Below are positions 1 to 40,000 of a stretch of DNA of 40,000 bases, one piece after another. This stretch comes from a virus. The notes under the pieces were generated by a model. It did no database searches. It saw only the letters and a program-made list of their open reading frames with translations, and was not told the DNA's origin. Position 1 is the first letter of the stretch; the number at the start of each line of letters is the position of its first letter. The position numbers were made by a program, and so were the translations under genes. The DNA is taken from IMG/VR virus record IMGVR_UViG_3300025687_000013. The stretch is one strand, 5' to 3'.

Positions 1-123
1 AATGTAGCCGCAGTTGTTTTGCCGCTCCTCTTCTTCCCTACTAATGCAATTAGTTCCATGGTCTCCCTTTCTTTGGCTCTTCTTCTTCGCCGAACTCAGC
101 GTCCTCAGTGGCTATCATTGGTA
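1..123. repeat. Terminal direct repeat, left copy (identical to 39878..40000); implies a 39,877-bp circular or circularly permuted unit
   Basis: Read by eye: bases 1-123 (aatgtagccgcagttgttttgcc...ggctatcattggta) recur exactly at 39878-40000. Both repeat boundaries fall inside coding sequence. Confidence 0.95.
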
Positions 124-223
124 GCGTAAACAATAGCTTACCCAGCTCATCTACCGTTGTGGCCTGATACGTGACCCTGATGTTCATTCCCTCGATTGAT
201 TGATATTTCAGTGTGATTTCCAT
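50..223 (-). CDS. small acidic hypothetical protein (57 aa), apparently translationally coupled between dnaB and the dNMP kinase gene
   Basis: Hand translation: the ATG at 223 follows the dnaB stop by 1 nt (TGAAATG). Product is MEITLKYQSIEGMNIRVTYQATTVDELGKLLFTLPMIATEDAEFGEEEEPKKGRPWN. Its stop overlaps the ATG (59, equivalent to 39936) of the next ORF (CCATGGAACTAA). It is below the 60-aa cutoff of the ORF track. Confidence 0.4.
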   Translation of the reverse strand: MEITLKYQSIEGMNIRVTYQATTVDELGKLLFTLPMIATEDAEFGEEEEPKKGRPWN

Positions 224-224
224 T

Positions 225-1592
225 TCAGAATGCTGGTTCAGATACAGTGACTTCCTTGTTCAGTGCCTCGAAGACACCGTTCCACTTGGTCCACTTCAGG
301 CCTACTTTGCCCTCTGGCCCAAACCTGCTCTTCCTGACAATCAGGTTGGTCAAGTCTGGGGCCTGCTCAATGTCTGGCTGATGAAGGAAGGCGACCATGT
401 CGGAGTCTTGCTCAATCGAACCAGACTCTCTCAGGTCTGCCAACCTGGGCTCACTGTCAGGGCCTCTGGTCTCTATCTGTCGGTTGAGCTGTGAGAGAAC
501 CAGGAACGGTCTCTGCGTCTCCATGGCTGCACATTTGAGCTGCCTGGAGATGTGCCCTACCTCGTTAACCCGGCTATCAAACCGTTTCCCGCTGTGAATG
601 AGCTGGATGTAGTCAACGATGAACAGGTCCACATTCTGCTCCTTGACCAGTCTCCTGGCCTGGGCCCTGATGGCTGACACTGTCAGGCCTACGTTGTCTT
701 CAATAGTGATAGGCAGGGCCATGGCCTTCTTAGTTGCCTCAACCATGACCTCGATGCCTCCAGGGACATCTCCGGTCTCCATGTATTGCCTTACATCTAG
801 CCCACTGCTGGCACTGATGATCTTCCCGGCAATCTGGTTGAATGGCATCTCAAATGACCAGTAGACGACCCTCTTACCCTGGAGGGCAGCCTGAACAGCC
901 AAGTAGATGGCAAAGGACGTCTTACCCCTTCCTGGGCGAGCTGCCAGGGTCACCAGCATGTTCTCCTCCATTCTGAACAGCCGGTCCACCGATGGCATAC
1001 CTGTTGGCACCCCTTTATTTGGTAAACCGTTTGGCCAGGCAGAGCCCATGGTGTCCAGGACCTCTGACCAACCCTCTTTCTGGCTACGCAGAGTTGAGGC
1101 ATTGGTTGTGACCTCGAAGAACTTCGACTCCATGTCCGACAGAATGTCAGGGGTGGGAACATCTGGGTCGTTCACTTTAGTGATACCGTCGTAGTAACGG
1201 AGGAAAACCCGCCTGCGAACTTCCATGTCCTTTAGCCTCGGAAGCCAGTAGCTAAAGTTGCTGTGAGTGGGTGCCCTATCTATAGCATCCATTAGCCACA
1301 TAGGGCCCTCACCAACCTCTCTGGCTACATTGACCTCATTGATCTCCAAAGATGCCTCAGAGAGGCTCTCAAGGGCCTTCCAGGCCTTTCTGGTGACCTC
1401 ATAATGGAACAGGTCTAAGGAGGCACCCGCATTGACTGCGTTCTCATAGGCACCCAGGACACAACAACCAATGAAAGCCTTCTCAGCTTTCTCGTCAGCG
1501 GGTATCTCCAGGGGGAGGGCCATCACTGACTGCTCTTTGATTTTCTTCTCAGCCAACCAGGTAGCCTTCTCGGTTTCAATGATGTCAGCCAT
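225..1592 (-). CDS. dnaB: replicative DNA helicase, DnaB family
   Basis: 455-aa ORF with Walker A ARPGRGKTSFA, Walker B-like LFIVDYIQLI and ISRQLKCAAMETQRPFLVLSQLNRQIE. These are hallmark DnaB-family motifs. Confidence 0.9.
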   Translation of the reverse strand: MADIIETEKATWLAEKKIKEQSVMALPLEIPADEKAEKAFIGCCVLGAYENAVNAGASLDLFHYEVTRKAWKALESLSEASLEINEVNVAREVGEGPMWLMDAIDRAPTHSNFSYWLPRLKDMEVRRRVFLRYYDGITKVNDPDVPTPDILSDMESKFFEVTTNASTLRSQKEGWSEVLDTMGSAWPNGLPNKGVPTGMPSVDRLFRMEENMLVTLAARPGRGKTSFAIYLAVQAALQGKRVVYWSFEMPFNQIAGKIISASSGLDVRQYMETGDVPGGIEVMVEATKKAMALPITIEDNVGLTVSAIRAQARRLVKEQNVDLFIVDYIQLIHSGKRFDSRVNEVGHISRQLKCAAMETQRPFLVLSQLNRQIETRGPDSEPRLADLRESGSIEQDSDMVAFLHQPDIEQAPDLTNLIVRKSRFGPEGKVGLKWTKWNGVFEALNKEVTVSEPAF

Positions 1593-2079
1593 TGCAGGCC
1601 TCCTTCCAACGACGCTCCTCCATAGTAGGGCCAGAACCCCTCATAGATTTGCCTGCTTGATAGATCAGAGAGTAGGCCTCTCCTATTCTATTAGTTCTAT
1701 TGATAAGTTCTTGATTAGTTCCTTGATTAGTTAGTGTCCCTCTAGTGCGACACTTCGTGTCCCTGAAATGAGACACTACGTGTCCCTCAGATGAGACATT
1801 AGGTGTCCCTGATTTGAGACACTTCCGTTGAATTGGTTTACCTGAATCGGTCACTTTGAGAGATCGTTTCCTACCCTTCCAGGACATGGTCACCCAGCCG
1901 TGAGAGACTAGGCTGTTGAGGTGGCGGTAGAAGCTGTCCTTGGACATGCCCAAGGTCTGGGCGATAGACCTCTTATTCTCCCAGCAGTCGCCCCTCATGG
2001 CAATGTAGCAATAAAGGGACACTTCCTGTGGGTTAAACTTCTGCTCAAAGAGCCAGGCTGGAATGAATGGGGTCTTCAT
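1585..2079 (-). CDS. replication initiator candidate (winged-helix, lambda O-like) containing the origin iterons
   Basis: The best start is ATG 2079, 6 nt after GGGAGGG. The N-terminal segment SIAQTLGMSKDSFYRHLNSLVSHGWV looks like HTH/winged helix. The 23-bp iteron array and an AT-rich tract lie inside its 3' half. The gene sits directly upstream of dnaB. Confidence 0.6.
   Translation of the reverse strand: MKTPFIPAWLFEQKFNPQEVSLYCYIAMRGDCWENKRSIAQTLGMSKDSFYRHLNSLVSHGWVTMSWKGRKRSLKVTDSGKPIQRKCLKSGTPNVSSEGHVVSHFRDTKCRTRGTLTNQGTNQELINRTNRIGEAYSLIYQAGKSMRGSGPTMEERRWKEACNG
1681..1733. other. AT-rich tract adjacent to iterons (candidate DNA unwinding element of ori)
   Basis: The sequence tcctattctattagttctattgataagttcttgattagttccttgattagtta is locally AT-rich. 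TTGATTAGTT is repeated at 1711 and 1723. Confidence 0.5.
1731..1838. repeat. Iteron array: four 23-bp-phased units, each with dyad GACACnnnGTGTC followed by CCT
   Basis: GTGTCCCT occurs at 1734, 1757, 1780 and 1803, an exact 23-bp period. G(A/C)GACA(C/T) occurs at 1747, 1770, 1793 and 1816. The units are gcgacacttcgtgtccctgaaat, gagacactacgtgtccctcagat, gagacattaggtgtccctgattt and a partial gagacacttccg. Confidence 0.8.
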
Positions 2080-2501
2080 TGTCTGCCCTCCCATGCTAGT
2101 GCGTAGAACTCTCGGTCGTAGTTCTCACTGTCATACCTGAGAGTTGGCTCGAACAGGTCCAGGAGAGAGCTTGTTGGAATGGAGCGCATTCTTTTCAGCT
2201 TCCTTGTAATGTAGGAGACTCGGTCCTTGACTGGGGGCATTTCAGCCTCGTCATAGATTCCGGCTATCTCCTCCATGCTGTAACCGTCACACCAATGATG
2301 GAAGACCATGCAGCACTCACCGGCATCAAACTTCCTCATGATACCGAGCCTGGTTAAGGACGATGCTGCCATAGCCTTGCCATGAACTTTACCGTGGCAA
2401 TCAGTGCAGAGAGGCACCGTTGTGGTTCCACCCATCGACTTAGGCACAACATGATGGTCATGCTCGGAGGGTTTCCCGCATTCAGCACAATCAGGCCTCA
2501 T
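2076..2501 (-). CDS. HNH endonuclease with C-terminal HTH-like segment
   Basis: CAECGKPSEHDHHVVPKSMGG...PLCTDCHGKVHG is an HNH/zinc-finger pattern. DGYSMEEIAGIY...ITRKLKRMR is HTH-like. ATG 2501 is preceded by GAGGAGGG. Confidence 0.75.
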   Translation of the reverse strand: MRPDCAECGKPSEHDHHVVPKSMGGTTTVPLCTDCHGKVHGKAMAASSLTRLGIMRKFDAGECCMVFHHWCDGYSMEEIAGIYDEAEMPPVKDRVSYITRKLKRMRSIPTSSLLDLFEPTLRYDSENYDREFYALAWEGRQ

Positions 2502-2706
2502 TGTTGCCCTCCTCGCAAAACTTAAGAGGCACGTATACACGCCACCGGTTGGTATCTACTGGCGTGAAGTAGACAACCCCATCGTCACCTAGCCCAAAAA
2601 GGCTGTAGAACCCTTGAGGGTCCAAGTCCTGTATGATCTGAATTATTTTAACCGGCTCTGGGAACTCAGCTTCGTGATCATTAGTAGAAATTTTTTTAGC
2701 ATTCAT
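2491..2706 (-). CDS. hypothetical protein
   Basis: 71-aa ORF co-directional in the early operon. Its start overlaps the upstream stop by 4 nt (ATGA). Confidence 0.5.
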   Translation of the reverse strand: MNAKKISTNDHEAEFPEPVKIIQIIQDLDPQGFYSLFGLGDDGVVYFTPVDTNRWRVYVPLKFCEEGNNEA

Positions 2707-3020
2707 TTTCGCAACACTTTCTTCTTAATGGTTTCAATTAACTCCTGCCCTGGTTTGCCGCAGGACCTGAGACCCTGGAGGAAGCTCTTCAGCTTTCCAG
2801 GGTCCCTTTCCCCGCCATCGATCATGGCTTTGACATAAGCGACGTAGCGGGGGGTCTCTGTTGGGTCATGGCTGACCGTGCAGGGGCATGTCTCTGGCAG
2901 CTTGGTGCCTGCTGGAGGGAACCAGACCTCTTTGACCTGGAACCTCCTGGCAAACTCCTGGAGGAACCCAGGGAGCTTGTGGTAGGCATTACGTGCCAGA
3001 ATTCGTTTCTCAAACTGCAT
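2703..3020 (-). CDS. hypothetical protein
   Basis: 105-aa ORF, co-directional and tightly packed against its neighbours. No motif recognised. Confidence 0.5.
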   Translation of the reverse strand: MQFEKRILARNAYHKLPGFLQEFARRFQVKEVWFPPAGTKLPETCPCTVSHDPTETPRYVAYVKAMIDGGERDPGKLKSFLQGLRSCGKPGQELIETIKKKVLRK

Positions 3021-3840
3021 TAAACAGGTTGAGGGTTAATGGTTCACTTGGGGTGTAACTCGGCCAGACATCTAGCTCCACACAGGAGGCGAGCTTTTTG
3101 TAAGCCTCGTCCAGCTCGACGTTGGCCATCTGCATGTCATGAGGTGAGAACCTGTAGACGGCAGCCGTGTAGGGTGCCTCAGTCTCAACCACTGCCCATA
3201 GCCAATCGGTGATTGGGTAGCCTGCCTTCTGGCAGATGCGCTGGTAGTTCGCCTGCTGCCAGTGGTATTTCAACCGCCTGGAGGTGTAGGTGAACTCCTT
3301 TGGACTGCTGCCGCCCTTCCTGGTCGTCTTAATGTCAACAACCCGGCGCTCTCTGCCTGCGCTGAGCAAGCAGTCGATTCGGCACTTCACATCGATACCC
3401 TTGACCAGGTTCTTTGCGAACACACTGACCTCGGTCTCACCTCCCTCGATGCTGTCACCAACCCAGGGCAAAGCCATCAGGTTGTCGTGCATCGATTGAA
3501 TAGCTATCAAGTCTTCCTCCTTGATAATGGTGATGTCTTTCTCGGCCTGCCGGGCCCACCATTCCTTGGAAGCTTTCTTCCTGCGGTCAGCGAACTCATC
3601 AGGGCAGACCGCAACCTCGGCATCCCACCGATCTCGCTCCAGTGCATACATGTGGTAGAGGCGGCCAGTCTTCATCGACTCAGTGTCGAAGCCTCTGACG
3701 TTCCCTGACATGTTCTGCTGGAACTCATACGGGTTGGAGATGCGCTTGAGGTCCGAGGTGGAAAGGGCTGAGTCCGCCCGGTAGACGGACTCAGCTACAC
3801 CGTTGAATAGGCCTTCTGCGAAATCAGAATGGAACTTCAT
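3010..3840 (-). CDS. PD-(D/E)xK exonuclease, RecE/exonuclease VIII-like (DUF3799-type pattern)
   Basis: KCRIDCLL...RVVDIKTTRK forms a D...(D/E)xK core, followed by YHWQQANY (a QxxxY motif). ATG 3840 is preceded by GAGGTGA. It sits next to the SSB-like gene, a typical recombination pair. Confidence 0.7.
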   Translation of the reverse strand: MKFHSDFAEGLFNGVAESVYRADSALSTSDLKRISNPYEFQQNMSGNVRGFDTESMKTGRLYHMYALERDRWDAEVAVCPDEFADRRKKASKEWWARQAEKDITIIKEEDLIAIQSMHDNLMALPWVGDSIEGGETEVSVFAKNLVKGIDVKCRIDCLLSAGRERRVVDIKTTRKGGSSPKEFTYTSRRLKYHWQQANYQRICQKAGYPITDWLWAVVETEAPYTAAVYRFSPHDMQMANVELDEAYKKLASCVELDVWPSYTPSEPLTLNLFNAV

Positions 3841-4441
3841 CAACAGTCACCTCGGTTGATTGTTTAGGGGTGTCAGTCACCTCGGACGCAGCCATGTCAT
3901 CAGAGGCCAGAATGTCCTCTTTTGCCCACGATGGGACCTTGTCCCAGTTCTTAGGGTGCTGGTCGATGGAGTAGGCCCAGGGCTCGTTGGCACTGTCGGG
4001 GCACTGCAAACCCTTTGGCAGGGCTGACAGACCAACGATGCGGTCGCTGGTGGTTCCATTGGCATTCTCCTTGTGCTGGACATTTGCCAGGCAAGGGACG
4101 CCAAGGACGTTCTGGAGATCGAATTTCATCAGCTCGTCAGCGGTGAATGCTCGACCTCTCCATGCCTGGAGGTCCTGGCGAAGCTTCGCCTTCTGACTCA
4201 AGCTAGCGGTGTAGGTCACGCTACGCCCCAAGGGCTGTGGTCCGTCCTCCTCCCTGAACACTGCGGTGTGGTCTGGAAACTCAAACGTGAACATCACTCG
4301 CTTGCGTTTCTTGACCTCCCCTTTCCACTCACTATCTGCGGTGCCCAGATCAATGATACTGATGCACCGTGCTACATGGTTGCCCTCTGGAACCAGAGTG
4401 CGTTTCTTGTTGGTTTCGGTTGTTCCTACTGTTAGTCCCAT
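3824..4441 (-). CDS. single-stranded DNA-binding / annealing-type protein candidate (gp2.5 / DUF669-like) with acidic C-terminal tail
   Basis: The C-terminus ...STEVTVDEVPF resembles the acidic DDIPF-type tails of SSBs. The N-terminus has a LVPEGNHVARCISIIDLG pattern. The likely start is ATG 4441 after AAAGGTAACAAA; the ORF-track start at 4489 is a GTG. Confidence 0.55.
   Translation of the reverse strand: MGLTVGTTETNKKRTLVPEGNHVARCISIIDLGTADSEWKGEVKKRKRVMFTFEFPDHTAVFREEDGPQPLGRSVTYTASLSQKAKLRQDLQAWRGRAFTADELMKFDLQNVLGVPCLANVQHKENANGTTSDRIVGLSALPKGLQCPDSANEPWAYSIDQHPKNWDKVPSWAKEDILASDDMAASEVTDTPKQSTEVTVDEVPF
3869..3881 (-). promoter_or_regulatory. 13-mer motif copy (GGTGACTGACACC on minus strand), exact
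   Basis: The plus strand reads GGTGTCAGTCACC. The site lies 28 nt upstream of the exonuclease ATG (3840), inside the 3' end of the SSB-like ORF. Confidence 0.6.
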
Positions 4442-4526
4442 TTTGTTACCTTTCTGTTTTGGTGTTGTTGTTTTCTGAGTGTGGGTCACTCGGTTTCTCG
4501 GTCACCTCGACCGAAAAAGTCACTTG

Positions 4527-4539
4527 GGTGTCAGTCACC
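4527..4539 (-). promoter_or_regulatory. 13-mer motif copy (minus-strand sense), exact
   Basis: The plus strand reads GGTGTCAGTCACC. The site is intergenic, immediately downstream of the RlpA-like gene stop (4540) and upstream of the SSB-like gene. Confidence 0.6.
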
Positions 4540-4941
4540 TCAGTTAAGAATTGAGTAGCTAACGTTGATCAAACCCGCCTCCTTCTCGGCAAGTTCCTCG
4601 AAGGCTGCCCTGGAGAGGTCCAGCTCTCTGCCCTCAATAAAGGGCCCTCTGTCGTTTACTCGAACGATGACCTTGTTGGGCCCTAGCTTGACTAGAAGCC
4701 TAGTTCCAAAGGGCAACGTCTTGTGTGCAGCCGTGTATTCATCGGGCGAGAATGTCTCCCCGTTTGCAGTCAACCTGCCCCGGTATTTTTCTCCATACCA
4801 TGAGGCCACACATTTCTTGGCTGGTGCTGCTGGTTGCAGGACATAGATGTCCTTACTGATTTTGATGACCGGCTTGGTCTCTGATTGTTTGCAGCCGGTA
4901 ATGGCTGCGATGATGAGCATTGTTGTGATTAGATGTTTCAT
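4540..4941 (-). CDS. RlpA-like lipoprotein (DPBB-domain lytic transglycosylase family)
   Basis: Signal peptide plus lipobox MKHLITTMLIIAAITGC. This is followed by ASWYGEKYRGRLTANGETFSPDEYTAAHKTLPFGTRLLV...VRVNDRGPFIEGRELDLSRAAF, the characteristic RlpA/DPBB pattern. Confidence 0.8.
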   Translation of the reverse strand: MKHLITTMLIIAAITGCKQSETKPVIKISKDIYVLQPAAPAKKCVASWYGEKYRGRLTANGETFSPDEYTAAHKTLPFGTRLLVKLGPNKVIVRVNDRGPFIEGRELDLSRAAFEELAEKEAGLINVSYSILN

Positions 4942-4945
4942 GCGG

Positions 4946-5314
4946 TTATTTCTTGATCTGGCGTTGTTGCAACAACTCCTCCAATTGCTTCAGATCACAG
5001 CACTGAAGGAGAGTGAGCAGGTCATCTGCTCTTAGCATTGTCACCCAGGGCCTGTTGTTGGACTTCCAGGTGACCACAGGTAGTTCGTAGGGCTTTGCCT
5101 CCCCTACAACCTGGGCGAGCCAATCTCGCACCAGGCATCTCTCAGCGTTCTTGACTTCCCACCTGACCGGCAGGGCACTGCAAGTCACATCAGGTGACTC
5201 ACAGCCTGTCTGGCTCTGGTGAAAGCCTGTCCTGGTTGATGCGTAGCCGAACTCGGCCAACTTCCGCACCCAGGCTCTCTCTCCCCTGGCTCCCTTTTGC
5301 TTGCTGTTGGTCAT
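4946..5314 (-). CDS. Holliday-junction-resolvase-like PD-(D/E)xK nuclease candidate
   Basis: KGARGERAWVRKLAEFGY...SPDVTC...WEVKN gives the E...D...EVK arrangement typical of Hjc-like / archaeal-type resolvase relatives found in phages. Confidence 0.5.
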   Translation of the reverse strand: MTNSKQKGARGERAWVRKLAEFGYASTRTGFHQSQTGCESPDVTCSALPVRWEVKNAERCLVRDWLAQVVGEAKPYELPVVTWKSNNRPWVTMLRADDLLTLLQCCDLKQLEELLQQRQIKK

Positions 5315-5553
5315 ACGACTTTGCAGCCATGCTCCTCTAGAACAGAGGGCTTGCTTCTGGTGATGCAGCAGTAGCCTGCCTTCTCGGCAACGTAGTTGGT
5401 CAGCATCGACTTCTCATTCATTCGTTGAGCGTCGAGCTGGCACCACACTAGGTGGCTTACGTGGCCGTATTGGGACGGCATCATTGCTGTTTTTGAATAC
5501 CAGTGGGTTACCTGTTTAGGTATCGGTTTCGGGGCTATAGGTGATAGACTCAT
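5311..5553 (-). CDS. hypothetical protein, first gene of the leftward operon
   Basis: 80-aa ORF with an ATGA overlap to the next gene. It lies immediately left of the divergent intergenic region. Confidence 0.45.
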   Translation of the reverse strand: MSLSPIAPKPIPKQVTHWYSKTAMMPSQYGHVSHLVWCQLDAQRMNEKSMLTNYVAEKAGYCCITRSKPSVLEEHGCKVV

Positions 5554-5595
5554 GTTTCCTTTCTATGGGTTTGATTACTGTTGGTTTTGGCTAGG

Positions 5596-5608
5596 GGTGA
5601 CTGACACC
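5596..5608 (+). promoter_or_regulatory. 13-mer motif copy (plus-strand sense), exact
   Basis: GGTGACTGACACC on the plus strand, in the 5554-5674 divergent intergenic region. It lies 66 nt upstream of the plus-strand ORF at 5675. Confidence 0.6.
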
Positions 5609-5647
5609 CGGTAGCTCAAAATGTTAATAACTTTCTGTGGCGTTAAG

Positions 5648-5660
5648 GGTGTCAGTCAGT
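5648..5660 (-). promoter_or_regulatory. 13-mer motif variant (11/13, minus-strand sense)
   Basis: The plus strand reads GGTGTCAGTCAgt. It is inverted relative to the 5596 copy, 39 nt away, in the same intergenic region. Confidence 0.45.
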
Positions 5661-5674
5661 AGAGTTAACTGCTT

Positions 5675-5878
5675 ATGGCTAACTCACGACACCCGGACAA
5701 ACGATGTATCTCTTGCTGGGTTGACAAGGACCTGTTCCTCGGCTGGCAGAAAGAGTGCGCTCACGTAGATCAAACTATGACTGAGCGAGTGACAGTCCTT
5801 CTGACTCAAGACTTCCAAGAACTAACTCGGTCAAGAGTTGCGAAGGCGAAACGTCGAGGTGCTGGCAAAGGGCGGTGA
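5675..5878 (+). CDS. small ribbon-helix-helix-like regulator candidate (possible repressor)
   Basis: 67 aa. KRCISCWVDKDLFLGWQKECAHVDQTMTERVTVLL fits a beta-strand/helix/turn/helix RHH pattern, with a basic tail. It is the first plus-strand ORF after the switch region. No clear SD. Its 3' end overlaps the convergent ORF 5775..5957. Confidence 0.35.
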   Translation: MANSRHPDKRCISCWVDKDLFLGWQKECAHVDQTMTERVTVLLTQDFQELTRSRVAKAKRRGAGKGR

Positions 5879-5957
5879 CGCCCTCGGCTACATCACTCGG
5901 CACGTTGAAAACGATAGGCTCTAACTTTTCCATCTGATTACGATTCAACTTTAACAC
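5775..5957 (-). CDS. small ribbon-helix-helix (CopG/Arc-like) protein candidate (regulator or excisionase-type)
   Basis: PIVFNVPSDVAEGVTALCQHLDVSPSQLLTELVLGSL is a textbook RHH pattern. The start is GTG 5957 or ATG 5933. It is divergent from int, with a palindrome between the two genes. Confidence 0.4.
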   Translation of the reverse strand: MLKLNRNQMEKLEPIVFNVPSDVAEGVTALCQHLDVSPSQLLTELVLGSLESEGLSLAQS

Positions 5958-5960
5958 ACA

Positions 5961-5983
5961 GGTAGGACAAATACTGTCCTACC
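5961..5983. promoter_or_regulatory. perfect 9-bp inverted repeat (GGTAGGACA-aatac-TGTCCTACC), candidate operator between the RHH gene and int
   Basis: Read directly: 5961-5969 is the reverse complement of 5975-5983. The element lies 4 nt from the GTG of the minus-strand RHH ORF and 22 nt upstream of the int start. Confidence 0.4.
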
Positions 5984-6004
5984 ACCCACATCCAGGAGGA
6001 ACAA

Positions 6005-6958
6005 TTGACCACAATGGCATTGTGGGGGTCAGGGGTTCGACTCCCCTCGGCTCCACCAAATTTCCCATCGGAGGAACCAACCCTTCAACTGTCCACTCAG
6101 GACGCCGACATCATTCGCGAGGTCTGGTCTAACGGCGTAAGCCTTGTCCAGGTCTGGAATGATTGGCGACGGTTGTATCTTGCCTCACCCCAAGGAGTCA
6201 ATACTTGTGTTGAATTATTTTTAACACACCTCCATGACACAGGTAGGTCCCCTCAATACTGCAAAGAGTTTGGCTGGGTCCTGCGTAAGCTTGATCTGTT
6301 CATGGACACTGAGCGCCCCCTCTGTCAGGTCACCACAAAAAGTTGGTGGCGTTCTCTCGATGCAATGAGGGCTGGAAACACTGCTAGAAGGAAGGTTGGA
6401 GTGTTCCTGAACTGGTGCCTTGCCCAGGGCTACATCAAGGAACCAATCAACATTCCAGGCAAGCCAAGCTACCCCAAGGGCGACGTTGACGTCCTGACCA
6501 ACGACGAGGTTGCCTCGCTAATCAAAACCTGTCCCTCAGACTTACTAGGTCACCTCTGGCTCTGTTTGTGCATGGGTTTGAGAGTCGCTGAAGCATCCAG
6601 GGTTGAGCATCTGAAAGTAACAGAGACTCACCTAGTGGTCGGTGCCCAGGCTGCCAAGACAAAGACCAGACGCATCCTGGACATCCCTGAACACCATGGA
6701 CACTACACCCAGTTGATCAGGCCTCAGACCAACATCAGGAAACGAATGGAAGCTCTCAGGCTGAAGGCTGGTCTGACTCGATGGCCCAGGAACTGTATGA
6801 GGCACACCGCAGCCTCACATTGGTTGAACAGGCTACGGTCAGCCGAGGCTGCCGCACTTCACCTGGGCAACTCACCTGTCATGTTGCATCGGCATTACAA
6901 AGCTCTAGTGACCCGGCAGGAGTCTACTGAATTCTTTGACCTCTGGGTTGGGTTCTAG
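6005..6958 (+). CDS. int: tyrosine recombinase / phage integrase
   Basis: Catalytic pattern: R in MGLRVAEASR, H-x-x-R in CMRHTAASHW, and H/Y in VMLHRHYKAL. TTG 6005 lies 5 nt after AGGAGG; the alternative start is ATG 6014. Confidence 0.85.
   Translation: MTTMALWGSGVRLPSAPPNFPSEEPTLQLSTQDADIIREVWSNGVSLVQVWNDWRRLYLASPQGVNTCVELFLTHLHDTGRSPQYCKEFGWVLRKLDLFMDTERPLCQVTTKSWWRSLDAMRAGNTARRKVGVFLNWCLAQGYIKEPINIPGKPSYPKGDVDVLTNDEVASLIKTCPSDLLGHLWLCLCMGLRVAEASRVEHLKVTETHLVVGAQAAKTKTRRILDIPEHHGHYTQLIRPQTNIRKRMEALRLKAGLTRWPRNCMRHTAASHWLNRLRSAEAAALHLGNSPVMLHRHYKALVTRQESTEFFDLWVGF
6009..6058 (+). other. attP core candidate: 3' 50 nt of a tRNA-Ala(GGC)-like gene (anticodon arm, variable loop, T-arm, acceptor 3' strand, ACCA)
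   Basis: Anticodon stem CCACA(6009-13)/TGTGG(6021-25) with loop ATGGCAT (anticodon GGC). Variable loop GGGTC. T-arm AGGGG-TTCGACT-CCCCT. Acceptor CGGCTCC plus A plus CCA. U70 is compatible with the G3:U70 Ala identity pair. No matching 5' acceptor strand or D-arm lies upstream, so this is a fragment and not a gene. Confidence 0.75.
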
Positions 6959-6998
6959 ATGGTTCCATTTAAAAACCTGGAGATAGCCCCCCTGGACA

Positions 6999-7011
6999 GG
7001 TGTCAGTCACC
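6999..7011 (-). promoter_or_regulatory. 13-mer motif copy (minus-strand sense), exact
   Basis: The plus strand reads GGTGTCAGTCACC. It is intergenic between int (ends 6958) and ORF 7028, and is oriented against the plus-strand genes around it. Confidence 0.6.
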
Positions 7012-7027
7012 AGGGTAGGCTGTTGCG

Positions 7028-7840
7028 GTGCAACGCTACAAATTAAAGCTCGGCCTGGAGAATGATAGCATCAAACTCCAAGGCATCGGCTCTCAAATCA
7101 GGGCTGCCGCGACATTGATGCAGAAAGCATCTGTTCGAGGAGACGAGGTGGTTCCAGAGATGGTAGTAAATGGCCAGGACGTTTTCCCACTCATCTTTAA
7201 CAGGAAATCAAAGCCCACTTCAGACATGGAGGTTTGTCCATGTGAAAGCCTGAGTTGGTGTCCACTCGATGAGCCAGCACACGCAGGCGCAGCCATGAAT
7301 CATTTCTCATGGTCAGATCAATGGAAGAAAAGGTGCGAAGAAAAGCTCCAAAGCGTAGGCAACCCTACCGTTGTATTATCACTGAGAGAGACTGACAAGA
7401 TAGATGGCGGGGAGATGGTGTTACCCACAGTTGTTTACCAGAATCTAATTAACACATCAGAGGAACCAGTCCTAGTCCTGGCTGATTCTAACTGGTCCCT
7501 GCCAGACCTGGAAACATTACCAACTTGCAGGACCCTAGAGCGAACGATGAGCCACAGCCTGTTCCCCCTTCATCGAACAAGGCTCCTTGATCGAGGCATT
7601 ACTTCTAAAGCAGAGCTGTTAAATCACACCCTGGAAATGTTTGAAGACATTTACATTTTGGGCACAGCAAAAACAGTATTCTACCCGGTGTGGCACGGAG
7701 TGTTATCGGCTGGAATTTTGCTCGCTAAAAACCGTCCAAACCTGGTTTGCCTCCAAGACTTCCTAACCCCAAGGGAGAAGCAGTTTGTGAACTACTACTG
7801 CAAACGGGAAACCCACTTCTGGAACTTCTTAGACAAATGA
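7028..7840 (+). CDS. hypothetical protein, first gene of the cargo cassette
   Basis: 270-aa ORF with a GTG start. Its stop overlaps the ATG of the radical-SAM gene (ATGA), suggesting translational coupling. No family recognised by eye. Confidence 0.55.
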   Translation: MQRYKLKLGLENDSIKLQGIGSQIRAAATLMQKASVRGDEVVPEMVVNGQDVFPLIFNRKSKPTSDMEVCPCESLSWCPLDEPAHAGAAMNHFSWSDQWKKRCEEKLQSVGNPTVVLSLRETDKIDGGEMVLPTVVYQNLINTSEEPVLVLADSNWSLPDLETLPTCRTLERTMSHSLFPLHRTRLLDRGITSKAELLNHTLEMFEDIYILGTAKTVFYPVWHGVLSAGILLAKNRPNLVCLQDFLTPREKQFVNYYCKRETHFWNFLDK

Positions 7841-9030
7841 TAATTCACTCACAACACCTCGACGTCTCTTATGAGGCACAACCTAACTGCAAGACCATTC
7901 AGATAACGGTTGGTGAATGGTCAGAGAAATATGCTGCCCTTCACGGTGGTATCAGAATGATTTGTGCGACCCTGCCGCATGACCTGGTTCACAGGGACCT
8001 CTCGGTAAAAGTCGAATGCGACGGCAACATGGAGCTTGGGCAGGTCGTGAGCAGGAGTGCTAGGCATGAACCTCTAGGCCTGCATGAACACACAGAAGCT
8101 CTGAATGAGTGCGAGCAGAGAGCCATAGCAATGCCTGTCAGCCTTCAGTGGTTTGCTACTTGGAGGTGTAATTACAAGTGCGCCTACTGCTGGCAGGAGA
8201 CAGTGAGAGACAGTTACAGGAAGGACAAGCCAGCCAAAAGGTCGCCTGTAGAATGGGCTAGGGCCCTGCTATCATTACAACCTAACGAGGTCTACATCAG
8301 TGGCGGCGAGCCTACGACTCTCCCCAACTTCACCAAGATCGTTCAGGCAGTTGGCCTGGTTGTCCCCGTCAACATCACAAGCAATCTCGGTAACTCGTTT
8401 GACATCGATGCCTGGGAGAAGGAAGTCAGCCCAGATGCGATTGACTGTATTACTTTCAGTTTTCACCCAACTCAACAGTCGTTCGATGAATACTCAAGGA
8501 AGCTACGTCATTTTGTCAGTGTTTACGGTGGGAGCAAGACCGGGTCGGAGTTAGTCATGCACCCTGGGCAAACACAATACGAACAGCCATTGAGAGACTT
8601 AGACTCTGAGCTTGGGCTAAGGACGCTGAACATCGATGTGTTCCATCAACAGCCAACCATCTACCCAGCCGCACCAGGACAATGCGTGAACAAGAGGCCT
8701 GCAAGCAACCCTGCGTTGGCAAGTAAACCAAGACATGCCCCAGGCGACACAAGCCCACATTACTGTGCTGCTGGAATGACTCGCCTGAACATTGACCCGG
8801 TTGGTGATGCATACACCTGCATGTCAGCCATTGATCGAAGCAAGATGTTTGGAAAGCACACCCTCCCTCACTACTCACCAGTGGGTAATATATTCGACGA
8901 AGGGTTCAGAATGCAGCAGAAGCCTGTGCTGTGCTGGGAGACTTTTCGGTGTTCTGGCTGCGATGTCGCTAAAGTTAAAGGCTCATGGGTTGAACACCCA
9001 CACCCTTACGAACTTCCTTTGCCACAGTAA
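7837..9030 (+). CDS. radical SAM enzyme with SPASM/twitch-like C-terminal Cys-rich domain and a ~100-aa N-terminal extension
   Basis: WRCNYKCAYCWQ is a CxxxCxxC cluster motif. VYISGGEPT is the GGE SAM-binding motif. The C-terminus has YCAAGMTRLNIDPVGDAYTC and LCWETFRCSGCD. ATG 7837 is in frame with the longer ORF-track ORF (7747) and forms ATGA with the upstream stop. Confidence 0.85.
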   Translation: MIIHSQHLDVSYEAQPNCKTIQITVGEWSEKYAALHGGIRMICATLPHDLVHRDLSVKVECDGNMELGQVVSRSARHEPLGLHEHTEALNECEQRAIAMPVSLQWFATWRCNYKCAYCWQETVRDSYRKDKPAKRSPVEWARALLSLQPNEVYISGGEPTTLPNFTKIVQAVGLVVPVNITSNLGNSFDIDAWEKEVSPDAIDCITFSFHPTQQSFDEYSRKLRHFVSVYGGSKTGSELVMHPGQTQYEQPLRDLDSELGLRTLNIDVFHQQPTIYPAAPGQCVNKRPASNPALASKPRHAPGDTSPHYCAAGMTRLNIDPVGDAYTCMSAIDRSKMFGKHTLPHYSPVGNIFDEGFRMQQKPVLCWETFRCSGCDVAKVKGSWVEHPHPYELPLPQ

Positions 9031-9036
9031 AATCTC

Positions 9037-9603
9037 ATGAGACACAAAGTATTATTGGTGGGTAGTGGCCCATACATCAGGGAATGGTGGGCTTTGCACA
9101 AAGACAAAATTGGAGAAGTGAGCTGCATGAACACTGCCATTGAGGTGGTGGGTGCCAGACATCACAGATGGTATCTGAGCAGTGACTTCATGCACAACAG
9201 GCAGTGGACCTTCCAGGGTATGCGGGAGAGAATTGGAGAACACATTCTGGGCTTGAGAATCGTCGCCAGCTTCCTGTCTACCCCTCATTGGTATAACTGC
9301 CCCTATGACGGAACCATGTTGCTCAACTCCATCTACGACATACTCAACAGGGCCACAGTTGGAGAGACTCCGGTGGAGCTGAACCTGATTGGGTGTGACC
9401 TCGACTACAGTCAGCCCAAGACACATTTCTACGAGGGCGGGACTCCTGACCCCAAGAGAATACCAGACGATGTGCTGCTAGGGCACATGCACAAGGCGAT
9501 GAAAGACTTCTCGCCCATGCACAAGATCGTCAACCTGGGGCCCCAGCCATCGTTCCTTCCGTTTGAACCAGGAGACCCTGAACTGTCATGGAAACATACC
9601 TAG
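9037..9603 (+). CDS. Rossmann-like protein, possibly DUF115/MptE-like (Maf / sialyltransferase-like) glycosyl- or nucleotidyl-sugar transferase
   Basis: N-terminal KVLLVGSGPYI glycine motif and a later NLIGCDLDY resemble DUF115-family proteins. The assignment is weak. The CDS itself is well supported by its packing in the operon. Confidence 0.45.
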   Translation: MRHKVLLVGSGPYIREWWALHKDKIGEVSCMNTAIEVVGARHHRWYLSSDFMHNRQWTFQGMRERIGEHILGLRIVASFLSTPHWYNCPYDGTMLLNSIYDILNRATVGETPVELNLIGCDLDYSQPKTHFYEGGTPDPKRIPDDVLLGHMHKAMKDFSPMHKIVNLGPQPSFLPFEPGDPELSWKHT

Positions 9604-10232
9604 TCACATCTGGAACAGTATCTCACGCTCCTATTCGGACCGGTTTCTTTGAGCCATCACTGGCTGAATGTGAGCCAGTTGAGTGGGTTCATTTTGAGAA
9701 AAGGCTACCTCATGACAACACAGGAAACTTCATGCACATAGACTGGAAACATGCTGTGCTGTGGAAAATTAGGAATGCTCTCAAGTTGTGCAGCATGGTC
9801 GATGAAGGCTCGCTGGTTGTCATATCAGACCTCGACATAATCTACAGGCCTGGAGCTTTCAACAGGCTATCGGAAGAGGTTTCAGACGGTGTTTTTGCGA
9901 TGTGCGAGAACGAGCAGATGGAGATAAATGCTGGCTTGATTGCTTCCAAGAATTGCCAGGCATTCAGGTGGTTGCTGACAGAAGTTCTTGAATACATGGT
10001 TCAGCACAGTTGTCACGATCAGAACGCATTGAGGGCTGTCTCCCAGGGTCGGGTAAAGGTCTTGCCAGTTGAGTATAACAACACAAAGACCGAGAACTTG
10101 ATCGAAAGGGGAAAGGCTTTGTGCTTTCATGCAATCTGCACCATGGCAGACGAAAAACAGGGAAGTGTCTCTAAGAAATTAGCCATGCTCCAACGGTGGC
10201 TTGACAGGTGTCAGTCACCTATGGCAACTTAG
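9588..10232 (+). CDS. GT-A-type nucleotide-diphospho-sugar transferase-like protein
   Basis: LVVISDLDIIYRPG is DxD-like, followed by EINAGLIASKNCQAFRWL and HDQNALRAV. The order and spacing match the nucleotide-diphospho-sugar transferase family. Confidence 0.6.
   Translation: METYLVTSGTVSHAPIRTGFFEPSLAECEPVEWVHFEKRLPHDNTGNFMHIDWKHAVLWKIRNALKLCSMVDEGSLVVISDLDIIYRPGAFNRLSEEVSDGVFAMCENEQMEINAGLIASKNCQAFRWLLTEVLEYMVQHSCHDQNALRAVSQGRVKVLPVEYNNTKTENLIERGKALCFHAICTMADEKQGSVSKKLAMLQRWLDRCQSPMAT
10207..10219 (-). promoter_or_regulatory. 13-mer motif copy (minus-strand sense), exact
   Basis: The plus strand reads ttgacaGGTGTCAGTCACC, inside the last 26 nt of the cassette's final ORF. It is oriented against cassette transcription. 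Confidence 0.6.
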
Positions 10233-10331
10233 TTGGGCCTGGCCCCAGAGACACGTTGTCCCTGGGACTACCGGGTAATTTAGTTGTGGTTAGGGAACTA
10301 TAAGCGGTTACCTGCTAGACATACGGAGAAG

Positions 10332-10373
10332 CCCTCTCACCAGCGGTTGGATACTCAGGTGGGAGGGTTTTTT
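10332..10373 (+). terminator. Rho-independent terminator at the convergence point of the plus-strand cassette and the minus-strand late operon
   Basis: CCCTCTCACC (10332-41) pairs with GGTGGGAGGG (10358-67). This gives a 10-bp stem with one G-U pair and a 16-nt loop, followed by TTTTTT (10368-73). It lies 7 nt from the stop of the 2306-aa minus-strand ORF, so it may act on both strands. Confidence 0.7.
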
Positions 10374-10379
10374 GTGTCC

Positions 10380-13300
10380 TTAATTGTTTCTCAACTTGTC
10401 CAGGTGGTCCTGGGCTTTCTCTACTGAGCTGAAGACAGGGCCCACTCTCCTGCCCTTGTCAGAGTAGACTCTGACCCCTGCTCTGCTAGATGTCTGAACT
10501 GCCCTGAAGCCGTAACCGTCTAGGTAGATGGCTCCACCTCGGTTGTTCAGTTGTCGGGCTGGGGAGAACTTTGTCCCAGGGAAAGTTTGCCTGGCCTTCT
10601 GTCGCAGGTCCTCTGGTATTCTCAGATTATCAGCGTCGTCTGGTGACAGAGATTGAAGTTCTTCTAAGACTGCGTTGAACCTATTTCGTAGGGGTGCATT
10701 GTCCCTGTCCATACCACCATCATCGCGTCTCTTATTCCTGCTAGTTTGTCGTCTGTCAGAGCTTCTGGCCCTATCTCCTCTGCCAGCTTTTCGGTTTGCA
10801 GCAGAACGCTCGTTCGCTCTTGCTTCGTCAAGCTGGACCAGGGAGGAGTTTGCCATGTCTGAACGGTCCGATTGTAGATATCTTTGGCGTATTTTTCCTC
10901 GATCATCTGGTGTTCCTTGGTAAGTGAGCTGAACAATGTCTGGCATTTCGCCACCTCTGTTCCAACCCTGAGACTCCCATACCCTCATCATATCAGCAAG
11001 CTGATTGTTTGGTGTCCCCTGCTCTTCTGGGTTAAATTTGACCCGGTTTGTTTCCTTGAAGCCAAACGTCTCGATGGCGTCTACCCTAGCGCCTCTAGGG
11101 TTGTTAGCTGTAGGTATTGCGAATGTCTTAATCTCTGTTGCTCCTTCCTCAATGGCTTTGAGCATGATGGCAGGAAGATCAGCACCCGATGTGCCCGGCT
11201 GGTTATTAATAGGGTTGAGAATCTCAAGCCCAGCGCCATCACCTGTAGCCCTGAGAGCGAAGTAAATGTTGGAACTGCGATCTTGGCCCAGTTGAAACAC
11301 CCGCATCTCCCCAGACTTAACCATGTCCTTGACTTGCTTTTTGGGAAGTGGCTCAAGCATGGGTGATGCAAAGTTCTCTCCGATGGCTAGTGAGAAGTCT
11401 GCGCTTCCCTTTCCTGTCCTGGGCACCTCATACCAGTCACCAATTGCACCCTGAAGAACTGCCTTGGCTTGGGCTGGGTTCTTTACGTGTTCAAACTTGT
11501 CTACCCCAAACCTGCTGGCAACTTGCTCAGTGATTGAAGTGACAGGCCAGTCCCTGTCCAGGGTGTAGTAACTGTCTTTGCCTCGGCGCTTATAGTGGTC
11601 TGGGAACAGTTTCTCTGCTGAAATAGGTTTCTCCAGGACACCAACCAACTTGCCCCTCACTGCAAAGTCGTATGACCTGTGGCTTGGAATTCCATTCTCG
11701 CCTAGCTTGACGACGTCGCCTCTAGGGTCGAGCTTCAGCACCAGTAACGCCTGCCCATGAGGCTGCCCCCTAAACTCTGGCTGAATGGTTGCGTCTAGTA
11801 TTCGAGACACTCTAGGGAAGCCTGCCTCAACAAACTTGGCCTGATCAATTCTCTCAGCAAACATAGCCCTCTTTTCAAAGGGCAGGCTGTTTAGGTAAGC
11901 GAGCAACTTGTCTGGGTTCTCCAGCCCTGGGAAGTCGGGGAAAACCAGGGTCTTGCCTTTGCCTTTCCCTGCTGACTTCTCCCAATTTGAAAACTCACTA
12001 TTCAGGCTCTTCAGGTTCTCCTCAGATATTCTGCCTCCCTTGATGTATGCCACAACGGTTTGGCTGATAGCGTCAGAGACATCAGTGTTTGATTTGTGAG
12101 ACTGAGGAGTCATGGAGACCACAACACCGTAGACCCCGTCTTGAGCCATCTTTGACTTGATCTTGCTGACACCAGGGCCCTTGTTGGCCCAGGCGAGGCC
12201 TGCTTTCTGAATGCCCTTGAGAAGTGGGAAGTATGGTCCACCCTTTAATTCGATAGGGACAAGGATGTCAGAGCTGTCGATGCCACTGTAAACGTCTCCT
12301 GCCGCCGTGAGGTCTGCCTTGATTGGGAATAGCTTCATTCCAACCAGGTCTTTGCCTGTAAGCTTCTTGACCTTCTTAGAGTCCACCAGTTTGCTGTAAG
12401 TCTCAGACACAGTCCTGGCTGGTGAATACCTGGGAACACCCTGTGCAGAGACCTTCGAGTTAACGTCCTCGTTGAGTGCCACGTAATTGGCCTGTAAGCC
12501 GTCTCTGAGGGTCTTTTGCTCAACCTGTAACGGTCTACCCTTGGAGTCCTTCGTCTGCTTCCAGAGCTTTAATCTAGGAAGCATTTCATCGTAGAACCCT
12601 CTCATGCCATTACCACCCAGACGGAGGTCGTCTCCTTCCAGGAGGGCAGACCTCATTCCGTTTTGCTCAAGGTCACCCTCCATACTGTCGAGGGCCCTCT
12701 TAGTGAGTTCCTTTCCGATGTAATCAGGAAGCTTGTCCTTGGTGATGCCAGTTTCAACTGTCTTGAAGACGTCCTCATCTGGGACCCTGGCCATCAGCTC
12801 GTAAGTGCCGTCGTCGTATTCAATAACATCTAACCCAGAGACTTTGTCACCGAGGTTATACCTGGCGTTCTGGGTTTCACCGGTTGTCCAAGCGATAGCA
12901 TCGTAGCCCTCATCAGCAGCAAGCTTGAGCATTCGCTTCATCGAGAACTCAGGCCAGGACTTCTTGAAGGGGGCGTTGGGGACTCCTTTTAGTTCATCAA
13001 ACTTTATGCGCCTCAACATGTTTCGCCTTTGCCTCATTTCTGTAGTCATTGGCTTGTATTGGTTTTGCATGAAAAACCGCAAGTCTTCGTGAGCTTTAGC
13101 TTTCATTGCATCAGGGGCATTGTCGTGAAACATTTGCTCCTCAATCTTCTGTAATCGCAGTTTTAAAACCTGAAGATCGTTTACCTGCTCAAGAACATCA
13201 AGTTCCCTTGCTTCTTCTTGAGTCAGCCTCCTAGTTCCATACCCCTTGCCTCTTCCTGCTTGATGCCAATCAGACTGAATTTCCTCCAGGAACAGAATCT

Positions 13301-16300
13301 TCTCACCGTCAGAGCCTATTCGGTCGTTGTGGCGAACGTGGGCAACGATGTTTGCTTGGTCGAAGTGACCAGAGGAGTAAGGACCGAAACGAGAGTCACG
13401 AACGGTCAGCAACCTCTCGGTGTATGTCCCTGGCTCTGCCCCTGGTTCTGTGTATTCAGAGAACTTGCCGCCTCCTCTCTCTTCAATTGGGACAAGCTCT
13501 GGGTAAAATTCTCCAGAGAGTTCCCCCTTAAATGCTTCGTAAAGGGCTTTGTCAGCCTCCTGTAAGCTATTGTATGATTCTTCAAAGACAGGGAACTCTC
13601 TGCTCAAAGTGGAGTAGTCAACTAGCTCAGGCTGGCCGTTCCTTCCTTCTCTTAGAATTGCAAATTCGTTCTCAGGGACATCGTCGAAAACAGTGTTTTT
13701 AAGGTCTTCCCCGCTAAACACTTTAAGTCTATTTTTCTCTATCAGAGCCCCAGCAAACCTAACCCAGTTGTCGTCTATGAACTTGTAGGCTGCGTCGTTG
13801 CTTTCAAAAGTTGGAAGTCCCATGGACTGGGACATGTAGTCTCCGTCAATGTTGGTGATTTCCACAACTGGAACACCTCCTCCGCCCTCCGTCACCTCCA
13901 CCATCTCAATCTGGTTAGCCTTGATGAAGTTCAAGACATCTTCCTTGGTGGTGGTTGGGTTGTCTTTCAGGAAGACGTCCAGGCCAATGTCCTCAAGTTC
14001 CTCCTTCTTGACCCCAGCCTTGTCCATGGCTTTCAGGAACTGTTGAGAGGTGCCCTTCTTCTGCTGCATTCCCTCGATGGCCTCCTGGGCCTTGGAATAC
14101 ATTCCCAGGTTGTCCAGCTCCCGTTGTGGTGCCTCTGGTGCCCTGGTAGGGCTGAACATCTGTTTGGCCTTGAGGTGGTCAAATGGGCCCATGCCAAACG
14201 GTGTCCCGTTGGCACTGGTGTCTCTCAAGGAAGCTATGCGTTCAATGCGTAGGTTCTTGTAGATTCGGTTCCCACTGTTCTTGTCCCAGGCAGAGTAGAG
14301 AGGGTTCTTGACGTAGTTATTGGTCTGAAACAGTGCGTTGATGATATTGTGCTTGTCATCTGTTAGCCCAGTTTTGCCTGAAATGTCGTTACGGTGGTTT
14401 TCCAGATACTTCCTAGCATCCTCCAGGAACGCATCTACGTCGTTGTTCCATGGGAGGAGCTTTGAAGTGTCTCTCCAAGCAGCAACTCGGCCCCTGACAT
14501 AGTTTAGGTCAATTACTCTGACGTTGACATTACCGTTGTTAGTGATGAACCACTCATGGGGGATGTAGTTGTATACCGTCGCAGGAATGTCCCCCTTCTT
14601 GCCGGTTAGAGAGTTGACCCAGCTATCTCCCTGGGCCCTGGTGCCGATGCCGAAATAAAATGAGCGAATGGCTCTACCACTGGCAATGGCTTGGTTGATC
14701 TCATCGATGGTCCCCCTGAAGTTCTCCATCATTGGAGCGTCAGAGTATTTAGACTGAAGAAACTTCCCTCGATACTCTTGCTTGCTTGGGTCAGGTGTCC
14801 CGTCAGGGTTGTATTTCTGCTTGAGGCTGACCTCTGGCATTGTTGCATCTGACACCTCGGTATCTAGCGCCTCCTTGACCTCTTTACGCCTCTGACGAAT
14901 GCGTTTTTGAATGTCCTTCTTGTTCTTGGCCTTCTTCCTACCACCTGACTGGGAGGAGCCTTGAGAGTTGCTAGATGCTTTGTCGTCACCCTGGCTCTTT
15001 GGGGTGTCGTTGACGTCGTCGAAGTATTCTTTGCCAACACCGTCCCAGTTGACCCTGTCGTCAGATGCGTCCTTTTTGACGTTGGTCCGTTCCTCTCTGC
15101 CCTGGGCAAAAGCCTTGTATTGTCGGTTCAGGTCTCTGGCGTATTTCTTGTAGGACTTTGAAAGTTCAGAGTCTAACTTTAGGTTGATACCGAAAATGTT
15201 GTCTGGCTTGCTGGCCTGCTCAGGTGACGACTGCTTAGGTTCCTTCTTGTAGCCTAAGCCATCGAGACCTAGCCCGCCCTTCATGACGTCAATGACACTG
15301 AACGCAGTCCCCTTGGCCTCATTGATAGCCATACCGAGTCCAGTTATCGGGGTTTGACCAAACGGTGCTGCGGCCCTTTGAACCGCAGTCTTGAGTTTGC
15401 CTAGCTTAGAGTTGTTCCTGACGTAGTTGTGGAGACCTTGGTCGGTTGAAACAGACATGAAGTTCTCTGAGAACATCTCTCGAACGACCCAGTCTTGGTC
15501 CCCGTCGTTGAGATACTGACGATCAAGTTCTCTGACTCTGCTTTCAACCTCTTCAGGAGTTGGTGTTCTTCGCTTTTCCGCCTGAAGCATCTGCCCTACG
15601 TATGACCGCTTGATTTCGTTTAAGTCATACTCATTCTTGACCTGGTTAACGACAGTCTCTTTGTCAACCACACCACTGTCCCACATGGCCTCACCTACTT
15701 CGTGAAGCAGGGTGTCGGACAGTTTCGTGCTGTCAGCGTTAAGAATGATCTCTTTGCTTTGAGAGTCGTAGTAGCCTTCTACACCTTTCCCTCTAACGGC
15801 TTTGGCGAACTCGTCGCTAGGCAATAGTTTAATATCAACCCTGCCTCGAAGAACTTCTGAAGCAGTGGCCAGGTCTTCAATGGCCCTCCTGGCCATGCTG
15901 CGTAAATTTCCAGATGGCTCGTCAACGACTTCCAGGTTGGACATCTCAATCAACCTGTTCATTGCGCCCTCGCTGCCCTTATGTCGGCCAACAAAGTCGT
16001 TTATGCTGCCCTGCATCTTTGCTGCATCACGTTGGCCCGTGATGGTGTCTACAGTGTAGCCACCAAGGCCACCCAGGCCGCCTGTAAGGCCTGCTGCAAA
16101 GGCACCAGCCTTGGCGCCCTCGGTTCCTTCTGCAAGGCCCCCCAGGGTTGCTCCAGCCACAGAGCCATAAGCAGCACCCCTGCTAATGTCCTTGGCGAGC
16201 CCTAGCGCAACGTCTCCCTTGAACTGGCTGGCTGCGGATGCTGCCATTCTAACACTCTCAGGCAGGCTCATGTTCTTGGAGGCTCTCTCCAAGGGGCCCA

Positions 16301-17300
16301 TATTTGTCGGCAGCTCTGGCAAATCTTCGATAGACTTGGTGAGAGCTGAACCGGCAGGCCCAATGCGGTCGGCGGCCTCTACACCTCCCTTAATCACTGC
16401 TGTGGGGACGGGTGCTGCACCTAGCCCGAAATACGTGAGTTTGCTGGCATTACGTCCAGCAAGTTCCTGCGCCCAGTCTGGCGTGATCTCGACTATCTTG
16501 TCCTTTATCGAGTCCTTGGTTGATTGCAGGGCTTCTCCCGTTGCAACCATGGCTGCCCCAACCTTCTTGCCCGCAGCCCTCATGGCCTTGGCCTCAAGCT
16601 GTGCTAGTTGCTTGCCGAAGCCCTTTTTGACTAGGCCAGAGGCAGCACCACCAACCACTGTCCCGATGTCAGCAACGTAGCTGGCACCCTCTGCCAGGGC
16701 TGGGTCAACATCAACGTCTCCAGTCTGGTTGTAGCCAAAGAATGCGTCTGGGTCTTCCGAGAGTGCCAGATGATCAATTAGGTCTTCTTGACCAAGGCGA
16801 GCTTTCTCTCGCATAGCTTCCAGCTTCCTGATCTCTCTCCAGCCCCTGAAGCGTTCTCTTGTCAGGGCTTCGTCCCTGGTAAATCTGTCCTTGGCTTTCT
16901 GGGTAAGAATGCCCAAGTCGGCTGTGCCTCTCAGGACGCCCTCTCCCAGGGAGTTGACTATTCTTTGGAATTCTCCTTCAGCCAGGTTGGCAGCAAATGC
17001 TCGGCCACCGTCGTAGAGTTCCTTGAACATGGTCTTGCCAACCTGAATGGCATCGTCCATTCCAAAGCTCTGCTTCTCCTGGGTCTCTAGCCACTCCTTC
17101 CACTGCTCATAGGCCTGGTCAGTGTCACCAGGGACAAACGTCAGGTCATCGAGCCTGGAGGCTGAGTCATCAAACTCTATTGATGTTGCGACATTGTCCT
17201 GTGATTGAGCAGTTGGCTCATCATCAAACACCAGACTGGTTGCTACCCCTGTTGAAACTTCAGGTTCATCGTCAAATTGTAAGCCTGTCGCAATTGCCAT
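10380..17300 (-). CDS. giant (2306 aa) multidomain virion-associated / polyvalent-type protein, last gene of the late operon
   Basis: Uninterrupted 6.9-kb ORF. Its Gly/Ala-rich N-terminal third resembles internal/ejection proteins. Central blocks HFDQANIVAHVRHNDRIGSDGEKILFLEEIQSDWHQAG and APFKKSWPEFSMKRMLKLAADEGYDAIAWTTGETQNARY resemble domains I recall from large polyvalent proteins of phages and conjugative elements. There is a GNAT-like block near the C-terminus. Confidence 0.6.
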   Translation of the reverse strand: MAIATGLQFDDEPEVSTGVATSLVFDDEPTAQSQDNVATSIEFDDSASRLDDLTFVPGDTDQAYEQWKEWLETQEKQSFGMDDAIQVGKTMFKELYDGGRAFAANLAEGEFQRIVNSLGEGVLRGTADLGILTQKAKDRFTRDEALTRERFRGWREIRKLEAMREKARLGQEDLIDHLALSEDPDAFFGYNQTGDVDVDPALAEGASYVADIGTVVGGAASGLVKKGFGKQLAQLEAKAMRAAGKKVGAAMVATGEALQSTKDSIKDKIVEITPDWAQELAGRNASKLTYFGLGAAPVPTAVIKGGVEAADRIGPAGSALTKSIEDLPELPTNMGPLERASKNMSLPESVRMAASAASQFKGDVALGLAKDISRGAAYGSVAGATLGGLAEGTEGAKAGAFAAGLTGGLGGLGGYTVDTITGQRDAAKMQGSINDFVGRHKGSEGAMNRLIEMSNLEVVDEPSGNLRSMARRAIEDLATASEVLRGRVDIKLLPSDEFAKAVRGKGVEGYYDSQSKEIILNADSTKLSDTLLHEVGEAMWDSGVVDKETVVNQVKNEYDLNEIKRSYVGQMLQAEKRRTPTPEEVESRVRELDRQYLNDGDQDWVVREMFSENFMSVSTDQGLHNYVRNNSKLGKLKTAVQRAAAPFGQTPITGLGMAINEAKGTAFSVIDVMKGGLGLDGLGYKKEPKQSSPEQASKPDNIFGINLKLDSELSKSYKKYARDLNRQYKAFAQGREERTNVKKDASDDRVNWDGVGKEYFDDVNDTPKSQGDDKASSNSQGSSQSGGRKKAKNKKDIQKRIRQRRKEVKEALDTEVSDATMPEVSLKQKYNPDGTPDPSKQEYRGKFLQSKYSDAPMMENFRGTIDEINQAIASGRAIRSFYFGIGTRAQGDSWVNSLTGKKGDIPATVYNYIPHEWFITNNGNVNVRVIDLNYVRGRVAAWRDTSKLLPWNNDVDAFLEDARKYLENHRNDISGKTGLTDDKHNIINALFQTNNYVKNPLYSAWDKNSGNRIYKNLRIERIASLRDTSANGTPFGMGPFDHLKAKQMFSPTRAPEAPQRELDNLGMYSKAQEAIEGMQQKKGTSQQFLKAMDKAGVKKEELEDIGLDVFLKDNPTTTKEDVLNFIKANQIEMVEVTEGGGGVPVVEITNIDGDYMSQSMGLPTFESNDAAYKFIDDNWVRFAGALIEKNRLKVFSGEDLKNTVFDDVPENEFAILREGRNGQPELVDYSTLSREFPVFEESYNSLQEADKALYEAFKGELSGEFYPELVPIEERGGGKFSEYTEPGAEPGTYTERLLTVRDSRFGPYSSGHFDQANIVAHVRHNDRIGSDGEKILFLEEIQSDWHQAGRGKGYGTRRLTQEEARELDVLEQVNDLQVLKLRLQKIEEQMFHDNAPDAMKAKAHEDLRFFMQNQYKPMTTEMRQRRNMLRRIKFDELKGVPNAPFKKSWPEFSMKRMLKLAADEGYDAIAWTTGETQNARYNLGDKVSGLDVIEYDDGTYELMARVPDEDVFKTVETGITKDKLPDYIGKELTKRALDSMEGDLEQNGMRSALLEGDDLRLGGNGMRGFYDEMLPRLKLWKQTKDSKGRPLQVEQKTLRDGLQANYVALNEDVNSKVSAQGVPRYSPARTVSETYSKLVDSKKVKKLTGKDLVGMKLFPIKADLTAAGDVYSGIDSSDILVPIELKGGPYFPLLKGIQKAGLAWANKGPGVSKIKSKMAQDGVYGVVVSMTPQSHKSNTDVSDAISQTVVAYIKGGRISEENLKSLNSEFSNWEKSAGKGKGKTLVFPDFPGLENPDKLLAYLNSLPFEKRAMFAERIDQAKFVEAGFPRVSRILDATIQPEFRGQPHGQALLVLKLDPRGDVVKLGENGIPSHRSYDFAVRGKLVGVLEKPISAEKLFPDHYKRRGKDSYYTLDRDWPVTSITEQVASRFGVDKFEHVKNPAQAKAVLQGAIGDWYEVPRTGKGSADFSLAIGENFASPMLEPLPKKQVKDMVKSGEMRVFQLGQDRSSNIYFALRATGDGAGLEILNPINNQPGTSGADLPAIMLKAIEEGATEIKTFAIPTANNPRGARVDAIETFGFKETNRVKFNPEEQGTPNNQLADMMRVWESQGWNRGGEMPDIVQLTYQGTPDDRGKIRQRYLQSDRSDMANSSLVQLDEARANERSAANRKAGRGDRARSSDRRQTSRNKRRDDGGMDRDNAPLRNRFNAVLEELQSLSPDDADNLRIPEDLRQKARQTFPGTKFSPARQLNNRGGAIYLDGYGFRAVQTSSRAGVRVYSDKGRRVGPVFSSVEKAQDHLDKLRNN

Positions 17301-17312
17301 GAGCTTTATTCC

Positions 17313-18623
17313 TTACCTGCCTGTTGCTGACAGAAAGCCACTGCCTTCCATGTAGTAGACTTTTTCTCCCTCCATAACTTTCCCTCGCTTGACTGCGTTT
17401 TGCAGGTCCTCCTTAGAGTCGAACACCTGATACATAGTAGGGTTAAACTCACTTGAGACGTAGAGGGTTGGGTCAATACCTGGTTCGATTGACTGCTGTC
17501 TTTCGATGGTTGATTGACGGTATTCATTTGCGGTCTTCAACCTGCCCTGCAAAGCTGTCCTGGATGTTTCCAGAATGTTTTTGCGGACCTGTGGCGTGAG
17601 CTTACCTTTGCCAACTGCATCGTTAAGGGTGCTGACAATACTATCAAGGAACCCTCCGGTTCGTTGTGCTTGTTGCTGCTCTCCTTCTCTTACCACCGAA
17701 TTTGGGTCGAGTGACTTCATGAAAGCAAACACTGTAGCCAGGCCTTGGGCACCTGTTGACTCTGGCCTGAGAATAATGTCCTGGAGCTGGAGGAATTGAG
17801 CCTCTGACTTGATGTAGTCATCAATGGGCGCAGCCTTGATGTATGAGTTGTAGACTGAGTCAATTCTGGTTTTCTGTTCGTTGCTCAGTTGACCAACCTC
17901 TGCTGCTGCCTGCTGCCTTTTCAAGTTGAGGTTACCAATCAGGGCAGTCTTGTAGTCTTTGTCTATTCCTGCTGACTCCCTGGAGACATCAAGCTTGTCC
18001 TGGGCTAACCTGGCATCAGTGATTTTCTCTGCGGTTGCTAGGGACGCCTGTGGGTCAACGTCAATGCCAAGGGCGTTGCTGTAAATCTGCTGCTGCTGTT
18101 GGTCTTGGCGTCTGTTGTAATCGCCTGTGATAAACTGGGAAGCACCAGCAGGCATAACACCACCCTCTCTTTGGACCTGGCTCAGTGACTGACTCGGTGT
18201 CATGCCCTGGCTCATTCCGAACATGAACTTGTCGGAGGCAATACCTTGGTCAATGCCCCTTTGGGCAGTCTGGTTCTGTAACTCAGCCTGCTTAATTCTC
18301 GCGTCATACAACTGAAGAGACTTTTTAAGCAGCAGGTTCTCAGACATGCCTTCCAGTTCTTTCAGGCCCATGTCGTCCAGCCTGGTTTCAAACATCTTAG
18401 TGAACTGCTTTTCTTGCGGGGTTCCTTTGATGTTGTCTGGCATGAATTCATCAGCAAACGGTGCAAGCTTGGCTCTCAGCTTTCTGCTTTCACCTGCTGA
18501 TCTGAAAGCCTGGCCTATGCCTTCGCCAAACTTCTCAATGCCCCTGGCCAGGTTCTGACCTGATTGACTCACAGCCATTGGCTGCACCATCCCCTGCCCT
18601 GAATAACTTTGCTTTGAAAACAT
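17313..18623 (-). CDS. internal virion / ejection protein candidate
   Basis: 436-aa Q/A-rich, coiled-coil-like ORF between tail genes and the giant protein. No enzymatic motif seen. Confidence 0.4.
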   Translation of the reverse strand: MFSKQSYSGQGMVQPMAVSQSGQNLARGIEKFGEGIGQAFRSAGESRKLRAKLAPFADEFMPDNIKGTPQEKQFTKMFETRLDDMGLKELEGMSENLLLKKSLQLYDARIKQAELQNQTAQRGIDQGIASDKFMFGMSQGMTPSQSLSQVQREGGVMPAGASQFITGDYNRRQDQQQQQIYSNALGIDVDPQASLATAEKITDARLAQDKLDVSRESAGIDKDYKTALIGNLNLKRQQAAAEVGQLSNEQKTRIDSVYNSYIKAAPIDDYIKSEAQFLQLQDIILRPESTGAQGLATVFAFMKSLDPNSVVREGEQQQAQRTGGFLDSIVSTLNDAVGKGKLTPQVRKNILETSRTALQGRLKTANEYRQSTIERQQSIEPGIDPTLYVSSEFNPTMYQVFDSKEDLQNAVKRGKVMEGEKVYYMEGSGFLSATGR

Positions 18624-18632
18624 AATCTCTCT

Positions 18633-19496
18633 TTATTTTCCGAAGAAGCCAGTTCCACCCTCTGCCATTCCCCCGAATATGCTTCCTGCTGCACCTATGC
18701 CTGCGCCGATAAGGGCAGACCTATTGTTTGCGCTTTGAATGGCAGCGTTGTTAGCCGCATTCATGTTGGAAGCATGAACACTCCCCAGGTAGGCACTCTC
18801 TGGGTTGAAGAGTTGACCAGGGTTAAAACTCTGGCCCTGACCGGCAATCATTGCTCCTTGGTTCACGTTCACCCCAGGACGCCCCAGGATGGCCATGAAC
18901 GGGTCTTGAGCCGTGGCTGCGTTCATGCCAGCAATCTGCTGTGCAAAGGCCTGACGTCGCCTCTGAAGCTGTTCTGCTTGCAAGCCTTTAACCAGTGCTT
19001 CCTGACCTACATCGACTGCACCAAAACCCATTCCTCTGGCTGCCTGGGCGGACCTGACTTGCTGCTCCATTTCTCTGGCTAGATCGGGTGGCAGGCTTGC
19101 GCCAGCTTGGAGGTCAGACATGGCCTGGCGGTTTAGCTCGCTCATCAGTGCGGCCTGTTCTGGGTTGGCTGCCTTGAATGCTTCAGTGGCCCTGACACCG
19201 AGTTCCTCAACGTCTCTAATGTCTCCCTCTCGACCAACCCGTCTGCCAGCAACCTCGGCTGCATTAAGCCTTGGAAGAACGTCCGTCTCGTAGAGGTCAA
19301 GCAAGCCTGGTTGACCGTCTTTGCCTGTCAGAACTTCTCGGAGAACTTGCAGGTCCAGTTGTGCGTAGGCTGGGCGGCCAAACTCGTCGCTAGACTCAAG
19401 CTCAAATAGCTGTGGCGCTACCTCGGCCTGTGCTGCTGTGTTGTCGATGAGTTCTTGCGCTCCATCACGCTTCTCGTATTTAACCTTTGTTCCCAT
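18633..19496 (-). CDS. internal virion protein candidate (Gly-rich C-terminus)
   Basis: 287 aa. It is A/Q-rich and ends in LIGAGIGAAGSIFGGMAEGGTGFFGK, which looks membrane-interacting. Its position matches podovirus internal proteins. Confidence 0.4.
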   Translation of the reverse strand: MGTKVKYEKRDGAQELIDNTAAQAEVAPQLFELESSDEFGRPAYAQLDLQVLREVLTGKDGQPGLLDLYETDVLPRLNAAEVAGRRVGREGDIRDVEELGVRATEAFKAANPEQAALMSELNRQAMSDLQAGASLPPDLAREMEQQVRSAQAARGMGFGAVDVGQEALVKGLQAEQLQRRRQAFAQQIAGMNAATAQDPFMAILGRPGVNVNQGAMIAGQGQSFNPGQLFNPESAYLGSVHASNMNAANNAAIQSANNRSALIGAGIGAAGSIFGGMAEGGTGFFGK

Positions 19497-19830
19497 TGCT
19501 TGTCTTTCGTCGAAAGTAGTGCCAGTCGTATATTTTTAGGGTGTCCCCAAAGAGCCTGTGCCAGGCTACGTATTTAAGTTTGTAGGGTGCTAGTTCTTGG
19601 AACCGTCTGATCTTGTTCCTTCCCGATGCGTAGAACACAAACCAGCAATCTGGTTTCTTGTGCTTAAAGTTAAAGTCATCGAACTTGTCTGCATGTTTCT
19701 TCTCTATAGGCCTAGCCATGATGAACGCATCATCACCTGAGTAGACGTAGCCATGAATGAGGTAGTTGCCCAGTTGCTGTTCAAACAGCTTTCCGTATTC
19801 TTTAACCGCATCTGTGATGGGTTTGGGCAT
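19480..19830 (-). CDS. hypothetical protein
   Basis: 116-aa ORF overlapping both neighbours by a few nt. No motif recognised. Confidence 0.5.
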   Translation of the reverse strand: MPKPITDAVKEYGKLFEQQLGNYLIHGYVYSGDDAFIMARPIEKKHADKFDDFNFKHKKPDCWFVFYASGRNKIRRFQELAPYKLKYVAWHRLFGDTLKIYDWHYFRRKTSNGNKG

Positions 19831-20753
19831 CAGGCTAGCTTCAAAACCTTAACGACAGAATAAACCTCGTCGTGACCTGATATGTTTGCAGGTCTGCCTA
19901 GACCGTATGTAGCCCTTGTGCTTGAGCTTCTGAACTTTAACTGAAACGTCTTGGTCCCTGCTATGGTCACAATGCCACTAGCAAAAGTCCATTGAGTCTC
20001 AGTGTTTTTGCTAGAACCCCCAGATGCAGAGGTGCCGTTCACAGCAATGGTGCCGTCAGTGGTGTTTTCAACCCAGCAAATGAATTGCCCGGTGTCTGCG
20101 GCTGGGGCTTTTGCTTCAATCAGGTATGTTCCAGCATCAAGGTCCCAGGTATAAGCAGCAGCATCAAAGTCAGCTAAAATAGATGATGGGTCAGTGCTTT
20201 GATTAAGAACACGAACTTGGTCCAATGTTGAGTCTGTTGCCCCAGCATTAGTGTTGGTTGACTGCTGCTCCCACATAACTGCTGCGCCGCCAAAATAACC
20301 AGTGTCCTTAGCTTCCCACTGAATGTTCCCGCTACCATCAGTAGAGATGTATTTGTTAGCCCCATCAGTTACCAGGAGGCTAATTGGAACGCTGGAAACG
20401 CCAGCTTGGGCAGCCCACTCTGGGTTAGAAGCATCACCATTAGTCTTCAGGAAATAACCGCTGGTCCCTGGGGCTAGAGTAACCAAGTCTCCGTTAGAGT
20501 CGTAGTAAAGAATCTGACCGTGTGTGCCCTGGGCAAGCTTTGTCAGGGCCAGGTTGTGGTCGCTGATCTTGCTGTTGATGTCGATGCCAGAAGCCAGCTT
20601 CTGAGTTGTGATGGCACCATCTGTGATCTCGGAAGAGTCAACGGTTCCCGCCAGGGTGATACCAGGGGTTCCAAGCAGATTAAGCTTCGAGTAGGTGACT
20701 CTCTCACTGGCACTGAATTGATAGCCAGGCTGGACGTTAAATGTGATAGCCAT
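19830..20753 (-). CDS. tail fibre protein
   Basis: The N-terminus has EITDGAITTQKLASGIDINSKISDHNLALTKLAQGTHGQILYYDSNGDLVTLAPGTSGYFLKTNGDASNPEWA. This is the repeated I-T-x-x-KLA motif plus a PxW block common in phage fibre N-termini. Confidence 0.65.
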   Translation of the reverse strand: MAITFNVQPGYQFSASERVTYSKLNLLGTPGITLAGTVDSSEITDGAITTQKLASGIDINSKISDHNLALTKLAQGTHGQILYYDSNGDLVTLAPGTSGYFLKTNGDASNPEWAAQAGVSSVPISLLVTDGANKYISTDGSGNIQWEAKDTGYFGGAAVMWEQQSTNTNAGATDSTLDQVRVLNQSTDPSSILADFDAAAYTWDLDAGTYLIEAKAPAADTGQFICWVENTTDGTIAVNGTSASGGSSKNTETQWTFASGIVTIAGTKTFQLKFRSSSTRATYGLGRPANISGHDEVYSVVKVLKLA

Positions 20754-20754
20754 G

Positions 20755-21336
20755 TTATGTCAGGGTTGAGTCTTGAGCCGCAGGGACATACCACTTGCTC
20801 TCTGTGTCGTGGAGGAAGATGGCGAAGTTGCCTGATGACAGGGTAAACGATGAATCAAACGGGTAGTCTTCCCATGCCGTAGATGTGATGCTTGCATTCA
20901 TGTTGTATGGCAACTTGTTCACGATGATCTTGATGCCAGCAACTCCCACAGTTGGTGTTGGTAGTGCGTATGTCGTTGTGGAGTTGTTGAGAATGCTAAC
21001 AACGTAATTGTTGGTGACTGCGTTAGTCTCAACACTCAACAGGCTGTGCAGGAACGTGACTGGGTCAGTGAGCCTGATGGTTGGGTTGCCTCCTTCACCG
21101 TCAAAGTTAGTCCAACCTAAACCTGTTGATGACAGGAACCTCTTGATGGTTGCACTGCCAGAACCGTCGAGCTGAACAAACCCGGCAGTGCCACTCAGTT
21201 CATCGATGGAGCGAATGTTCCCATCTGCGTAGTTCAGGTGTTCCAGGGAGTCGATGAACTCTGTCCTGGTCACGGTAGTGTTGCCCACAGGGGCATTCAC
21301 TGAGTCTACCGAAAAGTTCTTGGTTGAGTCTGGCAT
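20755..21336 (-). CDS. tail-associated structural protein candidate
   Basis: 193-aa S/T/N-rich ORF between the nozzle-like protein and the fibre gene. Confidence 0.4.
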   Translation of the reverse strand: MPDSTKNFSVDSVNAPVGNTTVTRTEFIDSLEHLNYADGNIRSIDELSGTAGFVQLDGSGSATIKRFLSSTGLGWTNFDGEGGNPTIRLTDPVTFLHSLLSVETNAVTNNYVVSILNNSTTTYALPTPTVGVAGIKIIVNKLPYNMNASITSTAWEDYPFDSSFTLSSGNFAIFLHDTESKWYVPAAQDSTLT

Positions 21337-21337
21337 A

Positions 21338-23560
21338 TCAAAGCATAGCGTGTCGGCCCTCTCGACGTTGACCGTCAGTGGTGCCGGTGGTGATTGAATG
21401 AATTCTGATTCGGCCTTCCAGGCCTTGGAACTTGATCTGGAAGTAGGAGCCCCTTTGGTTCACTCGGAGCTTGTGAGTGTAATACTGGTGCAGGTCTAGG
21501 ACGGTGCCTGTTGAGCCCAGGACGGTTCCTCCTCCTGGTTCTGTTGCATCGAGAATGACTGAGTAGTCTTCCCTGCCCTCTGTCTCATGGTCGTCGTTGA
21601 TGTTGGTGATTGGCCAGTCATCAACTGCGAAAGTCATGTATTTGGTTCTGCTCTGGAACGTGTATGATGTGTCGTCAAGGAGGACAGACTCTTCCTTCAC
21701 GCCATCAGTGATGGCAGTGATTCTGTATTTAGGGTCCCAAGTAGAGATGAACACCTGGGCGTCTTGCAGTCGCCTCCTGTTACCAGAGGCAAAACCGTAA
21801 CCCCTGGTCAGAACCATGAACTGAATCTCACTGTCCCTAACCATGACCTTCTCAGAACAGATGACCGTGATGTATGGGTCATCGGCCTTGATAAGCATCG
21901 GTGTTGAACTCGTGAACCTGACACCACAGTCCAGGGCTTCAACCGTGTCGGTTCCATGGGTCCAACCGCCACTGCTGTAGCCAGCATAGAGGTTGTCTGC
22001 CGCATTATCGCATGGGTCTGCTGTTACATCTCCCATGTTCCAAACACCGTCAGTGTCTGAAGCGCCTGTCCTTGGGTCTTCGACTAGAGGGTTAACACCG
22101 TCTGTCAAGACATCAGCATCACTCTCAATCAGGGTGTTCTGCCTGGTTCCATAGACCTCGGTGCCATTGTTGACCTGAACCATGTTTCCGATGGCAGGCT
22201 GGCCTACCAGGAGGACGTCGCATGAGTAAGCGTTCTGCTCCTGCTTGACCATCTCTGTCTCACCGTATTCGTAGAGACCTACGACCCCAGTGTAATCGAC
22301 AAAAAACAGGCTTTCTGTCCCTTGGAAATCAGCCACAAAGAAATACTTAATCTTGATGGCATCACCCTCGTCGTAGCCTGCCCAGGCCTTGTTGAGAAAA
22401 TCATAGACCAAGACCGCATTGTTCTGCTGAGAGCCATCTAGAGGGACGCTGAGATAGTATCTGTTCTGCCAGTAGGCACCGCAGGCGGTTTCCTTGGCCA
22501 CAGACATGTCTATGCGGTCAATGATGGGTTGTATAGGGGTGCTAACGGGCTCAGAAACGCCCTGTAGCTTGTTTTGTTCAGTCTGCCTAAGTGAGACTAC
22601 TCCACGTTGCGAAAGGAACCACAGGTCGCTTCCTGTGTTGACCACAGACCTTGGCCCAACCAGTCCAAACTCAGAGGTAACCTGATCAAGGGCAGCATTG
22701 GTGCCCCAGTCGCCAACCAGATTGTTGACTGCATAGATGCTGGTCGATTTGAAGACAACGACAGACTGGTCGTTGAACTTAAACAGTCGCTCTATGTTGT
22801 CACTGTCGCCCTGGTTGATTTTGAACGAAGCATACACAGGGTCATACGACGTATAGTCAAGTATGTCTGACACCGCGACATGGTCAGCCTTATAACCCAA
22901 AGCAGGTTTGTGAGGAACGAGGAGGCGGTTTTGGAAAAAGAGGGTAGACTTTGAGTTTGGTATGTTCTCAGTTCCACCAGCCCCGGATGCCTCCGGTGCC
23001 TCGATAAAGCCTTCTTCAAAATTAGATAGGACCAGGTGGGTATCGTCGTGTCCCCTGGAGAGAATGCACTTATCGAAGGCTTGTGTGAACCAATACACAT
23101 CCTCCGTATTAGCGTCTTGGTAGAGTGTTGTTGGAACTGTCAGAGAGACAGAACACCGGACTGGCACTGCTGTGTTGCCAGGACGAAGCCGGTAGATAAC
23201 GATGTTAGTGTTATCGACTGATGAAGCTACTAGAACCCAGTCAACACCGTTAGGGTCGTTCCACACACCTACTCCGTAGACGTCCCCAAAGTTACCCCTG
23301 AGAACACCGTCAAAGTTGATGTCACCCTCGTTCCAGTTGATGGGCCATTCCCAGCTAGACTTAATGTTTGTCCAGCCAACTGGCATGGTGCCCTTTCTGG
23401 GCTCTGCTATGCCGAATCGGAAACGTGCGTTCCTGGCGTCTGATACGTAGCCAGGAGGAAGGAGATGAGGACTGGTCCTCATGTCAACACCGATAAAACC
23501 ATTGTCCCCATCTGTCAGTGGGACGTCGTCGTTGATTGAATAGTTTCGGTGTTGCCTCAT
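21338..23560 (-). CDS. large tail protein, possibly podovirus tail tubular B / nozzle-like
   Basis: 740 aa. The N-terminus reads DMRTSPHLLPPGYVSDARNARFRFGIAEPRKG. Size and position in the tail module fit this call. The assignment is tentative. Confidence 0.4.
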   Translation of the reverse strand: MRQHRNYSINDDVPLTDGDNGFIGVDMRTSPHLLPPGYVSDARNARFRFGIAEPRKGTMPVGWTNIKSSWEWPINWNEGDINFDGVLRGNFGDVYGVGVWNDPNGVDWVLVASSVDNTNIVIYRLRPGNTAVPVRCSVSLTVPTTLYQDANTEDVYWFTQAFDKCILSRGHDDTHLVLSNFEEGFIEAPEASGAGGTENIPNSKSTLFFQNRLLVPHKPALGYKADHVAVSDILDYTSYDPVYASFKINQGDSDNIERLFKFNDQSVVVFKSTSIYAVNNLVGDWGTNAALDQVTSEFGLVGPRSVVNTGSDLWFLSQRGVVSLRQTEQNKLQGVSEPVSTPIQPIIDRIDMSVAKETACGAYWQNRYYLSVPLDGSQQNNAVLVYDFLNKAWAGYDEGDAIKIKYFFVADFQGTESLFFVDYTGVVGLYEYGETEMVKQEQNAYSCDVLLVGQPAIGNMVQVNNGTEVYGTRQNTLIESDADVLTDGVNPLVEDPRTGASDTDGVWNMGDVTADPCDNAADNLYAGYSSGGWTHGTDTVEALDCGVRFTSSTPMLIKADDPYITVICSEKVMVRDSEIQFMVLTRGYGFASGNRRRLQDAQVFISTWDPKYRITAITDGVKEESVLLDDTSYTFQSRTKYMTFAVDDWPITNINDDHETEGREDYSVILDATEPGGGTVLGSTGTVLDLHQYYTHKLRVNQRGSYFQIKFQGLEGRIRIHSITTGTTDGQRREGRHAML

Positions 23561-24585
23561 TGATAGAACCCTGCCTTGACCAGAACTTGGTTCAGCAGTT
23601 TGTTGCTGTTGTCCCAGGAGAAGGACATGGCCCTCTCACTAGCTCGCAACGCTTTCTCACACCTCCTCGTTTGAAATACCTCTCTCATGCGATCAACCAG
23701 TGACTCTTGCTTGGGTTTAGCCCAGAGCCCACCGTTGTCGTAGTGGTCACCAGCAGGGGTCATGACGTAGTCAACCGGGTAACCTATCTCATCGTTGAAC
23801 CACTCTGAGATGCCCCCAAAGGGAACGCAGATCACGCTCCTGCCAGTTGCTGCTGCTTCCTGCTGATGCAGCCCCCAGCCCTCACCATAGGAGGCGCTGA
23901 CCAGGCAGTCTAGCCCCTCATACCAAGAAGCCAACTGGGCCCTGGTCCAGAACTCTTTCTTCACCAAGACTCGGTCGTCATCGATGTCGATGTCTGGGTC
24001 ATCAGGGTGCATTTTAACGAGCAACCTGACGTCCTTGATTCGTTTAGGGAAAGCCTTCTTCCAGGCCTCCAGGACGTCTTTAAAGCCCTTTCTGCAACCT
24101 CCAGCAGACGTTCTCCCTGCTGTTCCAAAAACAAAGACCTCCTTCTGTATAGGCGGCCTGTAGTGGAACACACTGGTGTCAATACCAAGGGGGACTTTGG
24201 TCATTGGCTTCTTAACGCCCTGGGCGTTCCAGTGACCAATGTTCCAGTTACTAGGTGCCACAATCAGGTCTGCTTGGTTGAGGTTAATGACTCCCTCTTT
24301 GTGCAGCCTGGAGGTTTCCCACATAGTGTTATAGACAAGCCTTTTGTTCCCTGTTGGCTTGAAGGACGGACAATGAATGATCATCTCCCAGTCCTCCTGC
24401 TGGTGTTTGTTCACCAGGCTTTCGTAGACAACTTTGGGTATCGGGCCCTTGCCTCGTTCTACCGTTATCGGGAAGAGTGCAACGTCTCTTCCCAGGTTGG
24501 TCATGCCTTCGACTACTCTAAAGCAGTGCAGGCTGTAGCTTGAGTAGCCATCGACTACTCCACGTATCACACACCGTTTTGCCAT
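23557..24585 (-). CDS. glycosyltransferase, GT-B fold, group 1 (GT4-like)
   Basis: LVSASYGEGWGLHQQEAAATGRSVICVPFGGISEWF matches the E-x-F/W-G...E-A-x-A-x-G-x-P-V-I signature of group 1 glycosyltransferases. ATGA overlap with the downstream tail gene. Confidence 0.8.
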   Translation of the reverse strand: MAKRCVIRGVVDGYSSYSLHCFRVVEGMTNLGRDVALFPITVERGKGPIPKVVYESLVNKHQQEDWEMIIHCPSFKPTGNKRLVYNTMWETSRLHKEGVINLNQADLIVAPSNWNIGHWNAQGVKKPMTKVPLGIDTSVFHYRPPIQKEVFVFGTAGRTSAGGCRKGFKDVLEAWKKAFPKRIKDVRLLVKMHPDDPDIDIDDDRVLVKKEFWTRAQLASWYEGLDCLVSASYGEGWGLHQQEAAATGRSVICVPFGGISEWFNDEIGYPVDYVMTPAGDHYDNGGLWAKPKQESLVDRMREVFQTRRCEKALRASERAMSFSWDNSNKLLNQVLVKAGFYQ

Positions 24586-24591
24586 AAATTG

Positions 24592-25059
24592 TCATCGGTT
24601 CAGCTCGTTGAGAATCGCTTGAACCAGTCGCTCAGTGTTGGCCAGTTTTTGTTGGGTCTTGGCCTCCGTCTTAATAGCCTGAGCTTTGTTGGGGTCTAGC
24701 TTGGCTAGTTCTGCCTTGAACTTCTGGGCAGTCAGAATGCCTGACTTGGCAGCTTCCTTCCACTTACGTGAGCGCCAGTGAGCGCCTGCTGTGAGTAGGC
24801 CCAGTGCTGCTGTGGCCACAGCTCCAGACCAGGGGAATGGGGCAACGTCTCCAGCAACCTGAATGCTGCTTGATACCACTGGTCGAATTGTCCAACCGTT
24901 TGTGCTGACCACTTCCATCTGGGCCCCTTCAGGGCTGGTGATGATGTTAGTGGTGGTGACAGGGTCGTAGAGTGCGTTGCCAATAGCCTCTGGCATCTGG
25001 CATCCAGACAAGAACCAGGCAGCCGATAGGAGGGCTGCCATTTCAATCGCTTTTTTCAT
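24592..25059 (-). CDS. lipoprotein with internal TM segment and coiled-coil tail (spanin-like lysis protein candidate)
   Basis: The internal start gives MKKAIEMAALLSAAWFLSGC, a signal peptide plus lipobox. There is a hydrophobic segment WSGAVATAALGLLTAGAHW and a basic coiled-coil C-terminus. The gene overlaps the holin-like gene by 17 nt. Confidence 0.45.
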   Translation of the reverse strand: MKKAIEMAALLSAAWFLSGCQMPEAIGNALYDPVTTTNIITSPEGAQMEVVSTNGWTIRPVVSSSIQVAGDVAPFPWSGAVATAALGLLTAGAHWRSRKWKEAAKSGILTAQKFKAELAKLDPNKAQAIKTEAKTQQKLANTERLVQAILNELNR

Positions 25060-25240
25060 CGTGCTTTTCGCCTTTGATAATTTTGGTCCAGACGACCACA
25101 CACTTACCAAGCATGTAGCCAGCAGTGGCTAGGGCTATGCCAAGCCTGGCCCAGCCTTCCATTCCTTCTGTCCAGGACACTGTCCAACCGATTGCCCCAA
25201 TGCACAGAAACCTGATTGCATCAGTAGCCTCGTTTGCCAC
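25043..25240 (-). CDS. holin candidate (two TM segments, charged C-terminus)
   Basis: 65 aa, with AIRFLCIGAIGWTVSW and WARLGIALATAGYMLGKCVVVW followed by KIIKGEKHDEKSD. GTG start preceded by AAAAAAGGGGGAAAGAAGG. Confidence 0.45.
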   Translation of the reverse strand: MANEATDAIRFLCIGAIGWTVSWTEGMEGWARLGIALATAGYMLGKCVVVWTKIIKGEKHDEKSD

Positions 25241-25273
25241 CCTTCTTTCCCCCTTTTTTAGTTCCCTTGCCCA

Positions 25274-25567
25274 TTAGTATTTCCCTTGTCTTCCTTTAGG
25301 GTTGCTAGTCTTCCTGCCACCAGACTTCCAGAGTTCAGTGCAGGCTAAGTGTCGAGCAGTTCCAGGCTTGGCTGAACTGCACTTGTGACGTGCTTTAAAC
25401 GATGAACGAGCTGCCTTGGAATAGTTGTTGCCATAGCCTTTGGCCCCAGCATGAACCAGTTTCTTCTCTCCCCCAGGAAGGCAGTATAACTTCATTATCT
25501 TTTTGCCTGGTCGAGAGCTGGCCTTAACCTGGCCACACTTCATCGATGCTTTAGGTGACTTAGCCAT
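25274..25567 (-). CDS. highly basic small protein (hypothetical; possible nucleic-acid binding)
   Basis: 97 aa, K/R/G-rich (for example GKKIMKLYCLPGGEKKLVHAGAKGYGNNYSKAARSSFKARHKC). Confidence 0.5.
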   Translation of the reverse strand: MAKSPKASMKCGQVKASSRPGKKIMKLYCLPGGEKKLVHAGAKGYGNNYSKAARSSFKARHKCSSAKPGTARHLACTELWKSGGRKTSNPKGRQGKY

Positions 25568-25905
25568 CAGGCCCAGACCCTTCTAGGGGTCGCTGGGGTT
25601 GGGTCTACAAGGAAGGCATCTAAGTGTTCTGAGGTCTCACCCTCTAAACACCTCACGTTCACATGCCAACCGGGTTGAGCCACCGGGGCTTCCACCTCAT
25701 TGCCCTCGGCATCCCAAGAGCCCCCGGTGTAGATCACACCGAGCGTGTCGATGTTTCGGAATTTGGGCCGGTATTCCCAATCGGTGGCCACGCGCTCGGC
25801 CTCGGGGTCGTCGTTTGGCTCCCAAGCTATCGCGACTTTATCGTAGAGGTTTTGCTTCGCCTCTTCTTCACTGGCGAACTTCAACATTAAGTCTTGGTAA
25901 TGCAT
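25567..25905 (-). CDS. hypothetical protein
   Basis: 112-aa acidic ORF with a 1-nt overlap to the next gene. Confidence 0.5.
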   Translation of the reverse strand: MHYQDLMLKFASEEEAKQNLYDKVAIAWEPNDDPEAERVATDWEYRPKFRNIDTLGVIYTGGSWDAEGNEVEAPVAQPGWHVNVRCLEGETSEHLDAFLVDPTPATPRRVWA

Positions 25906-25928
25906 ATCTTGTGATTGGTGGTCTGTTG

Positions 25929-27779
25929 TTACTTCGTGAGGGCTGAGACATTAGCTGCCGAAAGCCCTACATTGTAGAGCGAGACATTTCGGATGTGGCC
26001 ATCTAGGTGGAGTTGTGACGCTGAGTAGCTGCCAATTTGAAGCTTATCAAACTGAACACTTGCAGTGTCGGCATTGCTCATTGTTGCGGCGGTGGCTCCG
26101 TCGAACGATGCGTTGGCAGTTGTTCCGTCGAGTCCGATAGCTACTTTGTGGAACCCAGTTCCAGCCCCAGATTTGCTGGTCAACTCGGTTGTGCCGCCGC
26201 TGGTATTAGCCACCCAGACGTAGCCTGTGCCAGAGTAGACTTGAGGGTCAATGCGAAGTCCAGTGTCACCAGACTTGAGGACCATCACTCTGCGATATTG
26301 TGCATCGTTGGCGTTGGTATCAAACTCAGCCACCGCACTGACTGCGTTGCCTATCTGGTTTTGGCCGATTGCGGCCATGGTCACAGAGGCAGAATCAGCT
26401 GCTTTCGTGGTCGCTGACCCCTCGGCTTTGAGGTAGCTGTATGCGTGACTGCTTTGAGTCAGGTTCGCGCCCCAGAGTAAGACTGACCCGTAGCCATTGC
26501 CGGTGTAAGTAAACGTGCTACCGTCCTCGCATGTGTAGAAATACACCGGGCCGTTGTTTGTGTTTGAGGTGGTAAACGTCATTTGCAGACGATACCAACC
26601 GTTGCCGCAACTAGTGCTTGAAAACGAGCCTCCACCTGAAGTAGTTGTCACGGACCCGTCAGACAGGCTAAAAATTCCGTAGGTGTTAGCTCCTCCGATA
26701 TTGGTATAAATCATCGCGTGGCTGCGTCCGGCAGCTTTAGCGAAAATCGTTGAGGTGTAGCTTGTGCTTGCGGAAACAGATGCCAGAGGCTGTTGACGGA
26801 CGTTGTGGGTGTTTGTTGTTGGGCTAGTTTCAGCAGCTTCGACCAATAGGTCGGCGGACAACGTACCATCAGGAGCAACGCCAGCATTAGCTTGAACCGT
26901 GCCGTTACTTACAGTCCAACTCGCATTATCAAGCTCCTCGCTTCGAAGCATGTGCTGCTCGAATTGGCTTTCAACCAACAAACCCATAGACGCTGAGTCA
27001 GACGCTGAATGCTCAAACCTCGGCGCATTGATTGCGGCTGTTTGTAACGTGGGCGCATACTCACGGTGAATTTGGGTTGTCGTGGCTTGATAGTCCGTAG
27101 CGCCAGTGGAAGTCAGCGATGCAAATGCTAGGTCGATTGAGCTAGTGCCATCGCCCGTGTAATAAACCAAACCATAGTTGTTTGCCGCTGGCGTTGCCGT
27201 GTTGCTCAACGATATTTGAGCCGTGGTAATGGAAGCCGATGCAGTGGCTTTGAAAACGCATTTGTAATACCCGTTACCCGATGCGGTTTGCGTGGCTGAC
27301 AGATTTGTCAGAGTGCTGTTGGAACCGTTATCAGTGTGAGTCGCCCCTCCAGCTAAATCAAATGTGGCCAAAGCGCCGCCAAGCGAACCGCCACCAGACG
27401 ACCCGAATGTCAGGTTCAGGTAGCGTGTCCCTGAGTTGCGTTTTGCGTATACCGTCAAAGCCAGTTCGCCAGTGGCGGTAGGTGACTGAGAAAGCCGATG
27501 GAAAGCCGCAGCCCCATCTTCAACCAGCGTGAAACCATCAGTGCCTCCAGAGGGGTCAGTCTGGCCACCAGTTTTTGCTGAAAGCCCCTGATTATACCAA
27601 GTCGTGTCAAAGTCGCTTGACTGAAGAAACAGGTTTTCGCTGGAGAGGTGTTTGTCCGTGCCGAAATACGTCCCAGTGGTGCTGCGACTGTAGCTGATGC
27701 GAGAATCCAGCCTACCAGCATTTGCAGCGTCTAGGGTGAATATTGGTCGCTGGGTAGGGAAGCTTTCCGAATACGACAT
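25929..27779 (-). CDS. tail fibre / receptor-binding protein with repeated carbohydrate-binding-like modules and LamG/concanavalin-like C-terminus
   Basis: Two similar modules are present: SENLFLQSSDFDTTWYNQG...TVYAKRNSGTRYLNL and SEELDNASWTVSNGTVQANAGVAPDGTLSADLL...TIFAKAAGRSHAMIY. The C-terminus reads LDGHIRNVSLYNVGLSAANVSAL. Confidence 0.65.
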   Translation of the reverse strand: MSYSESFPTQRPIFTLDAANAGRLDSRISYSRSTTGTYFGTDKHLSSENLFLQSSDFDTTWYNQGLSAKTGGQTDPSGGTDGFTLVEDGAAAFHRLSQSPTATGELALTVYAKRNSGTRYLNLTFGSSGGGSLGGALATFDLAGGATHTDNGSNSTLTNLSATQTASGNGYYKCVFKATASASITTAQISLSNTATPAANNYGLVYYTGDGTSSIDLAFASLTSTGATDYQATTTQIHREYAPTLQTAAINAPRFEHSASDSASMGLLVESQFEQHMLRSEELDNASWTVSNGTVQANAGVAPDGTLSADLLVEAAETSPTTNTHNVRQQPLASVSASTSYTSTIFAKAAGRSHAMIYTNIGGANTYGIFSLSDGSVTTTSGGGSFSSTSCGNGWYRLQMTFTTSNTNNGPVYFYTCEDGSTFTYTGNGYGSVLLWGANLTQSSHAYSYLKAEGSATTKAADSASVTMAAIGQNQIGNAVSAVAEFDTNANDAQYRRVMVLKSGDTGLRIDPQVYSGTGYVWVANTSGGTTELTSKSGAGTGFHKVAIGLDGTTANASFDGATAATMSNADTASVQFDKLQIGSYSASQLHLDGHIRNVSLYNVGLSAANVSALTK

Positions 27780-27781
27780 GC

Positions 27782-28075
27782 TTATGCCTCGGTTGGGGTT
27801 TCAGTAACGTCTGATGCTCCATCAGTTGCCACTGGCTCGGCTGGCAGCGATGCCTGATAGGCAGCAATCACCTCATCAGTCCAAGTTGCGTTTGCGATTG
27901 CGACAACTTTGTCGGGCTGCCCCGTCAGGTCATCGCCGGGGCAGAGGCAATAGCGGCTGAAATTTGCCGCTACCTCGTTGCCGTCTTTAATGATTTGATG
28001 ACGTTGGCGAACTTGAAGTGTGCCAGTAGCCAACACTTCGATTTTGTCGCAAATGGTGATTTCTTCTAATGCCAT
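27782..28075 (-). CDS. hypothetical protein
   Basis: 97-aa ORF between two fibre-like genes. Confidence 0.5.
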   Translation of the reverse strand: MALEEITICDKIEVLATGTLQVRQRHQIIKDGNEVAANFSRYCLCPGDDLTGQPDKVVAIANATWTDEVIAAYQASLPAEPVATDGASDVTETPTEA

Positions 28076-28125
28076 AATTGTATTTGTGTTTTGGTCCGTC
28101 CCAGCATCCAGCCGGGGTAAATTGG

Positions 28126-29274
28126 TTATGCGGCAAAGTAGGTTAGGCCGATGTAGATAATTTCATCGCCGCTAAAATCTGCGGCGGTAGCAACCGAACT
28201 TGCTGCGGTGTTTTTGTAGATTCGGAAATACGTTTGCCCTTCGAGCGCCAGTATGGAGTAATCACCAGAGTTACCAGCAGCGTTGTAGATGAAGCAAGAC
28301 CCTGAGGCGTTGGCACTGCCTTTGTATTCGTTTGCGACCTCAAACGGAAGCGGCACAGTTATGTAGTTACCAACCGGGCTTGAAACACTGCTGAGAACCA
28401 TTACACCAGTAATGCTAACTTTGCGCCCCACTTTGGTGTAGCTCAGGTTATCGTTGCCAGTGTCCACAGTCATTGTCCCACTCGCTGCCGGAGTTGCGGT
28501 GACAACTAGGCGTCCTTCTTCGTAGTCATCAAGTAAGCCAGATTCGACGGTTGGAGTATTTACACCCGTAGTCGTTGACCCGAAATCTATTCCCACCCCA
28601 GCCGCGTAGGCCACCAGATTTCCAGAGTTATTAATCTGCCACTGCGTGGTTGCGGCGGTTCCGAAATTGAGCAAGTTGGAACCTTGATTGTAACCTATGT
28701 AACCCCGATAGAGCGCGTCACCGGACGTGCCATCTGCGAAATAAATGCTCCCAGAATTGCCGCTTCCGCTGACAATCGTCATGCCCCGATGGCCTGATGT
28801 GTCACCTACAACTAGGTCGTCGGCAGATGGGTGGTAGCTACTCGGAGAGTTGTTCCCGATGCCGACGTTGCCGTCTTCTTGAACCACAAAATTTGTGCTG
28901 CTCCCATCAGTGACAGTCAGTGCCTGAGTGGTAGCCGTGCCTGTGGTGGACTCGACCTCAAGCTTAGCGGCTGACACTCCGTCTGCGTCTTGAAACGCCA
29001 TTGTTCCAAGCATGGAGTTCAAACTGACCTCGTTACCTGCACTCCCAACGTCAGGTATCTCCATGTTGAGCTTGGAGGTGTCCAGGCTGGCGACATCACT
29101 CAGGTTGTTGCTCTCCTCTAGGTAGGTGCCCGATACGCCAGAGCTGACCTCATTGATGAGATCGGCCTTGGCCATTTTTCTGGTGCCTGCTGTGCTGCCA
29201 TCAACCGCGATAAAGTCATCGCTATTGAGAGTGGTTGCGGCAGTTGAAATGTCTTTAATGCGTGTGTTGGCCAT
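28126..29274 (-). CDS. tail fibre-like structural protein
   Basis: The N-terminus MANTRIKDISTAATTLNSDDFIAVDGSTAGTRKMAKADL is a pattern common to phage fibre/spike N-termini. The remainder is S/T/G-rich beta-type sequence. Confidence 0.6.
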   Translation of the reverse strand: MANTRIKDISTAATTLNSDDFIAVDGSTAGTRKMAKADLINEVSSGVSGTYLEESNNLSDVASLDTSKLNMEIPDVGSAGNEVSLNSMLGTMAFQDADGVSAAKLEVESTTGTATTQALTVTDGSSTNFVVQEDGNVGIGNNSPSSYHPSADDLVVGDTSGHRGMTIVSGSGNSGSIYFADGTSGDALYRGYIGYNQGSNLLNFGTAATTQWQINNSGNLVAYAAGVGIDFGSTTTGVNTPTVESGLLDDYEEGRLVVTATPAASGTMTVDTGNDNLSYTKVGRKVSITGVMVLSSVSSPVGNYITVPLPFEVANEYKGSANASGSCFIYNAAGNSGDYSILALEGQTYFRIYKNTAASSVATAADFSGDEIIYIGLTYFAA

Positions 29275-29279
29275 GGTCG

Positions 29280-29435
29280 TTAATTATCTGAATAGTCTGC
29301 TATCACCAGGAACTCGTTCGCCTCAGTAATAAAGTTGTCTCCATCATCAAAGGTCAGGAAATACTCATTGACGATGACGTCACTGTTAGTCGTTGGGCTA
29401 AACCCGAACCCAGTTCCTAGACCCGCATTGTTCAT
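29280..29435 (-). CDS. small hypothetical protein (51 aa)
   Basis: ATG 29435 overlaps the stop of the upstream ORF as ATGA. The ORF-track version (from a TTG at 29492) is probably too long. Confidence 0.4.
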   Translation of the reverse strand: MNNAGLGTGFGFSPTTNSDVIVNEYFLTFDDGDNFITEANEFLVIADYSDN

Positions 29436-29725
29436 GCGTCGTATGCCGTAATAGCTCCAGTGCTGACCACAATCTGGGTCGCTGAACAGCAACGCCAGGT
29501 GCTACCTGCCTGGAGAGATATGTTGGTCAGTGTGCCAGTCAGATTAGGGCTGGTGACACTGGACAAGATGGTTGAGGTGTGAGCGAAGATGTAACTGAAG
29601 CTTCCGTTCAGTGTCCCTGCCCCGTTCTGGTAGGTCCCAGTGCTGGAGCCAAAGTGACCATCGTCACCCACTCTGACAGTGCGATATTTGTCGTTGTTAT
29701 CTACTCCGGTAATTAGTGCTGGCAT
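29432..29725 (-). CDS. hypothetical small structural-region protein
   Basis: 97-aa ORF. Its ATG lies 10 nt downstream of a 13-mer motif copy. Confidence 0.45.
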   Translation of the reverse strand: MPALITGVDNNDKYRTVRVGDDGHFGSSTGTYQNGAGTLNGSFSYIFAHTSTILSSVTSPNLTGTLTNISLQAGSTWRCCSATQIVVSTGAITAYDA

Positions 29726-29735
29726 AGTGTGAGTG

Positions 29736-29748
29736 GGTGTCAGTCACC
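29736..29748 (-). promoter_or_regulatory. 13-mer motif copy (minus-strand sense), exact
   Basis: The plus strand reads GGTGTCAGTCACC. It is intergenic, 10 nt upstream of the start at 29725. Confidence 0.6.
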
Positions 29749-29761
29749 CAGGTTAAAAAAA

Positions 29762-30493
29762 TTAGTAGGTCATTACTTCCAGCCGGGTTGTTTGGCCCTG
29801 CTGGGTGTGAAGTTTCAGAAGTTCATGGTCCAGGGCTCCTCTTGCGTCTGACTCGGCTACCCTGGCCCTGTCGAGTTCTCCGTTGTGTCGCAGATAGTCT
29901 GCGTAGGCTCCCCTGATCAGGTAGTCAGAGAAGATGTTTGGAACGCTTACCAGTGACCAGTAGCTGCCCTGGGTGTATGGGCTGTAATCAGCCCCAGAAG
30001 GGACGTCCTGGGTGGCGATGTAAAAGTTGCCGTGAGTGTTGTCGTATACGTGATCTCCGATCAGGTAGGACTTGCTCTGGCTGTAAAGCTCTCCAGCAAA
30101 CTCTGGAGCTAACTTTCGGAACAACACATAGACCTGAGTGTAGTTGGCCGAAATCTGAACACCATTCTCAGAGAGATAGAACGCCAGGCTCTGGACGTCT
30201 GTGTTGGCCTTGGGCGACTTGTTCCAGACCGTGAATACTTCTGACATCTCGGTCTGGCCCGGTTGATCAAGGGCTATGTAGTTTCCCTCGTCCCCTCCAC
30301 TCTGGGTAACAGTGCGTTGTTCAGTGGCGCAGGTTTCTGGCCACTTGGCAGCTTCCCATCCGAACCGAATACGACGACTAATCAGGTCCCTGATAAGACG
30401 CCACTCGGTTGTGGCGAGGGTGTCGTGATCGATACCCGCCAGGTTGCAGACCTGTTTCAGGACAGTTCTATAGTTGAGTGGCTTATGAGCCAT
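29762..30493 (-). CDS. hypothetical virion protein (position suggests head-tail connector/adaptor)
   Basis: 243-aa ORF two genes downstream of the capsid gene. No motif recognised. Confidence 0.35.
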   Translation of the reverse strand: MAHKPLNYRTVLKQVCNLAGIDHDTLATTEWRLIRDLISRRIRFGWEAAKWPETCATEQRTVTQSGGDEGNYIALDQPGQTEMSEVFTVWNKSPKANTDVQSLAFYLSENGVQISANYTQVYVLFRKLAPEFAGELYSQSKSYLIGDHVYDNTHGNFYIATQDVPSGADYSPYTQGSYWSLVSVPNIFSDYLIRGAYADYLRHNGELDRARVAESDARGALDHELLKLHTQQGQTTRLEVMTY

Positions 30494-30797
30494 ACCCCAC
30501 CTGAATCTTGCCAGTGCCCTGTGACTTCACTCGAAGTTCAGGGTTGTTCTTGGCCATGTATTTTCGGAAATCAGGGTCCTTCCAGATTTCCTTGCCTTCT
30601 CGGCGGGTCCACTCGTTGTAGACCTTGGAGTCAATCTCCATGGTGGCTCGGCCAAGGCCTTCGACAGATCGTTTACCGCCTCTGTTTTGCTTGGCGATTT
30701 CGGCCTGCCGTTTGATCGCCTCTGCATGACGTTGGTCGTAGGAGTCGATGTGGCGGTTGGCGAGCTTCTCTCGAACTTGGTCTGTGATGTCTGCCAT
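30483..30797 (-). CDS. hypothetical protein
   Basis: The likely start is ATG 30797 (MADITDQV...) rather than GTG 30809. It is basic and helical, and is the first gene after the post-capsid hairpins. Confidence 0.5.
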   Translation of the reverse strand: MADITDQVREKLANRHIDSYDQRHAEAIKRQAEIAKQNRGGKRSVEGLGRATMEIDSKVYNEWTRREGKEIWKDPDFRKYMAKNNPELRVKSQGTGKIQVGYGS

Positions 30798-30815
30798 AAA
30801 TTTGGTCACCCCGTA

Positions 30816-30908
30816 GGGAGAGAGGGTTTCCCCTCTCCCCCAGGAGGTGTGTGTTGCGTGACCAGGTGACCCACACCTGGAATTGTTCTAGAGTTGTTGC
30901 AACAACTC
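30816..30908 (-). terminator. cluster of three hairpins immediately downstream of the capsid gene (terminator / attenuator / RNA-stabiliser candidate)
   Basis: An 18-bp perfect palindrome GAGTTGTTGCAACAACTC (30891-30908) abuts the capsid stop. A second hairpin is CCAGGTG-accca-CACCTGG (30862-30880). A third, imperfect G/C-rich hairpin is GGGAGAGAGGGTTTCCCCTCTCCCC (30816-30840). No clean U-tract follows any of them. Confidence 0.45.
30865..30877 (+). promoter_or_regulatory. 13-mer motif variant (GGTGACCCACACC, 11/13) embedded in a 7-bp-arm hairpin
   Basis: It differs from GGTGACTGACACC only at the two central positions. Flanking bases extend it to the inverted repeat CCAGGTG/CACCTGG. Confidence 0.35.
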
Positions 30909-31943
30909 TTAGAGAGCAGGGCTGAATTGCCCCAACCCGATTGGGTTGCGAACCTGGAGGGCTGCGCGAGCTTCGATCAGGAAGCGATCACCAGCACCTC
31001 GGTCCTCGAATTTCTCGACCGTTGGTTGCTTCTGCATACGCAGGTCGATCTTGTCCATGTCGAGCAGGTAGCCACGGCCAGCTTCCTGAGAGGAGCCAAC
31101 TGCTGCGTCCTGGAACCCGATGAAGTTGTCAGCGATGACCTCGATGGTTCCGAAGTCGCCCTCGAAGATCGTGGTGGAGTTCGTGACCTTCTTGCTATCA
31201 CCGTCGATGTTGAAATTGCGAGCGGTGTAGCCAGCAGTTGCAATCGTGCGGGTGAAGTCAGTGAAGGCACGGCGCAGGGTTGCGTCGCAGAACAGCTTGT
31301 AGTCGCCCATCATGCCAGTGGCGCTCCAGATGGTCTGGAGAAGAGCCTGGATGTCAGACTCAGTGATGGAAGCGGTTGCAGTTCCGATGATCTGACCAGC
31401 GGCAGGACGGAAGGCGGCAGGCACTGCAAGCAGAGACTGTCCACCAACAGAACCAGCACCAGCGGTGGTCAGGTTTGCGGTGTCACGTATCCAGACGCCC
31501 AGACCACGGGTCAAGTAAGCGTTGGAACCGTTGTCAACCTGGTGTTCTTGATCGCTCAAGCAGGTAGCCTCGATGTCGCGAATCAGCTCAACGCCTTTGA
31601 CGGAGATGCTGTTTGCGATTTCATCACTCACACCAGCAACAACCGAAACGTCCTGGGCCAGGCGGGAAACCTGGGCGCTACGACGGAAGGTCTGTAGGTA
31701 GGTGGAGATGATGGCACGGTTCGCGGCAGCGTTCTCGTAGGATGTGACATCGGTGCCATCGACAGTTCCACCGAGCGTTGCTGCACCGTAGGTGTCAACA
31801 GGCCACTCTAGGTAGGTGTTCTGTGGTGTGGTCCCCTTGTTGACAAGGGACATGAATGGGGTGGCTTTCTCGTCCACCCGTGTTAACAAATCAAGCAGGT
31901 CCTCGCGTTTTGCGACCTGATCTTTTTCCAATAGCATTGCCAT
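30909..31943 (-). CDS. major capsid protein (HK97 fold, SU10/DUF5309-like pattern)
   Basis: 344 aa, directly after the scaffold-like gene. EDLLDLLTRVDEKATPFMSLVNKGTTPQNTYLEWPVDTYG and RAIISTYLQTFRRSAQVSRLAQ match the conserved N-terminal blocks of this capsid family as I recall them. Confidence 0.85.
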   Translation of the reverse strand: MAMLLEKDQVAKREDLLDLLTRVDEKATPFMSLVNKGTTPQNTYLEWPVDTYGAATLGGTVDGTDVTSYENAAANRAIISTYLQTFRRSAQVSRLAQDVSVVAGVSDEIANSISVKGVELIRDIEATCLSDQEHQVDNGSNAYLTRGLGVWIRDTANLTTAGAGSVGGQSLLAVPAAFRPAAGQIIGTATASITESDIQALLQTIWSATGMMGDYKLFCDATLRRAFTDFTRTIATAGYTARNFNIDGDSKKVTNSTTIFEGDFGTIEVIADNFIGFQDAAVGSSQEAGRGYLLDMDKIDLRMQKQPTVEKFEDRGAGDRFLIEARAALQVRNPIGLGQFSPAL

Positions 31944-31948
31944 AATTT

Positions 31949-32965
31949 TTAGCCTTTCAAGAATGCCGCAGTGATGAAGTCTCTGAGACCGTCCTTGGAA
32001 CCGGTTTGCATCACACGTTTCTTGGCTCTGGCAATTGAGTCTTCGCTTGAAGAGACACTCTTCTGAGCTGAAGGCCTTCCTGGTTGGGGCGTTGGGTCAG
32101 GTGTTCTTGTCGGTGCTTTTGCCTGATTGGCCTGCTCTTGCTCCAAGTAAAAGCCCACTAGGGCTCGCGCAAGATAGAGGTCCACATCGGGCAGGTGCTT
32201 AATTGCAGGGTTCGCCTGCTTTACCTGATCAACCCAAGCCCTTGCAGGGTTTTTGGGGTCCTTCAACCATGGGTATTTCTCGGCTGCGAACTCAAATGAT
32301 CGGTGTTCTGCGAGTATCTGTTTCCGTCGCTTAGGTATGTCGCTCTCCCTGGAGAACTCAGCGTTTAGACTGAGGTCTTCTAGCCAGGCTTCGACATCGT
32401 CGGGCAGGTCTTGCCCAGTGCGATTGCGAATCTCGTTTTCTACCGAATCTGGGTCTCGCCTGTAGCGACTGAGGGCACGTTTCGCCCACCTTTCCGCTTC
32501 CATGGCTTCGTCCTCAAGCCTCTCCAGTGCCTCAATTGTTGAGGCGTCCTGAATAAGGTCTGAAATGCCAGATTGTGACTTTTCCTCTGGTTGTCGCGAT
32601 TGTTTCTGTAGCTCAAACTGTTTCTCACGCAGCTCTTCGATCTCTCGTTGGAGTTCGTTCTTCTGCCATGTCAGTTTGTCCACTCGCTTACGCCAGGAGT
32701 AGTCACTGTTCGTGTTGCTCTCTGGTTCCCCTTCGCCCTCGTCAGACTGCGGCGTTGAGTCTGCTTCAGGTTCAGGGACAGGAGGTGTTTCCGTTGTCTT
32801 TTCGGAGGCAGGTTCTGGAGCAGGGCCAAGGCTTCCCTTGATCGCTTCTCTGACTGCGTCCATTGCACCAGCATTAGGTAGGGCTTCCTCCGCAGCCTGG
32901 TGTGCTGCGGTCATCACTGTTTCTTCAGACATGCTGTTTGGAACGGGTCGCAAGTAACCCTTCAC
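31949..32965 (-). CDS. scaffolding protein candidate
   Basis: 338 aa, acidic, E/Q/K-rich and coiled-coil-like (KLTWQKNELQREIEELREKQFELQKQ). It lies between the portal and the capsid gene. The start is uncertain: GTG 32965 or ATG 32932. Confidence 0.6.
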   Translation of the reverse strand: MKGYLRPVPNSMSEETVMTAAHQAAEEALPNAGAMDAVREAIKGSLGPAPEPASEKTTETPPVPEPEADSTPQSDEGEGEPESNTNSDYSWRKRVDKLTWQKNELQREIEELREKQFELQKQSRQPEEKSQSGISDLIQDASTIEALERLEDEAMEAERWAKRALSRYRRDPDSVENEIRNRTGQDLPDDVEAWLEDLSLNAEFSRESDIPKRRKQILAEHRSFEFAAEKYPWLKDPKNPARAWVDQVKQANPAIKHLPDVDLYLARALVGFYLEQEQANQAKAPTRTPDPTPQPGRPSAQKSVSSSEDSIARAKKRVMQTGSKDGLRDFITAAFLKG

Positions 32966-32993
32966 ATGGGTCTTTAGGTGCCCAAGGGACCTG

Positions 32994-33006
32994 GGTGTCA
33001 GTCACC
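32994..33006 (-). promoter_or_regulatory. 13-mer motif copy (minus-strand sense), exact
   Basis: The plus strand reads GGTGTCAGTCACC. It is intergenic, 28 nt upstream of the scaffold ORF start. Confidence 0.6.
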
Positions 33007-33038
33007 CAAGGCGAAAAGTAGAAGTTTCAGTTTTCGCG

Positions 33039-33305
33039 TCAAGGGGTAGGGTCAGATTCTTTCTCTCCCAGGGCGTCCTGGAACAGGTTCTCAAAGCCGA
33101 AATACATGTCCTGAATCATTGCCAGGCGGCCTGCTTGATAGTGCCTCTGAGAGTCGTTCAGGTCTGTTGCAGCCACACTGAAGGCTTCGCCCTTCATGGC
33201 TTCGTTGAGAATGTAGAGCAAACCCTGCCTGACAGGGTGTTCTTCAGGCATTGTGAATGCCTGTAATAGTTCATCGGGGTAGCCCCCGAACCTGTAATCA
33301 TCCAT
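33039..33305 (-). CDS. hypothetical protein
   Basis: 88-aa ORF overlapping the portal gene end by 8 nt. Confidence 0.5.
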   Translation of the reverse strand: MDDYRFGGYPDELLQAFTMPEEHPVRQGLLYILNEAMKGEAFSVAATDLNDSQRHYQAGRLAMIQDMYFGFENLFQDALGEKESDPTP

Positions 33306-35379
33306 TGGGGTTGACTCCTATTCTGCCAATTTGTTTGTTCTGCTGCTGCATCATGGACATGTTCAGGTTCTGAGAAAACGCCTGGACCAGTTGTTGGAAC
33401 TGTTCATCACCCTGGAGCAGTTGTTGGTATTTGGGGTTGGAGGCAATGATTTGCTGCATGAACTGTAACTTGATGCCTGCACTTGGGTCGTTCTCGACAA
33501 AGCTAGGTTGGTTACCCAGGGCCATCAGTGCTACCTGGTTGTTGACGTCGTCAAACATCTTCTTGGTAGCTTCAGCCTCTTCTGTGACCAGTTCTGTGGC
33601 CAATGTTGGGTCGATGACTTGCAGCTTCTTACGAATGAGTTTGGTCCTGTCAACGATGCCCATGGTGTCTTCTGGTAAGACAAACTGTGAGATAGCCTGG
33701 AGCTTCTTTTGAACAAACTCGTTGTCCAATTCGCGAATGTCGAAGTGCAGTGAGAAGTTGTATTTGTTAGGGTCCCTGGGAATACCCATGTTGGTCCCTG
33801 TGACCTGGGCAAAGCGTTCGTCAGAATCAAACTTCTGAGTGAGTTCCCACATTCTGCCTACTACAGATGACATGTGACGTAGCCATCGATGCACGTATGC
33901 CTGTTGGTTGAGCTGGGTTTCTACAGGTGGAATGACTGCGTTAGGCCTGCCGAAATACCGATCTGTCCGAACGGTAATATCGTTGATGAGCTGGAAGGCC
34001 AGCTCAGAACCTCGACGAGGAGGTTCCATCCAGGAGATGTCGTTTGGTCTTTGCTCGGCTACCTGAACACCAGGGCCCACTTTGATTCTCTGGCCATACC
34101 TCAAGGGCACCTTGAGTGGAGGAAGTATCTCGAAGCTTGATCTGTCCGTAAGACTGTCAGACTGAACTTTGATCTCGTTCTGCCAGGTCTTAACAATCTC
34201 AGAAACACCTCGGCTCTCGATAGGTGACCTACGTGTCTTCTCCCTGGTGAAACATTCAAACGGGTAGGTGTCCCCTGCTTCAGTCACCAGTTTGTGTTCA
34301 CCAAAGAGTTCATCGCCCTTGGTGTTCTTTTCTAGGTAAGGCGAGAAGATGGTGAGGTAGATGCCGGGCATGCCACTGTCGGTGGTTCGCCTTGAGTAAG
34401 CATGAATGATCTCGACCAGGTTGGACTTATCGTCCATGTGGTCGCTAGTGCCAACCACCGGGGAAAGACCGTATTCGTAGCTTGAAGCATTGGTGCCAGC
34501 AGTCTTCTTAACCTCTTCGCAGAACTTCTTGTCCCACTCCCCTGATGCTGCCTTCTCTTCAATCTCGGCAACTGTGTAGAAGTCTCTTCTGAAAATTGCC
34601 CTGGCACGTTGCCAATCGGTTGTTTCGGGCGGGAACAAGACCTCGTAGTAGGGACGAAGGGCAACAATACTTGGTTGGTTCCGAGTCATCTCAGGAACCT
34701 CAAACACTGTCTTGCCAGTCTCAACAATCTCCCTGATGTGTTTCAGGGCTTTGGTCCTGGTTAACCCTTTGTTGCCTGCGACCAGGAGGTCAGCCAGGTA
34801 TTCTTGTTCGTTTTGCAGGGCAGCGGTTAGAGCGTCAATACTAGGCGGGTTGTCGGCCCCTAGATAGCCGGTGAGTGTTTGGAGGTTAATCTCGCGGGGC
34901 ACCTGGGCGTAGCAACGCTCCCAGGTTACATGAAGGACGCTCCAACCATATTGCGCTGCATATTCAGAGTGCAGTTCCAGTTCTTCCTCAAAGTCTGGCT
35001 GCATCAAAGTCTTTAGCATCCACCTCAGATACAGGCCTACTGCACCAGATGTCTTGACGTCGCTGCTTTCAATGCCATCGACGTTCAGGGCAGCCCTAGC
35101 GATGCTGGAGGTGCTCAAGTTGACCATGAAGTTGCACACTTCATCGGCCAGTCTGATTCGAGTGTCACTGGCACCTTCCCACGGGAATGGCTGTTGGCCA
35201 ATGTCCGAGGCATGTTTTTTGCCATCAGAACTCTGACCGTTCCAGAAGGCAAACCGAGTGTTGTCAGCGTCCTTGACCCTGTTGGTCATTCGCCTGTCGG
35301 TGTGAGCCCTACGGAAGTCTCTCCGTAATTCAGAAATGTTAGGTTCCGTTGTCGAAACCAGTTTGTCTAGGGTGTGCAT
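33298..35379 (-). CDS. portal protein
   Basis: About 693 aa, immediately downstream of the large terminase (TGATG overlap). The N-terminal block FAFWNGQSSDGKKHASDIGQQPFPWEGASDTRIRLADEV resembles podovirus-type portals. Size and synteny fit. Confidence 0.8.
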   Translation of the reverse strand: MHTLDKLVSTTEPNISELRRDFRRAHTDRRMTNRVKDADNTRFAFWNGQSSDGKKHASDIGQQPFPWEGASDTRIRLADEVCNFMVNLSTSSIARAALNVDGIESSDVKTSGAVGLYLRWMLKTLMQPDFEEELELHSEYAAQYGWSVLHVTWERCYAQVPREINLQTLTGYLGADNPPSIDALTAALQNEQEYLADLLVAGNKGLTRTKALKHIREIVETGKTVFEVPEMTRNQPSIVALRPYYEVLFPPETTDWQRARAIFRRDFYTVAEIEEKAASGEWDKKFCEEVKKTAGTNASSYEYGLSPVVGTSDHMDDKSNLVEIIHAYSRRTTDSGMPGIYLTIFSPYLEKNTKGDELFGEHKLVTEAGDTYPFECFTREKTRRSPIESRGVSEIVKTWQNEIKVQSDSLTDRSSFEILPPLKVPLRYGQRIKVGPGVQVAEQRPNDISWMEPPRRGSELAFQLINDITVRTDRYFGRPNAVIPPVETQLNQQAYVHRWLRHMSSVVGRMWELTQKFDSDERFAQVTGTNMGIPRDPNKYNFSLHFDIRELDNEFVQKKLQAISQFVLPEDTMGIVDRTKLIRKKLQVIDPTLATELVTEEAEATKKMFDDVNNQVALMALGNQPSFVENDPSAGIKLQFMQQIIASNPKYQQLLQGDEQFQQLVQAFSQNLNMSMMQQQNKQIGRIGVNPNG

Positions 35380-37046
35380 CAATAGCTGCCGGGTTGTGTG
35401 CTGTATTCTTGGTTCCTGGGGACGTAGATGGGGTCCATGAGTATGCCGTATCTGAGACAGTCAACAGGGTCCTTGCTGGCCCCCTTGTCTCCGTCGGCAT
35501 TGGTCCAGGTTCTCAGAGAGTAGATTAGATTTTTACACACCTCCGACACGTAGAGTTTCGGCTCGTTCAGAACCGACACTTCCTCGCTCAAGTTATAGGA
35601 AAACAAATTGTTGACAAGGGCACAGCTCTCGTCGATGTGCGTCATTGGGGCAGCCGTGAAAAGTAAGCCGTCCTTGGTAACTTCACCCCCTGCCCCTCTG
35701 TCAGGTTGAGCCAGGAGATCAATCAAGCTCTGGTTGTGTTCTCTCTGGCTGAGAACAGCAGTTCTTCCTGCCCTGGGGTCAATGAACCTCTCCTGGATGC
35801 CACCGTCTGTTCTCTCTAGTTCCCTGATCAGGGTCTTATACTGCTGCAAGTTCCTACCACAGTCTGCGGTCTGTGCCGGGCCCTTCTTACCGTCCATCTT
35901 CGCAGATGGTAGAGCCCACTCGCCATGGTTATCAAAGTCAGGCCACTCACGATAAACAAACACGCGACCAAGGTCGTCAACGCGAAGCCAAAGCATAAAC
36001 CAATTGCGGTCCCCAGGCGTTGGGTCCACCACCATATAGTTTGTTCCACTCTTTGGAACCTGGTCTGCCTTGACAATATTCCTGTCTGTAAATCTGGGGA
36101 ACTTGCCAACAATAGGGTTGGAAACATAGCCGTATGCCCTGATCTCAATTTCCTCCCTGGTCCTACCCTGGAGGGTTTTCTCCATGGCATCGAATGGTGA
36201 GTAGGGGTTGAATTCACTGAAGAACCAGAATATCTGTCCATTGCCTTGTCTTGTCCTTGCTCTGTATGGCATGTGCCCCTTGGGCACCCCTGGTATGGTT
36301 GATGGCGCTTTGGGGTCTATCAGCTTCCCAGGTTTAGTCTCCTCGATGATGGCACCCTCACAGGCGTCTTTTACGGTCGGTGTGTAACCTTCTATCGGAG
36401 TGAAAGTGATGACCATTTTGCCCCTACGTGAGACCAATCTATATTTCAGGGTCTGCACCCAGGCTAGGGGCACTAGCTCGTCCATCCAGATCAAGTCTAG
36501 CTCTGTCCCTTCCAATGTGCCCAAGTCCTGGGTGTAATTTTTGAACCAGGCTTGGCTGTGGTTGACCCCCACAAAGGTCCTGTTGGAGAAACCGTTCTTC
36601 TGACTGAAAGCAATGTTCTGAACAGACCTCACATTCCTTCTCTGTGCCTTCCATTGCTGTGGCAAATAGGCATTCAAATAGGGTTGCTGAACCTGGATGC
36701 TGGAGTCATTAGAACTATGACAACACCAGACTGCGTATTTAGGGTTGTTCACCATCGCTCTAATGACCCTAGAAGCCATGTATCTGGACTTCCCTGCCCT
36801 GTTACCACCAAAGATGTAGATCACGTCTACAGTGGGGTCCTCCAGGGCCTTGTCCACGTCCTTCCAATGATCAAAGATGCCCTCAGTGTTGTGGTGGTCT
36901 GCCCCATACAAGTAAGGGTCAGCCTCCTCTAACCTGATGAGTTCCTCCCTCTTGTTGTAGAACTCTTCCAGGGTGCCCTGGGCAGCCATGGCCATCGCCT
37001 CTGACTGAGTAGGGACCGGGTAGATAGGGTGCTTAGTCCACTTCAT
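35379..37046 (-). CDS. terL: terminase large subunit
   Basis: Walker A IFGGNRAGKS and Walker B ELDLIWMDE, with a C-terminal nuclease-sized domain. It lies immediately upstream of the portal. Confidence 0.9.
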   Translation of the reverse strand: MKWTKHPIYPVPTQSEAMAMAAQGTLEEFYNKREELIRLEEADPYLYGADHHNTEGIFDHWKDVDKALEDPTVDVIYIFGGNRAGKSRYMASRVIRAMVNNPKYAVWCCHSSNDSSIQVQQPYLNAYLPQQWKAQRRNVRSVQNIAFSQKNGFSNRTFVGVNHSQAWFKNYTQDLGTLEGTELDLIWMDELVPLAWVQTLKYRLVSRRGKMVITFTPIEGYTPTVKDACEGAIIEETKPGKLIDPKAPSTIPGVPKGHMPYRARTRQGNGQIFWFFSEFNPYSPFDAMEKTLQGRTREEIEIRAYGYVSNPIVGKFPRFTDRNIVKADQVPKSGTNYMVVDPTPGDRNWFMLWLRVDDLGRVFVYREWPDFDNHGEWALPSAKMDGKKGPAQTADCGRNLQQYKTLIRELERTDGGIQERFIDPRAGRTAVLSQREHNQSLIDLLAQPDRGAGGEVTKDGLLFTAAPMTHIDESCALVNNLFSYNLSEEVSVLNEPKLYVSEVCKNLIYSLRTWTNADGDKGASKDPVDCLRYGILMDPIYVPRNQEYSTQPGSY

Positions 37047-37047
37047 G

Positions 37048-37335
37048 TCACCACCTGCTCAACTGTCTAGGCCTTCCCTTGCAATACATTCTCTTGCCCC
37101 CTGGTTCGCACCAGACAGGCACCTGGAGGCCTTTCTGGAACCATCTGGCATCACTGACATGGACCAGGCCTAGATCGGTCTCTATAAGCCTGCTGTTGAG
37201 AGGGTGACCAATGACCTTGCCCACTTTACTCTCCCTGCCTGCCTTCCATCGGAGGTCAGGCGTCTCTAGCATGGTCCTACGTTTGGCCGGTTTGCCTCTG
37301 GTTCGTTTCTTGGGTTGGTTGTCCTGGTCTTCCAT
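37048..37335 (-). CDS. small basic protein abutting terL (possible small terminase subunit or DNA-binding protein)
   Basis: 95 aa with a basic N-terminus KKRTRGKPAKRR. Its stop lies 1 nt before the terL ATG. Confidence 0.35.
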   Translation of the reverse strand: MEDQDNQPKKRTRGKPAKRRTMLETPDLRWKAGRESKVGKVIGHPLNSRLIETDLGLVHVSDARWFQKGLQVPVWCEPGGKRMYCKGRPRQLSRW

Positions 37336-37337
37336 GG

Positions 37338-37502
37338 TCAGTCCTTTGCCATCGCTTCATCAAACCTGTCCCAACAGTAGGAGCAAAGAACCTCCCAGGG
37401 GGCATCAGCAGGCTTCTGAATGAGCCAACCATCAGCCTCGGCTGCCAGGTAGGTTTCAGAGTCTCCACAGGAGTTACATGAGATGTGTTTATGGTCTTTC
37501 AT
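37338..37502 (-). CDS. small zinc-ribbon-like protein (54 aa)
   Basis: Hand translation: MKDHKHISCNSCGDSETYLAAEADGWLIQKPADAPWEVLCSYCWDRFDEAMAKD, with two CxxC pairs. It ends 2 nt before the next ATG. Below the ORF-track cutoff, and no clear SD. Confidence 0.4.
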   Translation of the reverse strand: MKDHKHISCNSCGDSETYLAAEADGWLIQKPADAPWEVLCSYCWDRFDEAMAKD

Positions 37503-37515
37503 GGTTAGTCTGTTT

Positions 37516-37546
37516 TTGACATTTAGCGCCCCTTCTTAAATGTCAA
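37516..37546. promoter_or_regulatory. 10-bp perfect inverted repeat TTGACATTTA-n11-TAAATGTCAA (operator or promoter candidate for the late operon)
   Basis: Read directly. Each arm carries a TTGACA hexamer (-35-like) on its own strand. It lies in the 188-nt non-coding gap upstream of the packaging genes. Confidence 0.3.
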
Positions 37547-37690
37547 AGAGAGGGGCCCAAGAGGGGCCTTTTGTCATTTGGTGTGGTTGGGGGGATGCGT
37601 TTCCATATCGCCACTCCTGGGAGATTATTGACCCCCCCGCCCCCTTGTTGGGCCCATTCTTCGCACAATATCAATTATGTTCCAATTGCA

Positions 37691-38191
37691 TCAGGGGTTC
37701 TTTTCTTCTGTTACCACCTCTGCATCAATGACTTCTTCATCCTTCCTGGCATTGGCAATGAGTTGTTTGAGTGCTAACGCATCAATGGTGGTTGATGTAT
37801 GAGCCACAATGGCGCTGGGTAAGCCCTGAACCTGCACCTCTTTGTCGGTCAAGATGCCGATGGCGACGGGTAACTTATCAGCCTTCACTTCATTGGCCTC
37901 TACTGCCTCTTTGAACTTGGTCAGGCACAGGTCCCTTGTCTGCCTAAGATTATTAATCAGAGCCTCTTGAGAGTGAGCAGGCAGGTTCTCCTTAGAGCTG
38001 ATACCCTGGACGGTCTGCTGACCAATACCGAATATCTTAGCTATGCTCTCATGCCCTACTCCCTCTCTTATTGCCCTCACGATACAGTCGTATCGTTTCG
38101 GGTCTTTAGCCTTGATCTGGGTGCCATCATAGTTCCTGAGACCCTGGTCAGGCATTCTCTGATTGAACTGGGTCAGGGAGCCTTTAGGCAT
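37691..38191 (-). CDS. HTH DNA-binding protein (small terminase subunit or late-gene regulator candidate)
   Basis: 166 aa. CIVRAIREGVGHESIAKIFGIGQQTVQGI is a helix-turn-helix. The C-terminus is acidic. It is the last gene before the non-coding gap that precedes the packaging module. Confidence 0.45.
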   Translation of the reverse strand: MPKGSLTQFNQRMPDQGLRNYDGTQIKAKDPKRYDCIVRAIREGVGHESIAKIFGIGQQTVQGISSKENLPAHSQEALINNLRQTRDLCLTKFKEAVEANEVKADKLPVAIGILTDKEVQVQGLPSAIVAHTSTTIDALALKQLIANARKDEEVIDAEVVTEEKNP

Positions 38192-38268
38192 GGTGGTAAA
38201 TAGAAAGACGGCTGGAGACTATCGTCTTCCAACCGCCCTCCCAATTATCTGTGTCTAGAGGTCGTCTG

Positions 38269-38454
38269 TCAAGGGTGACTGACACCTCCGAGTCTATATT
38301 TACGTCTGGACAATCGTTCACGGTCCCCTGTTTGTAGGGTTTTCTTTGGGGCTTGACAAGAGGGCTGCCTGTAGCCCCAACCACCACATGCTGGGCAGTG
38401 GGTTGGTTCAGGCTTCAGGACGTAGCCTCTGCCGTGACAGATTGGGCAGATCAT
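38269..38454 (-). CDS. small DnaJ-type zinc-finger protein
   Basis: MICPICHGRGYVLKPEPTHCPACGGWGY contains two CxxCxGxG repeats. ATGA overlap with the upstream gene. Confidence 0.55.
   Translation of the reverse strand: MICPICHGRGYVLKPEPTHCPACGGWGYRQPSCQAPKKTLQTGDRERLSRRKYRLGGVSHP
38274..38286 (+). promoter_or_regulatory. 13-mer motif copy (plus-strand sense), exact
   Basis: GGTGACTGACACC on the plus strand, at the extreme 3' end of the zinc-finger ORF. It is oriented against local transcription. Confidence 0.55.
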
Positions 38455-38792
38455 TGGTCAAACCCTATGATGGGCCCTGGGAAGATGCTCTTCAGAGCTG
38501 CCATACCACCGTAGTCTGCGTTGATACAGAGAAGCAGTAGTTCAGCCTGGTCCAGGACATAGGTTCGTTCACGTTCAAACCCTGGTATTATGTATGGAGC
38601 CCAAGTCTTGGGGTCATTCTCGTCTACTTTGACCACGCCTGACCAGGGGCCTGCTATCTGACTCAGGGCATACTTACCTCGGTCACCTACCGGGCTGTAG
38701 ATGGCCATCATCATGCGGTTGTTAGGCTCGTCATACCATTGAGCCGTGACTCCTGATTCATGCTTCAGGAGAACTGTTGGTTTCAGCATCAT
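38451..38792 (-). CDS. hypothetical protein
   Basis: The likely start is ATG 38792 (MMLKPTVLL...) after AAAGGAACTAATA. The ORF-track start at 38873 is probably too far upstream. Confidence 0.5.
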   Translation of the reverse strand: MMLKPTVLLKHESGVTAQWYDEPNNRMMMAIYSPVGDRGKYALSQIAGPWSGVVKVDENDPKTWAPYIIPGFERERTYVLDQAELLLLCINADYGGMAALKSIFPGPIIGFDQ

Positions 38793-38900
38793 TATTAGTT
38801 CCTTTCTGTTTAGGGTTGGGGTTGCGCCAGGTGTAGCTTGTGGGCATACCTCGCTTTCTGAAGAAACGGTCACAGGCCTTGTCTAGTTTCGTGAAGAAAC

Positions 38901-39437
38901 CTAGCTCAAAGTAGTAACCACAGCCTTCAAAGTCGGCTTTGGGTGTTGGTTCATCATCCATTGGACGTCTGTTAATTGATCTCTGGGGTATAGGTAGACA
39001 ATGCGACCCTGTATGGGCTCCATGTATTCGGGTTTCTCGACCTCTGATGTGGGCGCTATGCCCACGATGGTGAACGTGTGGTCCTGACACTCCACCAGGG
39101 CTAGAAAGTCCGTCTTATGGGCCTTCAGGTTCGCTATCAGGTTGCCTCCGATCACTGGGGTAGTCTTGATGTCAACTGTCCTGCCATCTGGCAGTGTCAC
39201 ATCAACTACGCATGGCCCTGAACTGTCCAGGTCAGGCCACAGGTTGAAGGCCTTAGCAAAGGCCAGTTCTCCTGCTACCCCATTGATGTCGGCTGTTTCT
39301 CTGGCACCTGGAGACTTGTCCAGGTGCCCCATCTGGTCATTGGTCCTGGTTGGGCCAGTGACTGCTATGCGCTCATGCGCTAAGTGCCTGGCTAGTGCCA
39401 GCTCTGATCGGCTCAGTGTTATGGTAATCATTGCCAC
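38901..39437 (-). CDS. PD-(D/E)xK (restriction-endonuclease-fold) nuclease-like protein
   Basis: GVAGELAFAKAFNLWPDLD...VVDVTLPDGRTVDIKTT...DFLALV follows the E...D...(D/E)xK order seen in many small phage nucleases. Confidence 0.5.
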   Translation of the reverse strand: MAMITITLSRSELALARHLAHERIAVTGPTRTNDQMGHLDKSPGARETADINGVAGELAFAKAFNLWPDLDSSGPCVVDVTLPDGRTVDIKTTPVIGGNLIANLKAHKTDFLALVECQDHTFTIVGIAPTSEVEKPEYMEPIQGRIVYLYPRDQLTDVQWMMNQHPKPTLKAVVTTLS

Positions 39438-39936
39438 GCATTCTCCCCAGGGTGTCAGTCACCTTGAGGAAAAGTGTTTCTAAGCCATCGCTATTGATGA
39501 TGGTGGCATCTGCCAGGACCTCATCAACTGAGGTCTCTGAGATGTGGTTGTCCACCACTCCATCCAGCTCTGGCCTAATAATTCTGATGACCTTTCCACC
39601 CTGGGAACGAACCCAGTCAGCCTCGAACGGGAACCGCAGATCATCGATGATGACCAGGTCTGCTGCGTGTTCCATGTCCCTCACACGGTCCTTGAGTTGA
39701 TCAATGAACACATACCTCCCAAACTTAGCCTTGAGAGACTCTCCCAGGGCTTGCATGACTGGCCTGAGAACCTCCTTGGGTGTCTCGTCCAACGGCCCGA
39801 ATATGCGCTCCACATGCTCCTTGATGGGTCTGGCAAAACTGTCCCTGTAGGCCAGCCCTGGGTGATTGTTCCTGATGAATGTAGCCGCAGTTGTTTTGCC
39901 GCTCCTCTTCTTCCCTACTAATGCAATTAGTTCCAT
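39373..39936 (-). CDS. deoxynucleoside monophosphate kinase (phage dNMP kinase family)
   Basis: MELIALVGKKRSGKTTAA is a P-loop. SFARPIKE and LVIIDDLRFPFEADWVRSQGGKVIRIIRP match the conserved D(V/L)RFxNE...GG...R blocks of phage dNMP kinases. Its first 59 nt are duplicated at window positions 1-59. Confidence 0.75.
   Translation of the reverse strand: MELIALVGKKRSGKTTAATFIRNNHPGLAYRDSFARPIKEHVERIFGPLDETPKEVLRPVMQALGESLKAKFGRYVFIDQLKDRVRDMEHAADLVIIDDLRFPFEADWVRSQGGKVIRIIRPELDGVVDNHISETSVDEVLADATIINSDGLETLFLKVTDTLGRMRGNDYHNTEPIRAGTSQALSA
39451..39463 (-). promoter_or_regulatory. 13-mer motif copy (minus-strand sense), exact
   Basis: The plus strand reads GGTGTCAGTCACC. It lies 13 nt upstream of the start at 39437, inside the 3' end of the dNMP kinase ORF. 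Confidence 0.6.
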
Positions 39937-40000
39937 GGTCTCCCTTTCTTTGGCTCTTCTTCTTCGCCGAACTCAGCGTCCTCAGTGGCTATCATTGGTA
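39878..40000. repeat. Terminal direct repeat, right copy (identical to 1..123)
   Basis: Exact 123-nt match to the window start, read by eye. Confidence 0.95.

Follow-up and report, generated by a model that had tools for sequence, protein, structure and literature searches.

A dispersed asymmetric 13-mer as the putative binding site of a phage-encoded regulator in a temperate phage

Genome and lifestyle of the phage

The window, that is, the whole 40,000-nt stretch of viral DNA analyzed here, represents a circular genome in full (39,877 bp), the first and the last 123 nt of the window being identical. The 13-mer that is the subject of this work has no copy within this terminal overlap, so no copy is counted twice. 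Non-coding sequence makes up 4.2% of the genome. Because it possesses a tyrosine integrase and an attP matching the 3′ end of tRNA-Ala(GGC) (Table 1), the phage is temperate; its host is probably a marine member of the Verrucomicrobia. An HNH gene is located at 2076-2540. Scans of the ORFs against Pfam and PHROGs found no RNA polymerase or sigma domain, in agreement with an earlier note on this DNA that had seen no gene for either, and no recognizable domain in an ORF of 2306 aa, which also lacks a DxDGD motif and matches no PDB sequence. Neither a NusG/RfaH-like protein nor a gp71-type repressor was detected.

An exact 13-mer concentrated between genes

A genome scan recovered all nine exact copies of GGTGACTGACACC that the earlier note had placed in this genome, with the orientations and the distances to start codons (10 to 95 nt) given there. 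No copy with one mismatch exists and three copies have two (at 5193, 5648, and 30865). At least 12 hits were reached in none of 100 dinucleotide-preserving shuffles of the genome (mean, 1.9), which bears out the claim that the dispersal of the 13-mer exceeds chance. Of the variants, those at 5648 and 30865 had been noticed before; that list was incomplete, since the copy at 5193 also has two mismatches and a degenerate copy lies at 4478. Operators usually span a range of affinities; a lack of one-mismatch copies is out of the ordinary for them and might indicate a more stringent reader, for example a nuclease or recombinase.

Six of the nine exact copies are wholly intergenic, compared with a non-coding share of 4.2% (binomial P = 4e-7), while the remaining three fall in the final ~25-90 nt of ORFs. 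The copies show a strand bias of 7 to 2. The base that follows is C in six cases, not in seven as previously counted, and T at 6999, 10207, and 38274, which are precisely the three copies embedded among promoter hexamers.

Table 1. Coordinates of motif copies, promoter-like sequences, and genes in the window
Feature	Position	Strand	Description
Exact site	3869..3881	-	Sense, within 3′ end of ORF 3824-4441 (p221), read V-T-D-T
Degenerate copy	4478	-	CCA type, AGTGACCCACACT
Exact site	4527..4539	-	Sense, directly abuts TGA stop of DPBB_1 gene (4540-4941)
Two-mismatch variant	5193	+	From genome scan
Exact site	5596..5608	+	In 121-nt region between p80 (5311-5553, -) and p67 (5675-5878, +)
Two-mismatch variant	5648..5660	-	ACTGACTGACACC; TGAC-TG-ACACC core retained; sense for p80
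p67, candidate reader	5675..5878	+	67-aa ribbon-helix-helix-like protein adjoining attP and integrase gene
p60, candidate reader	5775..5933	-	Arc-like ribbon-helix-helix, 52 aa from ATG at 5933
Tyrosine integrase ORF	6005..6958	+	phrog_1 match
attP core	6009-6058		Inside integrase ORF; equals 3′ 50 nt of tRNA-Ala(GGC) of Verrucomicrobiota
Sigma-70-like promoter	6993..7021	+	TGGACA-17-TAGGCT; exact site 6999-7011 (motif on minus) fills spacer
Promoter-like sequence	10201..10229	+	TTGACA-17-GCAACT; exact site 10207-10219 (motif on minus) fills spacer
Exact site	29736..29748	-	Sense, 10 nt upstream of ATG at 29725; preceded by TAATTTTTTT
Hairpin	30862..30880	+	CCAGGTG-ACCCA-CACCTGG, holding CCA-type word 30865-30877; immediately 3′ of capsid gene
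Promoter-like sequence with exact site	32994..33042	-	TTGACG (33042-33037)-16-TACTTT (33020-33015)-8-exact site (33006-32994)
HTH166, candidate reader or small terminase subunit	37691..38191	-	166 aa; helix-turn-helix at ~residues 37-68
Promoter	38244..38286	-	TTGACA (38272-38267)-17-GATAAT (38249-38244), for ORF 37691-38191; exact site 38274-38286 (motif on plus) abuts -35
Exact site	39451..39463	-	Sense, C-terminal tail of dNMP-kinase ORF; CACTTTT precedes

Sites embedded in promoter-like sequences

The copies at 6999, 10207, and 38274 are built into sigma-70-like promoters, where they occupy the spacer or abut TTGACA; a TTGACA-like hexamer with at most one mismatch adjoins three of nine sites, against 7% expected (P = 0.02). 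The 6993..7021 promoter lies upstream of a cargo cassette starting at 7028, and the same geometry recurs in the related phage L161 at position 6778, ahead of a radical-SAM gene (TTGCAA-at-[site]-ga-TTAAAT, spacer 17). The promoter at 10201..10229 points into a 147-nt gap with a strong terminator at its end, and equivalent TTGAC-adjacent sites are present in the relatives c37961 (22614), L159 (6877), L161 (4403), and L163 (3454). Both copies had been described as pointing against the cassette; their motif strand is indeed minus, but each occupies the spacer of a plus-strand promoter, and the simple description does not hold.

The promoter at 38244..38286 agrees with the consensus at 11 of 12 positions. 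Three relatives (L094, L080, and L083) carry their lineage's own word within the spacer of the promoter of this same ORF, and in c29448 the site equivalent to 38274 is flipped in place. Orientation at promoter-embedded sites is thus free, being flipped in c29448 and forward in c37961, L159, and L161. The site at 32994 precedes the start of the scaffold gene (32965) by 28 nt and would span roughly +1 to +14; the TTGAC near it is conserved in the four lineages that allowed a comparison of the upstream region, and the center of the site changes.

Sites at gene junctions and in transcribed positions

Each of the six copies not embedded in hexamers is found either downstream of a -10-like T-run or in between co-directional genes, with the proviso that the choice of -10 elements (nAnTTT T-runs within 1-10 nt of the site) is subjective and that the sigma-70 consensus may not be that of Verrucomicrobiota. 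The window sites in transcribed positions, six in all, are without exception sense. The one at 3869, 28 nt upstream of the ATG (3840) of a PD-(D/E)XK exonuclease gene, has no promoter-like hexamers nearby and therefore occupies a within-operon, stoperator-like position. Its c37961 ortholog, GGTGACTAACACC, is read V-T-N-T; given this D-to-N change, the DNA word has been retained at the expense of the amino acid. The 4527 site heads a 98-nt intergenic region ahead of p221 and is a mosaic breakpoint, with an extra small ORF right after it in c25853, c37961, and L159.

Beside attP and the integrase gene, the 5596 site, which is sense for p67 and follows a T-run (GGTTTTGGCTAGG), forms an inverted pair with the 5648 variant; their centers are 52 bp apart, and TTAACT lies 2 nt upstream of the variant. 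The 5596 site is kept, and the 5648 variant found in identical form, in c25853 and c25818. At 29736, T-run and site form a module of ~35 bp that some lineages have and others lack. The 39451 site, which precedes the start of ORF 38901-39437 by 13-19 nt, occurs in every lineage examined, with a genome-specific center. The variant at 30865, also part of the network as first proposed, is real but improbable as a member: because it is part of a longer hairpin and does not co-vary, staying CCA where the relatives' other sites have TG, TA, or CC, we place it outside the network. The hairpin is probably a terminator, an RNA hairpin, or a relic.

Concerted change of the word across related phages

Related uncultured phages carry the site at the same positions, each genome having its own center (TG, TA, CA/CC, or AA) within a shared TGAC-NN-ACACC core. 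The motif is thus conserved in relatives, as the earlier note's network would predict, with positions kept and the center changed jointly per genome. The TG center is found in the window, c25853, and c25818, TA in c37961 and L159, and CA/CC in c29448 and L078; the word is TATGACTAACACC in L161 and L163, and GGTGTAATACACC in L094, L080, and L083. Between the window and c37961, sites are 92% identical, as against 45% for their ±20-nt flanks. Such concerted change across sites, even in coding DNA, points to a phage-encoded reader co-evolving with its sites. Moreover, the window, c37961, and L088 have an identical attP core and different words, which argues for a reader encoded by the phage rather than by the host.

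Two word classes occur together in L163, and in L078 two copies flank a 64-nt insert. Homology to c25853 stops at 7018 and resumes at 10201, the entire 3.2-kb cargo cassette being swapped, and an indel lies beside 4527; mosaic breakpoints thus coincide with three sites. Genes on both strands have sites ahead of them in L161 and L163, and 8/10 and 8/9 sites, respectively, share the sense of the gene that flanks or encloses them. Many sense sites in relatives lie 2-30 nt before start codons, a spacing that would also suit a promoter for an unrecognized polymerase or an RNA-level signal.

A probable silencing network and its alternatives

We consider the 13-mer to be, more likely than not, a DNA-binding site of a sequence-specific phage-encoded regulator, most likely a prophage-silencing repressor. 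That is, we infer that a protein binds at the sites and that its binding represses transcription. Protein bound in a spacer, next to a -35 hexamer, or over ~+1 to +14 would block initiation in an operator-like manner, whereas on sense sites between or inside co-directional genes it would act like a stoperator, blocking or damping read-through. A 2-bp change of the center at every site of a genome would then create a new specificity and, if this reading is true, heteroimmunity among phages with a common attachment site. The regulator may act in lysogeny or as a switch in the lytic cycle. A stoperator-like prophage-silencing network, the earlier note's own preference, remains the best fit to a temperate phage with concerted centers, promoter-embedded sites, and six sense sites.

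L5-type stoperators are asymmetric sites of 13 bp located in promoters and in short gaps between genes; their orientation is tied to transcription, and variants of the motif follow the repressor (PMC9283540, PMC6550527). The C1 protein of P1 has asymmetric operators of 17 bp, 22 in number, at dispersed positions (PMC8546580). The window word resembles the former in length, asymmetry, promoter or intergenic placement, transcription-tied orientation, and center variants, although there are nine sites here and >20 in L5; like the latter, it is dispersed and asymmetric, with nine sites of 13 bp compared to 22 of 17 bp. The network would therefore work like those of mycobacteriophage L5 gp71 or P1 C1 by analogy, not homology, and is not proposed as a member of either.

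Could the word instead be the core of a phage-specific promoter, with transcription starting at or just past the site and a reader in the form of a phage sigma-like factor or an unrecognized RNA polymerase, for instance a domain of the 2306-aa protein? Most sites are sense and 2-95 nt upstream of starts, which in L161 and L163 include those of almost all small cargo genes, an AT- or T-rich tract is often found ahead of them, and the per-genome center recalls the specificity triplet of T7/T3/SP6 promoters. The domain-less giant ORF could be accommodated, yet no scanned ORF offers a polymerase or sigma domain, and this ORF offers neither the DxDGD motif nor a match to a PDB sequence. Sites in either orientation are found within or upstream of sigma-70-like promoters, three of them in the window and several in relatives, and one, in c29448, is flipped in place; conservation is confined to 11-13 bp, with none downstream of the site; and a temperate phage whose structural genes follow TTGAC/-10 hexamers has no need of its own polymerase. 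We thus regard the dispersed promoter, previously raised as an alternative, as unlikely. A role in RNA, as a 5′-leader hairpin (GGUG-ACUGA-CACC) or single-stranded mRNA word serving as a ribosome-binding or translational-operator element, a signal for RNA processing or stability, or an ops-like site of loading or pausing for an elongation factor, appears quite unlikely. It would suit the 6/9 sites that are sense in transcribed or leader positions, the ATG found 0-5 nt past the word in several relatives, a Shine-Dalgarno-like spacing for GGTGA, and the stems extended at 32994, 39451, and 5596, which reach -12.6 to -13.7 kcal/mol. But the bare hairpin has only -3.0 kcal/mol, complementarity of the flanks varies between copies, distances to start codons are widely spread, three sites are absent from the sense transcript (being in a spacer or ahead of a -35 hexamer), no Rfam family matches, and no NusG/RfaH-like partner is seen. 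The Shine-Dalgarno idea of the earlier note fares poorly above all with the TATGACTAACACC type, which has neither GGTGA nor a hairpin (0.0 kcal/mol).

Strand-specific nick sites are known from T5 and phiKMV-type phages, and the word might be such a site, a target of the phage HNH endonuclease, or a recombination boundary for module exchange. The perfect, all-or-none conservation of 13 bp, the strand bias, the HNH gene, the paired copies in L078, and the c25853 breakpoints exactly at three sites (the 7018/10201 swap and the indel beside 4527) are consistent with this. Breakpoints at conserved words are, however, expected for any shared sequence island and possibly a by-product, the nick-site idea leans on the example of those other phages, and the -35/-10 association, the inverted pair of the immunity region, and the free orientation of promoter sites are left unexplained, making a DNA-enzymology target very unlikely. 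Least likely of all is a global regulator or nucleoid protein of the Verrucomicrobiota host, with different words reflecting different hosts. While the host is uncultured and c29448, L078, and L089 have slightly different tRNA-derived attP sequences, words differ among the three genomes with an identical attP core, two word classes share L163, and GGTGAC..ACACC is absent from a small sample of 130 kb of Verrucomicrobiota DNA around tRNA genes.

Candidate reader proteins

Returning to the favored phage-encoded regulator, three proteins are candidates for the reader. The AF2 model of p67 (pLDDT 80.5) matches almost exclusively ribbon-helix-helix proteins in Foldseek, but with E > 1; its predicted beta-strand reads CISCW in TG genomes, CLGAW in CA/CC genomes, and CLAAW in TA genomes. 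Compared with c25853, its codons 1-28 have 6 synonymous and 0 non-synonymous changes, and the whole ORF 8 and 11. The gene for p60, likewise next to attP, is convergent with that for p67, the 3′ ends overlapping by 104 nt; the p60 model (pLDDT 87.9) has the Arc repressor 1PAR as its best Foldseek match (probability 0.99, TM 0.75), and 13 synonymous and 3 non-synonymous changes separate it from c25853.

HTH166, suggested as a reader by the earlier note, does have a helix-turn-helix (CylR2-type match, weak at E 0.65) and a putative recognition helix in which one residue varies by motif subtype (Q, S, E/D, A, or K/R); it also gives a weak match to the small terminase phrog_57 (E 0.14), and the protein may be a small terminase subunit. 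All three candidates co-vary with the word about equally, in contrasts that are few and confounded by phylogeny. Tentatively, p67 ranks highest, at somewhat less than an even chance, p60 is a possible reader, HTH166 a doubtful one, and a protein other than these three a still more doubtful one. The promoters of all three candidate genes carry or neighbor a site, which is odd for a lysogenic repressor, and precedent for it exists in the known autoregulation of L5.

A 13-mer dispersed at gene boundaries

A motif search of the window recovered all nine dispersed exact copies of the 13-mer GGTGACTGACACC that had been noticed by eye, no copy with one mismatch, and three with two mismatches. In 100 dinucleotide-preserving shuffles of the genome, matches at ≤2 mismatches averaged 1.9, and none of the shuffles (0/100) reached 12. 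Six of the nine exact copies are fully intergenic in a genome whose non-coding fraction is 4.2% according to our working gene map (P = 4e-7), and the other three lie within the last ~25-90 nt of ORFs, which bears out the claimed preference for gene boundaries. Two details of the earlier note needed revision. A trailing C follows six of the nine exact copies and not seven, and the near-copies at 5648 and 30865, while confirmed, are not the only ones, since degenerate copies also occur at 5193 (+) and 4478 (−). The first 123 nt of the window are identical to nt 39878-40000, so the genome is complete and circular (or terminally redundant) at 39,877 bp; the overlap holds no copy of the 13-mer.

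Coordinates of the 13-mer sites and of other features in the window
Feature	Position (strand)	Detail
13-mer, exact	3869 (−)	in coding sequence
13-mer, exact	4527 (−)	abutted by an indel relative to c25853
13-mer, exact	5596 (+)	between p80 and p67
13-mer, exact	6999 (−)	exactly fills spacer of plus-strand TGGACA-[site+4]-TAGGCT
13-mer, exact	10207 (−)	exactly fills spacer of plus-strand TTGACA-[site+4]-GCAACT
13-mer, exact	29736 (−)
13-mer, exact	32994 (−)	scaffold-gene site, 8 nt after TTGACG-16-TACTTT
13-mer, exact	38274 (+)	abuts minus-strand TTGACA-17-GATAAT (11/12 match)
13-mer, exact	39451 (−)
13-mer, two mismatches	5193 (+)
13-mer, two mismatches	5648 (−)	variant ACTGACTGACACC, between p80 and p67
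13-mer, two mismatches	30865 (+)	CCA-type word in a 7-bp-stem hairpin directly after the capsid gene
Tandem iterons	1734-1823	four of 23 bp, GTGTCCCT-N6-GAGACAC-type inverted repeats, inside replication-initiator ORF 1585-2094
Palindrome GAGTTGTTGCAACAACTC	4960-4978	18 bp, perfect; 3' end of ORF 4946-5314
Palindrome GAGTTGTTGCAACAACTC	30890-30908	second copy, just after the capsid gene stop
p80	5311-5553 (−)	ORF opposite p67
p67	5675-5878 (+)	candidate reader
p60	5775-5933 (−)	candidate reader
Inverted repeat	5961-5983	perfect, 9 bp, GGTAGGACA-aatac-TGTCCTACC, between p60 and attP
Tyrosine integrase	6005-6958	phrog_1, 1e-9
attP core	6009-6058	3' 50 nt of tRNA-Ala(GGC), anticodon stem to CCA; overlaps integrase ORF 5' end
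Cargo cassette	7019-10200 (+)	3.2 kb; ORFs of 270 aa, 427 aa (radical-SAM), 188 aa and 214 aa
Candidate small RNA	10236-10373 (+)	~135 nt, starts after the TTGACA/site promoter 10201-10229
2306-aa ORF	10380-17300 (−)	end of virion module
HTH166	37691-38191 (−)	candidate reader
Imperfect stem-loop	38207-38237 (−)	GGCGGTTGGAAGAC-gata-GTCTCCAGCCGTC, leader between GATAAT promoter and HTH166 start

The centre of the word changes in concert among relatives

Relatives of the phage are numerous in IMG/VR and other assemblies, and for about ten lineages we obtained 20-40 kb by reconstruction or retrieval. The assemblies c25853 and c25818 (~91% nucleotide identity to the window) carry the identical word in the same places. 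In more distant genomes the site is kept at orthologous places with a centre specific to each genome, so that conservation in related phages, on which the earlier note had made its idea depend, extends across these ten or so lineages. The word reads GGTGAC-TA-ACACC in c37961 and L159, has a CA or CC centre in c29448 and L078, and takes the forms TATGAC-TA-ACACC in L161 and L163 and GGTGTAATACACC in L094, L080 and L083; GGTGAC-AA-ACACC occurs as a second class in the L088/L163 lineage. Common to all word types is the core TGAC-NN-ACACC.

The comparison between the window and c37961 is particularly clear. Their 13-mers are 92% identical while the ±20-nt flanks are 45% identical, and the sole difference within the word is a concerted G-to-A. 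At the coding site at 3869, the window encodes VTDT and c37961 encodes VTNT at the same codons, so the word in the DNA is kept even at a cost to the encoded protein. Such a concerted change at all sites would be expected of a phage-encoded reader co-evolving with its sites, and the same co-evolution of repressors and stoperators has been described for Cluster A mycobacteriophages (PMC6550527). Judged from these genome comparisons, the 13-mer set appears to form a real and well-supported regulatory network and to provide a clean natural series of specificity switches. The word at 30865 provides a useful internal control: it remains CCA even where the network of a genome has TG, TA or CC, and it probably plays another role or is a relic.

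One lineage (L163/L164/L088) contains two word classes within a single genome: 8 copies of TATGACTAACACC lie in the early and cargo half, and GGTGACAAACACC is found in the late half. A variant, GGTG[CT]CAAACACC, lies 4-5 nt before the p67-like start. The two classes may reflect two related regulators or graded affinities.

Sites in sense with transcription or built into promoter-like sequences

Of the nine window sites, the six in transcribed positions all lie in sense; the exceptions are the three promoter-embedded sites at 38274, 6999 and 10207, and only these three have a trailing T in place of the C. The orientation bias described previously stands for the transcribed positions and breaks down at the embedded ones, where either orientation occurs among the lineages. 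In L161 and L163 the sites precede genes on both strands, several small integrase-side cassette genes having a site 2-30 nt before the ATG, and most share the sense of the gene that flanks or encloses them (8/10 in L161, 8/9 in L163).

The three embedded sites are joined directly to sigma-70-like hexamers. A TTGACA-like hexamer (≤1 mismatch) adjoins 3/9 sites, compared to 7% of random positions (P = 0.02), and hexamer-adjacent sites recur independently in relatives. The TTGACA-17-GATAAT promoter at 38274 and its conserved leader are present in all lineages; L094, L080 and L083 carry the lineage's own word inside the 17-bp spacer of this promoter, and in c29448 the word at the equivalent position is flipped in place. 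The copies at 6999 and 10207 had been described as bracketing the plus-strand cassette while pointing against it. They are indeed antisense to the cassette, yet they form the spacers of plus-strand promoter-like hexamers. At the position equivalent to 10207, c37961, L159 and L161 have TTGAC-[site, forward]-N4-ATAAAG or an equivalent, and L161 shows TTGCAA-at-[site]-ga-TTAAAT before its radical-SAM gene. Together with the scaffold-gene site, whose TTGAC is conserved in four lineages, a clear -35/-10 context is seen at four sites.

Many other sense sites are preceded, 1-10 nt upstream, by nAnTTT or a T-run, and A is favoured at position -1. If these T-runs served as -10 elements, an assignment that is our reading and not a statistical one, the word would fall at about +1 to +14. 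In the upstream region of p97, a ~35-bp module of T-run plus site is present in some lineages and absent from others.

The leader downstream of the GATAAT promoter also contains a conserved imperfect stem-loop, the 5' half of which, GGGAGGGCGGTTGG, is kept even at 43-47% protein identity. It could be a pac-related or regulatory element.

Candidate readers and the immunity region

The exact site at 5596 and the variant at 5648 form an inverted pair with centres 52 bp apart, each in sense for the gene that lies beyond the other. The arrangement suggests two promoters that face one another, with a site close to each start. The flanking p67 gene and the convergent p60 gene, whose 3' ends overlap by 104 nt, had been proposed as ribbon-helix-helix (RHH) repressors, and structure models of both match this fold. 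The p60 AF2 model (pLDDT 87.9) has the Arc repressor 1PAR as its best Foldseek match (probability 0.99, TM 0.75) and also matches many other RHH proteins, CopG among them; a PDB profile search with p60 gave no match. The p67 model (pLDDT 80.5) consists of an extended segment and two helices, and its Foldseek matches are almost all RHH proteins (VapB, CdbA, CopG, Arc, KacA, AtaR), but with E > 1. The PDB profile search with p67 returned only a sub-threshold RHH match (SvtR 2KEL, E 0.7), and a single-sequence homologue search recovered only p67 itself. Both proteins are therefore predicted from their models to adopt a beta-alpha-alpha RHH fold.

Both ORFs are open in the eight lineages with a readable immunity region, and homologues of both occur in 12/12 lineages compared. 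Relative to c25853, p60 has 13 synonymous and 3 non-synonymous codon changes, and codons 1-28 of p67 have 6 and 0; p67 is less constrained over its whole length (8 to 11). The excess of synonymous changes in the non-overlapping parts of p60 and p67 suggests that the two are genuine genes. In p67 the predicted beta-strand reads CISCW in genomes with a TG centre, CLGAW in those with CA or CC, and CLAAW in all TA genomes, among them c37961, whose backbone is close to the window and whose p67 is only 33% identical. The p60 strand likewise differs by group. The third candidate, the 166-aa HTH166, co-varies as well: one residue of its recognition helix is Q in TG genomes, S in GG-type TA, A or K/R in AT-type TA, and E/D in CC/CA genomes. 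These contrasts for p67, p60 and HTH166 are few and not phylogenetically independent, and they do not single out one of the three candidates; what points to an RHH protein as the putative reader is limited to the co-variation of beta-strand and word centre.

HTH166 resembles the L5 repressor gp71 in size and in its N-terminal HTH, and has a Cro/CI-type HTH match at E 0.65. It also gave a weak match to the phrog_57 small terminase (E 0.14). Given this match, a conserved C-terminal tail and a place ahead of the terminase genes, it may be a small terminase subunit instead.

Between p60 and attP lies a perfect inverted repeat, in place of which c37961, L161 and L163 have the dispersed word, just upstream of the p60-like start. 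The repeat may be a second type of operator.

Comparison with known repressor systems

Phage L5 has more than 20 sites, which act as operators within promoters and as stoperators in short gaps between genes; they are oriented in striking correlation with transcription, inversion abolishing function (PMC9283540). The present set resembles that of the Cluster A mycobacteriophages (L5 gp71, Bxb1, TipsytheTRex) in several respects. Both involve temperate phages with dispersed 13-bp asymmetric sites (here nine exact copies with an asymmetric centre in 39.9 kb), placed in promoters and short intergenic spaces (6/9 intergenic; four with -35/-10 context), with an orientation that here, too, may be tied to transcription; related phages have related but distinct words, which in Cluster A track immunity; no phage RNA polymerase appears to be involved; and a site upstream of a candidate regulator gene suggests autoregulation (PMC9283540, PMC6550527). 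Unlike in L5, the sites here are only nine, identical rather than degenerate, and pseudo-palindromic at their ends, and the best candidate readers are RHH proteins of 52-67 aa, which bind as dimers or tetramers, rather than a two-domain monomer. The host is also different (Verrucomicrobiota versus Actinobacteria), as is the podovirus-like virion with its SU10-type capsid. None of the candidates matched a gp71-type repressor (N-terminal HTH plus C-terminal Stoperator domain) in sequence searches against Pfam, PHROGs and PDB. The stoperator-like idea fits at the level of how the system would work. Membership in the L5 family is not supported, given that no gp71-type repressor is detectable, that the network has fewer sites with one invariant sequence, and that the leading candidates are RHH proteins like Arc and CopG.

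The other close functional parallel is the C1 repressor of P1, with 22 dispersed asymmetric operators of 17-bp consensus ATTGCTCTAATAAATTT (PMC8546580). There, too, one repressor governs many scattered transcription units through asymmetric operators. P1 differs in word, length, protein and lifestyle, being a plasmid prophage while the present phage integrates, and no homologues of C1, Coi or Lxc were seen here. Small RHH repressors with short pseudo-symmetric operators overlapping promoters are known from P22 immI (Arc, Mnt) and from pMV158 CopG, which recognises a 13-bp pseudo-symmetric element. Those proteins each have one local operator, in contrast with the genome-wide set described here, and the two RHH genes of the present phage are convergent and overlapping. 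The repressor of the Streptomyces phage phiC31 binds conserved inverted repeats (CIRs), which are likewise many short sites in a temperate phage, mostly at transcription-unit starts; they are, however, 17-bp inverted repeats, and the repressor is unrelated. On function, L5-type stoperators and P1 C1 operators appear closest (PMC9283540, PMC6550527, PMC8546580), and the mechanism of the present network may be analogous to these known systems.

Other readings of the 13-mer

A promoter for a phage-encoded polymerase would account in part for the data, namely for the sense orientation and the per-genome specificity. As had been stated previously, no polymerase or sigma factor is detectable: scans against Pfam and PHROGs found no RNA polymerase or sigma domain in any ORF scanned. 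Moreover, sites are found ahead of or within promoters of host type, whichever way they point. The 38274 site points against its gene, upstream of a host-type -35 hexamer, and its ortholog is flipped in c29448; those at 6999 and 10207 are antisense within plus-strand promoter spacers. A host factor as the binding partner is unlikely, since the attP core is identical in the window, c37961 and L088, the hosts of which are thus probably the same or closely related, and their words differ. In favour of a role in nicking, cleavage or recombination are the all-or-none conservation of the word, the mosaic breakpoints at 7018/10201 and the indel beside 4527. Breakpoints at shared sequence islands can, however, be a by-product, and the promoter geometry would be left unexplained.

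We set aside the RNA element that the Shine-Dalgarno-like GGTGA had brought to mind. The hairpin is weak (-3.0 kcal/mol), inconsistent in its flank pairing and absent from TATGAC-type words; three sites lie outside a sense transcript; and GGTGA is not conserved in relatives, nor is the distance to start codons constant. Two further candidates were rejected. A MotA-box-like activator site replacing the -35 would in places stand only 2-10 nt from the start codon, too close for a -10 element and a transcription start to fit in between. The 13-mer as its own -35 (CTGACA in the TG-type word) is plausible at 5596 only and is not general, as other centres destroy CTGACA.

Returning to repressor binding, a possible but as a whole rather doubtful reading is that stoperator-type silencing arose independently in temperate podovirus-like phages of marine Verrucomicrobiota, read by an RHH protein, diversified by 1-2-bp centre changes and with sites serving as cassette joints. 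The reader would be a tiny RHH protein of about 50-67 aa and not a two-domain HTH monomer; a new immunity specificity would come about when 1-2 central bp of the 13-mer, whose other positions never vary, change at every site of a genome; and the same sites would double as joints for the exchange of cargo cassettes between phages. If the plainer and more probable reading is right, in which a phage repressor binds the sites and silences the prophage, it would be a second, non-homologous case of genome-wide, orientation-biased prophage silencing by one small repressor, and one occurring in an uncultured phage group. Close relatives differing only in the central dinucleotide would then show a joint specificity shift of a repressor and all its operators, and specificity experiments would be small, requiring a 13-mer and proteins of 50-170 aa. 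The sites also mark transcription-unit boundaries and likely promoters in genomes beyond culture, and their sequence could serve to assign metagenomic relatives to immunity groups.

Cargo exchange next to the sites

In c25853, an unrelated 1.9-kb segment takes the place of the 3.2-kb cassette, with breakpoints exactly at the two motif copies: homology stops at 7018 and restarts at 10201. Other lineages have different cargo at this position; a DNA methylase and a Hydrolase_2 protein are among it. That mosaic breakpoints coincide with sites suggests a way in which cargo cassettes under regulation may move between phages.

Directly beyond the cassette, a candidate small RNA ends in a strong terminator (CCCTCTCACC..GGTGGGAGGG + T6) and has an MFE of -56.4 kcal/mol (z = -3.6 versus mononucleotide shuffles). 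The region 10201-10573 is 97.6% identical to c25853 despite the replacement of the adjacent cargo.

Host, lifestyle and other elements of the genome

To our knowledge, almost no phages or promoters of Verrucomicrobiota have been characterised. An exact 42-mer of the attP fragment occurs in 18 genomes, all Verrucomicrobiota (Pedosphaera or Limisphaerales). At the four host loci that ARAGORN could resolve, it forms the 3' portion of a tRNA-Ala(GGC) gene. In two of the 18, a marine single-cell genome and a Red Sea MAG, an integrase of 48-52% identity adjoins the tRNA fragment. Based on the integrase and a tRNA-derived attP found in Verrucomicrobiota, the phage is temperate and its host probably a marine member of this phylum. 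The first viruses of Verrucomicrobia came from single-cell genomes, with no prophage reported among them (PMC4611503).

The phage encodes a capsid protein of SU10 type (1e-44), a terminase, a DnaB helicase, a replication initiator and a dNMP kinase. A near-identity DNA search with 20 kb against 50,697 GenBank phages gave no match. Phage C75C1, the nearest isolate, shares only ~30% identity with it in capsid and terminase and lacks a word comparable to the 13-mer, and a terminase search across 185,579 prokaryote genomes did not find a prophage relative. Over the whole window, Rfam at gathering thresholds returned no match and ARAGORN no complete tRNA. The 2306-aa ORF was rejected as a hidden RNA polymerase: it has no recognisable domain, no match in Pfam, PHROG or PDB sequence searches and no DxDGD motif. 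Only its C-terminal ~80 aa resemble sequences on a Verrucomicrobia single-cell genome contig, and its homologue in L161 has DUF7178 and Phage_L5_gp82 matches.

Two further repeat elements were apparent. The two-copy palindrome is also found in the lineages L039 and L040 and may be a terminator or a second protein-binding site. The iterons within the replication-initiator ORF are probably the origin of replication, in an arrangement as in lambda O.

Follow-up and report, generated by a model that had tools for sequence, protein, structure and literature searches.

A tRNA-Ala(GGC)-derived attP core within the first codons of a phage integrase gene and a probable start switch on integration

We report here that positions 6008-6058 of the window (the whole 40,000-nucleotide stretch of viral DNA that was analyzed) are probably the attP core of a temperate, uncultured phage of Verrucomicrobiota (Limisphaerales/Pedosphaera), in which int would be read through the core and its start switched upon integration. 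With a tRNA core inside the first codons of int, insertion into the host chromosome should separate int from its promoter, Shine-Dalgarno sequence and start codon; until now, such layouts have been known chiefly from viruses of archaea.

The tRNA-derived core and its host

The elements of the core are as follows.

6008-6058, plus strand: probable attP core, equal to nucleotides 26-76 of the host tRNA-Ala(GGC) including CCA, and to Int residues 2-18
6009-6025, plus strand: anticodon arm, a dyad and the presumed region of core-type Int binding and crossover
6009-6013 and 6021-6025, plus strand: anticodon stem, CCACA/TGTGG
6014-6020, plus strand: anticodon loop ATGGCAT, with the anticodon GGC at 6016-6018
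6026-6030, plus strand: variable loop GGGTC
6031-6047, plus strand: T-arm AGGGG-TTCGACT-CCCCT
6048-6054, plus strand: acceptor 3' strand CGGCTCC, carrying the Ala identity base U70
6055 and 6056-6058, plus strand: A73 and CCA, respectively
6031-6058, plus strand: T-arm, acceptor 3' strand, A73 and CCA together, the phage-supplied part that would rebuild the tRNA 3' end

A first-pass annotation of this DNA had described a tRNA 3' fragment from 6009 onward, lacking the 5' half. Its coordinates for the Shine-Dalgarno sequence, the TTG, the anticodon arm, the T-arm and the acceptor strand were all correct when the sequence was read again, and the missing 5' half agrees with ARAGORN, which detects no tRNA in the window. 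Identity to the host gene begins one base earlier, at 6008 (A26). The core is present as a single copy, with no second one found in the window, and the T-arm/acceptor pattern occurs there once versus 0 expected. Both tRNA hairpins are visible in a predicted RNA fold of 5985-6095, the stability of which is not above that of shuffled sequences (z = 0.71).

The search of bacterial genomes that the annotation had proposed recovered the host gene. Among GTDB species genomes, the 47-nt core 6009-6055 has 18 exact matches, all of them in Verrucomicrobiota (Limisphaerales/Pedosphaera), and 16 of these are the 3' part of complete 76-nt tRNA-Ala(GGC) genes with an encoded CCA. A host tRNA-Ala sharing this 3' sequence, on which that reading depended, thus exists, and only in Verrucomicrobiota among the matches. 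Given these exact matches, their position in complete tRNA genes and an expected pattern count of 0, the core is not a product of chance. It is hardly credible that the element is instead the 3' end of a tmRNA, a fortuitous pair of tRNA-like hairpins, or a prophage attR in host DNA. Rfam did return matches to tmRNA and permuted tmRNA, but these score below the gathering threshold (16-21 bits), arise because an Ala-type acceptor and T-arm are common to both molecules, and are overridden by the exact tRNA-Ala matches, in which the 47-nt identity takes in the anticodon arm. As for an attR, the core is flanked on both sides by phage rather than host genes (DnaB and PDDEXK upstream, capsid and tail genes downstream), int lies directly downstream of it, as on the attP/attL side, and the same arrangement is found mid-contig in contigs of about 32-61 kb.

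This geometry is family-wide. About 100 metagenomic relatives carry a tRNA 3' piece, from tRNA-Ala, -Val or -Leu, and it adjoins int in about 90 related loci. In nearly every locus with enough upstream sequence, 10-41 nt lie between the end of this piece and the conserved LSxQD motif; the target tRNA appears to be swappable. Eight IMG/VR contigs carry the core in single copy, six of which are family int loci and two of which are new cases of attP followed by int. In relatives, attP and attB begin to be identical at tRNA positions 26-30, just 5' of the loop, which is compatible with a presumed crossover of the anticodon-loop sublocation class. INPHARED held no cultured relative, by DNA or by Int protein, and a literature search returned no reports of Verrucomicrobia prophages at tRNA-Ala. 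The findings link a group of phages of about 40 kb to Limisphaerales/Pedosphaera, from which few phages have been described.

The integrase and translation through the core

The integrase gene and its surroundings contain the following features.

5775-5957, minus strand: divergent 60-aa ORF on the P-arm side, which would reach attR after integration
5961-5983, no strand assigned: perfect 9-bp hairpin GGTAGGACA/TGTCCTACC just upstream of the Shine-Dalgarno sequence, a candidate operator or terminator
5994-5999, plus strand: Shine-Dalgarno sequence AGGAGG, 5 nt before TTG 6005, from which integration would part int
6005-6958, plus strand: int, encoding a 317-aa arm-less, two-domain tyrosine recombinase
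6005-6007, plus strand: TTG, most likely the int start in the free (attP) state; the 60 nt upstream of the core contain no other start
6014-6016, plus strand: ATG in the int frame at tRNA nucleotides 32-34, which would be the first start after integration
6059-6085, plus strand: linker of 27 nt from the tRNA CCA to the conserved Int body, with no promoter-sized space, canonical start or terminator

Int matches the PHROG 1 integrase family (9.6e-10). The window protein has no Pfam match even at E<=10; PF00589 is present in several of its homologs, and the Int alignment used as a profile matched XerA (0.0046). Residues R193, K218, N263, R266, H295 and Y298 are invariant in the alignment, with N263 in place of His-II, so that the active-site motif is N-x-x-R. 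An AlphaFold model (mean pLDDT 81.7, with residues 1-25 under 50) has the predicted fold of a core-binding plus a catalytic domain, and Foldseek placed it with Brujita Int, XerA and lambda Int(75-356) at a probability of 1.00 and E of about 1e-7 to 1e-6. The attP-plus-int module is very compact, the core spanning 51 bp and the arm-less enzyme 290 aa; together with a target tRNA that appears to be swappable, this could interest builders of recombinase tools.

Upstream of int, the hairpin lies between int and the divergent small ORF; it is kept in the relatives L099, L100 and L112 and absent in L109. By position only, the 60-aa ORF is a candidate regulator or directionality factor; it has no Pfam or PHROG match, and the small ORFs neighboring int have no Pfam match. 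No sigma-70-like promoter was found in 5300-6300. Two repeats that flank the core, TTTAACACAC (5950, 6220) and ACACAGGTAGG (5956, 6237), were considered as arm-type sites; we do not claim them as such because L099 lacks them, L100 keeps only half and other clades have no counterpart.

The annotation had named TTG 6005 and ATG 6014 as the plausible starts within the int ORF. Both are in frame, and a third in-frame start, TTG 6020, is also located in the loop and stem. Between 6020 and about 6172, a position already beyond invariant Int residues, there is no canonical in-frame start, which speaks against the possibility, named there as refuting, that int starts downstream of 6058. TTG 6005 is most likely the start codon in the free phage. 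The Shine-Dalgarno context CCAGGAGGAA(c/g)AA, with a start codon after it, is kept in seven relatives (L099, L100, L109, L105, L034, L031 and L107). A counterpart of TTG 6005 remains in frame in L109 and L021 despite a displacement of the tRNA piece by 1 nt, and the L105 clade has an in-frame ATG instead of TTG.

The tRNA piece contains no stop codon in any of the three forward frames, so that an open frame over the core is not evidence of translation by itself. More informative is the comparison of relatives. Within the Ala group the same tRNA piece is found in all three reading phases, and the nearest upstream start is in the int frame in 18 of 19 distinct attP-form sequences (for the L038 clade, the ATG common to its members, 51-52 nt upstream, was scored instead). 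In the exception, L001, a TAG follows the upstream ATG, two codons before the loop ATG, which is the first usable start. Three N-terminal "cassettes" that a first reading of the Int alignment had assigned to different tRNAs turned out to be this one tRNA-Ala piece in its three phases. The frame is kept by compensating indels: the comparison of the window with L109 shows +1 nt before the tRNA piece and -1 nt after it, and in relatives the linker is the place of the 1-nt indel that offsets the phase of the piece. L022 and L102 differ by an in-frame indel of 6 nt, and L022 and L023 by +5 nt and +1 nt. Moreover, L038, L043 and L042 have a common upstream N terminus, MPNKK/MPKIN, although the tRNA piece that they carry differs: it is from tRNA-Ala and read in phase 0 or phase 1, or from tRNA-Val. 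Because an upstream start is held in frame across phases by compensating indels and no canonical start follows, the core appears to be translated; by the same comparison the att site appears to lie inside the integrase ORF. These data provide sequence-level evidence for translation of a tRNA piece in any of three phases. In the window, the N-terminal peptide expected upon translation of the core would be (M)TTMALWGSGVRLPSAPP.

Alternatively, the core could be an attP that remains untranslated, with Int starting downstream at a non-canonical codon such as CTG 6089 after GGAGGA 6070-6075, and the open frame being a by-product of the stop-free tRNA lengthened by ORF callers. We regard this as unlikely, although several observations fit it besides the lack of stops. 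Int residues 1-25 are predicted to be disordered. In the Leu group and part of the Val group, int starts 3-30 nt after the tRNA, which indicates that Int can function without the core being translated, and the Leu group with d = 11 has no canonical start, yet its LSSQD codons vary only synonymously. Against it stand the in-frame upstream starts in three phases with their compensating indels, and the conserved N-terminal peptide upstream of the core in the L038/L042/L043 clade. A second Shine-Dalgarno sequence with a non-canonical start after the tRNA was rejected, since GGAGGA 6070-6075 is not conserved (GTAGAA in L109, GGGGAA in L105); furthermore, CTG 6089 is 13 nt past GGAGGA, and the ATG of relatives aligns with CTT.

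Integrated forms and the proposed state switch

Ten loci have a complete tRNA directly upstream of int on the same strand. The junction that the annotation had placed within int is located exactly there in these relatives: the complete tRNA is followed by 15-38 nt and then by the int body. None of the outcomes that the annotation had named as refuting its reading was observed in these searches. Six relatives are attL forms with host flank (L037, L041, L047, L050, L054 and L087). Upstream of the tRNA, identity to the chromosomal loci L018/L017 of metagenome-assembled genomes is 97% for L047/L054, 95% for L041 and 83% for L087; L018 itself has only a 48-nt int remnant left behind its tRNA. The attL loci keep full-length, intact int bodies.

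In L037 and L041, attL forms in the window's reading phase, the sequence reads TAG-AGC-ACC-ACA-ATG, with the TAG contributed by the D-stem (GGTAGAGC) three codons before the loop ATG. The proposal that this ATG serves as the start after integration therefore holds for these same-phase relatives, in which it is the first start, but not for the family. Of the three phases that the family uses, a single one puts it in the int frame, and phase-1 lineages would have no canonical start within the tRNA after integration. We consider the loop ATG an opportunistic feature of a lineage rather than a conserved design because it is in frame in one phase of three.

It is possible, though quite improbable, that the att site rarely, if ever, serves stable lysogeny, the phage being essentially lytic or the module a relic, so that the switch would lack regulatory meaning. 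Among about 110 loci there is no integrated copy of the window clade (Int identity of at least 86%), the integrated relatives having 42-59% Int identity to the window; no repressor or excisionase was recognized by Pfam and PHROG searches; and T7-like cyanophages are reported to integrate without lysogeny (PMC8776855). On the other hand, the 51-nt core is 100% conserved where Int is only 66-96% identical and the flanks diverge, which argues for selection on the core. Relatives are present in host chromosomes with intact, full-length int, and one lineage is seen in both forms (L037 as attL, L038 and L039 as attP). No attR junction was found in core-matching genome loci, in IMG/VR core contigs or in the window. 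For the window clade, attL would be expected to read GGTAGAGCA, then 6009-6058, then AATT(T/C) and a window-like int, and attR to read CCAGGAGGAACAATTGA, then the core and host sequence of the kind that follows the tRNA in L003-L016.

Under the reading that we prefer, a used attP core that is translated as part of int, Int would recombine the core with the host tRNA-Ala(GGC), and strands would most likely be exchanged within the anticodon loop and stem. The phage copy would rebuild the 3' part of the tRNA and int would come to lie directly behind the complete tRNA at attL. In the free phage, translation would start at TTG 6005, 5 nt after AGGAGG, and ribosomes would read through the tRNA piece, yielding an N-terminal leader of about 25 residues that is predicted to be unstructured and the sequence of which does not appear to matter. 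Integration would send the promoter, the Shine-Dalgarno sequence and the TTG to the far prophage end, attR, while the D-stem TAG would close the frame three codons before ATG 6014, then the first available start. Since the tRNA and the Int body are no more than 27 nt apart in the window, transcripts of prophage int would have to come by read-through, either from the tRNA or from a point still further upstream. The geometry across the family is in keeping with this, with a spacer of 10-41 nt, tRNA and int in the same orientation and, in the window, no terminator in 6059-6085. From the loss of promoter, Shine-Dalgarno sequence and start we infer that Int would be strongly made after infection, and weakly and in dependence on tRNA processing in the lysogen.

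A more far-reaching proposal is tentative and, in our estimation, rather doubtful: that aquatic phages of Verrucomicrobia, as a widespread family, have in these integrases the bacterial equivalent of the self-disrupting integrases of archaea, with int stripped of promoter, Shine-Dalgarno sequence and start codon by integration and prophage Int made only from a tRNA-int co-transcript, with translation starting in host-tRNA codons (in the window, the AUG of anticodon-loop nucleotides 32-34). If true, competence for excision would depend on transcription of the tRNA and on transcripts that escape its 3' processing, and the translated tRNA piece would be free to occupy any reading phase.

Comparison with known systems

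In KplE1/HK620-type prophages, as here, int comes after the tRNA on the same strand and att overlaps int expression signals (PMC2951348). Their int promoter is located in an attL spacer of about 200 nt and stays with int (PMC2951348), whereas none fits into the 10-41 nt available here.

Integrative and conjugative elements (ICEs) offer a closer parallel for transcription. In integrated ICEKp1, ICEclc and ICEEc1, int is transcribed from the adjacent tRNA promoter, and in the excised circle it is driven by a promoter that the opposite element end supplies, with a bias to the integrated state (PMC13023037). As here, int is directly behind the tRNA upon integration; its transcription was measured in ICEs, and by analogy integrated int may be transcribed from the tRNA promoter in the present family. 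The ICE switch is transcriptional only, ORF, Shine-Dalgarno sequence and start staying together, whereas here the junction lies in the ORF, and Shine-Dalgarno sequence and start would switch too. The predicted built-in, state-dependent switch would thus act on both transcription and translation of Int and extend the promoter switching of ICEs.

The best structural match to the Int model is Brujita Int (5vfz), a two-domain enzyme without an arm-binding domain and with 16% sequence identity. Work by Broussard et al. in 2013 and by Lunt & Hatfull in 2016 reportedly described Brujita-type attP sites inside a phage coding gene, where integration alters the protein made. In these mycobacteriophages, which have integration-dependent immunity, the gene that contains attP at its 3' end encodes the repressor, which loses a C-terminal degradation tag upon integration. 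In the window, by contrast, attP is located in the 5' end of int itself.

Among bacterial phages, the RAP44-like temperate phages of Riemerella anatipestifer also have attP inside the annotated int gene (PMC12169736). Their 19-bp attP is a tRNA-Ser 3' end at nucleotides 25-43 of int; after integration, int is found at attL without its 5' end, of which 43 bp remain at attR (PMC12169736). Compared by att layout, they have a short core from the tRNA 3' end, and their hosts are Bacteroidota, whereas the core described here spans 51 nt from the anticodon arm. Their report contains no comparative evidence for translated 5' codons and no start codon in the tRNA piece (PMC12169736).

The archaeal SSV-type ("suicidal") integrases of SSV1, pTN3 and pT26-2 contain a tRNA-fragment att site inside their own, translated ORF; integration parts the 5' portion of the gene from the rest, and att and int form a compact module (PMC8371274, PMC7253208), all as proposed here. 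In these systems the gene is cut well inside and inactivation of Int is expected, whereas here the catalytic protein would remain whole behind the tRNA, integration removing only the promoter, the Shine-Dalgarno sequence and the first one to three codons, without splitting the gene in the SSV manner. Compared by motif and host, the present integrases are not members of the SSV type, which has K-x-x-R and archaeal hosts as opposed to N-x-x-R and bacterial hosts. According to a 2021 review, only archaea have integrases whose own gene contains the att site (PMC8371274). The family of about 100 loci described here represents, in bacterial phages, a mild form of the arrangement that this review limits to archaea.

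The tRNA fragment and its host gene

Positions 5994-6058 of the window read AGGAGG-aacaa-TTG-A, followed by these tRNA elements:

Anticodon arm: CCACA / ATGGCAT / TGTGG, anticodon GGC at 6016-6018
Variable loop: GGGTC
T-arm: AGGGG-TTCGACT-CCCCT
Acceptor 3' strand: CGGCTCC-A-CCA, with U70 present, then discriminator A and CCA

ARAGORN detected no complete tRNA anywhere in the window, and the element is thus a 3' fragment; the first-pass annotation of an anticodon arm, T-arm and acceptor strand plus CCA without a 5' half is borne out. The window contains one copy of the T-arm/acceptor pattern, versus zero expected in shuffles. An Rfam E-value scan of the window gave only sub-threshold matches, to the tmRNA 3' end, and because tmRNA shares the Ala-type acceptor, a tmRNA origin needed to be excluded. 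Exact matches to tRNA-Ala(GGC) genes rule out this origin as well as chance.

A search of the GTDB species genomes with the 47-nt core (6009-6055) gave 18 exact matches, all in Verrucomicrobiota (Limisphaerales and Pedosphaera MAGs and one single-cell genome). Sixteen of these fall in the 3' part of complete 76-nt tRNA-Ala(GGC) genes with encoded CCA and the 5' half GGGGTCGTAGCTCAG(T/C)TGGTAGAGCA, providing the host gene that had been postulated. Identity between the window and the host gene covers 51 nt, from A26 (6008) to CCA (6058). The other two matches, L001 (a single-cell genome) and L002, are fragment-only copies with an int homolog downstream, arranged as in the window. At the MAG chromosome locus L018, a complete tRNA is followed by a mere 48-nt remnant of such an int. 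L017 and L002 both belong to Pedosphaera sp. ARS72: the L017 contig ends with a complete tRNA-Ala plus CCAAATTCTT, and the L002 contig begins 1 nt before the core and runs on into int. The two contig ends appear to be halves of one attL junction, split by the assembler where the core is repeated.

The integrase and the start of its reading frame

The ORF at 6005-6958 (317 aa) matches PHROG 1, integrase (9.6e-10). Pfam gave no match for the window Int itself; it has 46 homologs, several with PF00589, and R193, K218, N263-x-x-R266, H295 and Y298 are invariant in the alignment. The second catalytic histidine, that of H-x-x-R, is replaced by asparagine (N263-C-M-R266, window about 6791-6802) in 38 of 38 aligned family members. 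An AlphaFold model (mean pLDDT 81.7; below 50 for residues 1-25) matches the structures of Brujita integrase, XerA and lambda Int(75-356). The window Int is a two-domain tyrosine recombinase that lacks an arm-binding domain.

The N-terminal peptides MALWGSGVRLPSAPP, HNGIVGVRGSTPLGST and QWHCGGLGFDSPRLHH in the Int alignment are one tRNA-Ala piece read in three phases (phase 0 in the window). The piece is stop-free in every forward frame, so that an open frame alone proves nothing. Among 19 distinct attP-form Ala sequences, which span about nine lineages and all three phases, 18 have the closest start codon upstream of the piece in frame with int (the L038 clade was scored by the ATG that its members share 51-52 nt upstream of the piece). 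The exception is L001, where the nearest in-frame ATG is followed immediately by TAG and the loop ATG (6014 in the window, tRNA nucleotides 32-34) is the first usable start. Ahead of the core, the window has CCAGGAGGAACAA-TTG-A, and L109 and L021, whose Int is 86% identical, have CCAGGAGGAAGAA-TTG-CA; in these two, the stretch from CCA to the conserved S-x-E-P-x-L-x-L-S-x-Q-D codons is 1 nt shorter than in the window. In the L105 clade the sequence is AGGAGGAA(a/g)AA-ATG, then CACAATGG. L022 differs from L102 by a 6-nt in-frame indel; compared with L023, the difference is +5 nt ahead of the piece and +1 nt behind it. L038, L043 and L042/L044 have an N-terminus in common upstream of the piece (MPNKK / MPKIN), while their pieces are, in that order, Ala in phase 0, Ala in phase 1, or Val.

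No canonical in-frame start occurs in the window from 6020 to about 6172, past the invariant W41 and S46; where relatives have ATG, the aligned codon is CTT, and an SD-like GGAGGA at 6070-6075 is not conserved. From these comparisons we conclude that the int start lies at the core or ahead of it. The best candidate is TTG 6005, which is SD-proximal and kept in frame across the phase change. Judging by the structural model, the tRNA-piece peptide is probably an unstructured leader of unimportant sequence.

Integrated forms and the predicted consequences of integration

Int-alignment scans yielded 80 loci from metagenomes and 11 from IMG/VR, and many of the contigs are about 40 kb long. Where enough upstream sequence was available, nearly all loci have a tRNA 3' piece whose end lies 10-41 nt ahead of the conserved LSxQD motif; the source tRNA is mostly Ala(GGC), and in the remaining cases Val(GAC) or Leu(GAG). 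In ten loci the tRNA is complete and stands immediately before int, in the same orientation (attL):

Ala: L037, L041, L047, L050, L054, L087
Val: L036, L070
Leu: L078, L096

In these integrated relatives the junction lies at the predicted tRNA/int point. Because the flanks upstream of the tRNA match MAG loci (L047 and L054 97% identical to L018; L041 95% and L087 83% identical to the Pedosphaera locus L017), these four are, on sequence grounds, real host-chromosome insertions at exactly this junction. One lineage was seen in both states (L037 attL, L038/L039 attP). Among about 110 loci, none was an integrated copy from the window's own clade (at least 86% Int identity), and searches with the core in GTDB and IMG/VR recovered no attR.

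Other arrangements were observed around tRNA-Leu(GAG) and tRNA-Val. In L078 (about 790-1160) and L096 (about 3200-3900), two family integrases flank tRNA-Leu(GAG), one downstream on the same strand and one upstream on the opposite strand. The target orientation is reversed in L084-L086, L089 and L098, where tRNA-Leu lies 54-70 nt upstream of int but on the other strand. The Leu group (e.g. L057, L062, L058, L068, L075) has 11 nt from the tRNA end to the LSSQD codons, which vary only synonymously between members. Past the last stop the frame holds neither ATG nor GTG nor TTG; the sole start candidate is AT(T/A/C), a codon that shares the last A of the tRNA CCA (ATG in L055/L056, TTG in L077), making non-canonical initiation at the tRNA end possible. 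L042 has two copies of the tRNA-Val 3' end motif CGCACCATTT upstream of int, 193 nt apart (-217 and -24 nt relative to the Int anchor).

Recombination anywhere within the 51-nt identity would place the host 5' half before 6009 and move the promoter, AGGAGG and TTG to attR. The attL in the window's phase, seen in L037 and L041, reads GG-TAG-AGC-ACC-ACA-ATG; the D-stem stop TAG would thus be followed by the loop ATG as first start. The 27-nt linker (6059-6085) holds neither a terminator nor promoter-sized space, so int transcription would have to come through the tRNA gene. Any tRNA-int co-transcript would be a substrate for tRNA 3' processing, with loss of the loop AUG. The annotated role of the loop ATG as first start after integration would hold in the window's phase but not in the others: phase-2 attL loci (L047 group) have GTG and TTG in frame inside the tRNA, and integrated phase-1 lineages would have no canonical start there. 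No phase-1 attL was seen, which is not significant with only three attL lineages. In L001, TAG directly precedes the core even in the attP form, which leaves as usable starts only the loop ATG and, two codons on, a TTG. The loop ATG thus appears usable, and in some lineages necessary; since it is in frame only in phase 0, it is not a family-wide design.

Genome context and comparison with known systems

Searches of INPHARED with DNA and Int protein found no cultured-phage relatives. Elsewhere in the window, phage genes encode a DnaB helicase, PDDEXK nucleases, an SU10-type capsid protein and a tail protein; a giant 2306-aa ORF without PHROG match lies among structural genes (10380-17300, minus strand). 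No repressor or excisionase was recognised among window ORFs (Pfam, PHROG). The genome is almost wholly minus-strand outside a plus-strand islet (6005-10232) of int, a radical-SAM-domain ORF and three ORFs without family match; the genes after int may be a moron or auxiliary cassette beside the integration module.

5775-5957, minus strand: divergent 60-aa ORF, upstream of the hairpin and the int SD
7747-9030, plus strand: radical-SAM-domain ORF (PF04055, 1e-9)

A perfect 9-bp hairpin, GGTAGGACA-aatac-TGTCCTACC (5961-5983), lies between the divergent ORF and the int SD, and is kept in L099, L100 and L112, not in L109. Exact repeats TTTAACACAC and ACACAGGTAGG occur on both sides of the core (5950-5966, 6220-6247), the second copy inside int. 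They are absent in L099 and half kept in L100, and could be candidate accessory Int or host-factor sites. No sigma-70-like site for free-state int expression was found in 5300-6300.

An att site inside the integrase's own ORF is the hallmark of archaeal SSV-type 'suicidal' integrases (PMC8371274; PMC7253208), and a 2021 review described such integrases as exclusively archaeal (PMC8371274). In Riemerella RAP44-like phages, attP is int nucleotides 25-43 and the target is tRNA-Ser (PMC12169736, published in 2025), which is a bacterial precedent for attP inside int. In contrast to SSV-type integration, only expression signals and 1-3 codons would be removed here. Transcription of int via the tRNA was shown experimentally for ICEKp1, ICEclc and ICEEc1 (PMC13023037), and we propose the same model by analogy for the window int, although here SD and start codon would switch along with the promoter. 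KplE1-type prophages have an int promoter within a spacer of roughly 200 nt (PMC2951348), whereas the 27-nt linker of the window phage is too short for one.

Follow-up and report, generated by a model that had tools for sequence, protein, structure and literature searches.

A four-gene cassette with a radical-SAM enzyme and glycosyltransferase-like proteins beside the integrase of an uncultured phage, a candidate module for tailoring host envelope glycans

The phage O-antigen conversion modules described so far, such as gtrABC of Shigella and Salmonella phages, the phage O-acetylases and the polymerase switches of the D3/epsilon15 type, are accessory, non-essential genes that adjoin the integrase or the attachment region and are transcribed apart from the lytic genes. 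Their products modify sugars, and the expected outcome is an altered glycan on the host surface and the exclusion of other phages. The cassette described here would be like them in each of these respects. However, such converters depend on membrane proteins (the GtrA flippase, the bactoprenol glucosyltransferase GtrB, a serotype-specific GT-C enzyme or an acyltransferase_3 protein) and have no radical-SAM enzyme, whereas the cassette encodes one and its proteins carry no transmembrane segment and match no O-antigen converter family. With neither membrane proteins nor gtr-family matches, a gtrABC-type system was rejected.

The cassette belongs to an uncultured phage of about 40 kb with an integrase and a podovirus-like genome (IMG/VR record IMGVR_UViG_3300025687_000013). 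The whole stretch analysed, 40,000 nucleotides, is referred to below as the window. Beside the integrase gene, four genes occupy positions 7028-10232 of the plus strand, with the following features in and around them:

6005..6958, plus strand: integrase, a tyrosine recombinase (phrog_1, E 9.6e-10), context gene immediately 5′ of the cassette
6995..7011, plus strand: 17-mer GACAGGTGTCAGTCACC, copy 1, 17 nt 5′ of the ORF1 start, with the 13-mer core GGTGTCAGTCACC at 6999-7011
7028-7840, plus strand: ORF1, 270 aa, GTG start
7837-9030, plus strand: radical-SAM gene (gene 2), 397 aa, ATG start within a longer TTG ORF
9037-9603, plus strand: ORF3, 188 aa
9588-10232, plus strand: ORF4, 214 aa
10203..10219, plus strand: 17-mer GACAGGTGTCAGTCACC, copy 2, identical, within the 3′ end of ORF4
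about 10326-10373, plus strand: intrinsic terminator hairpin, a GC-rich 10-bp core stem followed by a U6 run

The genes are joined by an ATGA overlap between the ORF1 stop and the radical-SAM start, a 6-nt gap before ORF3 and a 16-nt overlap between ORF3 and ORF4, exactly as an earlier note on this DNA had claimed in describing a tight operon beside the integrase. An independent round of gene calling on the source contig returned the same four genes and bore out the further claim that these, int and a small ORF of 67 aa are the only genes on the plus strand. The integrase, which gives weak XerA/XerC matches in NCBIfam, keeps its position in sister phages (L011-L013, L179, L187, L190). The operon is closed by the hairpin, placed between ORF4 and a convergent 2306-aa gene; its folding energy (dG -30.7 kcal/mol, z-score -3.49, with 0 of 200 shuffles folding as well) and the U-run behind it agree with the strong terminator that had been proposed. 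No transmembrane segment is predicted in any of the four proteins, which are thus expected to be soluble and cytoplasmic.

Two further points of the note, that flanking motif copies bracket the cassette in a way that would fit insulation and that parts of it look AT-rich, fared less well. Both copies are real, but the 13-mer core has nine exact copies in the window versus 0.11 expected, and is therefore a genome-wide element and not a bracket specific to the cassette. The copy upstream of ORF1 is conserved in the sister phage L011, and the 17-mer is probably a phage-wide regulatory site. As for base composition, the cassette is the lowest 3.2-kb stretch at 49.8% GC versus 51.9% in the window, a marginal difference; the GC of each gene falls inside the range of the remaining genes and codon usage does not set the cassette apart (p about 0.1).

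The sequence of gene 2 marks it as a genuine radical-SAM enzyme. The earlier note had named failure at the profile threshold as a reason to abandon its view of the cassette, and the protein passes PF04055 with 39.4 bits against a gathering cut-off of 29.5. In an alignment of 23 sequences, the cluster motif C111xxxC115xxC118 (8167-8190) and G156GEP (8302-8313) are invariant, as are five C-terminal cysteines (C310-x12-G323-x4-C328, C366, C372 and C375; 8764-8961) that include a CX12GX4C motif of the twitch type. The proposed SPASM/twitch-like C-terminus is thus present as this motif with three further cysteines, but no SPASM profile of Pfam or NCBIfam matched. Similarly, the supposed N-terminal extension of about 100 aa is a real region (aa 1-100, with Y12 and R73 invariant in the 23 homologs), but it is a domain conserved across the family and no add-on, and it matches no peptide-recognition family; its sequence reads as mostly beta-strand and not as winged-helix. 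Profile matches to PDB entries are limited to viperin-like proteins, MoaA and SuiB, with E values of 1e-8 to 1e-10 restricted to the generic core, and the SuiB alignment spans the CX12GX4C motif. A viperin-type system was rejected, since the similarity to viperin and MoaA covers only the generic first ~100 core residues (35.9 bits vs a family cut-off of 180).

ORF4, the constant partner of ORF3, contains D81-L-D83 (a DxD motif), N114-A-G and H143-D-Q, all invariant in its family. It can be placed among relatives of GT-A nucleotide-diphospho-sugar transferases of the Nucleotid_trans type, as had been suggested, because an intermediate homolog (L188:6545-7183, ORF4 HMM E 1e-20) reaches PF03407 at 22.6 against a gathering score of 22, and because profile-profile alignment by hhalign to the PF03407-positive N-terminal domains of ORF3-fusion proteins gives a probability of 41% (E 2.8e-4, 168 columns) with DxD, NAG and DQ in register and controls at 0.5% or less.

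ORF3 belongs to a family of 91 representative clusters with the motifs GS(G/A)PY, NN(A/S), GCDxxY, THFY and DPxR. Its AF2 model (pLDDT 92, pTM 0.90) is a Rossmann-like domain, and ORF3-like domains occur fused to PF03407, GT8, Gly_transf_sug, methyltransferase and sulfotransferase domains (Pfam). The N-terminal G-S-G-P strand-loop, the NN and G-C-D-x-x-Y motifs and the Rossmann-like fold are shared with DUF115/MptE (Maf) and GT29/GT42 sialyltransferase-like transferases, and Foldseek matches in BFVD (E 1e-4 to 1e-3) are viral proteins, some of them named MptE-like, DUF115 or GT29. However, TM-scores are only 0.4-0.57 (0.47-0.57 for the matches in that E range), no PDB match of the model is significant, and hhalign to one GT29 sequence gives a probability of 1.3%. 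The DUF115 likeness claimed earlier therefore holds as a remote structural one with a sub-threshold bridge via L201, but not at family level: the ORF3 domain matched nothing in Pfam among 62 family members, with 0 of 62 hitting PF01973 or PF00777 at an E value of 0.01 or below. From the remote fold class of the model and the fusions, ORF3 is probably a sugar transferase.

ORF1 has no sequence match in Pfam, NCBIfam, PHROG, PADLOC or PDB, and its AF2 model has a pLDDT of 41. Its family conserves G19-x2-S22-Q, R120-x-T-D-K124, D153 and P180-x-H-R183, and hhalign to GT11 gives E 0.01-0.02 and a probability of 2-4% with motifs in register, a weak resemblance at motif level by which ORF1 is possibly a glycosyltransferase of the GT11/fucosyltransferase superfamily. 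ORF1 homologs adjoin radical-SAM homologs in at least six independent contexts.

No counterpart of the cassette was found among 50,697 sequenced phage genomes, and the combination matched nothing in INPHARED, PADLOC systems or specific NCBIfam families, which upholds the view that it is no described module. Its parts, however, recur across many marine phages and O-antigen-like loci of bacteria, and the cassette is modular: sister phages retain ORF3 and ORF4 without the radical-SAM gene, beside the giant gene, and elsewhere a PF03407 GT-A domain and a C-terminal ORF3-like domain form a single protein (P0082, P0095). The radical-SAM gene, often with ORF1, is found again in T4-like marine myophage contigs (65-133 kb), where radical-SAM, ORF1-like, ORF3-like, methyltransferase and glycosyltransferase genes stand together 3′ of the DNA polymerase and clamp loader genes. 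Among its phage neighbours are genes for a methyltransferase, Sulfotransfer_2, an SDR epimerase, UDP-glucose dehydrogenase, GT4, GT2/Anp1 and GT11, and in L022 CTP_transf_3 (CMP-sugar synthetase) and GT29 lie directly 5′ of it. Bacterial homologs occur in the orders ABC_tran, GT4, ManC (GDP-mannose), GT4, two methyltransferases, radical SAM and multiple GT4 (L177/L178), and GT4, methyltransferase, radical SAM and GT4 (L176); in the Omnitrophota locus L182 the order is radical SAM, methyltransferase, GDSL and PMT_2. A study of pelagimyophages described LPS-type glycosyltransferases and 'radical SAM cassettes' in a hypervariable host-recognition cluster and proposed alteration of the host surface (PMC7029224).

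Among the functions listed in the earlier note, glycan modification is favoured by these neighbourhoods; the evidence speaks against RiPP chemistry and the modification of nucleic acids. We propose, with about an even chance of being right, that this is a cytoplasmic glycan-tailoring moron cassette acting on a host envelope polysaccharide. It would consist of two exchangeable sub-modules, ORF3 with ORF4 and ORF1 with the radical-SAM gene. The former may be a sugar transferase pair that adds residues to an acceptor glycan, ORF3 being perhaps remotely akin to DUF115/GT29, a class that uses CMP-activated acidic sugars. The radical-SAM enzyme, with one putative twitch-type auxiliary Fe-S site, would perform a radical step (oxidation, epimerisation or dehydration are candidates) on a sugar, nucleotide-sugar or glycan residue, and so make or edit the residue that the transferases handle. 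Transcribed separately, opposite all lytic genes and up to its own terminator, the cassette would behave as a conversion (moron) module. It has no genes for sugar-nucleotide synthesis, a flippase, an initiating transferase or the membrane proteins on which the classical O-antigen converters of phages rely, and would therefore depend fully on host pathways; the target may be a polysaccharide assembled in the cytoplasm, that is, an O-antigen or capsule of the ABC-transporter type, or the LOS core. If true, remodelling of the host surface would alter the receptor landscape for superinfecting phages.

The main rival, which we consider unlikely, is that the transferases, using a sugar supplied or edited by the radical-SAM enzyme, act in the cytoplasm on the phage's own capsid, tail or fibre proteins before these are assembled, and so change how the particle adsorbs, how stable it is or how it is recognised. 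DUF115 (Maf) proteins are protein (flagellin) glycosyltransferases, and soluble, cytoplasmic enzymes would suit such a role. The fusion protein P0082 (PF03407 and ORF3-like), encoded between head-completion and Mu-F/alginate-lyase genes in the head/tail morphogenesis module of another phage, L184, and the GT4 gene within the tail module of the present phage (23557-24585) fit virion glycosylation equally well, and DUF115-like relatives of ORF3 lie among structural genes in L201. Related pelagimyophage cassettes also stand in the tail-fibre 'host recognition cluster' (PMC7029224). However, the cassette is antisense to every structural gene, beside the integrase and with its own terminator, which is not expected for late co-expression, and the bacterial homologs lie in ABC-transporter/ManC/GT4 polysaccharide loci and not in protein-glycosylation loci.

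It is quite improbable that the radical-SAM enzyme acts on a nucleotide or base which the transferases then glycosylate, giving a sugar-bearing hypermodified base for restriction evasion. The core is nearest in sequence to NTP-acting enzymes, but through the same generic residues and far under the family cut-offs. The phage does have a dNMP kinase gene (39373-39936, phrog_139 E 2e-42), of a kind frequent in phages with modified nucleotides, and the glucosylation of DNA by phage glycosyltransferases is well known. Such enzymes are also discussed in the pelagimyophage study (PMC7029224). Against this, profile searches and gene calls revealed, neither within the cassette nor next to it, any gene of the base-hydroxymethylase, deazaguanine or thymidine-hypermodification kind. 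The homologs in bacteria sit within polysaccharide loci, and the partner enzymes (sulfotransferase, GT11, GT29, GT4, SDR and UDP-glucose dehydrogenase) typically work on glycans and not on DNA. Least probable is RiPP-type or protein maturation, in which the conserved N-terminal domain would bind a peptide for crosslinking or epimerisation and later glycosylation: weak partial matches of the core to the mycofactocin, PqqE, SkfB and PapB maturases and the likeness to SuiB across the first SPASM motif speak for it, but there is no PqqD/RRE or SPASM profile match, no winged-helix character, no conserved small ORF beside the gene in more than 15 contexts and just five auxiliary cysteines, and the neighbours are consistently carbohydrate enzymes.

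Returning to the preferred glycan-tailoring reading, the radical-SAM enzyme resembles twitch/SPASM enzymes that act on sugars or nucleotides, such as BtrN and MoaA (more distantly anSME and SuiB), in its CxxxCxxC cluster, GGE motif and C-terminal CX9-15GX4C hairpin motif with further cysteines behind it for an auxiliary Fe-S cluster, and BtrN also in its carbohydrate-pathway context. It differs in its own conserved N-terminal domain, in matching no SPASM/twitch family profile, and in having five auxiliary cysteines, not seven or eight, arranged C-x5-C-x2-C. The bacterial homolog loci resemble O-antigen or capsule loci of the ABC-transporter type with terminal tailoring, such as methyl/phosphomethyl capping by WbdD in E. 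coli O8/O9a and β-Kdo capping by WbbB in Klebsiella/Raoultella, in their ABC_tran, ManC and several GT4 mannosyltransferase-like genes and in the SAM methyltransferases beside the radical-SAM gene. These capping systems are, like the cassette, wholly cytoplasmic and soluble, and by analogy the cassette may be linked to chain-end modification; unlike the bacterial loci it carries tailoring enzymes only, and to our knowledge no described O-antigen capping system has a radical-SAM component. The hypervariable 'host recognition cluster' cassettes of pelagimyophages and cyanomyophages bring together radical-SAM, ORF1-like, ORF3-like, methyltransferase and glycosyltransferase genes; the present set differs from them in forming a compact four-gene operon in a podovirus-like genome of about 40 kb with an integrase.

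The window represents a phage genome that was assembled from a metagenome (ENA contig k141_238575, 40,018 bp), and many samples, estuarine and marine ones among them, yielded the same phage at ~40 kb. It had no match in a DNA search of 50,697 INPHARED phage records, among which its capsid protein has distant podovirus-type relatives (≤30% identity) in phages of marine and soil Proteobacteria. DNA and tblastn searches, the latter with the radical-SAM enzyme (rSAM) and ORF3 as the queries from the cassette proteins, found no counterpart of the cassette, the giant gene convergent with it, rSAM or ORF3 in these 50,697 phages. Nearly all genes lie on the minus strand, including those for a DnaB-type helicase, exonuclease, dNMP kinase, capsid, scaffold and tail proteins, and both ORF and independent gene calls agree with the earlier note that the integrase, a small ORF of 67 aa and the four cassette genes are the only plus-strand genes.

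6005-6958, plus strand: integrase
7028-7840, plus strand: ORF1 (270 aa)
7837-9030, plus strand: gene 2, rSAM (397 aa)
9037-9603, plus strand: ORF3 (188 aa)
9588-10232, plus strand: ORF4 (214 aa)
~10326-10373: terminator hairpin followed by U6, closing the operon (dG -30.7 kcal/mol, z -3.5)

The four reading frames with their ATGA overlap at 7837, 6-nt gap and 16-nt overlap proved exact and were reproduced by an independent gene caller, and the strong terminator expected after the cassette is in place. The cassette is transcribed separately beside the integrase, with its own terminator. Its supposed AT-richness fell away, GC being just 2 points below that of the genome and codon usage not distinct, and these differences are too small to claim a foreign origin. 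Maximum 19-residue Kyte-Doolittle hydropathy is 0.8-1.3 in all four proteins, so that no transmembrane helices are predicted. The 2306-aa protein encoded convergently (10380-17300, minus strand) has no Pfam match itself; its homologs in sister phages L179 and L180 carry an ART-PolyVal domain (ADP-ribosyltransferase of polyvalent proteins), and its sequence relatives suggest a giant injected “polyvalent” protein.

The cassette had also been described as bracketed by two motif copies pointing against it, at 6999 and 10207, an arrangement that would fit insulation from lytic read-through. Both copies are real, and identity over 17/17 nt, as the 17-mer GACAGGTGTCAGTCACC at 6995 and 10203, is limited to these two sites flanking the cassette. 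The 13-mer (GGTG-N5-CACC) has nine exact copies in the window versus 0.11 expected.

3869, 4527, 5596 (minus strand), 6999, 10207, 29736, 32994, 38274 (minus strand) and 39451: copies of the 13-mer GGTGTCAGTCACC

Minus-strand genes start 11-38 nt downstream of most copies, and the nearest relative of the phage shares the motif; together with its nine genome-wide copies this makes it a genome-wide regulatory element and not a cassette-specific bracket, and the insulation idea was dropped. GGTG-N5-CACC can form a 4-bp hairpin or half-palindromic operator, and the 13-mer is probably a phage-specific promoter or operator.

The strongest functional evidence on the cassette is given by gene neighbourhoods. 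Homologs covering the whole of rSAM are found in ~40-kb sister phages and in T4-like contigs of 65-133 kb, where they follow closely after the DNA polymerase and clamp-loader genes. Planctomycetota and Omnitrophota have homologs too, and Elusimicrobiota more distant ones. The bacterial homologs sit in polysaccharide loci.

L177, bacterial locus: ABC transporter, GT4, ManC, GT4, two methyltransferases, rSAM, multi-GT4
L176, bacterial locus: GT4, methyltransferase, rSAM, GT4
L182, bacterial locus: rSAM, methyltransferase, GDSL, PMT_2

The phage neighbours of rSAM are Methyltransf_23, Sulfotransfer_2, SDR epimerases, UDP-glucose dehydrogenase, GT4, GT2/Anp1 and GT11, and one phage homolog has a CMP-sugar synthetase and a GT29 sialyltransferase directly upstream. 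An ORF1 homolog lies beside rSAM, either upstream or downstream, in six or more arrangements that are independent of each other, and ORF3 homologs accompany it in three T4-like arrangements. In sister phages L187/L190 (5142-7193) and L188 (4432-7183), ORF3 and ORF4 are kept at the matching position beside the giant gene without rSAM, and ORF1 and rSAM are replaced by a 295-aa unassigned protein, or by a 325-aa protein and Methyltransf_24. In other sister phages ORF3 and ORF4 are absent, and rSAM has partners of the sulfotransferase, Gly_transf_sug or methyltransferase type. The cassette, which the earlier note had read as one cargo of four genes, therefore consists of two exchangeable sub-modules, ORF1 with rSAM and ORF3 with ORF4, both taken from a common stock of genes for glycan tailoring, and the families of the cassette are consistently embedded in glycan pathways. 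“Radical SAM cassettes” together with LPS-type glycosyltransferases have been noted in the hypervariable host-recognition cluster of pelagimyophages, where alteration of the host surface was proposed without functional work (PMC7029224).

Gene exchange is concentrated in the region next to the integrase. Further small accessory genes lie in this cargo region of sister phages (L012 5364-5777, L187 4517-4927), among them one for a 136-137-aa secreted-looking protein, read as SleB-like, and one for a ~200-aa protein replacing ORF1. Contigs L007/L008/L100 and L099, deposited as SAR202 and Rhodospirillaceae MAG, carry rSAM homologs and look like phage DNA, with genes for ThyX, dCMP deaminase and SSB and one that is Gad2-like; L099 equals the IMG/VR viral contig L013 in size (19,342 bp) and rSAM match (56% identity). 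These bin labels, the only and unreliable hints of a host, are likely to be binning artefacts.

Gene 2 is a radical-SAM enzyme, as first read: it scores 39.4 bits with PF04055 (gathering score 29.5, E 9e-10), and C111xxxC115xxC118 (the CxxxCxxC motif) and G156-G-E-P (GGE) do not vary among 23 homologs, the most distant of them 26% identical. The ~100-aa N-terminal region pointed out earlier exists, but it is no add-on, because Y12 and R73 are invariant in the 23-homolog alignment, which marks it as a conserved family domain rather than something added in this protein alone; many homologs have another N-terminal domain of ~150 aa besides. As for the C-terminus, called SPASM/twitch-like, at most the second half of the name applies. 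A SPASM domain has CX9-15GX4C and then further Cys ligands, seven to eight Cys in all, and a twitch domain has fewer. SPASM models (PF13186, TIGR04085) gave no Pfam match at E ≤1 and were absent among the best 25 of 42 NCBIfam matches, these 25 being partial, mostly over the first ~100 core residues, and far below their cut-offs. Five C-terminal Cys are invariant in the 23 homologs (C310-x12-G323-x4-C328, C366, C372-x2-C375), of which only three, spaced C-x5-C-x2-C, follow the CX12GX4C motif. Among PDB sequences, viperin-like proteins, MoaA and SuiB alone matched the family profile (E 1e-8 to 1e-10), with CX12GX4C included in the alignment to SuiB. From the Cys pattern and these profile results we call rSAM twitch-like, probably with one auxiliary cluster.

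Among the matches listed, rSAM reached no model specific to the twitch family, to RiPP maturases, to viperin or to any other group. Membership in viperin/pVip is excluded by scores far below the NCBIfam cut-offs (NF038283, 35.9 bits vs 180; TIGR04278, 18.9 vs 450), and the sole PADLOC match is a partial pVip over the generic core, residues 103-209. The family has no name and no characterised member. Two side observations concern its relatives: T4-like contig L196 (3200-5108) carries two tandem short rSAM-like genes (316-318 aa) in place of the full-length rSAM of its relatives, and in Omnitrophota locus L182 (652-3690) the gene immediately preceding the family rSAM and its methyltransferase is a canonical rSAM/SPASM gene.

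ORF4 has no Pfam match itself at E ≤1, and its profile found nothing meaningful among PDB sequences; nevertheless its assignment as a GT-A glycosyltransferase is reasonably supported. The motifs D81-L-D83, N114-A-G116 and H143-D-Q145 are invariant in the family and in register with PF03407-type domains, a sister-phage homolog (L188:6545-7183, ORF4 HMM E 1e-20) passes PF03407 with 22.6 vs a gathering score of 22, and hhalign to PF03407-positive domains gave a probability of 41% (E 2.8e-4, 168 columns), with unrelated controls at ≤0.5%.

ORF3 is a predicted Rossmann-like domain of the transferase class, and in other proteins it occurs joined to GT-A domains. A HMMER scan of 1.84 billion representatives collected 91 clusters of ~180-200-aa relatives, and an ORF3-like domain follows a PF03407 GT-A domain in 7/62 members; other fusions involve GT8, Gly_transf_sug, methyltransferase and sulfotransferase domains. 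By the Rosetta-stone argument, such fusions tie ORF3 to enzymes of the ORF4 type and, more broadly, to glycan tailoring. One of them, P0082 in an unrelated phage (L184 7198-12372), stands after capsid and head-completion genes, preceded by a gene with a weak Capsule_synth (KpsC/KpsS-like) match and followed by Mu-F-like and alginate-lyase genes. The ORF3 domain has no Pfam model of its own and ORF3 matched none; its AlphaFold2 model (39 sequences) is predicted to be Rossmann-like with pLDDT 92 and pTM 0.90. With Foldseek, no PDB structure matched this model significantly (best E 4e-3, TM 0.3), and a few GT29 sialyltransferases matched weakly (TM ~0.3, probability 0.3-0.4); matches in the viral structure library BFVD had E 1e-4 to 2e-2 and TM 0.37-0.57, the best being uncharacterised phage proteins (E 1e-4 to 1e-3, TM 0.47-0.57) and the weaker (E 4e-3 to 2e-2) including proteins annotated MptE-like, DUF115 and GT29. 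Neither hhalign against a GT29 sequence, which was not significant, nor the ORF3 profile against PDB sequences gave anything meaningful. A distant relative (L201:5572-6210, ORF3 HMM E 2e-7) reaches 24.2 bits with PF01973 (DUF115; gathering score 34.6), in an alignment confined to the last 30 positions of the profile, and PF01973 is absent among the 25 of 32 Pfam families listed for the 62 family members. The label “DUF115-like” is thus right as a statement of remote fold class, and membership in PF01973 itself does not hold.

ORF1, in which no motif had been recognised, found no match in any library searched, including Pfam and PDB sequences. A word-indexed search gave four close homologs only, from which the AlphaFold2 model was unusable (pLDDT 41), and homologs in other phages are 24-39% identical. 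Conserved are G-x-G-S-Q near the N-terminus, L-R-E-T-D-K, S-D and P-x-H-R. Signatures of GT11 and other fucosyltransferases are GGLGNQ, HxRRGD and a C-terminal S/W motif, and the resemblance of the ORF1 motifs to those of GT11/GT23 is a lead, not a result. The alignment by hhalign to PF01531-positive phage GT11 runs end to end (218-223 columns) with G-x-G-S-Q, L-R-E-T-D-K and S-D in register, at E 0.011-0.021 and a probability of only 2-4%. Against 16 neighbour families, hhalign of ORF1, ORF3 and ORF4 stayed at background, about 2% or less (highest ORF1 vs GT11, 2.3%, and vs c52, 2.0%), and phmmer and HMM searches of the three against neighbours of distant rSAM homologs found no hidden paralogs. 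The rSAM subfamily, ORF1 and ORF3, three of the four cassette proteins, belong to no curated family.

Taken together, the cassette probably encodes enzymes directed at sugars or glycans, and the full reading, host-surface target included, is evenly poised. rSAM would perform a radical step on a sugar, nucleotide-sugar or glycan residue, by analogy with BtrN-type enzymes an oxidation, epimerisation or dehydration, and ORF1, ORF3 and ORF4 would transfer sugars from donors supplied by the host. The acceptor would be a host envelope polysaccharide finished in the cytoplasm (ABC-transporter-type O-antigen or capsule, or LOS core), and the outcome an altered receptor in the infected or lysogenic cell. 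The earlier note had named beforehand two results that would speak against its reading: placement of the genes in a well-described pathway did not occur, and where rSAM might have failed profile thresholds, PF04055 was passed and the SPASM part alone failed.

That the cassette enzymes glycosylate the virion instead is improbable, although another phage, L184, does carry a PF03407 and ORF3-like fusion within its head/tail morphogenesis module and the phage of the window has a GT4 in its own tail module; the position of the cassette on the opposite strand and on the integrase side argues against late co-expression. The GT4-type gene (23557-24585, minus strand; phrog_2170 E 2e-28; Glyco_trans_1_4/Glycos_transf_1) is flanked by that of a 740-aa amidase-like/structural protein and by small tail-region genes, and is a second, separate sugar-transfer function of the phage, which may glycosylate virion parts. 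Hypermodification of DNA, which we consider very unlikely, has in its favour the generic viperin/MoaA-like similarity of the rSAM core, a dNMP kinase elsewhere in the genome and no other point. Such kinases often accompany non-canonical nucleotides, and beside this one (39373-39936, minus strand; phrog_139 E 2e-42; PF21448) no modification genes were seen. A role in RiPP maturation, despite the SuiB alignment, is hardly to be expected of an enzyme with no PqqD-type (RRE) match in Pfam, no SPASM domain and no conserved small ORF adjoining it as a precursor in >15 contexts.

Modification of the host surface, our preferred reading, would matter because which phage can infect which cell is decided by phage genes that alter the glycans of the cell surface, and in the ocean this shapes the turnover of very abundant bacteria. 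Glycan-tailoring cargo is an ordinary role for phage accessory regions, and its chemistry here is what we infer. A recurrent and unstudied set of parts, namely a twitch-type rSAM, two Pfam-less families (ORF1 and ORF3, the latter gaining a confident predicted fold) and a GT-A transferase, moves as modules among podovirus-like temperate phages, T4-like marine myophages and bacterial polysaccharide loci. We tentatively go one step further and suggest, as a possibility, that rSAM founds an uncharacterised family with a new radical reaction and forms, with swappable transferases of ORF1, ORF3/ORF4, methyl- and sulfo-types, a mobile glycan-editing toolkit of bacteria and phages, common to O-antigen-like loci and at least two unrelated abundant marine phage groups, with which phages might remodel their hosts' surface or that of their virions. 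The rSAM reaction, once identified, would give a new enzyme activity and an explanation of the pelagimyophage cassettes, and four soluble proteins of 188-397 aa from a widespread, experimentally tractable module are defined targets for biochemistry.

Compared with known systems, gtrABC/acyltransferase loci are defined by membrane components, whereas the cassette does without them, giving no Pfam, NCBIfam or PHROG match to GtrA, GtrB, Gtr(type) or Acyl_transf_3. To our knowledge, radical-SAM chemistry occurs in no described phage glycan-conversion system, nor in O-antigen tailoring. The enzymes nearest to rSAM are the twitch-type BtrN and MoaA, although it falls in no named family, and by function the closest known kind of system is the glycan modification of phage lysogenic conversion.

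Follow-up and report, generated by a model that had tools for sequence, protein, structure and literature searches.

A cysteine-free giant protein closing the virion operon of an uncultured marine phage: a probable polyvalent protein with exchangeable cargo between conserved ends

In an uncultured marine phage of ~40 kb, podovirus-like and temperate, the virion operon ends with a gene for a 2306-aa protein. At a probability of roughly 0.7, this is a polyvalent protein of the phage type that has the largest of the three podovirus ejection proteins as its base and is loaded with ejected effector cargo. Most likely the protein is packaged in the phage head and enters the bacterium together with the DNA. 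It contains no cysteine, it is divided by a recurring short motif into four modules, and its two ends are maintained in related phages while the modules between them are replaced.

The gene (10380..17300, minus strand, as are all features of the protein located below) occupies 6921 nt, or 17.3%, of the 40,000-nt stretch of DNA analysed here (the window), the contig carrying it being 40,018 nt long, and encodes 2306 aa and a stop from an ATG start. The ORF list and the translation agree with the original prediction of a single uninterrupted 6.9-kb ORF of 2306 aa filling 17% of the genome, and its predicted position, closing the late operon after two internal-virion-like proteins, is borne out: it is the last minus-strand late gene, convergent with the plus-strand genes that end at 10232, and upstream of it on the same strand lie capsid, scaffold, tail and fibre genes and two small Cys-free proteins. 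Its start follows the stop of the upstream gene by 12 nt and has an AAGGA Shine-Dalgarno-like sequence. The phage encodes a terminase-like protein (35379-37046) that matches terminases of other phages, a separate fibre (19830-20753) and an integrase, while the relatives of its capsid are ~40 kb and mostly podovirus-type phages; no tRNA gene was found in the window, and a search of 185,579 reference genomes for a prophage copy came back empty. About 20 lineage relatives of the giant protein occur on ~40 kb marine contigs with conserved synteny around the gene, and since every shared module is also under purifying selection (dN/dS 0.08-0.19) the ORF is a real gene and not a chance reading frame. 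The nearest deposited phage, C75C1, has a 2769-aa ORF directly after its tail fibre gene, and profile comparison of its giant proteins with all modules described here revealed no significant similarity.

Profile searches combined with structure models of successive segments from aa 440 onward, an approach that had been proposed for this protein, resolve four modules with several globular domains: A (aa 1-1048), B (1054-1624), C (1630-2244) and D (2250-2306). Module A is a lineage-specific chassis, B and C are mobile modules and D is a conserved tail; unrelated domains (zincin-like, A3, module B, the N-terminal domain of C, GNAT-like and the D tail) thus stand within one chain. The whole protein has no match among Pfam, PHROGs, NCBIfam and PADLOC models or PDB sequences (phmmer); Pfam returned nothing at E<=1 except noise, and no curated polyvalent family (ART-PolyVal, LPD1-39 and similar). 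This absence is a matter of model coverage and not a definitional criterion. The module boundaries are marked by the motif [FY]SPx[RK], present exactly three times in the protein and each time at a boundary: FSPTR between A and B (14142..14156, aa 1049-1053), YSPAR between B and C (12414..12428, aa 1625-1629) and FSPAR between C and D (10554..10568, aa 2245-2249). Shuffling gives an expectation of 0.14 sites, and three were reached in none of 2000 shuffles; in relatives the motif again occurs once per boundary, with up to five sites. Because the codons differ from site to site, DNA microhomology was rejected as the cause of the motif. Instead of being cut, the motif might serve as a structural linker or in docking.

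Module A opens with three short acidic repeats (..SLxFDDEP..) followed by the invariant LDDLTFVPGDTD (17151..17300, aa 1-50). Relatives have in this region three copies of a different motif (ELDFIPT, FRVVPV, FEYIDDE), and that these repeats form a docking peptide is only a guess. The conserved N-terminal chassis (15981..17150, aa 51-440), weakly shared with P0021, P0043 and P0089, comprises a highly conserved helical part (aa 51-240) and a Gly/Ala-rich segment (aa ~200-430; 33-35% G+A) with 29 small-xxx-small zipper motifs. The N-terminal third had been described as Gly/Ala-rich as a whole, which holds for this segment and not for the rest of that third. No strong transmembrane segment is predicted in the giant protein (maximum Kyte-Doolittle score 1.24). 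Further along, the domain A3 (14157..14810, aa 831-1048) is conserved, globular and present also in the giant proteins P0021, P0022, P0043, P0049, P0067, P0078 and P0079. Profile searches of PDB sequences with A1 and A2 gave low-complexity or non-significant matches only.

Between the chassis and A3 lies a zincin-like metallopeptidase domain (15414..15920, aa 461-629), predicted as a helix, three strands and then a motif-bearing helix at pLDDT 70-86. The sequence LHEVGEAMWD (aa 532-541) is invariant in the lineage, as is E608 in a subsequent helix. Within it HEVGE (aa 533-537), whose second His is replaced by Glu, aligns with the canonical HEFGH of the distant homologue P0022, inside LHEFGHALFDSG (E=6.8e-28). 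The original prediction that an HExxH motif is missing is literally correct, since zincins carry HExxH in the first C-terminal helix and this lineage has HEVGE, but overlooks this alignment. The order of secondary structure fits the zincin core (N-terminal helix, three-stranded sheet, two helices) with E608 as the candidate downstream Glu, although the model has no significant structural match to a solved zincin. Because HEVGE is invariant and P0022 presents HEFGH at the equivalent position, the domain appears, judged from sequence, to be derived from a zincin whose metal site has been altered.

Module B (12429..14141, aa 1054-1624) is a mobile polyvalent-protein module for which no Pfam model exists. 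Modelled at pLDDT 80-95, it combines a conserved alpha/beta core with a helical N-subdomain and variable inserts, and ten of its residues are conserved at >=90% (H1312, R1323, E1340, Q1342, S1343, D1344, P1444, W1449, R1456 and K1530). The central blocks that had been associated with large polyvalent proteins fall here and were both located, HFDQANIVAHVRHNDR...LFLEEIQSDWHQAG spanning aa 1312-1349 and PFKKSWPEFSMKRMLKLAADEGYDAIAWTTGETQNARY spanning aa 1444-1481. That association is upheld by distant homologues in which B is fused to ART-PolyVal, InPase, LPD22, LPD37, LPD38, ddrB-ParB and Zeta-toxin domains, the Pfam matches falling outside B itself, and by the structural comparisons. A model of aa 440-1639 matched 24 viral proteins at E<=1e-3, all large proteins of uncultured phages, of which several are annotated as ART-PolyVal-like or large-polyvalent-protein-associated and some carry the lytic transglycosylase domain LT_GEWL. 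Most of the Pfam families found beside module B take their names from polyvalent proteins (Iyer et al., 2017; PMC5512222). Against the PDB, Foldseek returned nothing below E=0.1 for the same 1200-aa model, with GNATs topmost; the proposal that B is itself a GNAT was dropped, as hhalign scored B against the GNAT-like domain of C at less than 1% probability. B is a putative enzyme-like module, for which these comparisons returned neither a fold nor an activity.

Module C begins with a domain of its own (11436..12413, aa 1630-1955; pLDDT ~90) in which D1663, H1735, N1738, R1811 and Y1877 are invariant, continues with a GNAT-like acyltransferase fold (10911..11435, aa 1956-2130) and ends in a helical and basic low-complexity linker (10569..10910, aa 2131-2244). 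The top 50 PDB structural matches to the high-confidence model of the GNAT-like domain are all GNATs and mostly cover the whole target domain (prob 0.75-1.00, mostly >=0.9; E 0.017-0.16; TM by target 0.22-0.59, mostly 0.4-0.6), a consistent result that is nevertheless marginal by E-value (best 0.017). Acyl-CoA binding by GNATs is recognized by a Q/RxxGxG/A loop after strand beta4 together with catalytic residues; in this loop region the family consensus is NNExGxKG and the window protein reads NNQPGTSG, and the family-invariant Glu at the end of beta4, still present in the relative P0005, is a Gln here (Q2034). Since key positions are thus substituted in both the zincin-derived and the GNAT-like fold, each may be inactive or repurposed. 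An exhaustive homologue search with module C returned at least 614 cluster representatives; a word-indexed search with aa 1630-2242 was taken as uninformative, having returned one fragment and missed the query itself. Module C co-occurs with ART-PolyVal in 8/18, LPD22 in 6/18 and Zeta toxin in 3/18. Modules B and C occur in hundreds of giant phage proteins beside polyvalent domains, and the lack of any polyvalent-related domain, which the original prediction had named as evidence against itself, is excluded by the domain network that these two modules share. Module D (10383..10553, aa 2250-2306), a conserved C-terminal mini-domain of four short strands and a helix (pLDDT 82-91), is kept at 52-100% identity whatever the cargo (dN/dS 0.18).

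Phages that are nearly identical elsewhere have swapped the cargo between the conserved ends, the pattern one would expect of an arms-race locus. In syntenic relatives A and D are retained and the middle is replaced, giving architectures in the lineage that include A/B/C/D, A/B/m2/DUF7178/D and A/ART/B/m2/DUF7178/D. P0008 is 95% identical across A yet contains a different 821-aa cargo. DNA similarity is gone over aa 1627-2242 and returns in the module D block, where it is highest (92.8% over the last 194 nt).

The complete absence of cysteine from 2306 aa compares with 1.31% in the other 38 ORFs (P=6e-14) and extends to relatives, with 6 Cys in total among 44 homologues and 71 in the 251,559 aa of 149 module-C proteins; C75C1 has three consecutive proteins with 0 Cys. 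For calibration we used T7 gp15 and gp16 and the N4 virion RNA polymerase (3500 aa), proteins whose ejection has been shown experimentally: all have 0 Cys, in contrast to 1.1-2.7% in cytoplasmic enzymes of the same phages. As the giant protein and nearly all its homologues share this trait with T7 gp15/gp16 and N4 vRNAP, ejection through the tail is supported. The two proteins upstream are also Cys-free, a Gln-rich one of 436 aa (17313..18623; phrog_13634, unknown function) which is a candidate gp15/gp20-like ejection protein, and one of 287 aa with a C-terminal hydrophobic glycine zipper (18633..19496), a candidate gp14/gp7-like ejection protein. The 287-, 436- and 2306-aa proteins are consecutive and end the operon, with the fibre gene preceding the trio.

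We infer packaging, processing and enzymatic activity of the giant protein along the following lines. The protein is made late, as its position as the final gene of the virion operon shows, and would enter the head by means of the two ends that the lineage conserves, namely the first ~1050 aa and the 57-aa domain at the C terminus. At infection it would be threaded unfolded through the tail channel alongside the two upstream Cys-free proteins, as the shared Cys-free signature suggests, its Gly/Ala-zipper N-terminal part possibly aiding envelope crossing while modules B and C reach the cytoplasm. The [FY]S[PV]x[RK] junctions are proposed to be processing sites, cut by its own zincin-derived domain or another protease to free the modules. 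The cargo would then act before any phage gene expression, module C, which has an N-terminal domain of its own, as a GNAT-type acyltransferase or a module that binds acyl-CoA, and B and C could modify host or phage targets and blunt host defences; an anti-defence role is plausible by analogy. A more specific version, which we advance tentatively and consider possible rather than probable, is that in this lineage the largest ejection protein has been turned into a plug-in chassis, with fixed ends for packaging and ejection, any number of effectors inserted in series and [FY]SPx[RK] serving as a 'cut here' signal read after entry by the built-in zincin-derived protease.

Other explanations have to be set against these observations. 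The giant protein might be only a DNA-delivery part, comparable to gp16 but oversized, with extra domains that help to penetrate the envelope or translocate the DNA and do not manipulate the host. Its place as third and largest of three Cys-free operon-end proteins, comparable to the T7 gp14/15/16 and P22 gp7/20/16 trios, would suit such a role, as would the LT_GEWL domain of some structural relatives and the altered key residues of both enzyme-like folds. However, wholesale replacement of the middle between phages 95% identical in the chassis is hard to square with a core mechanical function, the same modules adjoin ART, Zeta-toxin, InPase and ParB-like nuclease domains, and a Pfam scan found no peptidoglycan hydrolase in the giant protein, which together make this explanation unlikely. 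We regard as slightly less likely still that the protein is not packaged at all and stands beside the virion genes by chance, as a late cytoplasmic multi-enzyme or a polymorphic-toxin-like protein exported by the lysogen. The tight coupling to the structural operon (the 12-nt gap) with conserved synteny, the sharing of the Cys-free trait with two neighbours and with known ejected proteins, and the failure to see secretion-system, immunity or signal-peptide features outweigh the presence of an integrase, the resemblance of conserved ends and variable middle to toxin cassettes, and the Cys depletion that is also typical of proteins exported unfolded through bacterial secretion systems.

A tape measure or tail fibre is very improbable and was rejected, despite the large size, the late position in the structural module and the fact that tape measure proteins are also ejected. 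The models, which start at aa 440, present many globular alpha/beta domains and neither a long helical rod nor a beta-fibre, Pfam and PHROGs contain no tape-measure or fibre match, no tube, sheath or chaperone genes were detected, the capsid relatives are mostly of the podovirus type, and the fibre is encoded separately; the original prediction had likewise judged the protein unlike a tape measure, from its globular-looking blocks and the lack of flanking chaperone or tube genes, and had named profile searches as a check.

The polyvalent-protein reading bears on a class of proteins that sequence analysis reportedly predicted in 2017 and that phages and plasmids are held to use as a major first-strike weapon. 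To our knowledge almost none has been studied experimentally. The present locus offers a sharp module map, a boundary motif testable as a cleavage site, natural variants differing only in cargo, and variants at key residues, close relatives having either Glu or Gln at the GNAT position. Modules B and C are both abundant yet absent from Pfam. The Cys-free signature, having held for T7 and N4, could flag injected proteins in any phage genome. Were the plug-in chassis correct, polyvalent proteins would have their first defined processing code in the junction motif, and total Cys avoidance would be a simple general signature predicting injected phage proteins.

The protein resembles the phage-type polyvalent proteins (PMC5512222) in its giant size and many domains, in its place with the late virion genes of a phage that has a portal-terminase system, in its zincin-like peptidase domain, in a GNAT-like domain such as has been described beside ART domains, in modules common to ART-PolyVal, InPase, LPD, ddrB-ParB and Zeta-toxin proteins and in extensive mosaicism. 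It differs from them in matching none of the Pfam models of that study, with whole modules (B and C) that have no such model, in the conserved N- and C-terminal ends that flank swapped cargo, in a defined junction motif at each boundary and in the peptidase motif HExxE. With T7 gp14/gp15/gp16 and P22 gp7/gp20/gp16 (PMC8954989) the phage appears to share a consecutive, entirely Cys-free trio of rising size in the structural module, a mosaic largest member with a possible enzymatic add-on, and Gly-rich hydrophobic segments. Known gp16-like proteins span 609-1337 aa (PMC8954989), whereas the protein here has 2306 aa, contains no transglycosylase and devotes its extra ~1250 aa to effector-type modules. 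Homology to the T7 or P22 ejection proteins (gp16) was not detectable in PHROGs, Pfam and PDB-sequence searches, and the fibre gene here comes before the trio and not after it.

The N4 virion RNA polymerase gp50, which is packaged and injected, is likewise giant (3500 aa) and Cys-free, and its gene closes the late operon behind those of two Cys-free virion proteins, although our protein belongs to a ~40 kb temperate phage, is unrelated in sequence and has no RNA polymerase domain. Iyer et al. classed gp50 as a polyvalent protein with a zincin domain (PMC5512222). The Dar proteins of phage P1 (DarB, DdrB) are also very large, packaged in the head and active on entry in protecting the DNA, and DdrB undergoes proteolytic processing and has a zincin domain (PMC5512222); unlike these, the present protein comes from another phage type, with neither methyltransferase nor helicase domains and no detected homology. 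Polymorphic toxins (Rhs, CDI) offer a parallel in that they join a conserved delivery part to an exchangeable payload and mark the boundary with short conserved motifs, but here the gene lies in a phage virion operon that lacks an immunity gene, and the payload is internal, with several payloads arranged in series between two conserved ends.

The 2306-aa product of the giant ORF is a phage polyvalent protein whose conserved ends enclose exchangeable cargo. The gene (10380-17300, minus strand) is separated by 12 nt from the stop codon of its upstream neighbour, has a Shine-Dalgarno-like AAGGA ahead of its ATG start, and runs without interruption over 17.3% of the window (the protein's own contig measures 40,018 nt). 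It closes a long minus-strand operon that also codes for a terminase-like protein, a likely portal, the scaffold, the major head protein, tail proteins, a glycosyltransferase and the tail fibre, and is convergent with a downstream plus-strand arm, on which lie genes for an integrase (6005-6958) and for a radical-SAM protein (7747-9030) rich in Cys (15 residues). Position, length and share of the genome agree with the original prediction of an uninterrupted ORF of about 17% at the end of the virion module, and the peptide blocks quoted from its centre are present in the translation (aa 1312-1349 and 1444-1481), while the Gly/Ala-rich N-terminal third contracts to a Gly/Ala-rich part at aa ~200-430. 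Marine metagenomes, TARA Oceans among them, supplied about 20 lineage relatives on contigs of ~40 kb, with 42-95% identity over the N-terminal half and the order of genes kept; together with a dN/dS of 0.08-0.19 against one relative in all shared modules, the last 60 codons included, they establish that the gene is real. The whole protein has zero matches in Pfam, PHROGs, PADLOC, NCBIfam and PDB sequences, and among 50,697 deposited phage records two hypothetical proteins match, to aa ~1308-1625 only. The lineage is known from marine metagenomes only, with no prophage copy of the N-terminal module in 185,579 reference bacterial genomes.

No tRNA gene was found anywhere in the window (1-40000). 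The plus-strand arm (6005-10232), which otherwise holds small ORFs, sits between two minus-strand blocks, and the radical-SAM gene keeps its position in relatives. Also kept in relatives are a group-1 glycosyltransferase within the structural operon (23557-24585) and the 740-aa protein that follows it (21338-23560), which hits a PHROG whose annotation reads amidase or virion structural protein.

Local alignment to 44 homologues delimits four modules. Module A (aa 1-~1050) is common to the lineage only, and module D (aa 2250-2306) is 52-100% identical in nearly all lineage relatives, even those without B and C. Module B (aa ~1054-1624) recurs, at 25-38% identity, in giant proteins (1,500-3,900 aa) that differ greatly from this one, and its conserved set of His, Arg, Glu, Gln, Ser and Asp looks enzymatic. 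Module C (aa ~1630-2244) at first had few sharers; the word-indexed search with aa 1630-2242 returned one fragment and missed the query itself, and its negatives do not equate to rarity. Exhaustive HMMER searching placed module C in 614 cluster representatives (E<=1e-30 for 127), the matches mostly spanning ~590 aa, within proteins of 2-6 kaa and also as proteins of 620-900 aa. Since B and C occur together in only 10 of 149 module-C proteins, in either order, they are independent mobile modules. The core of B and the N-terminal domain of C (~325 aa, before the GNAT-like part) are confidently folded in the models, and profile comparison found no relation between B and the GNAT part of C.

The company these modules keep bears out the predicted likeness of the central region to large polyvalent proteins. 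Homologues with module B carry ART-PolyVal, InPase, LPD22, LPD37, LPD38, ddrB-ParB and Zeta toxin domains, always outside the B-aligned stretch, so module B itself is without a Pfam model; in 18 large C-bearing proteins, ART-PolyVal occurs in eight, LPD22 in six and Zeta toxin in three. Against a viral structure library, the AlphaFold model of aa 440-1639 yielded 24 hits at E<=1e-3, the best at 2.5e-28, all of them large proteins of uncultured tailed phages and several annotated as ART-PolyVal-like, LPD-containing, GP88 or LT_GEWL. Iyer et al. (PMC5512222) apply the term phage-type polyvalent protein to multidomain products encoded among late virion genes, for which packaging and injection are predicted and which often include a zincin-like peptidase as their processing enzyme; they also describe a GNAT family that adjoins ART domains, in one case in an uncultured Mediterranean phage. 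The protein is thus polyvalent and neither a tape measure, a reading already doubted in the original prediction, nor a fibre; that it is packaged, ejected, cleaved and active is inferred. The analysis adds the module map, a zincin-derived HExxE domain, a GNAT-like fold, conserved ends with swapped cargo, a junction motif and a cysteine-free signature.

The motif LHEVGEAMWD (aa 532-541), invariant throughout the lineage, lies in the model in a helix that follows one helix and three strands, the order of the zincin core (pLDDT 70-86). Because the module-A profile aligns it column-for-column with LHEFGHALFDSG in P0022, a distant homologue (E=6.8e-28), the domain appears to descend from a canonical HExxH peptidase; in this lineage Glu occupies the second zinc ligand position and a helix further on bears the invariant E608, and present peptidase activity is uncertain. 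The model of aa 1630-2306 (pLDDT 85.8, pTM 0.82) has GNAT acyltransferases as all of its best 50 PDB matches, mostly across the whole target domain, with probabilities of 0.75-1.00 (mostly >=0.9) and target-normalised TM of 0.22-0.59, but E-values of only 0.017-0.16; this structural match places the GNAT-like domain at aa ~1956-2130 (10911-11435, minus strand). The family consensus past strand beta4 is NNExGxKG, its Glu present in 14/14 other aligned members and replaced by Gln in the window protein (aa 2034). The homologues P0002-P0004 share this Gln and P0005, 77% identical, has Glu; the window protein and P0005 form a natural pair for testing GNAT activity.

[FY]SP occurs exactly three times in the protein, each time on a module boundary (FSPTR, aa 1049; YSPAR, aa 1625; FSPAR, aa 2245). 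For [FY]S[PV]x[RK] the shuffle expectation is 0.14 against three observed, a number reached in 0/2000 shuffles. Relatives have one site per boundary, and five are present in the homologue P0009 and in two IMG/VR loci, where an inserted ART module is bracketed too; distant polyvalent proteins are mostly without the motif. The Ser, Pro and Arg codons differ between sites, so it is the protein sequence that is maintained, and the sites are candidate processing sites. Cut at this motif, the window architecture A-B-C-D stands beside A-B-m2-DUF7178-D, A-ART-B-m2-DUF7178-D, A-B-DUF7178-D and A-821 aa with ASCH-D in relatives, and the homologue P0008 is 95% identical over A with entirely different cargo. 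DNA similarity to one relative ends at aa ~1626 and returns over the final 194 nt, whose 92.8% identity makes them the top block of the comparison. Against the relative locus L012, dS differs about tenfold among modules (1.0-2.6 in module A, but 0.18-0.21 in both aa 1051-1138 and the D tail), a disparity that indicates recent recombination inside the gene.

The N-terminus (aa 1-50; 17151-17300) carries three copies of SLxFDDEP. Relatives have three copies of other motifs: ELDFIPT in P0002, P0011 and P0015, FRVVPV or FKAVPV in P0009 and P0014, and FEYIDDE in P0020, followed in all by an invariant LDDLTFVPGDTD. Despite 90% overall identity to the window protein, P0002 carries the other type of repeat. 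Within a protein the copies change in concert, as if bound to a co-varying multimeric partner.

Not one of the 2306 residues of the window protein is Cys, against a mean of 1.31% in the other 38 window ORFs (P=6e-14) and 1-5% in replication and accessory proteins of the phage; the 44 homologues have six Cys in total and the 149 module-C proteins 71 in 251,559 aa. Both proteins coded just upstream, of 436 aa (17313-18623) and 287 aa (18633-19496), have none. A 193-aa protein (20755-21336) and the scaffold (31949-32965) are likewise Cys-free. As calibration, gp15 and gp16 of T7 have no Cys and gp14 one, T7 cytoplasmic enzymes having 1.3-2.7%, and Cys is likewise absent from N4 vRNAP (3500 aa) and the two virion proteins encoded upstream of it. 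Cys avoidance is taken as a mark of proteins that would travel in the unfolded state through the tail and across the oxidising periplasm. In podoviruses the ejection proteins form a syntenic set of three that increase in size, the largest being mosaic (PMC8954989), and the last three operon genes, coding for a 287-aa protein with a glycine zipper at its C-terminus, a Gln-rich 436-aa protein and the 2306-aa protein, zipper-rich in its N-terminal region, fit this pattern of rising size, though without support from homology. In the nearest deposited phage, C75C1 (OQ984151.1; ~30% identity in terminase and capsid), a 2769-aa ORF directly after the tail fibre gene (38751..7576 across the origin) is followed by ORFs of 375 aa (7573-8700) and 1343 aa (8707-12738), all hypothetical. 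These three consecutive proteins are all without Cys and not detectably homologous to the giant protein of the window, and may constitute a functionally equivalent, unrelated set of ejected proteins.
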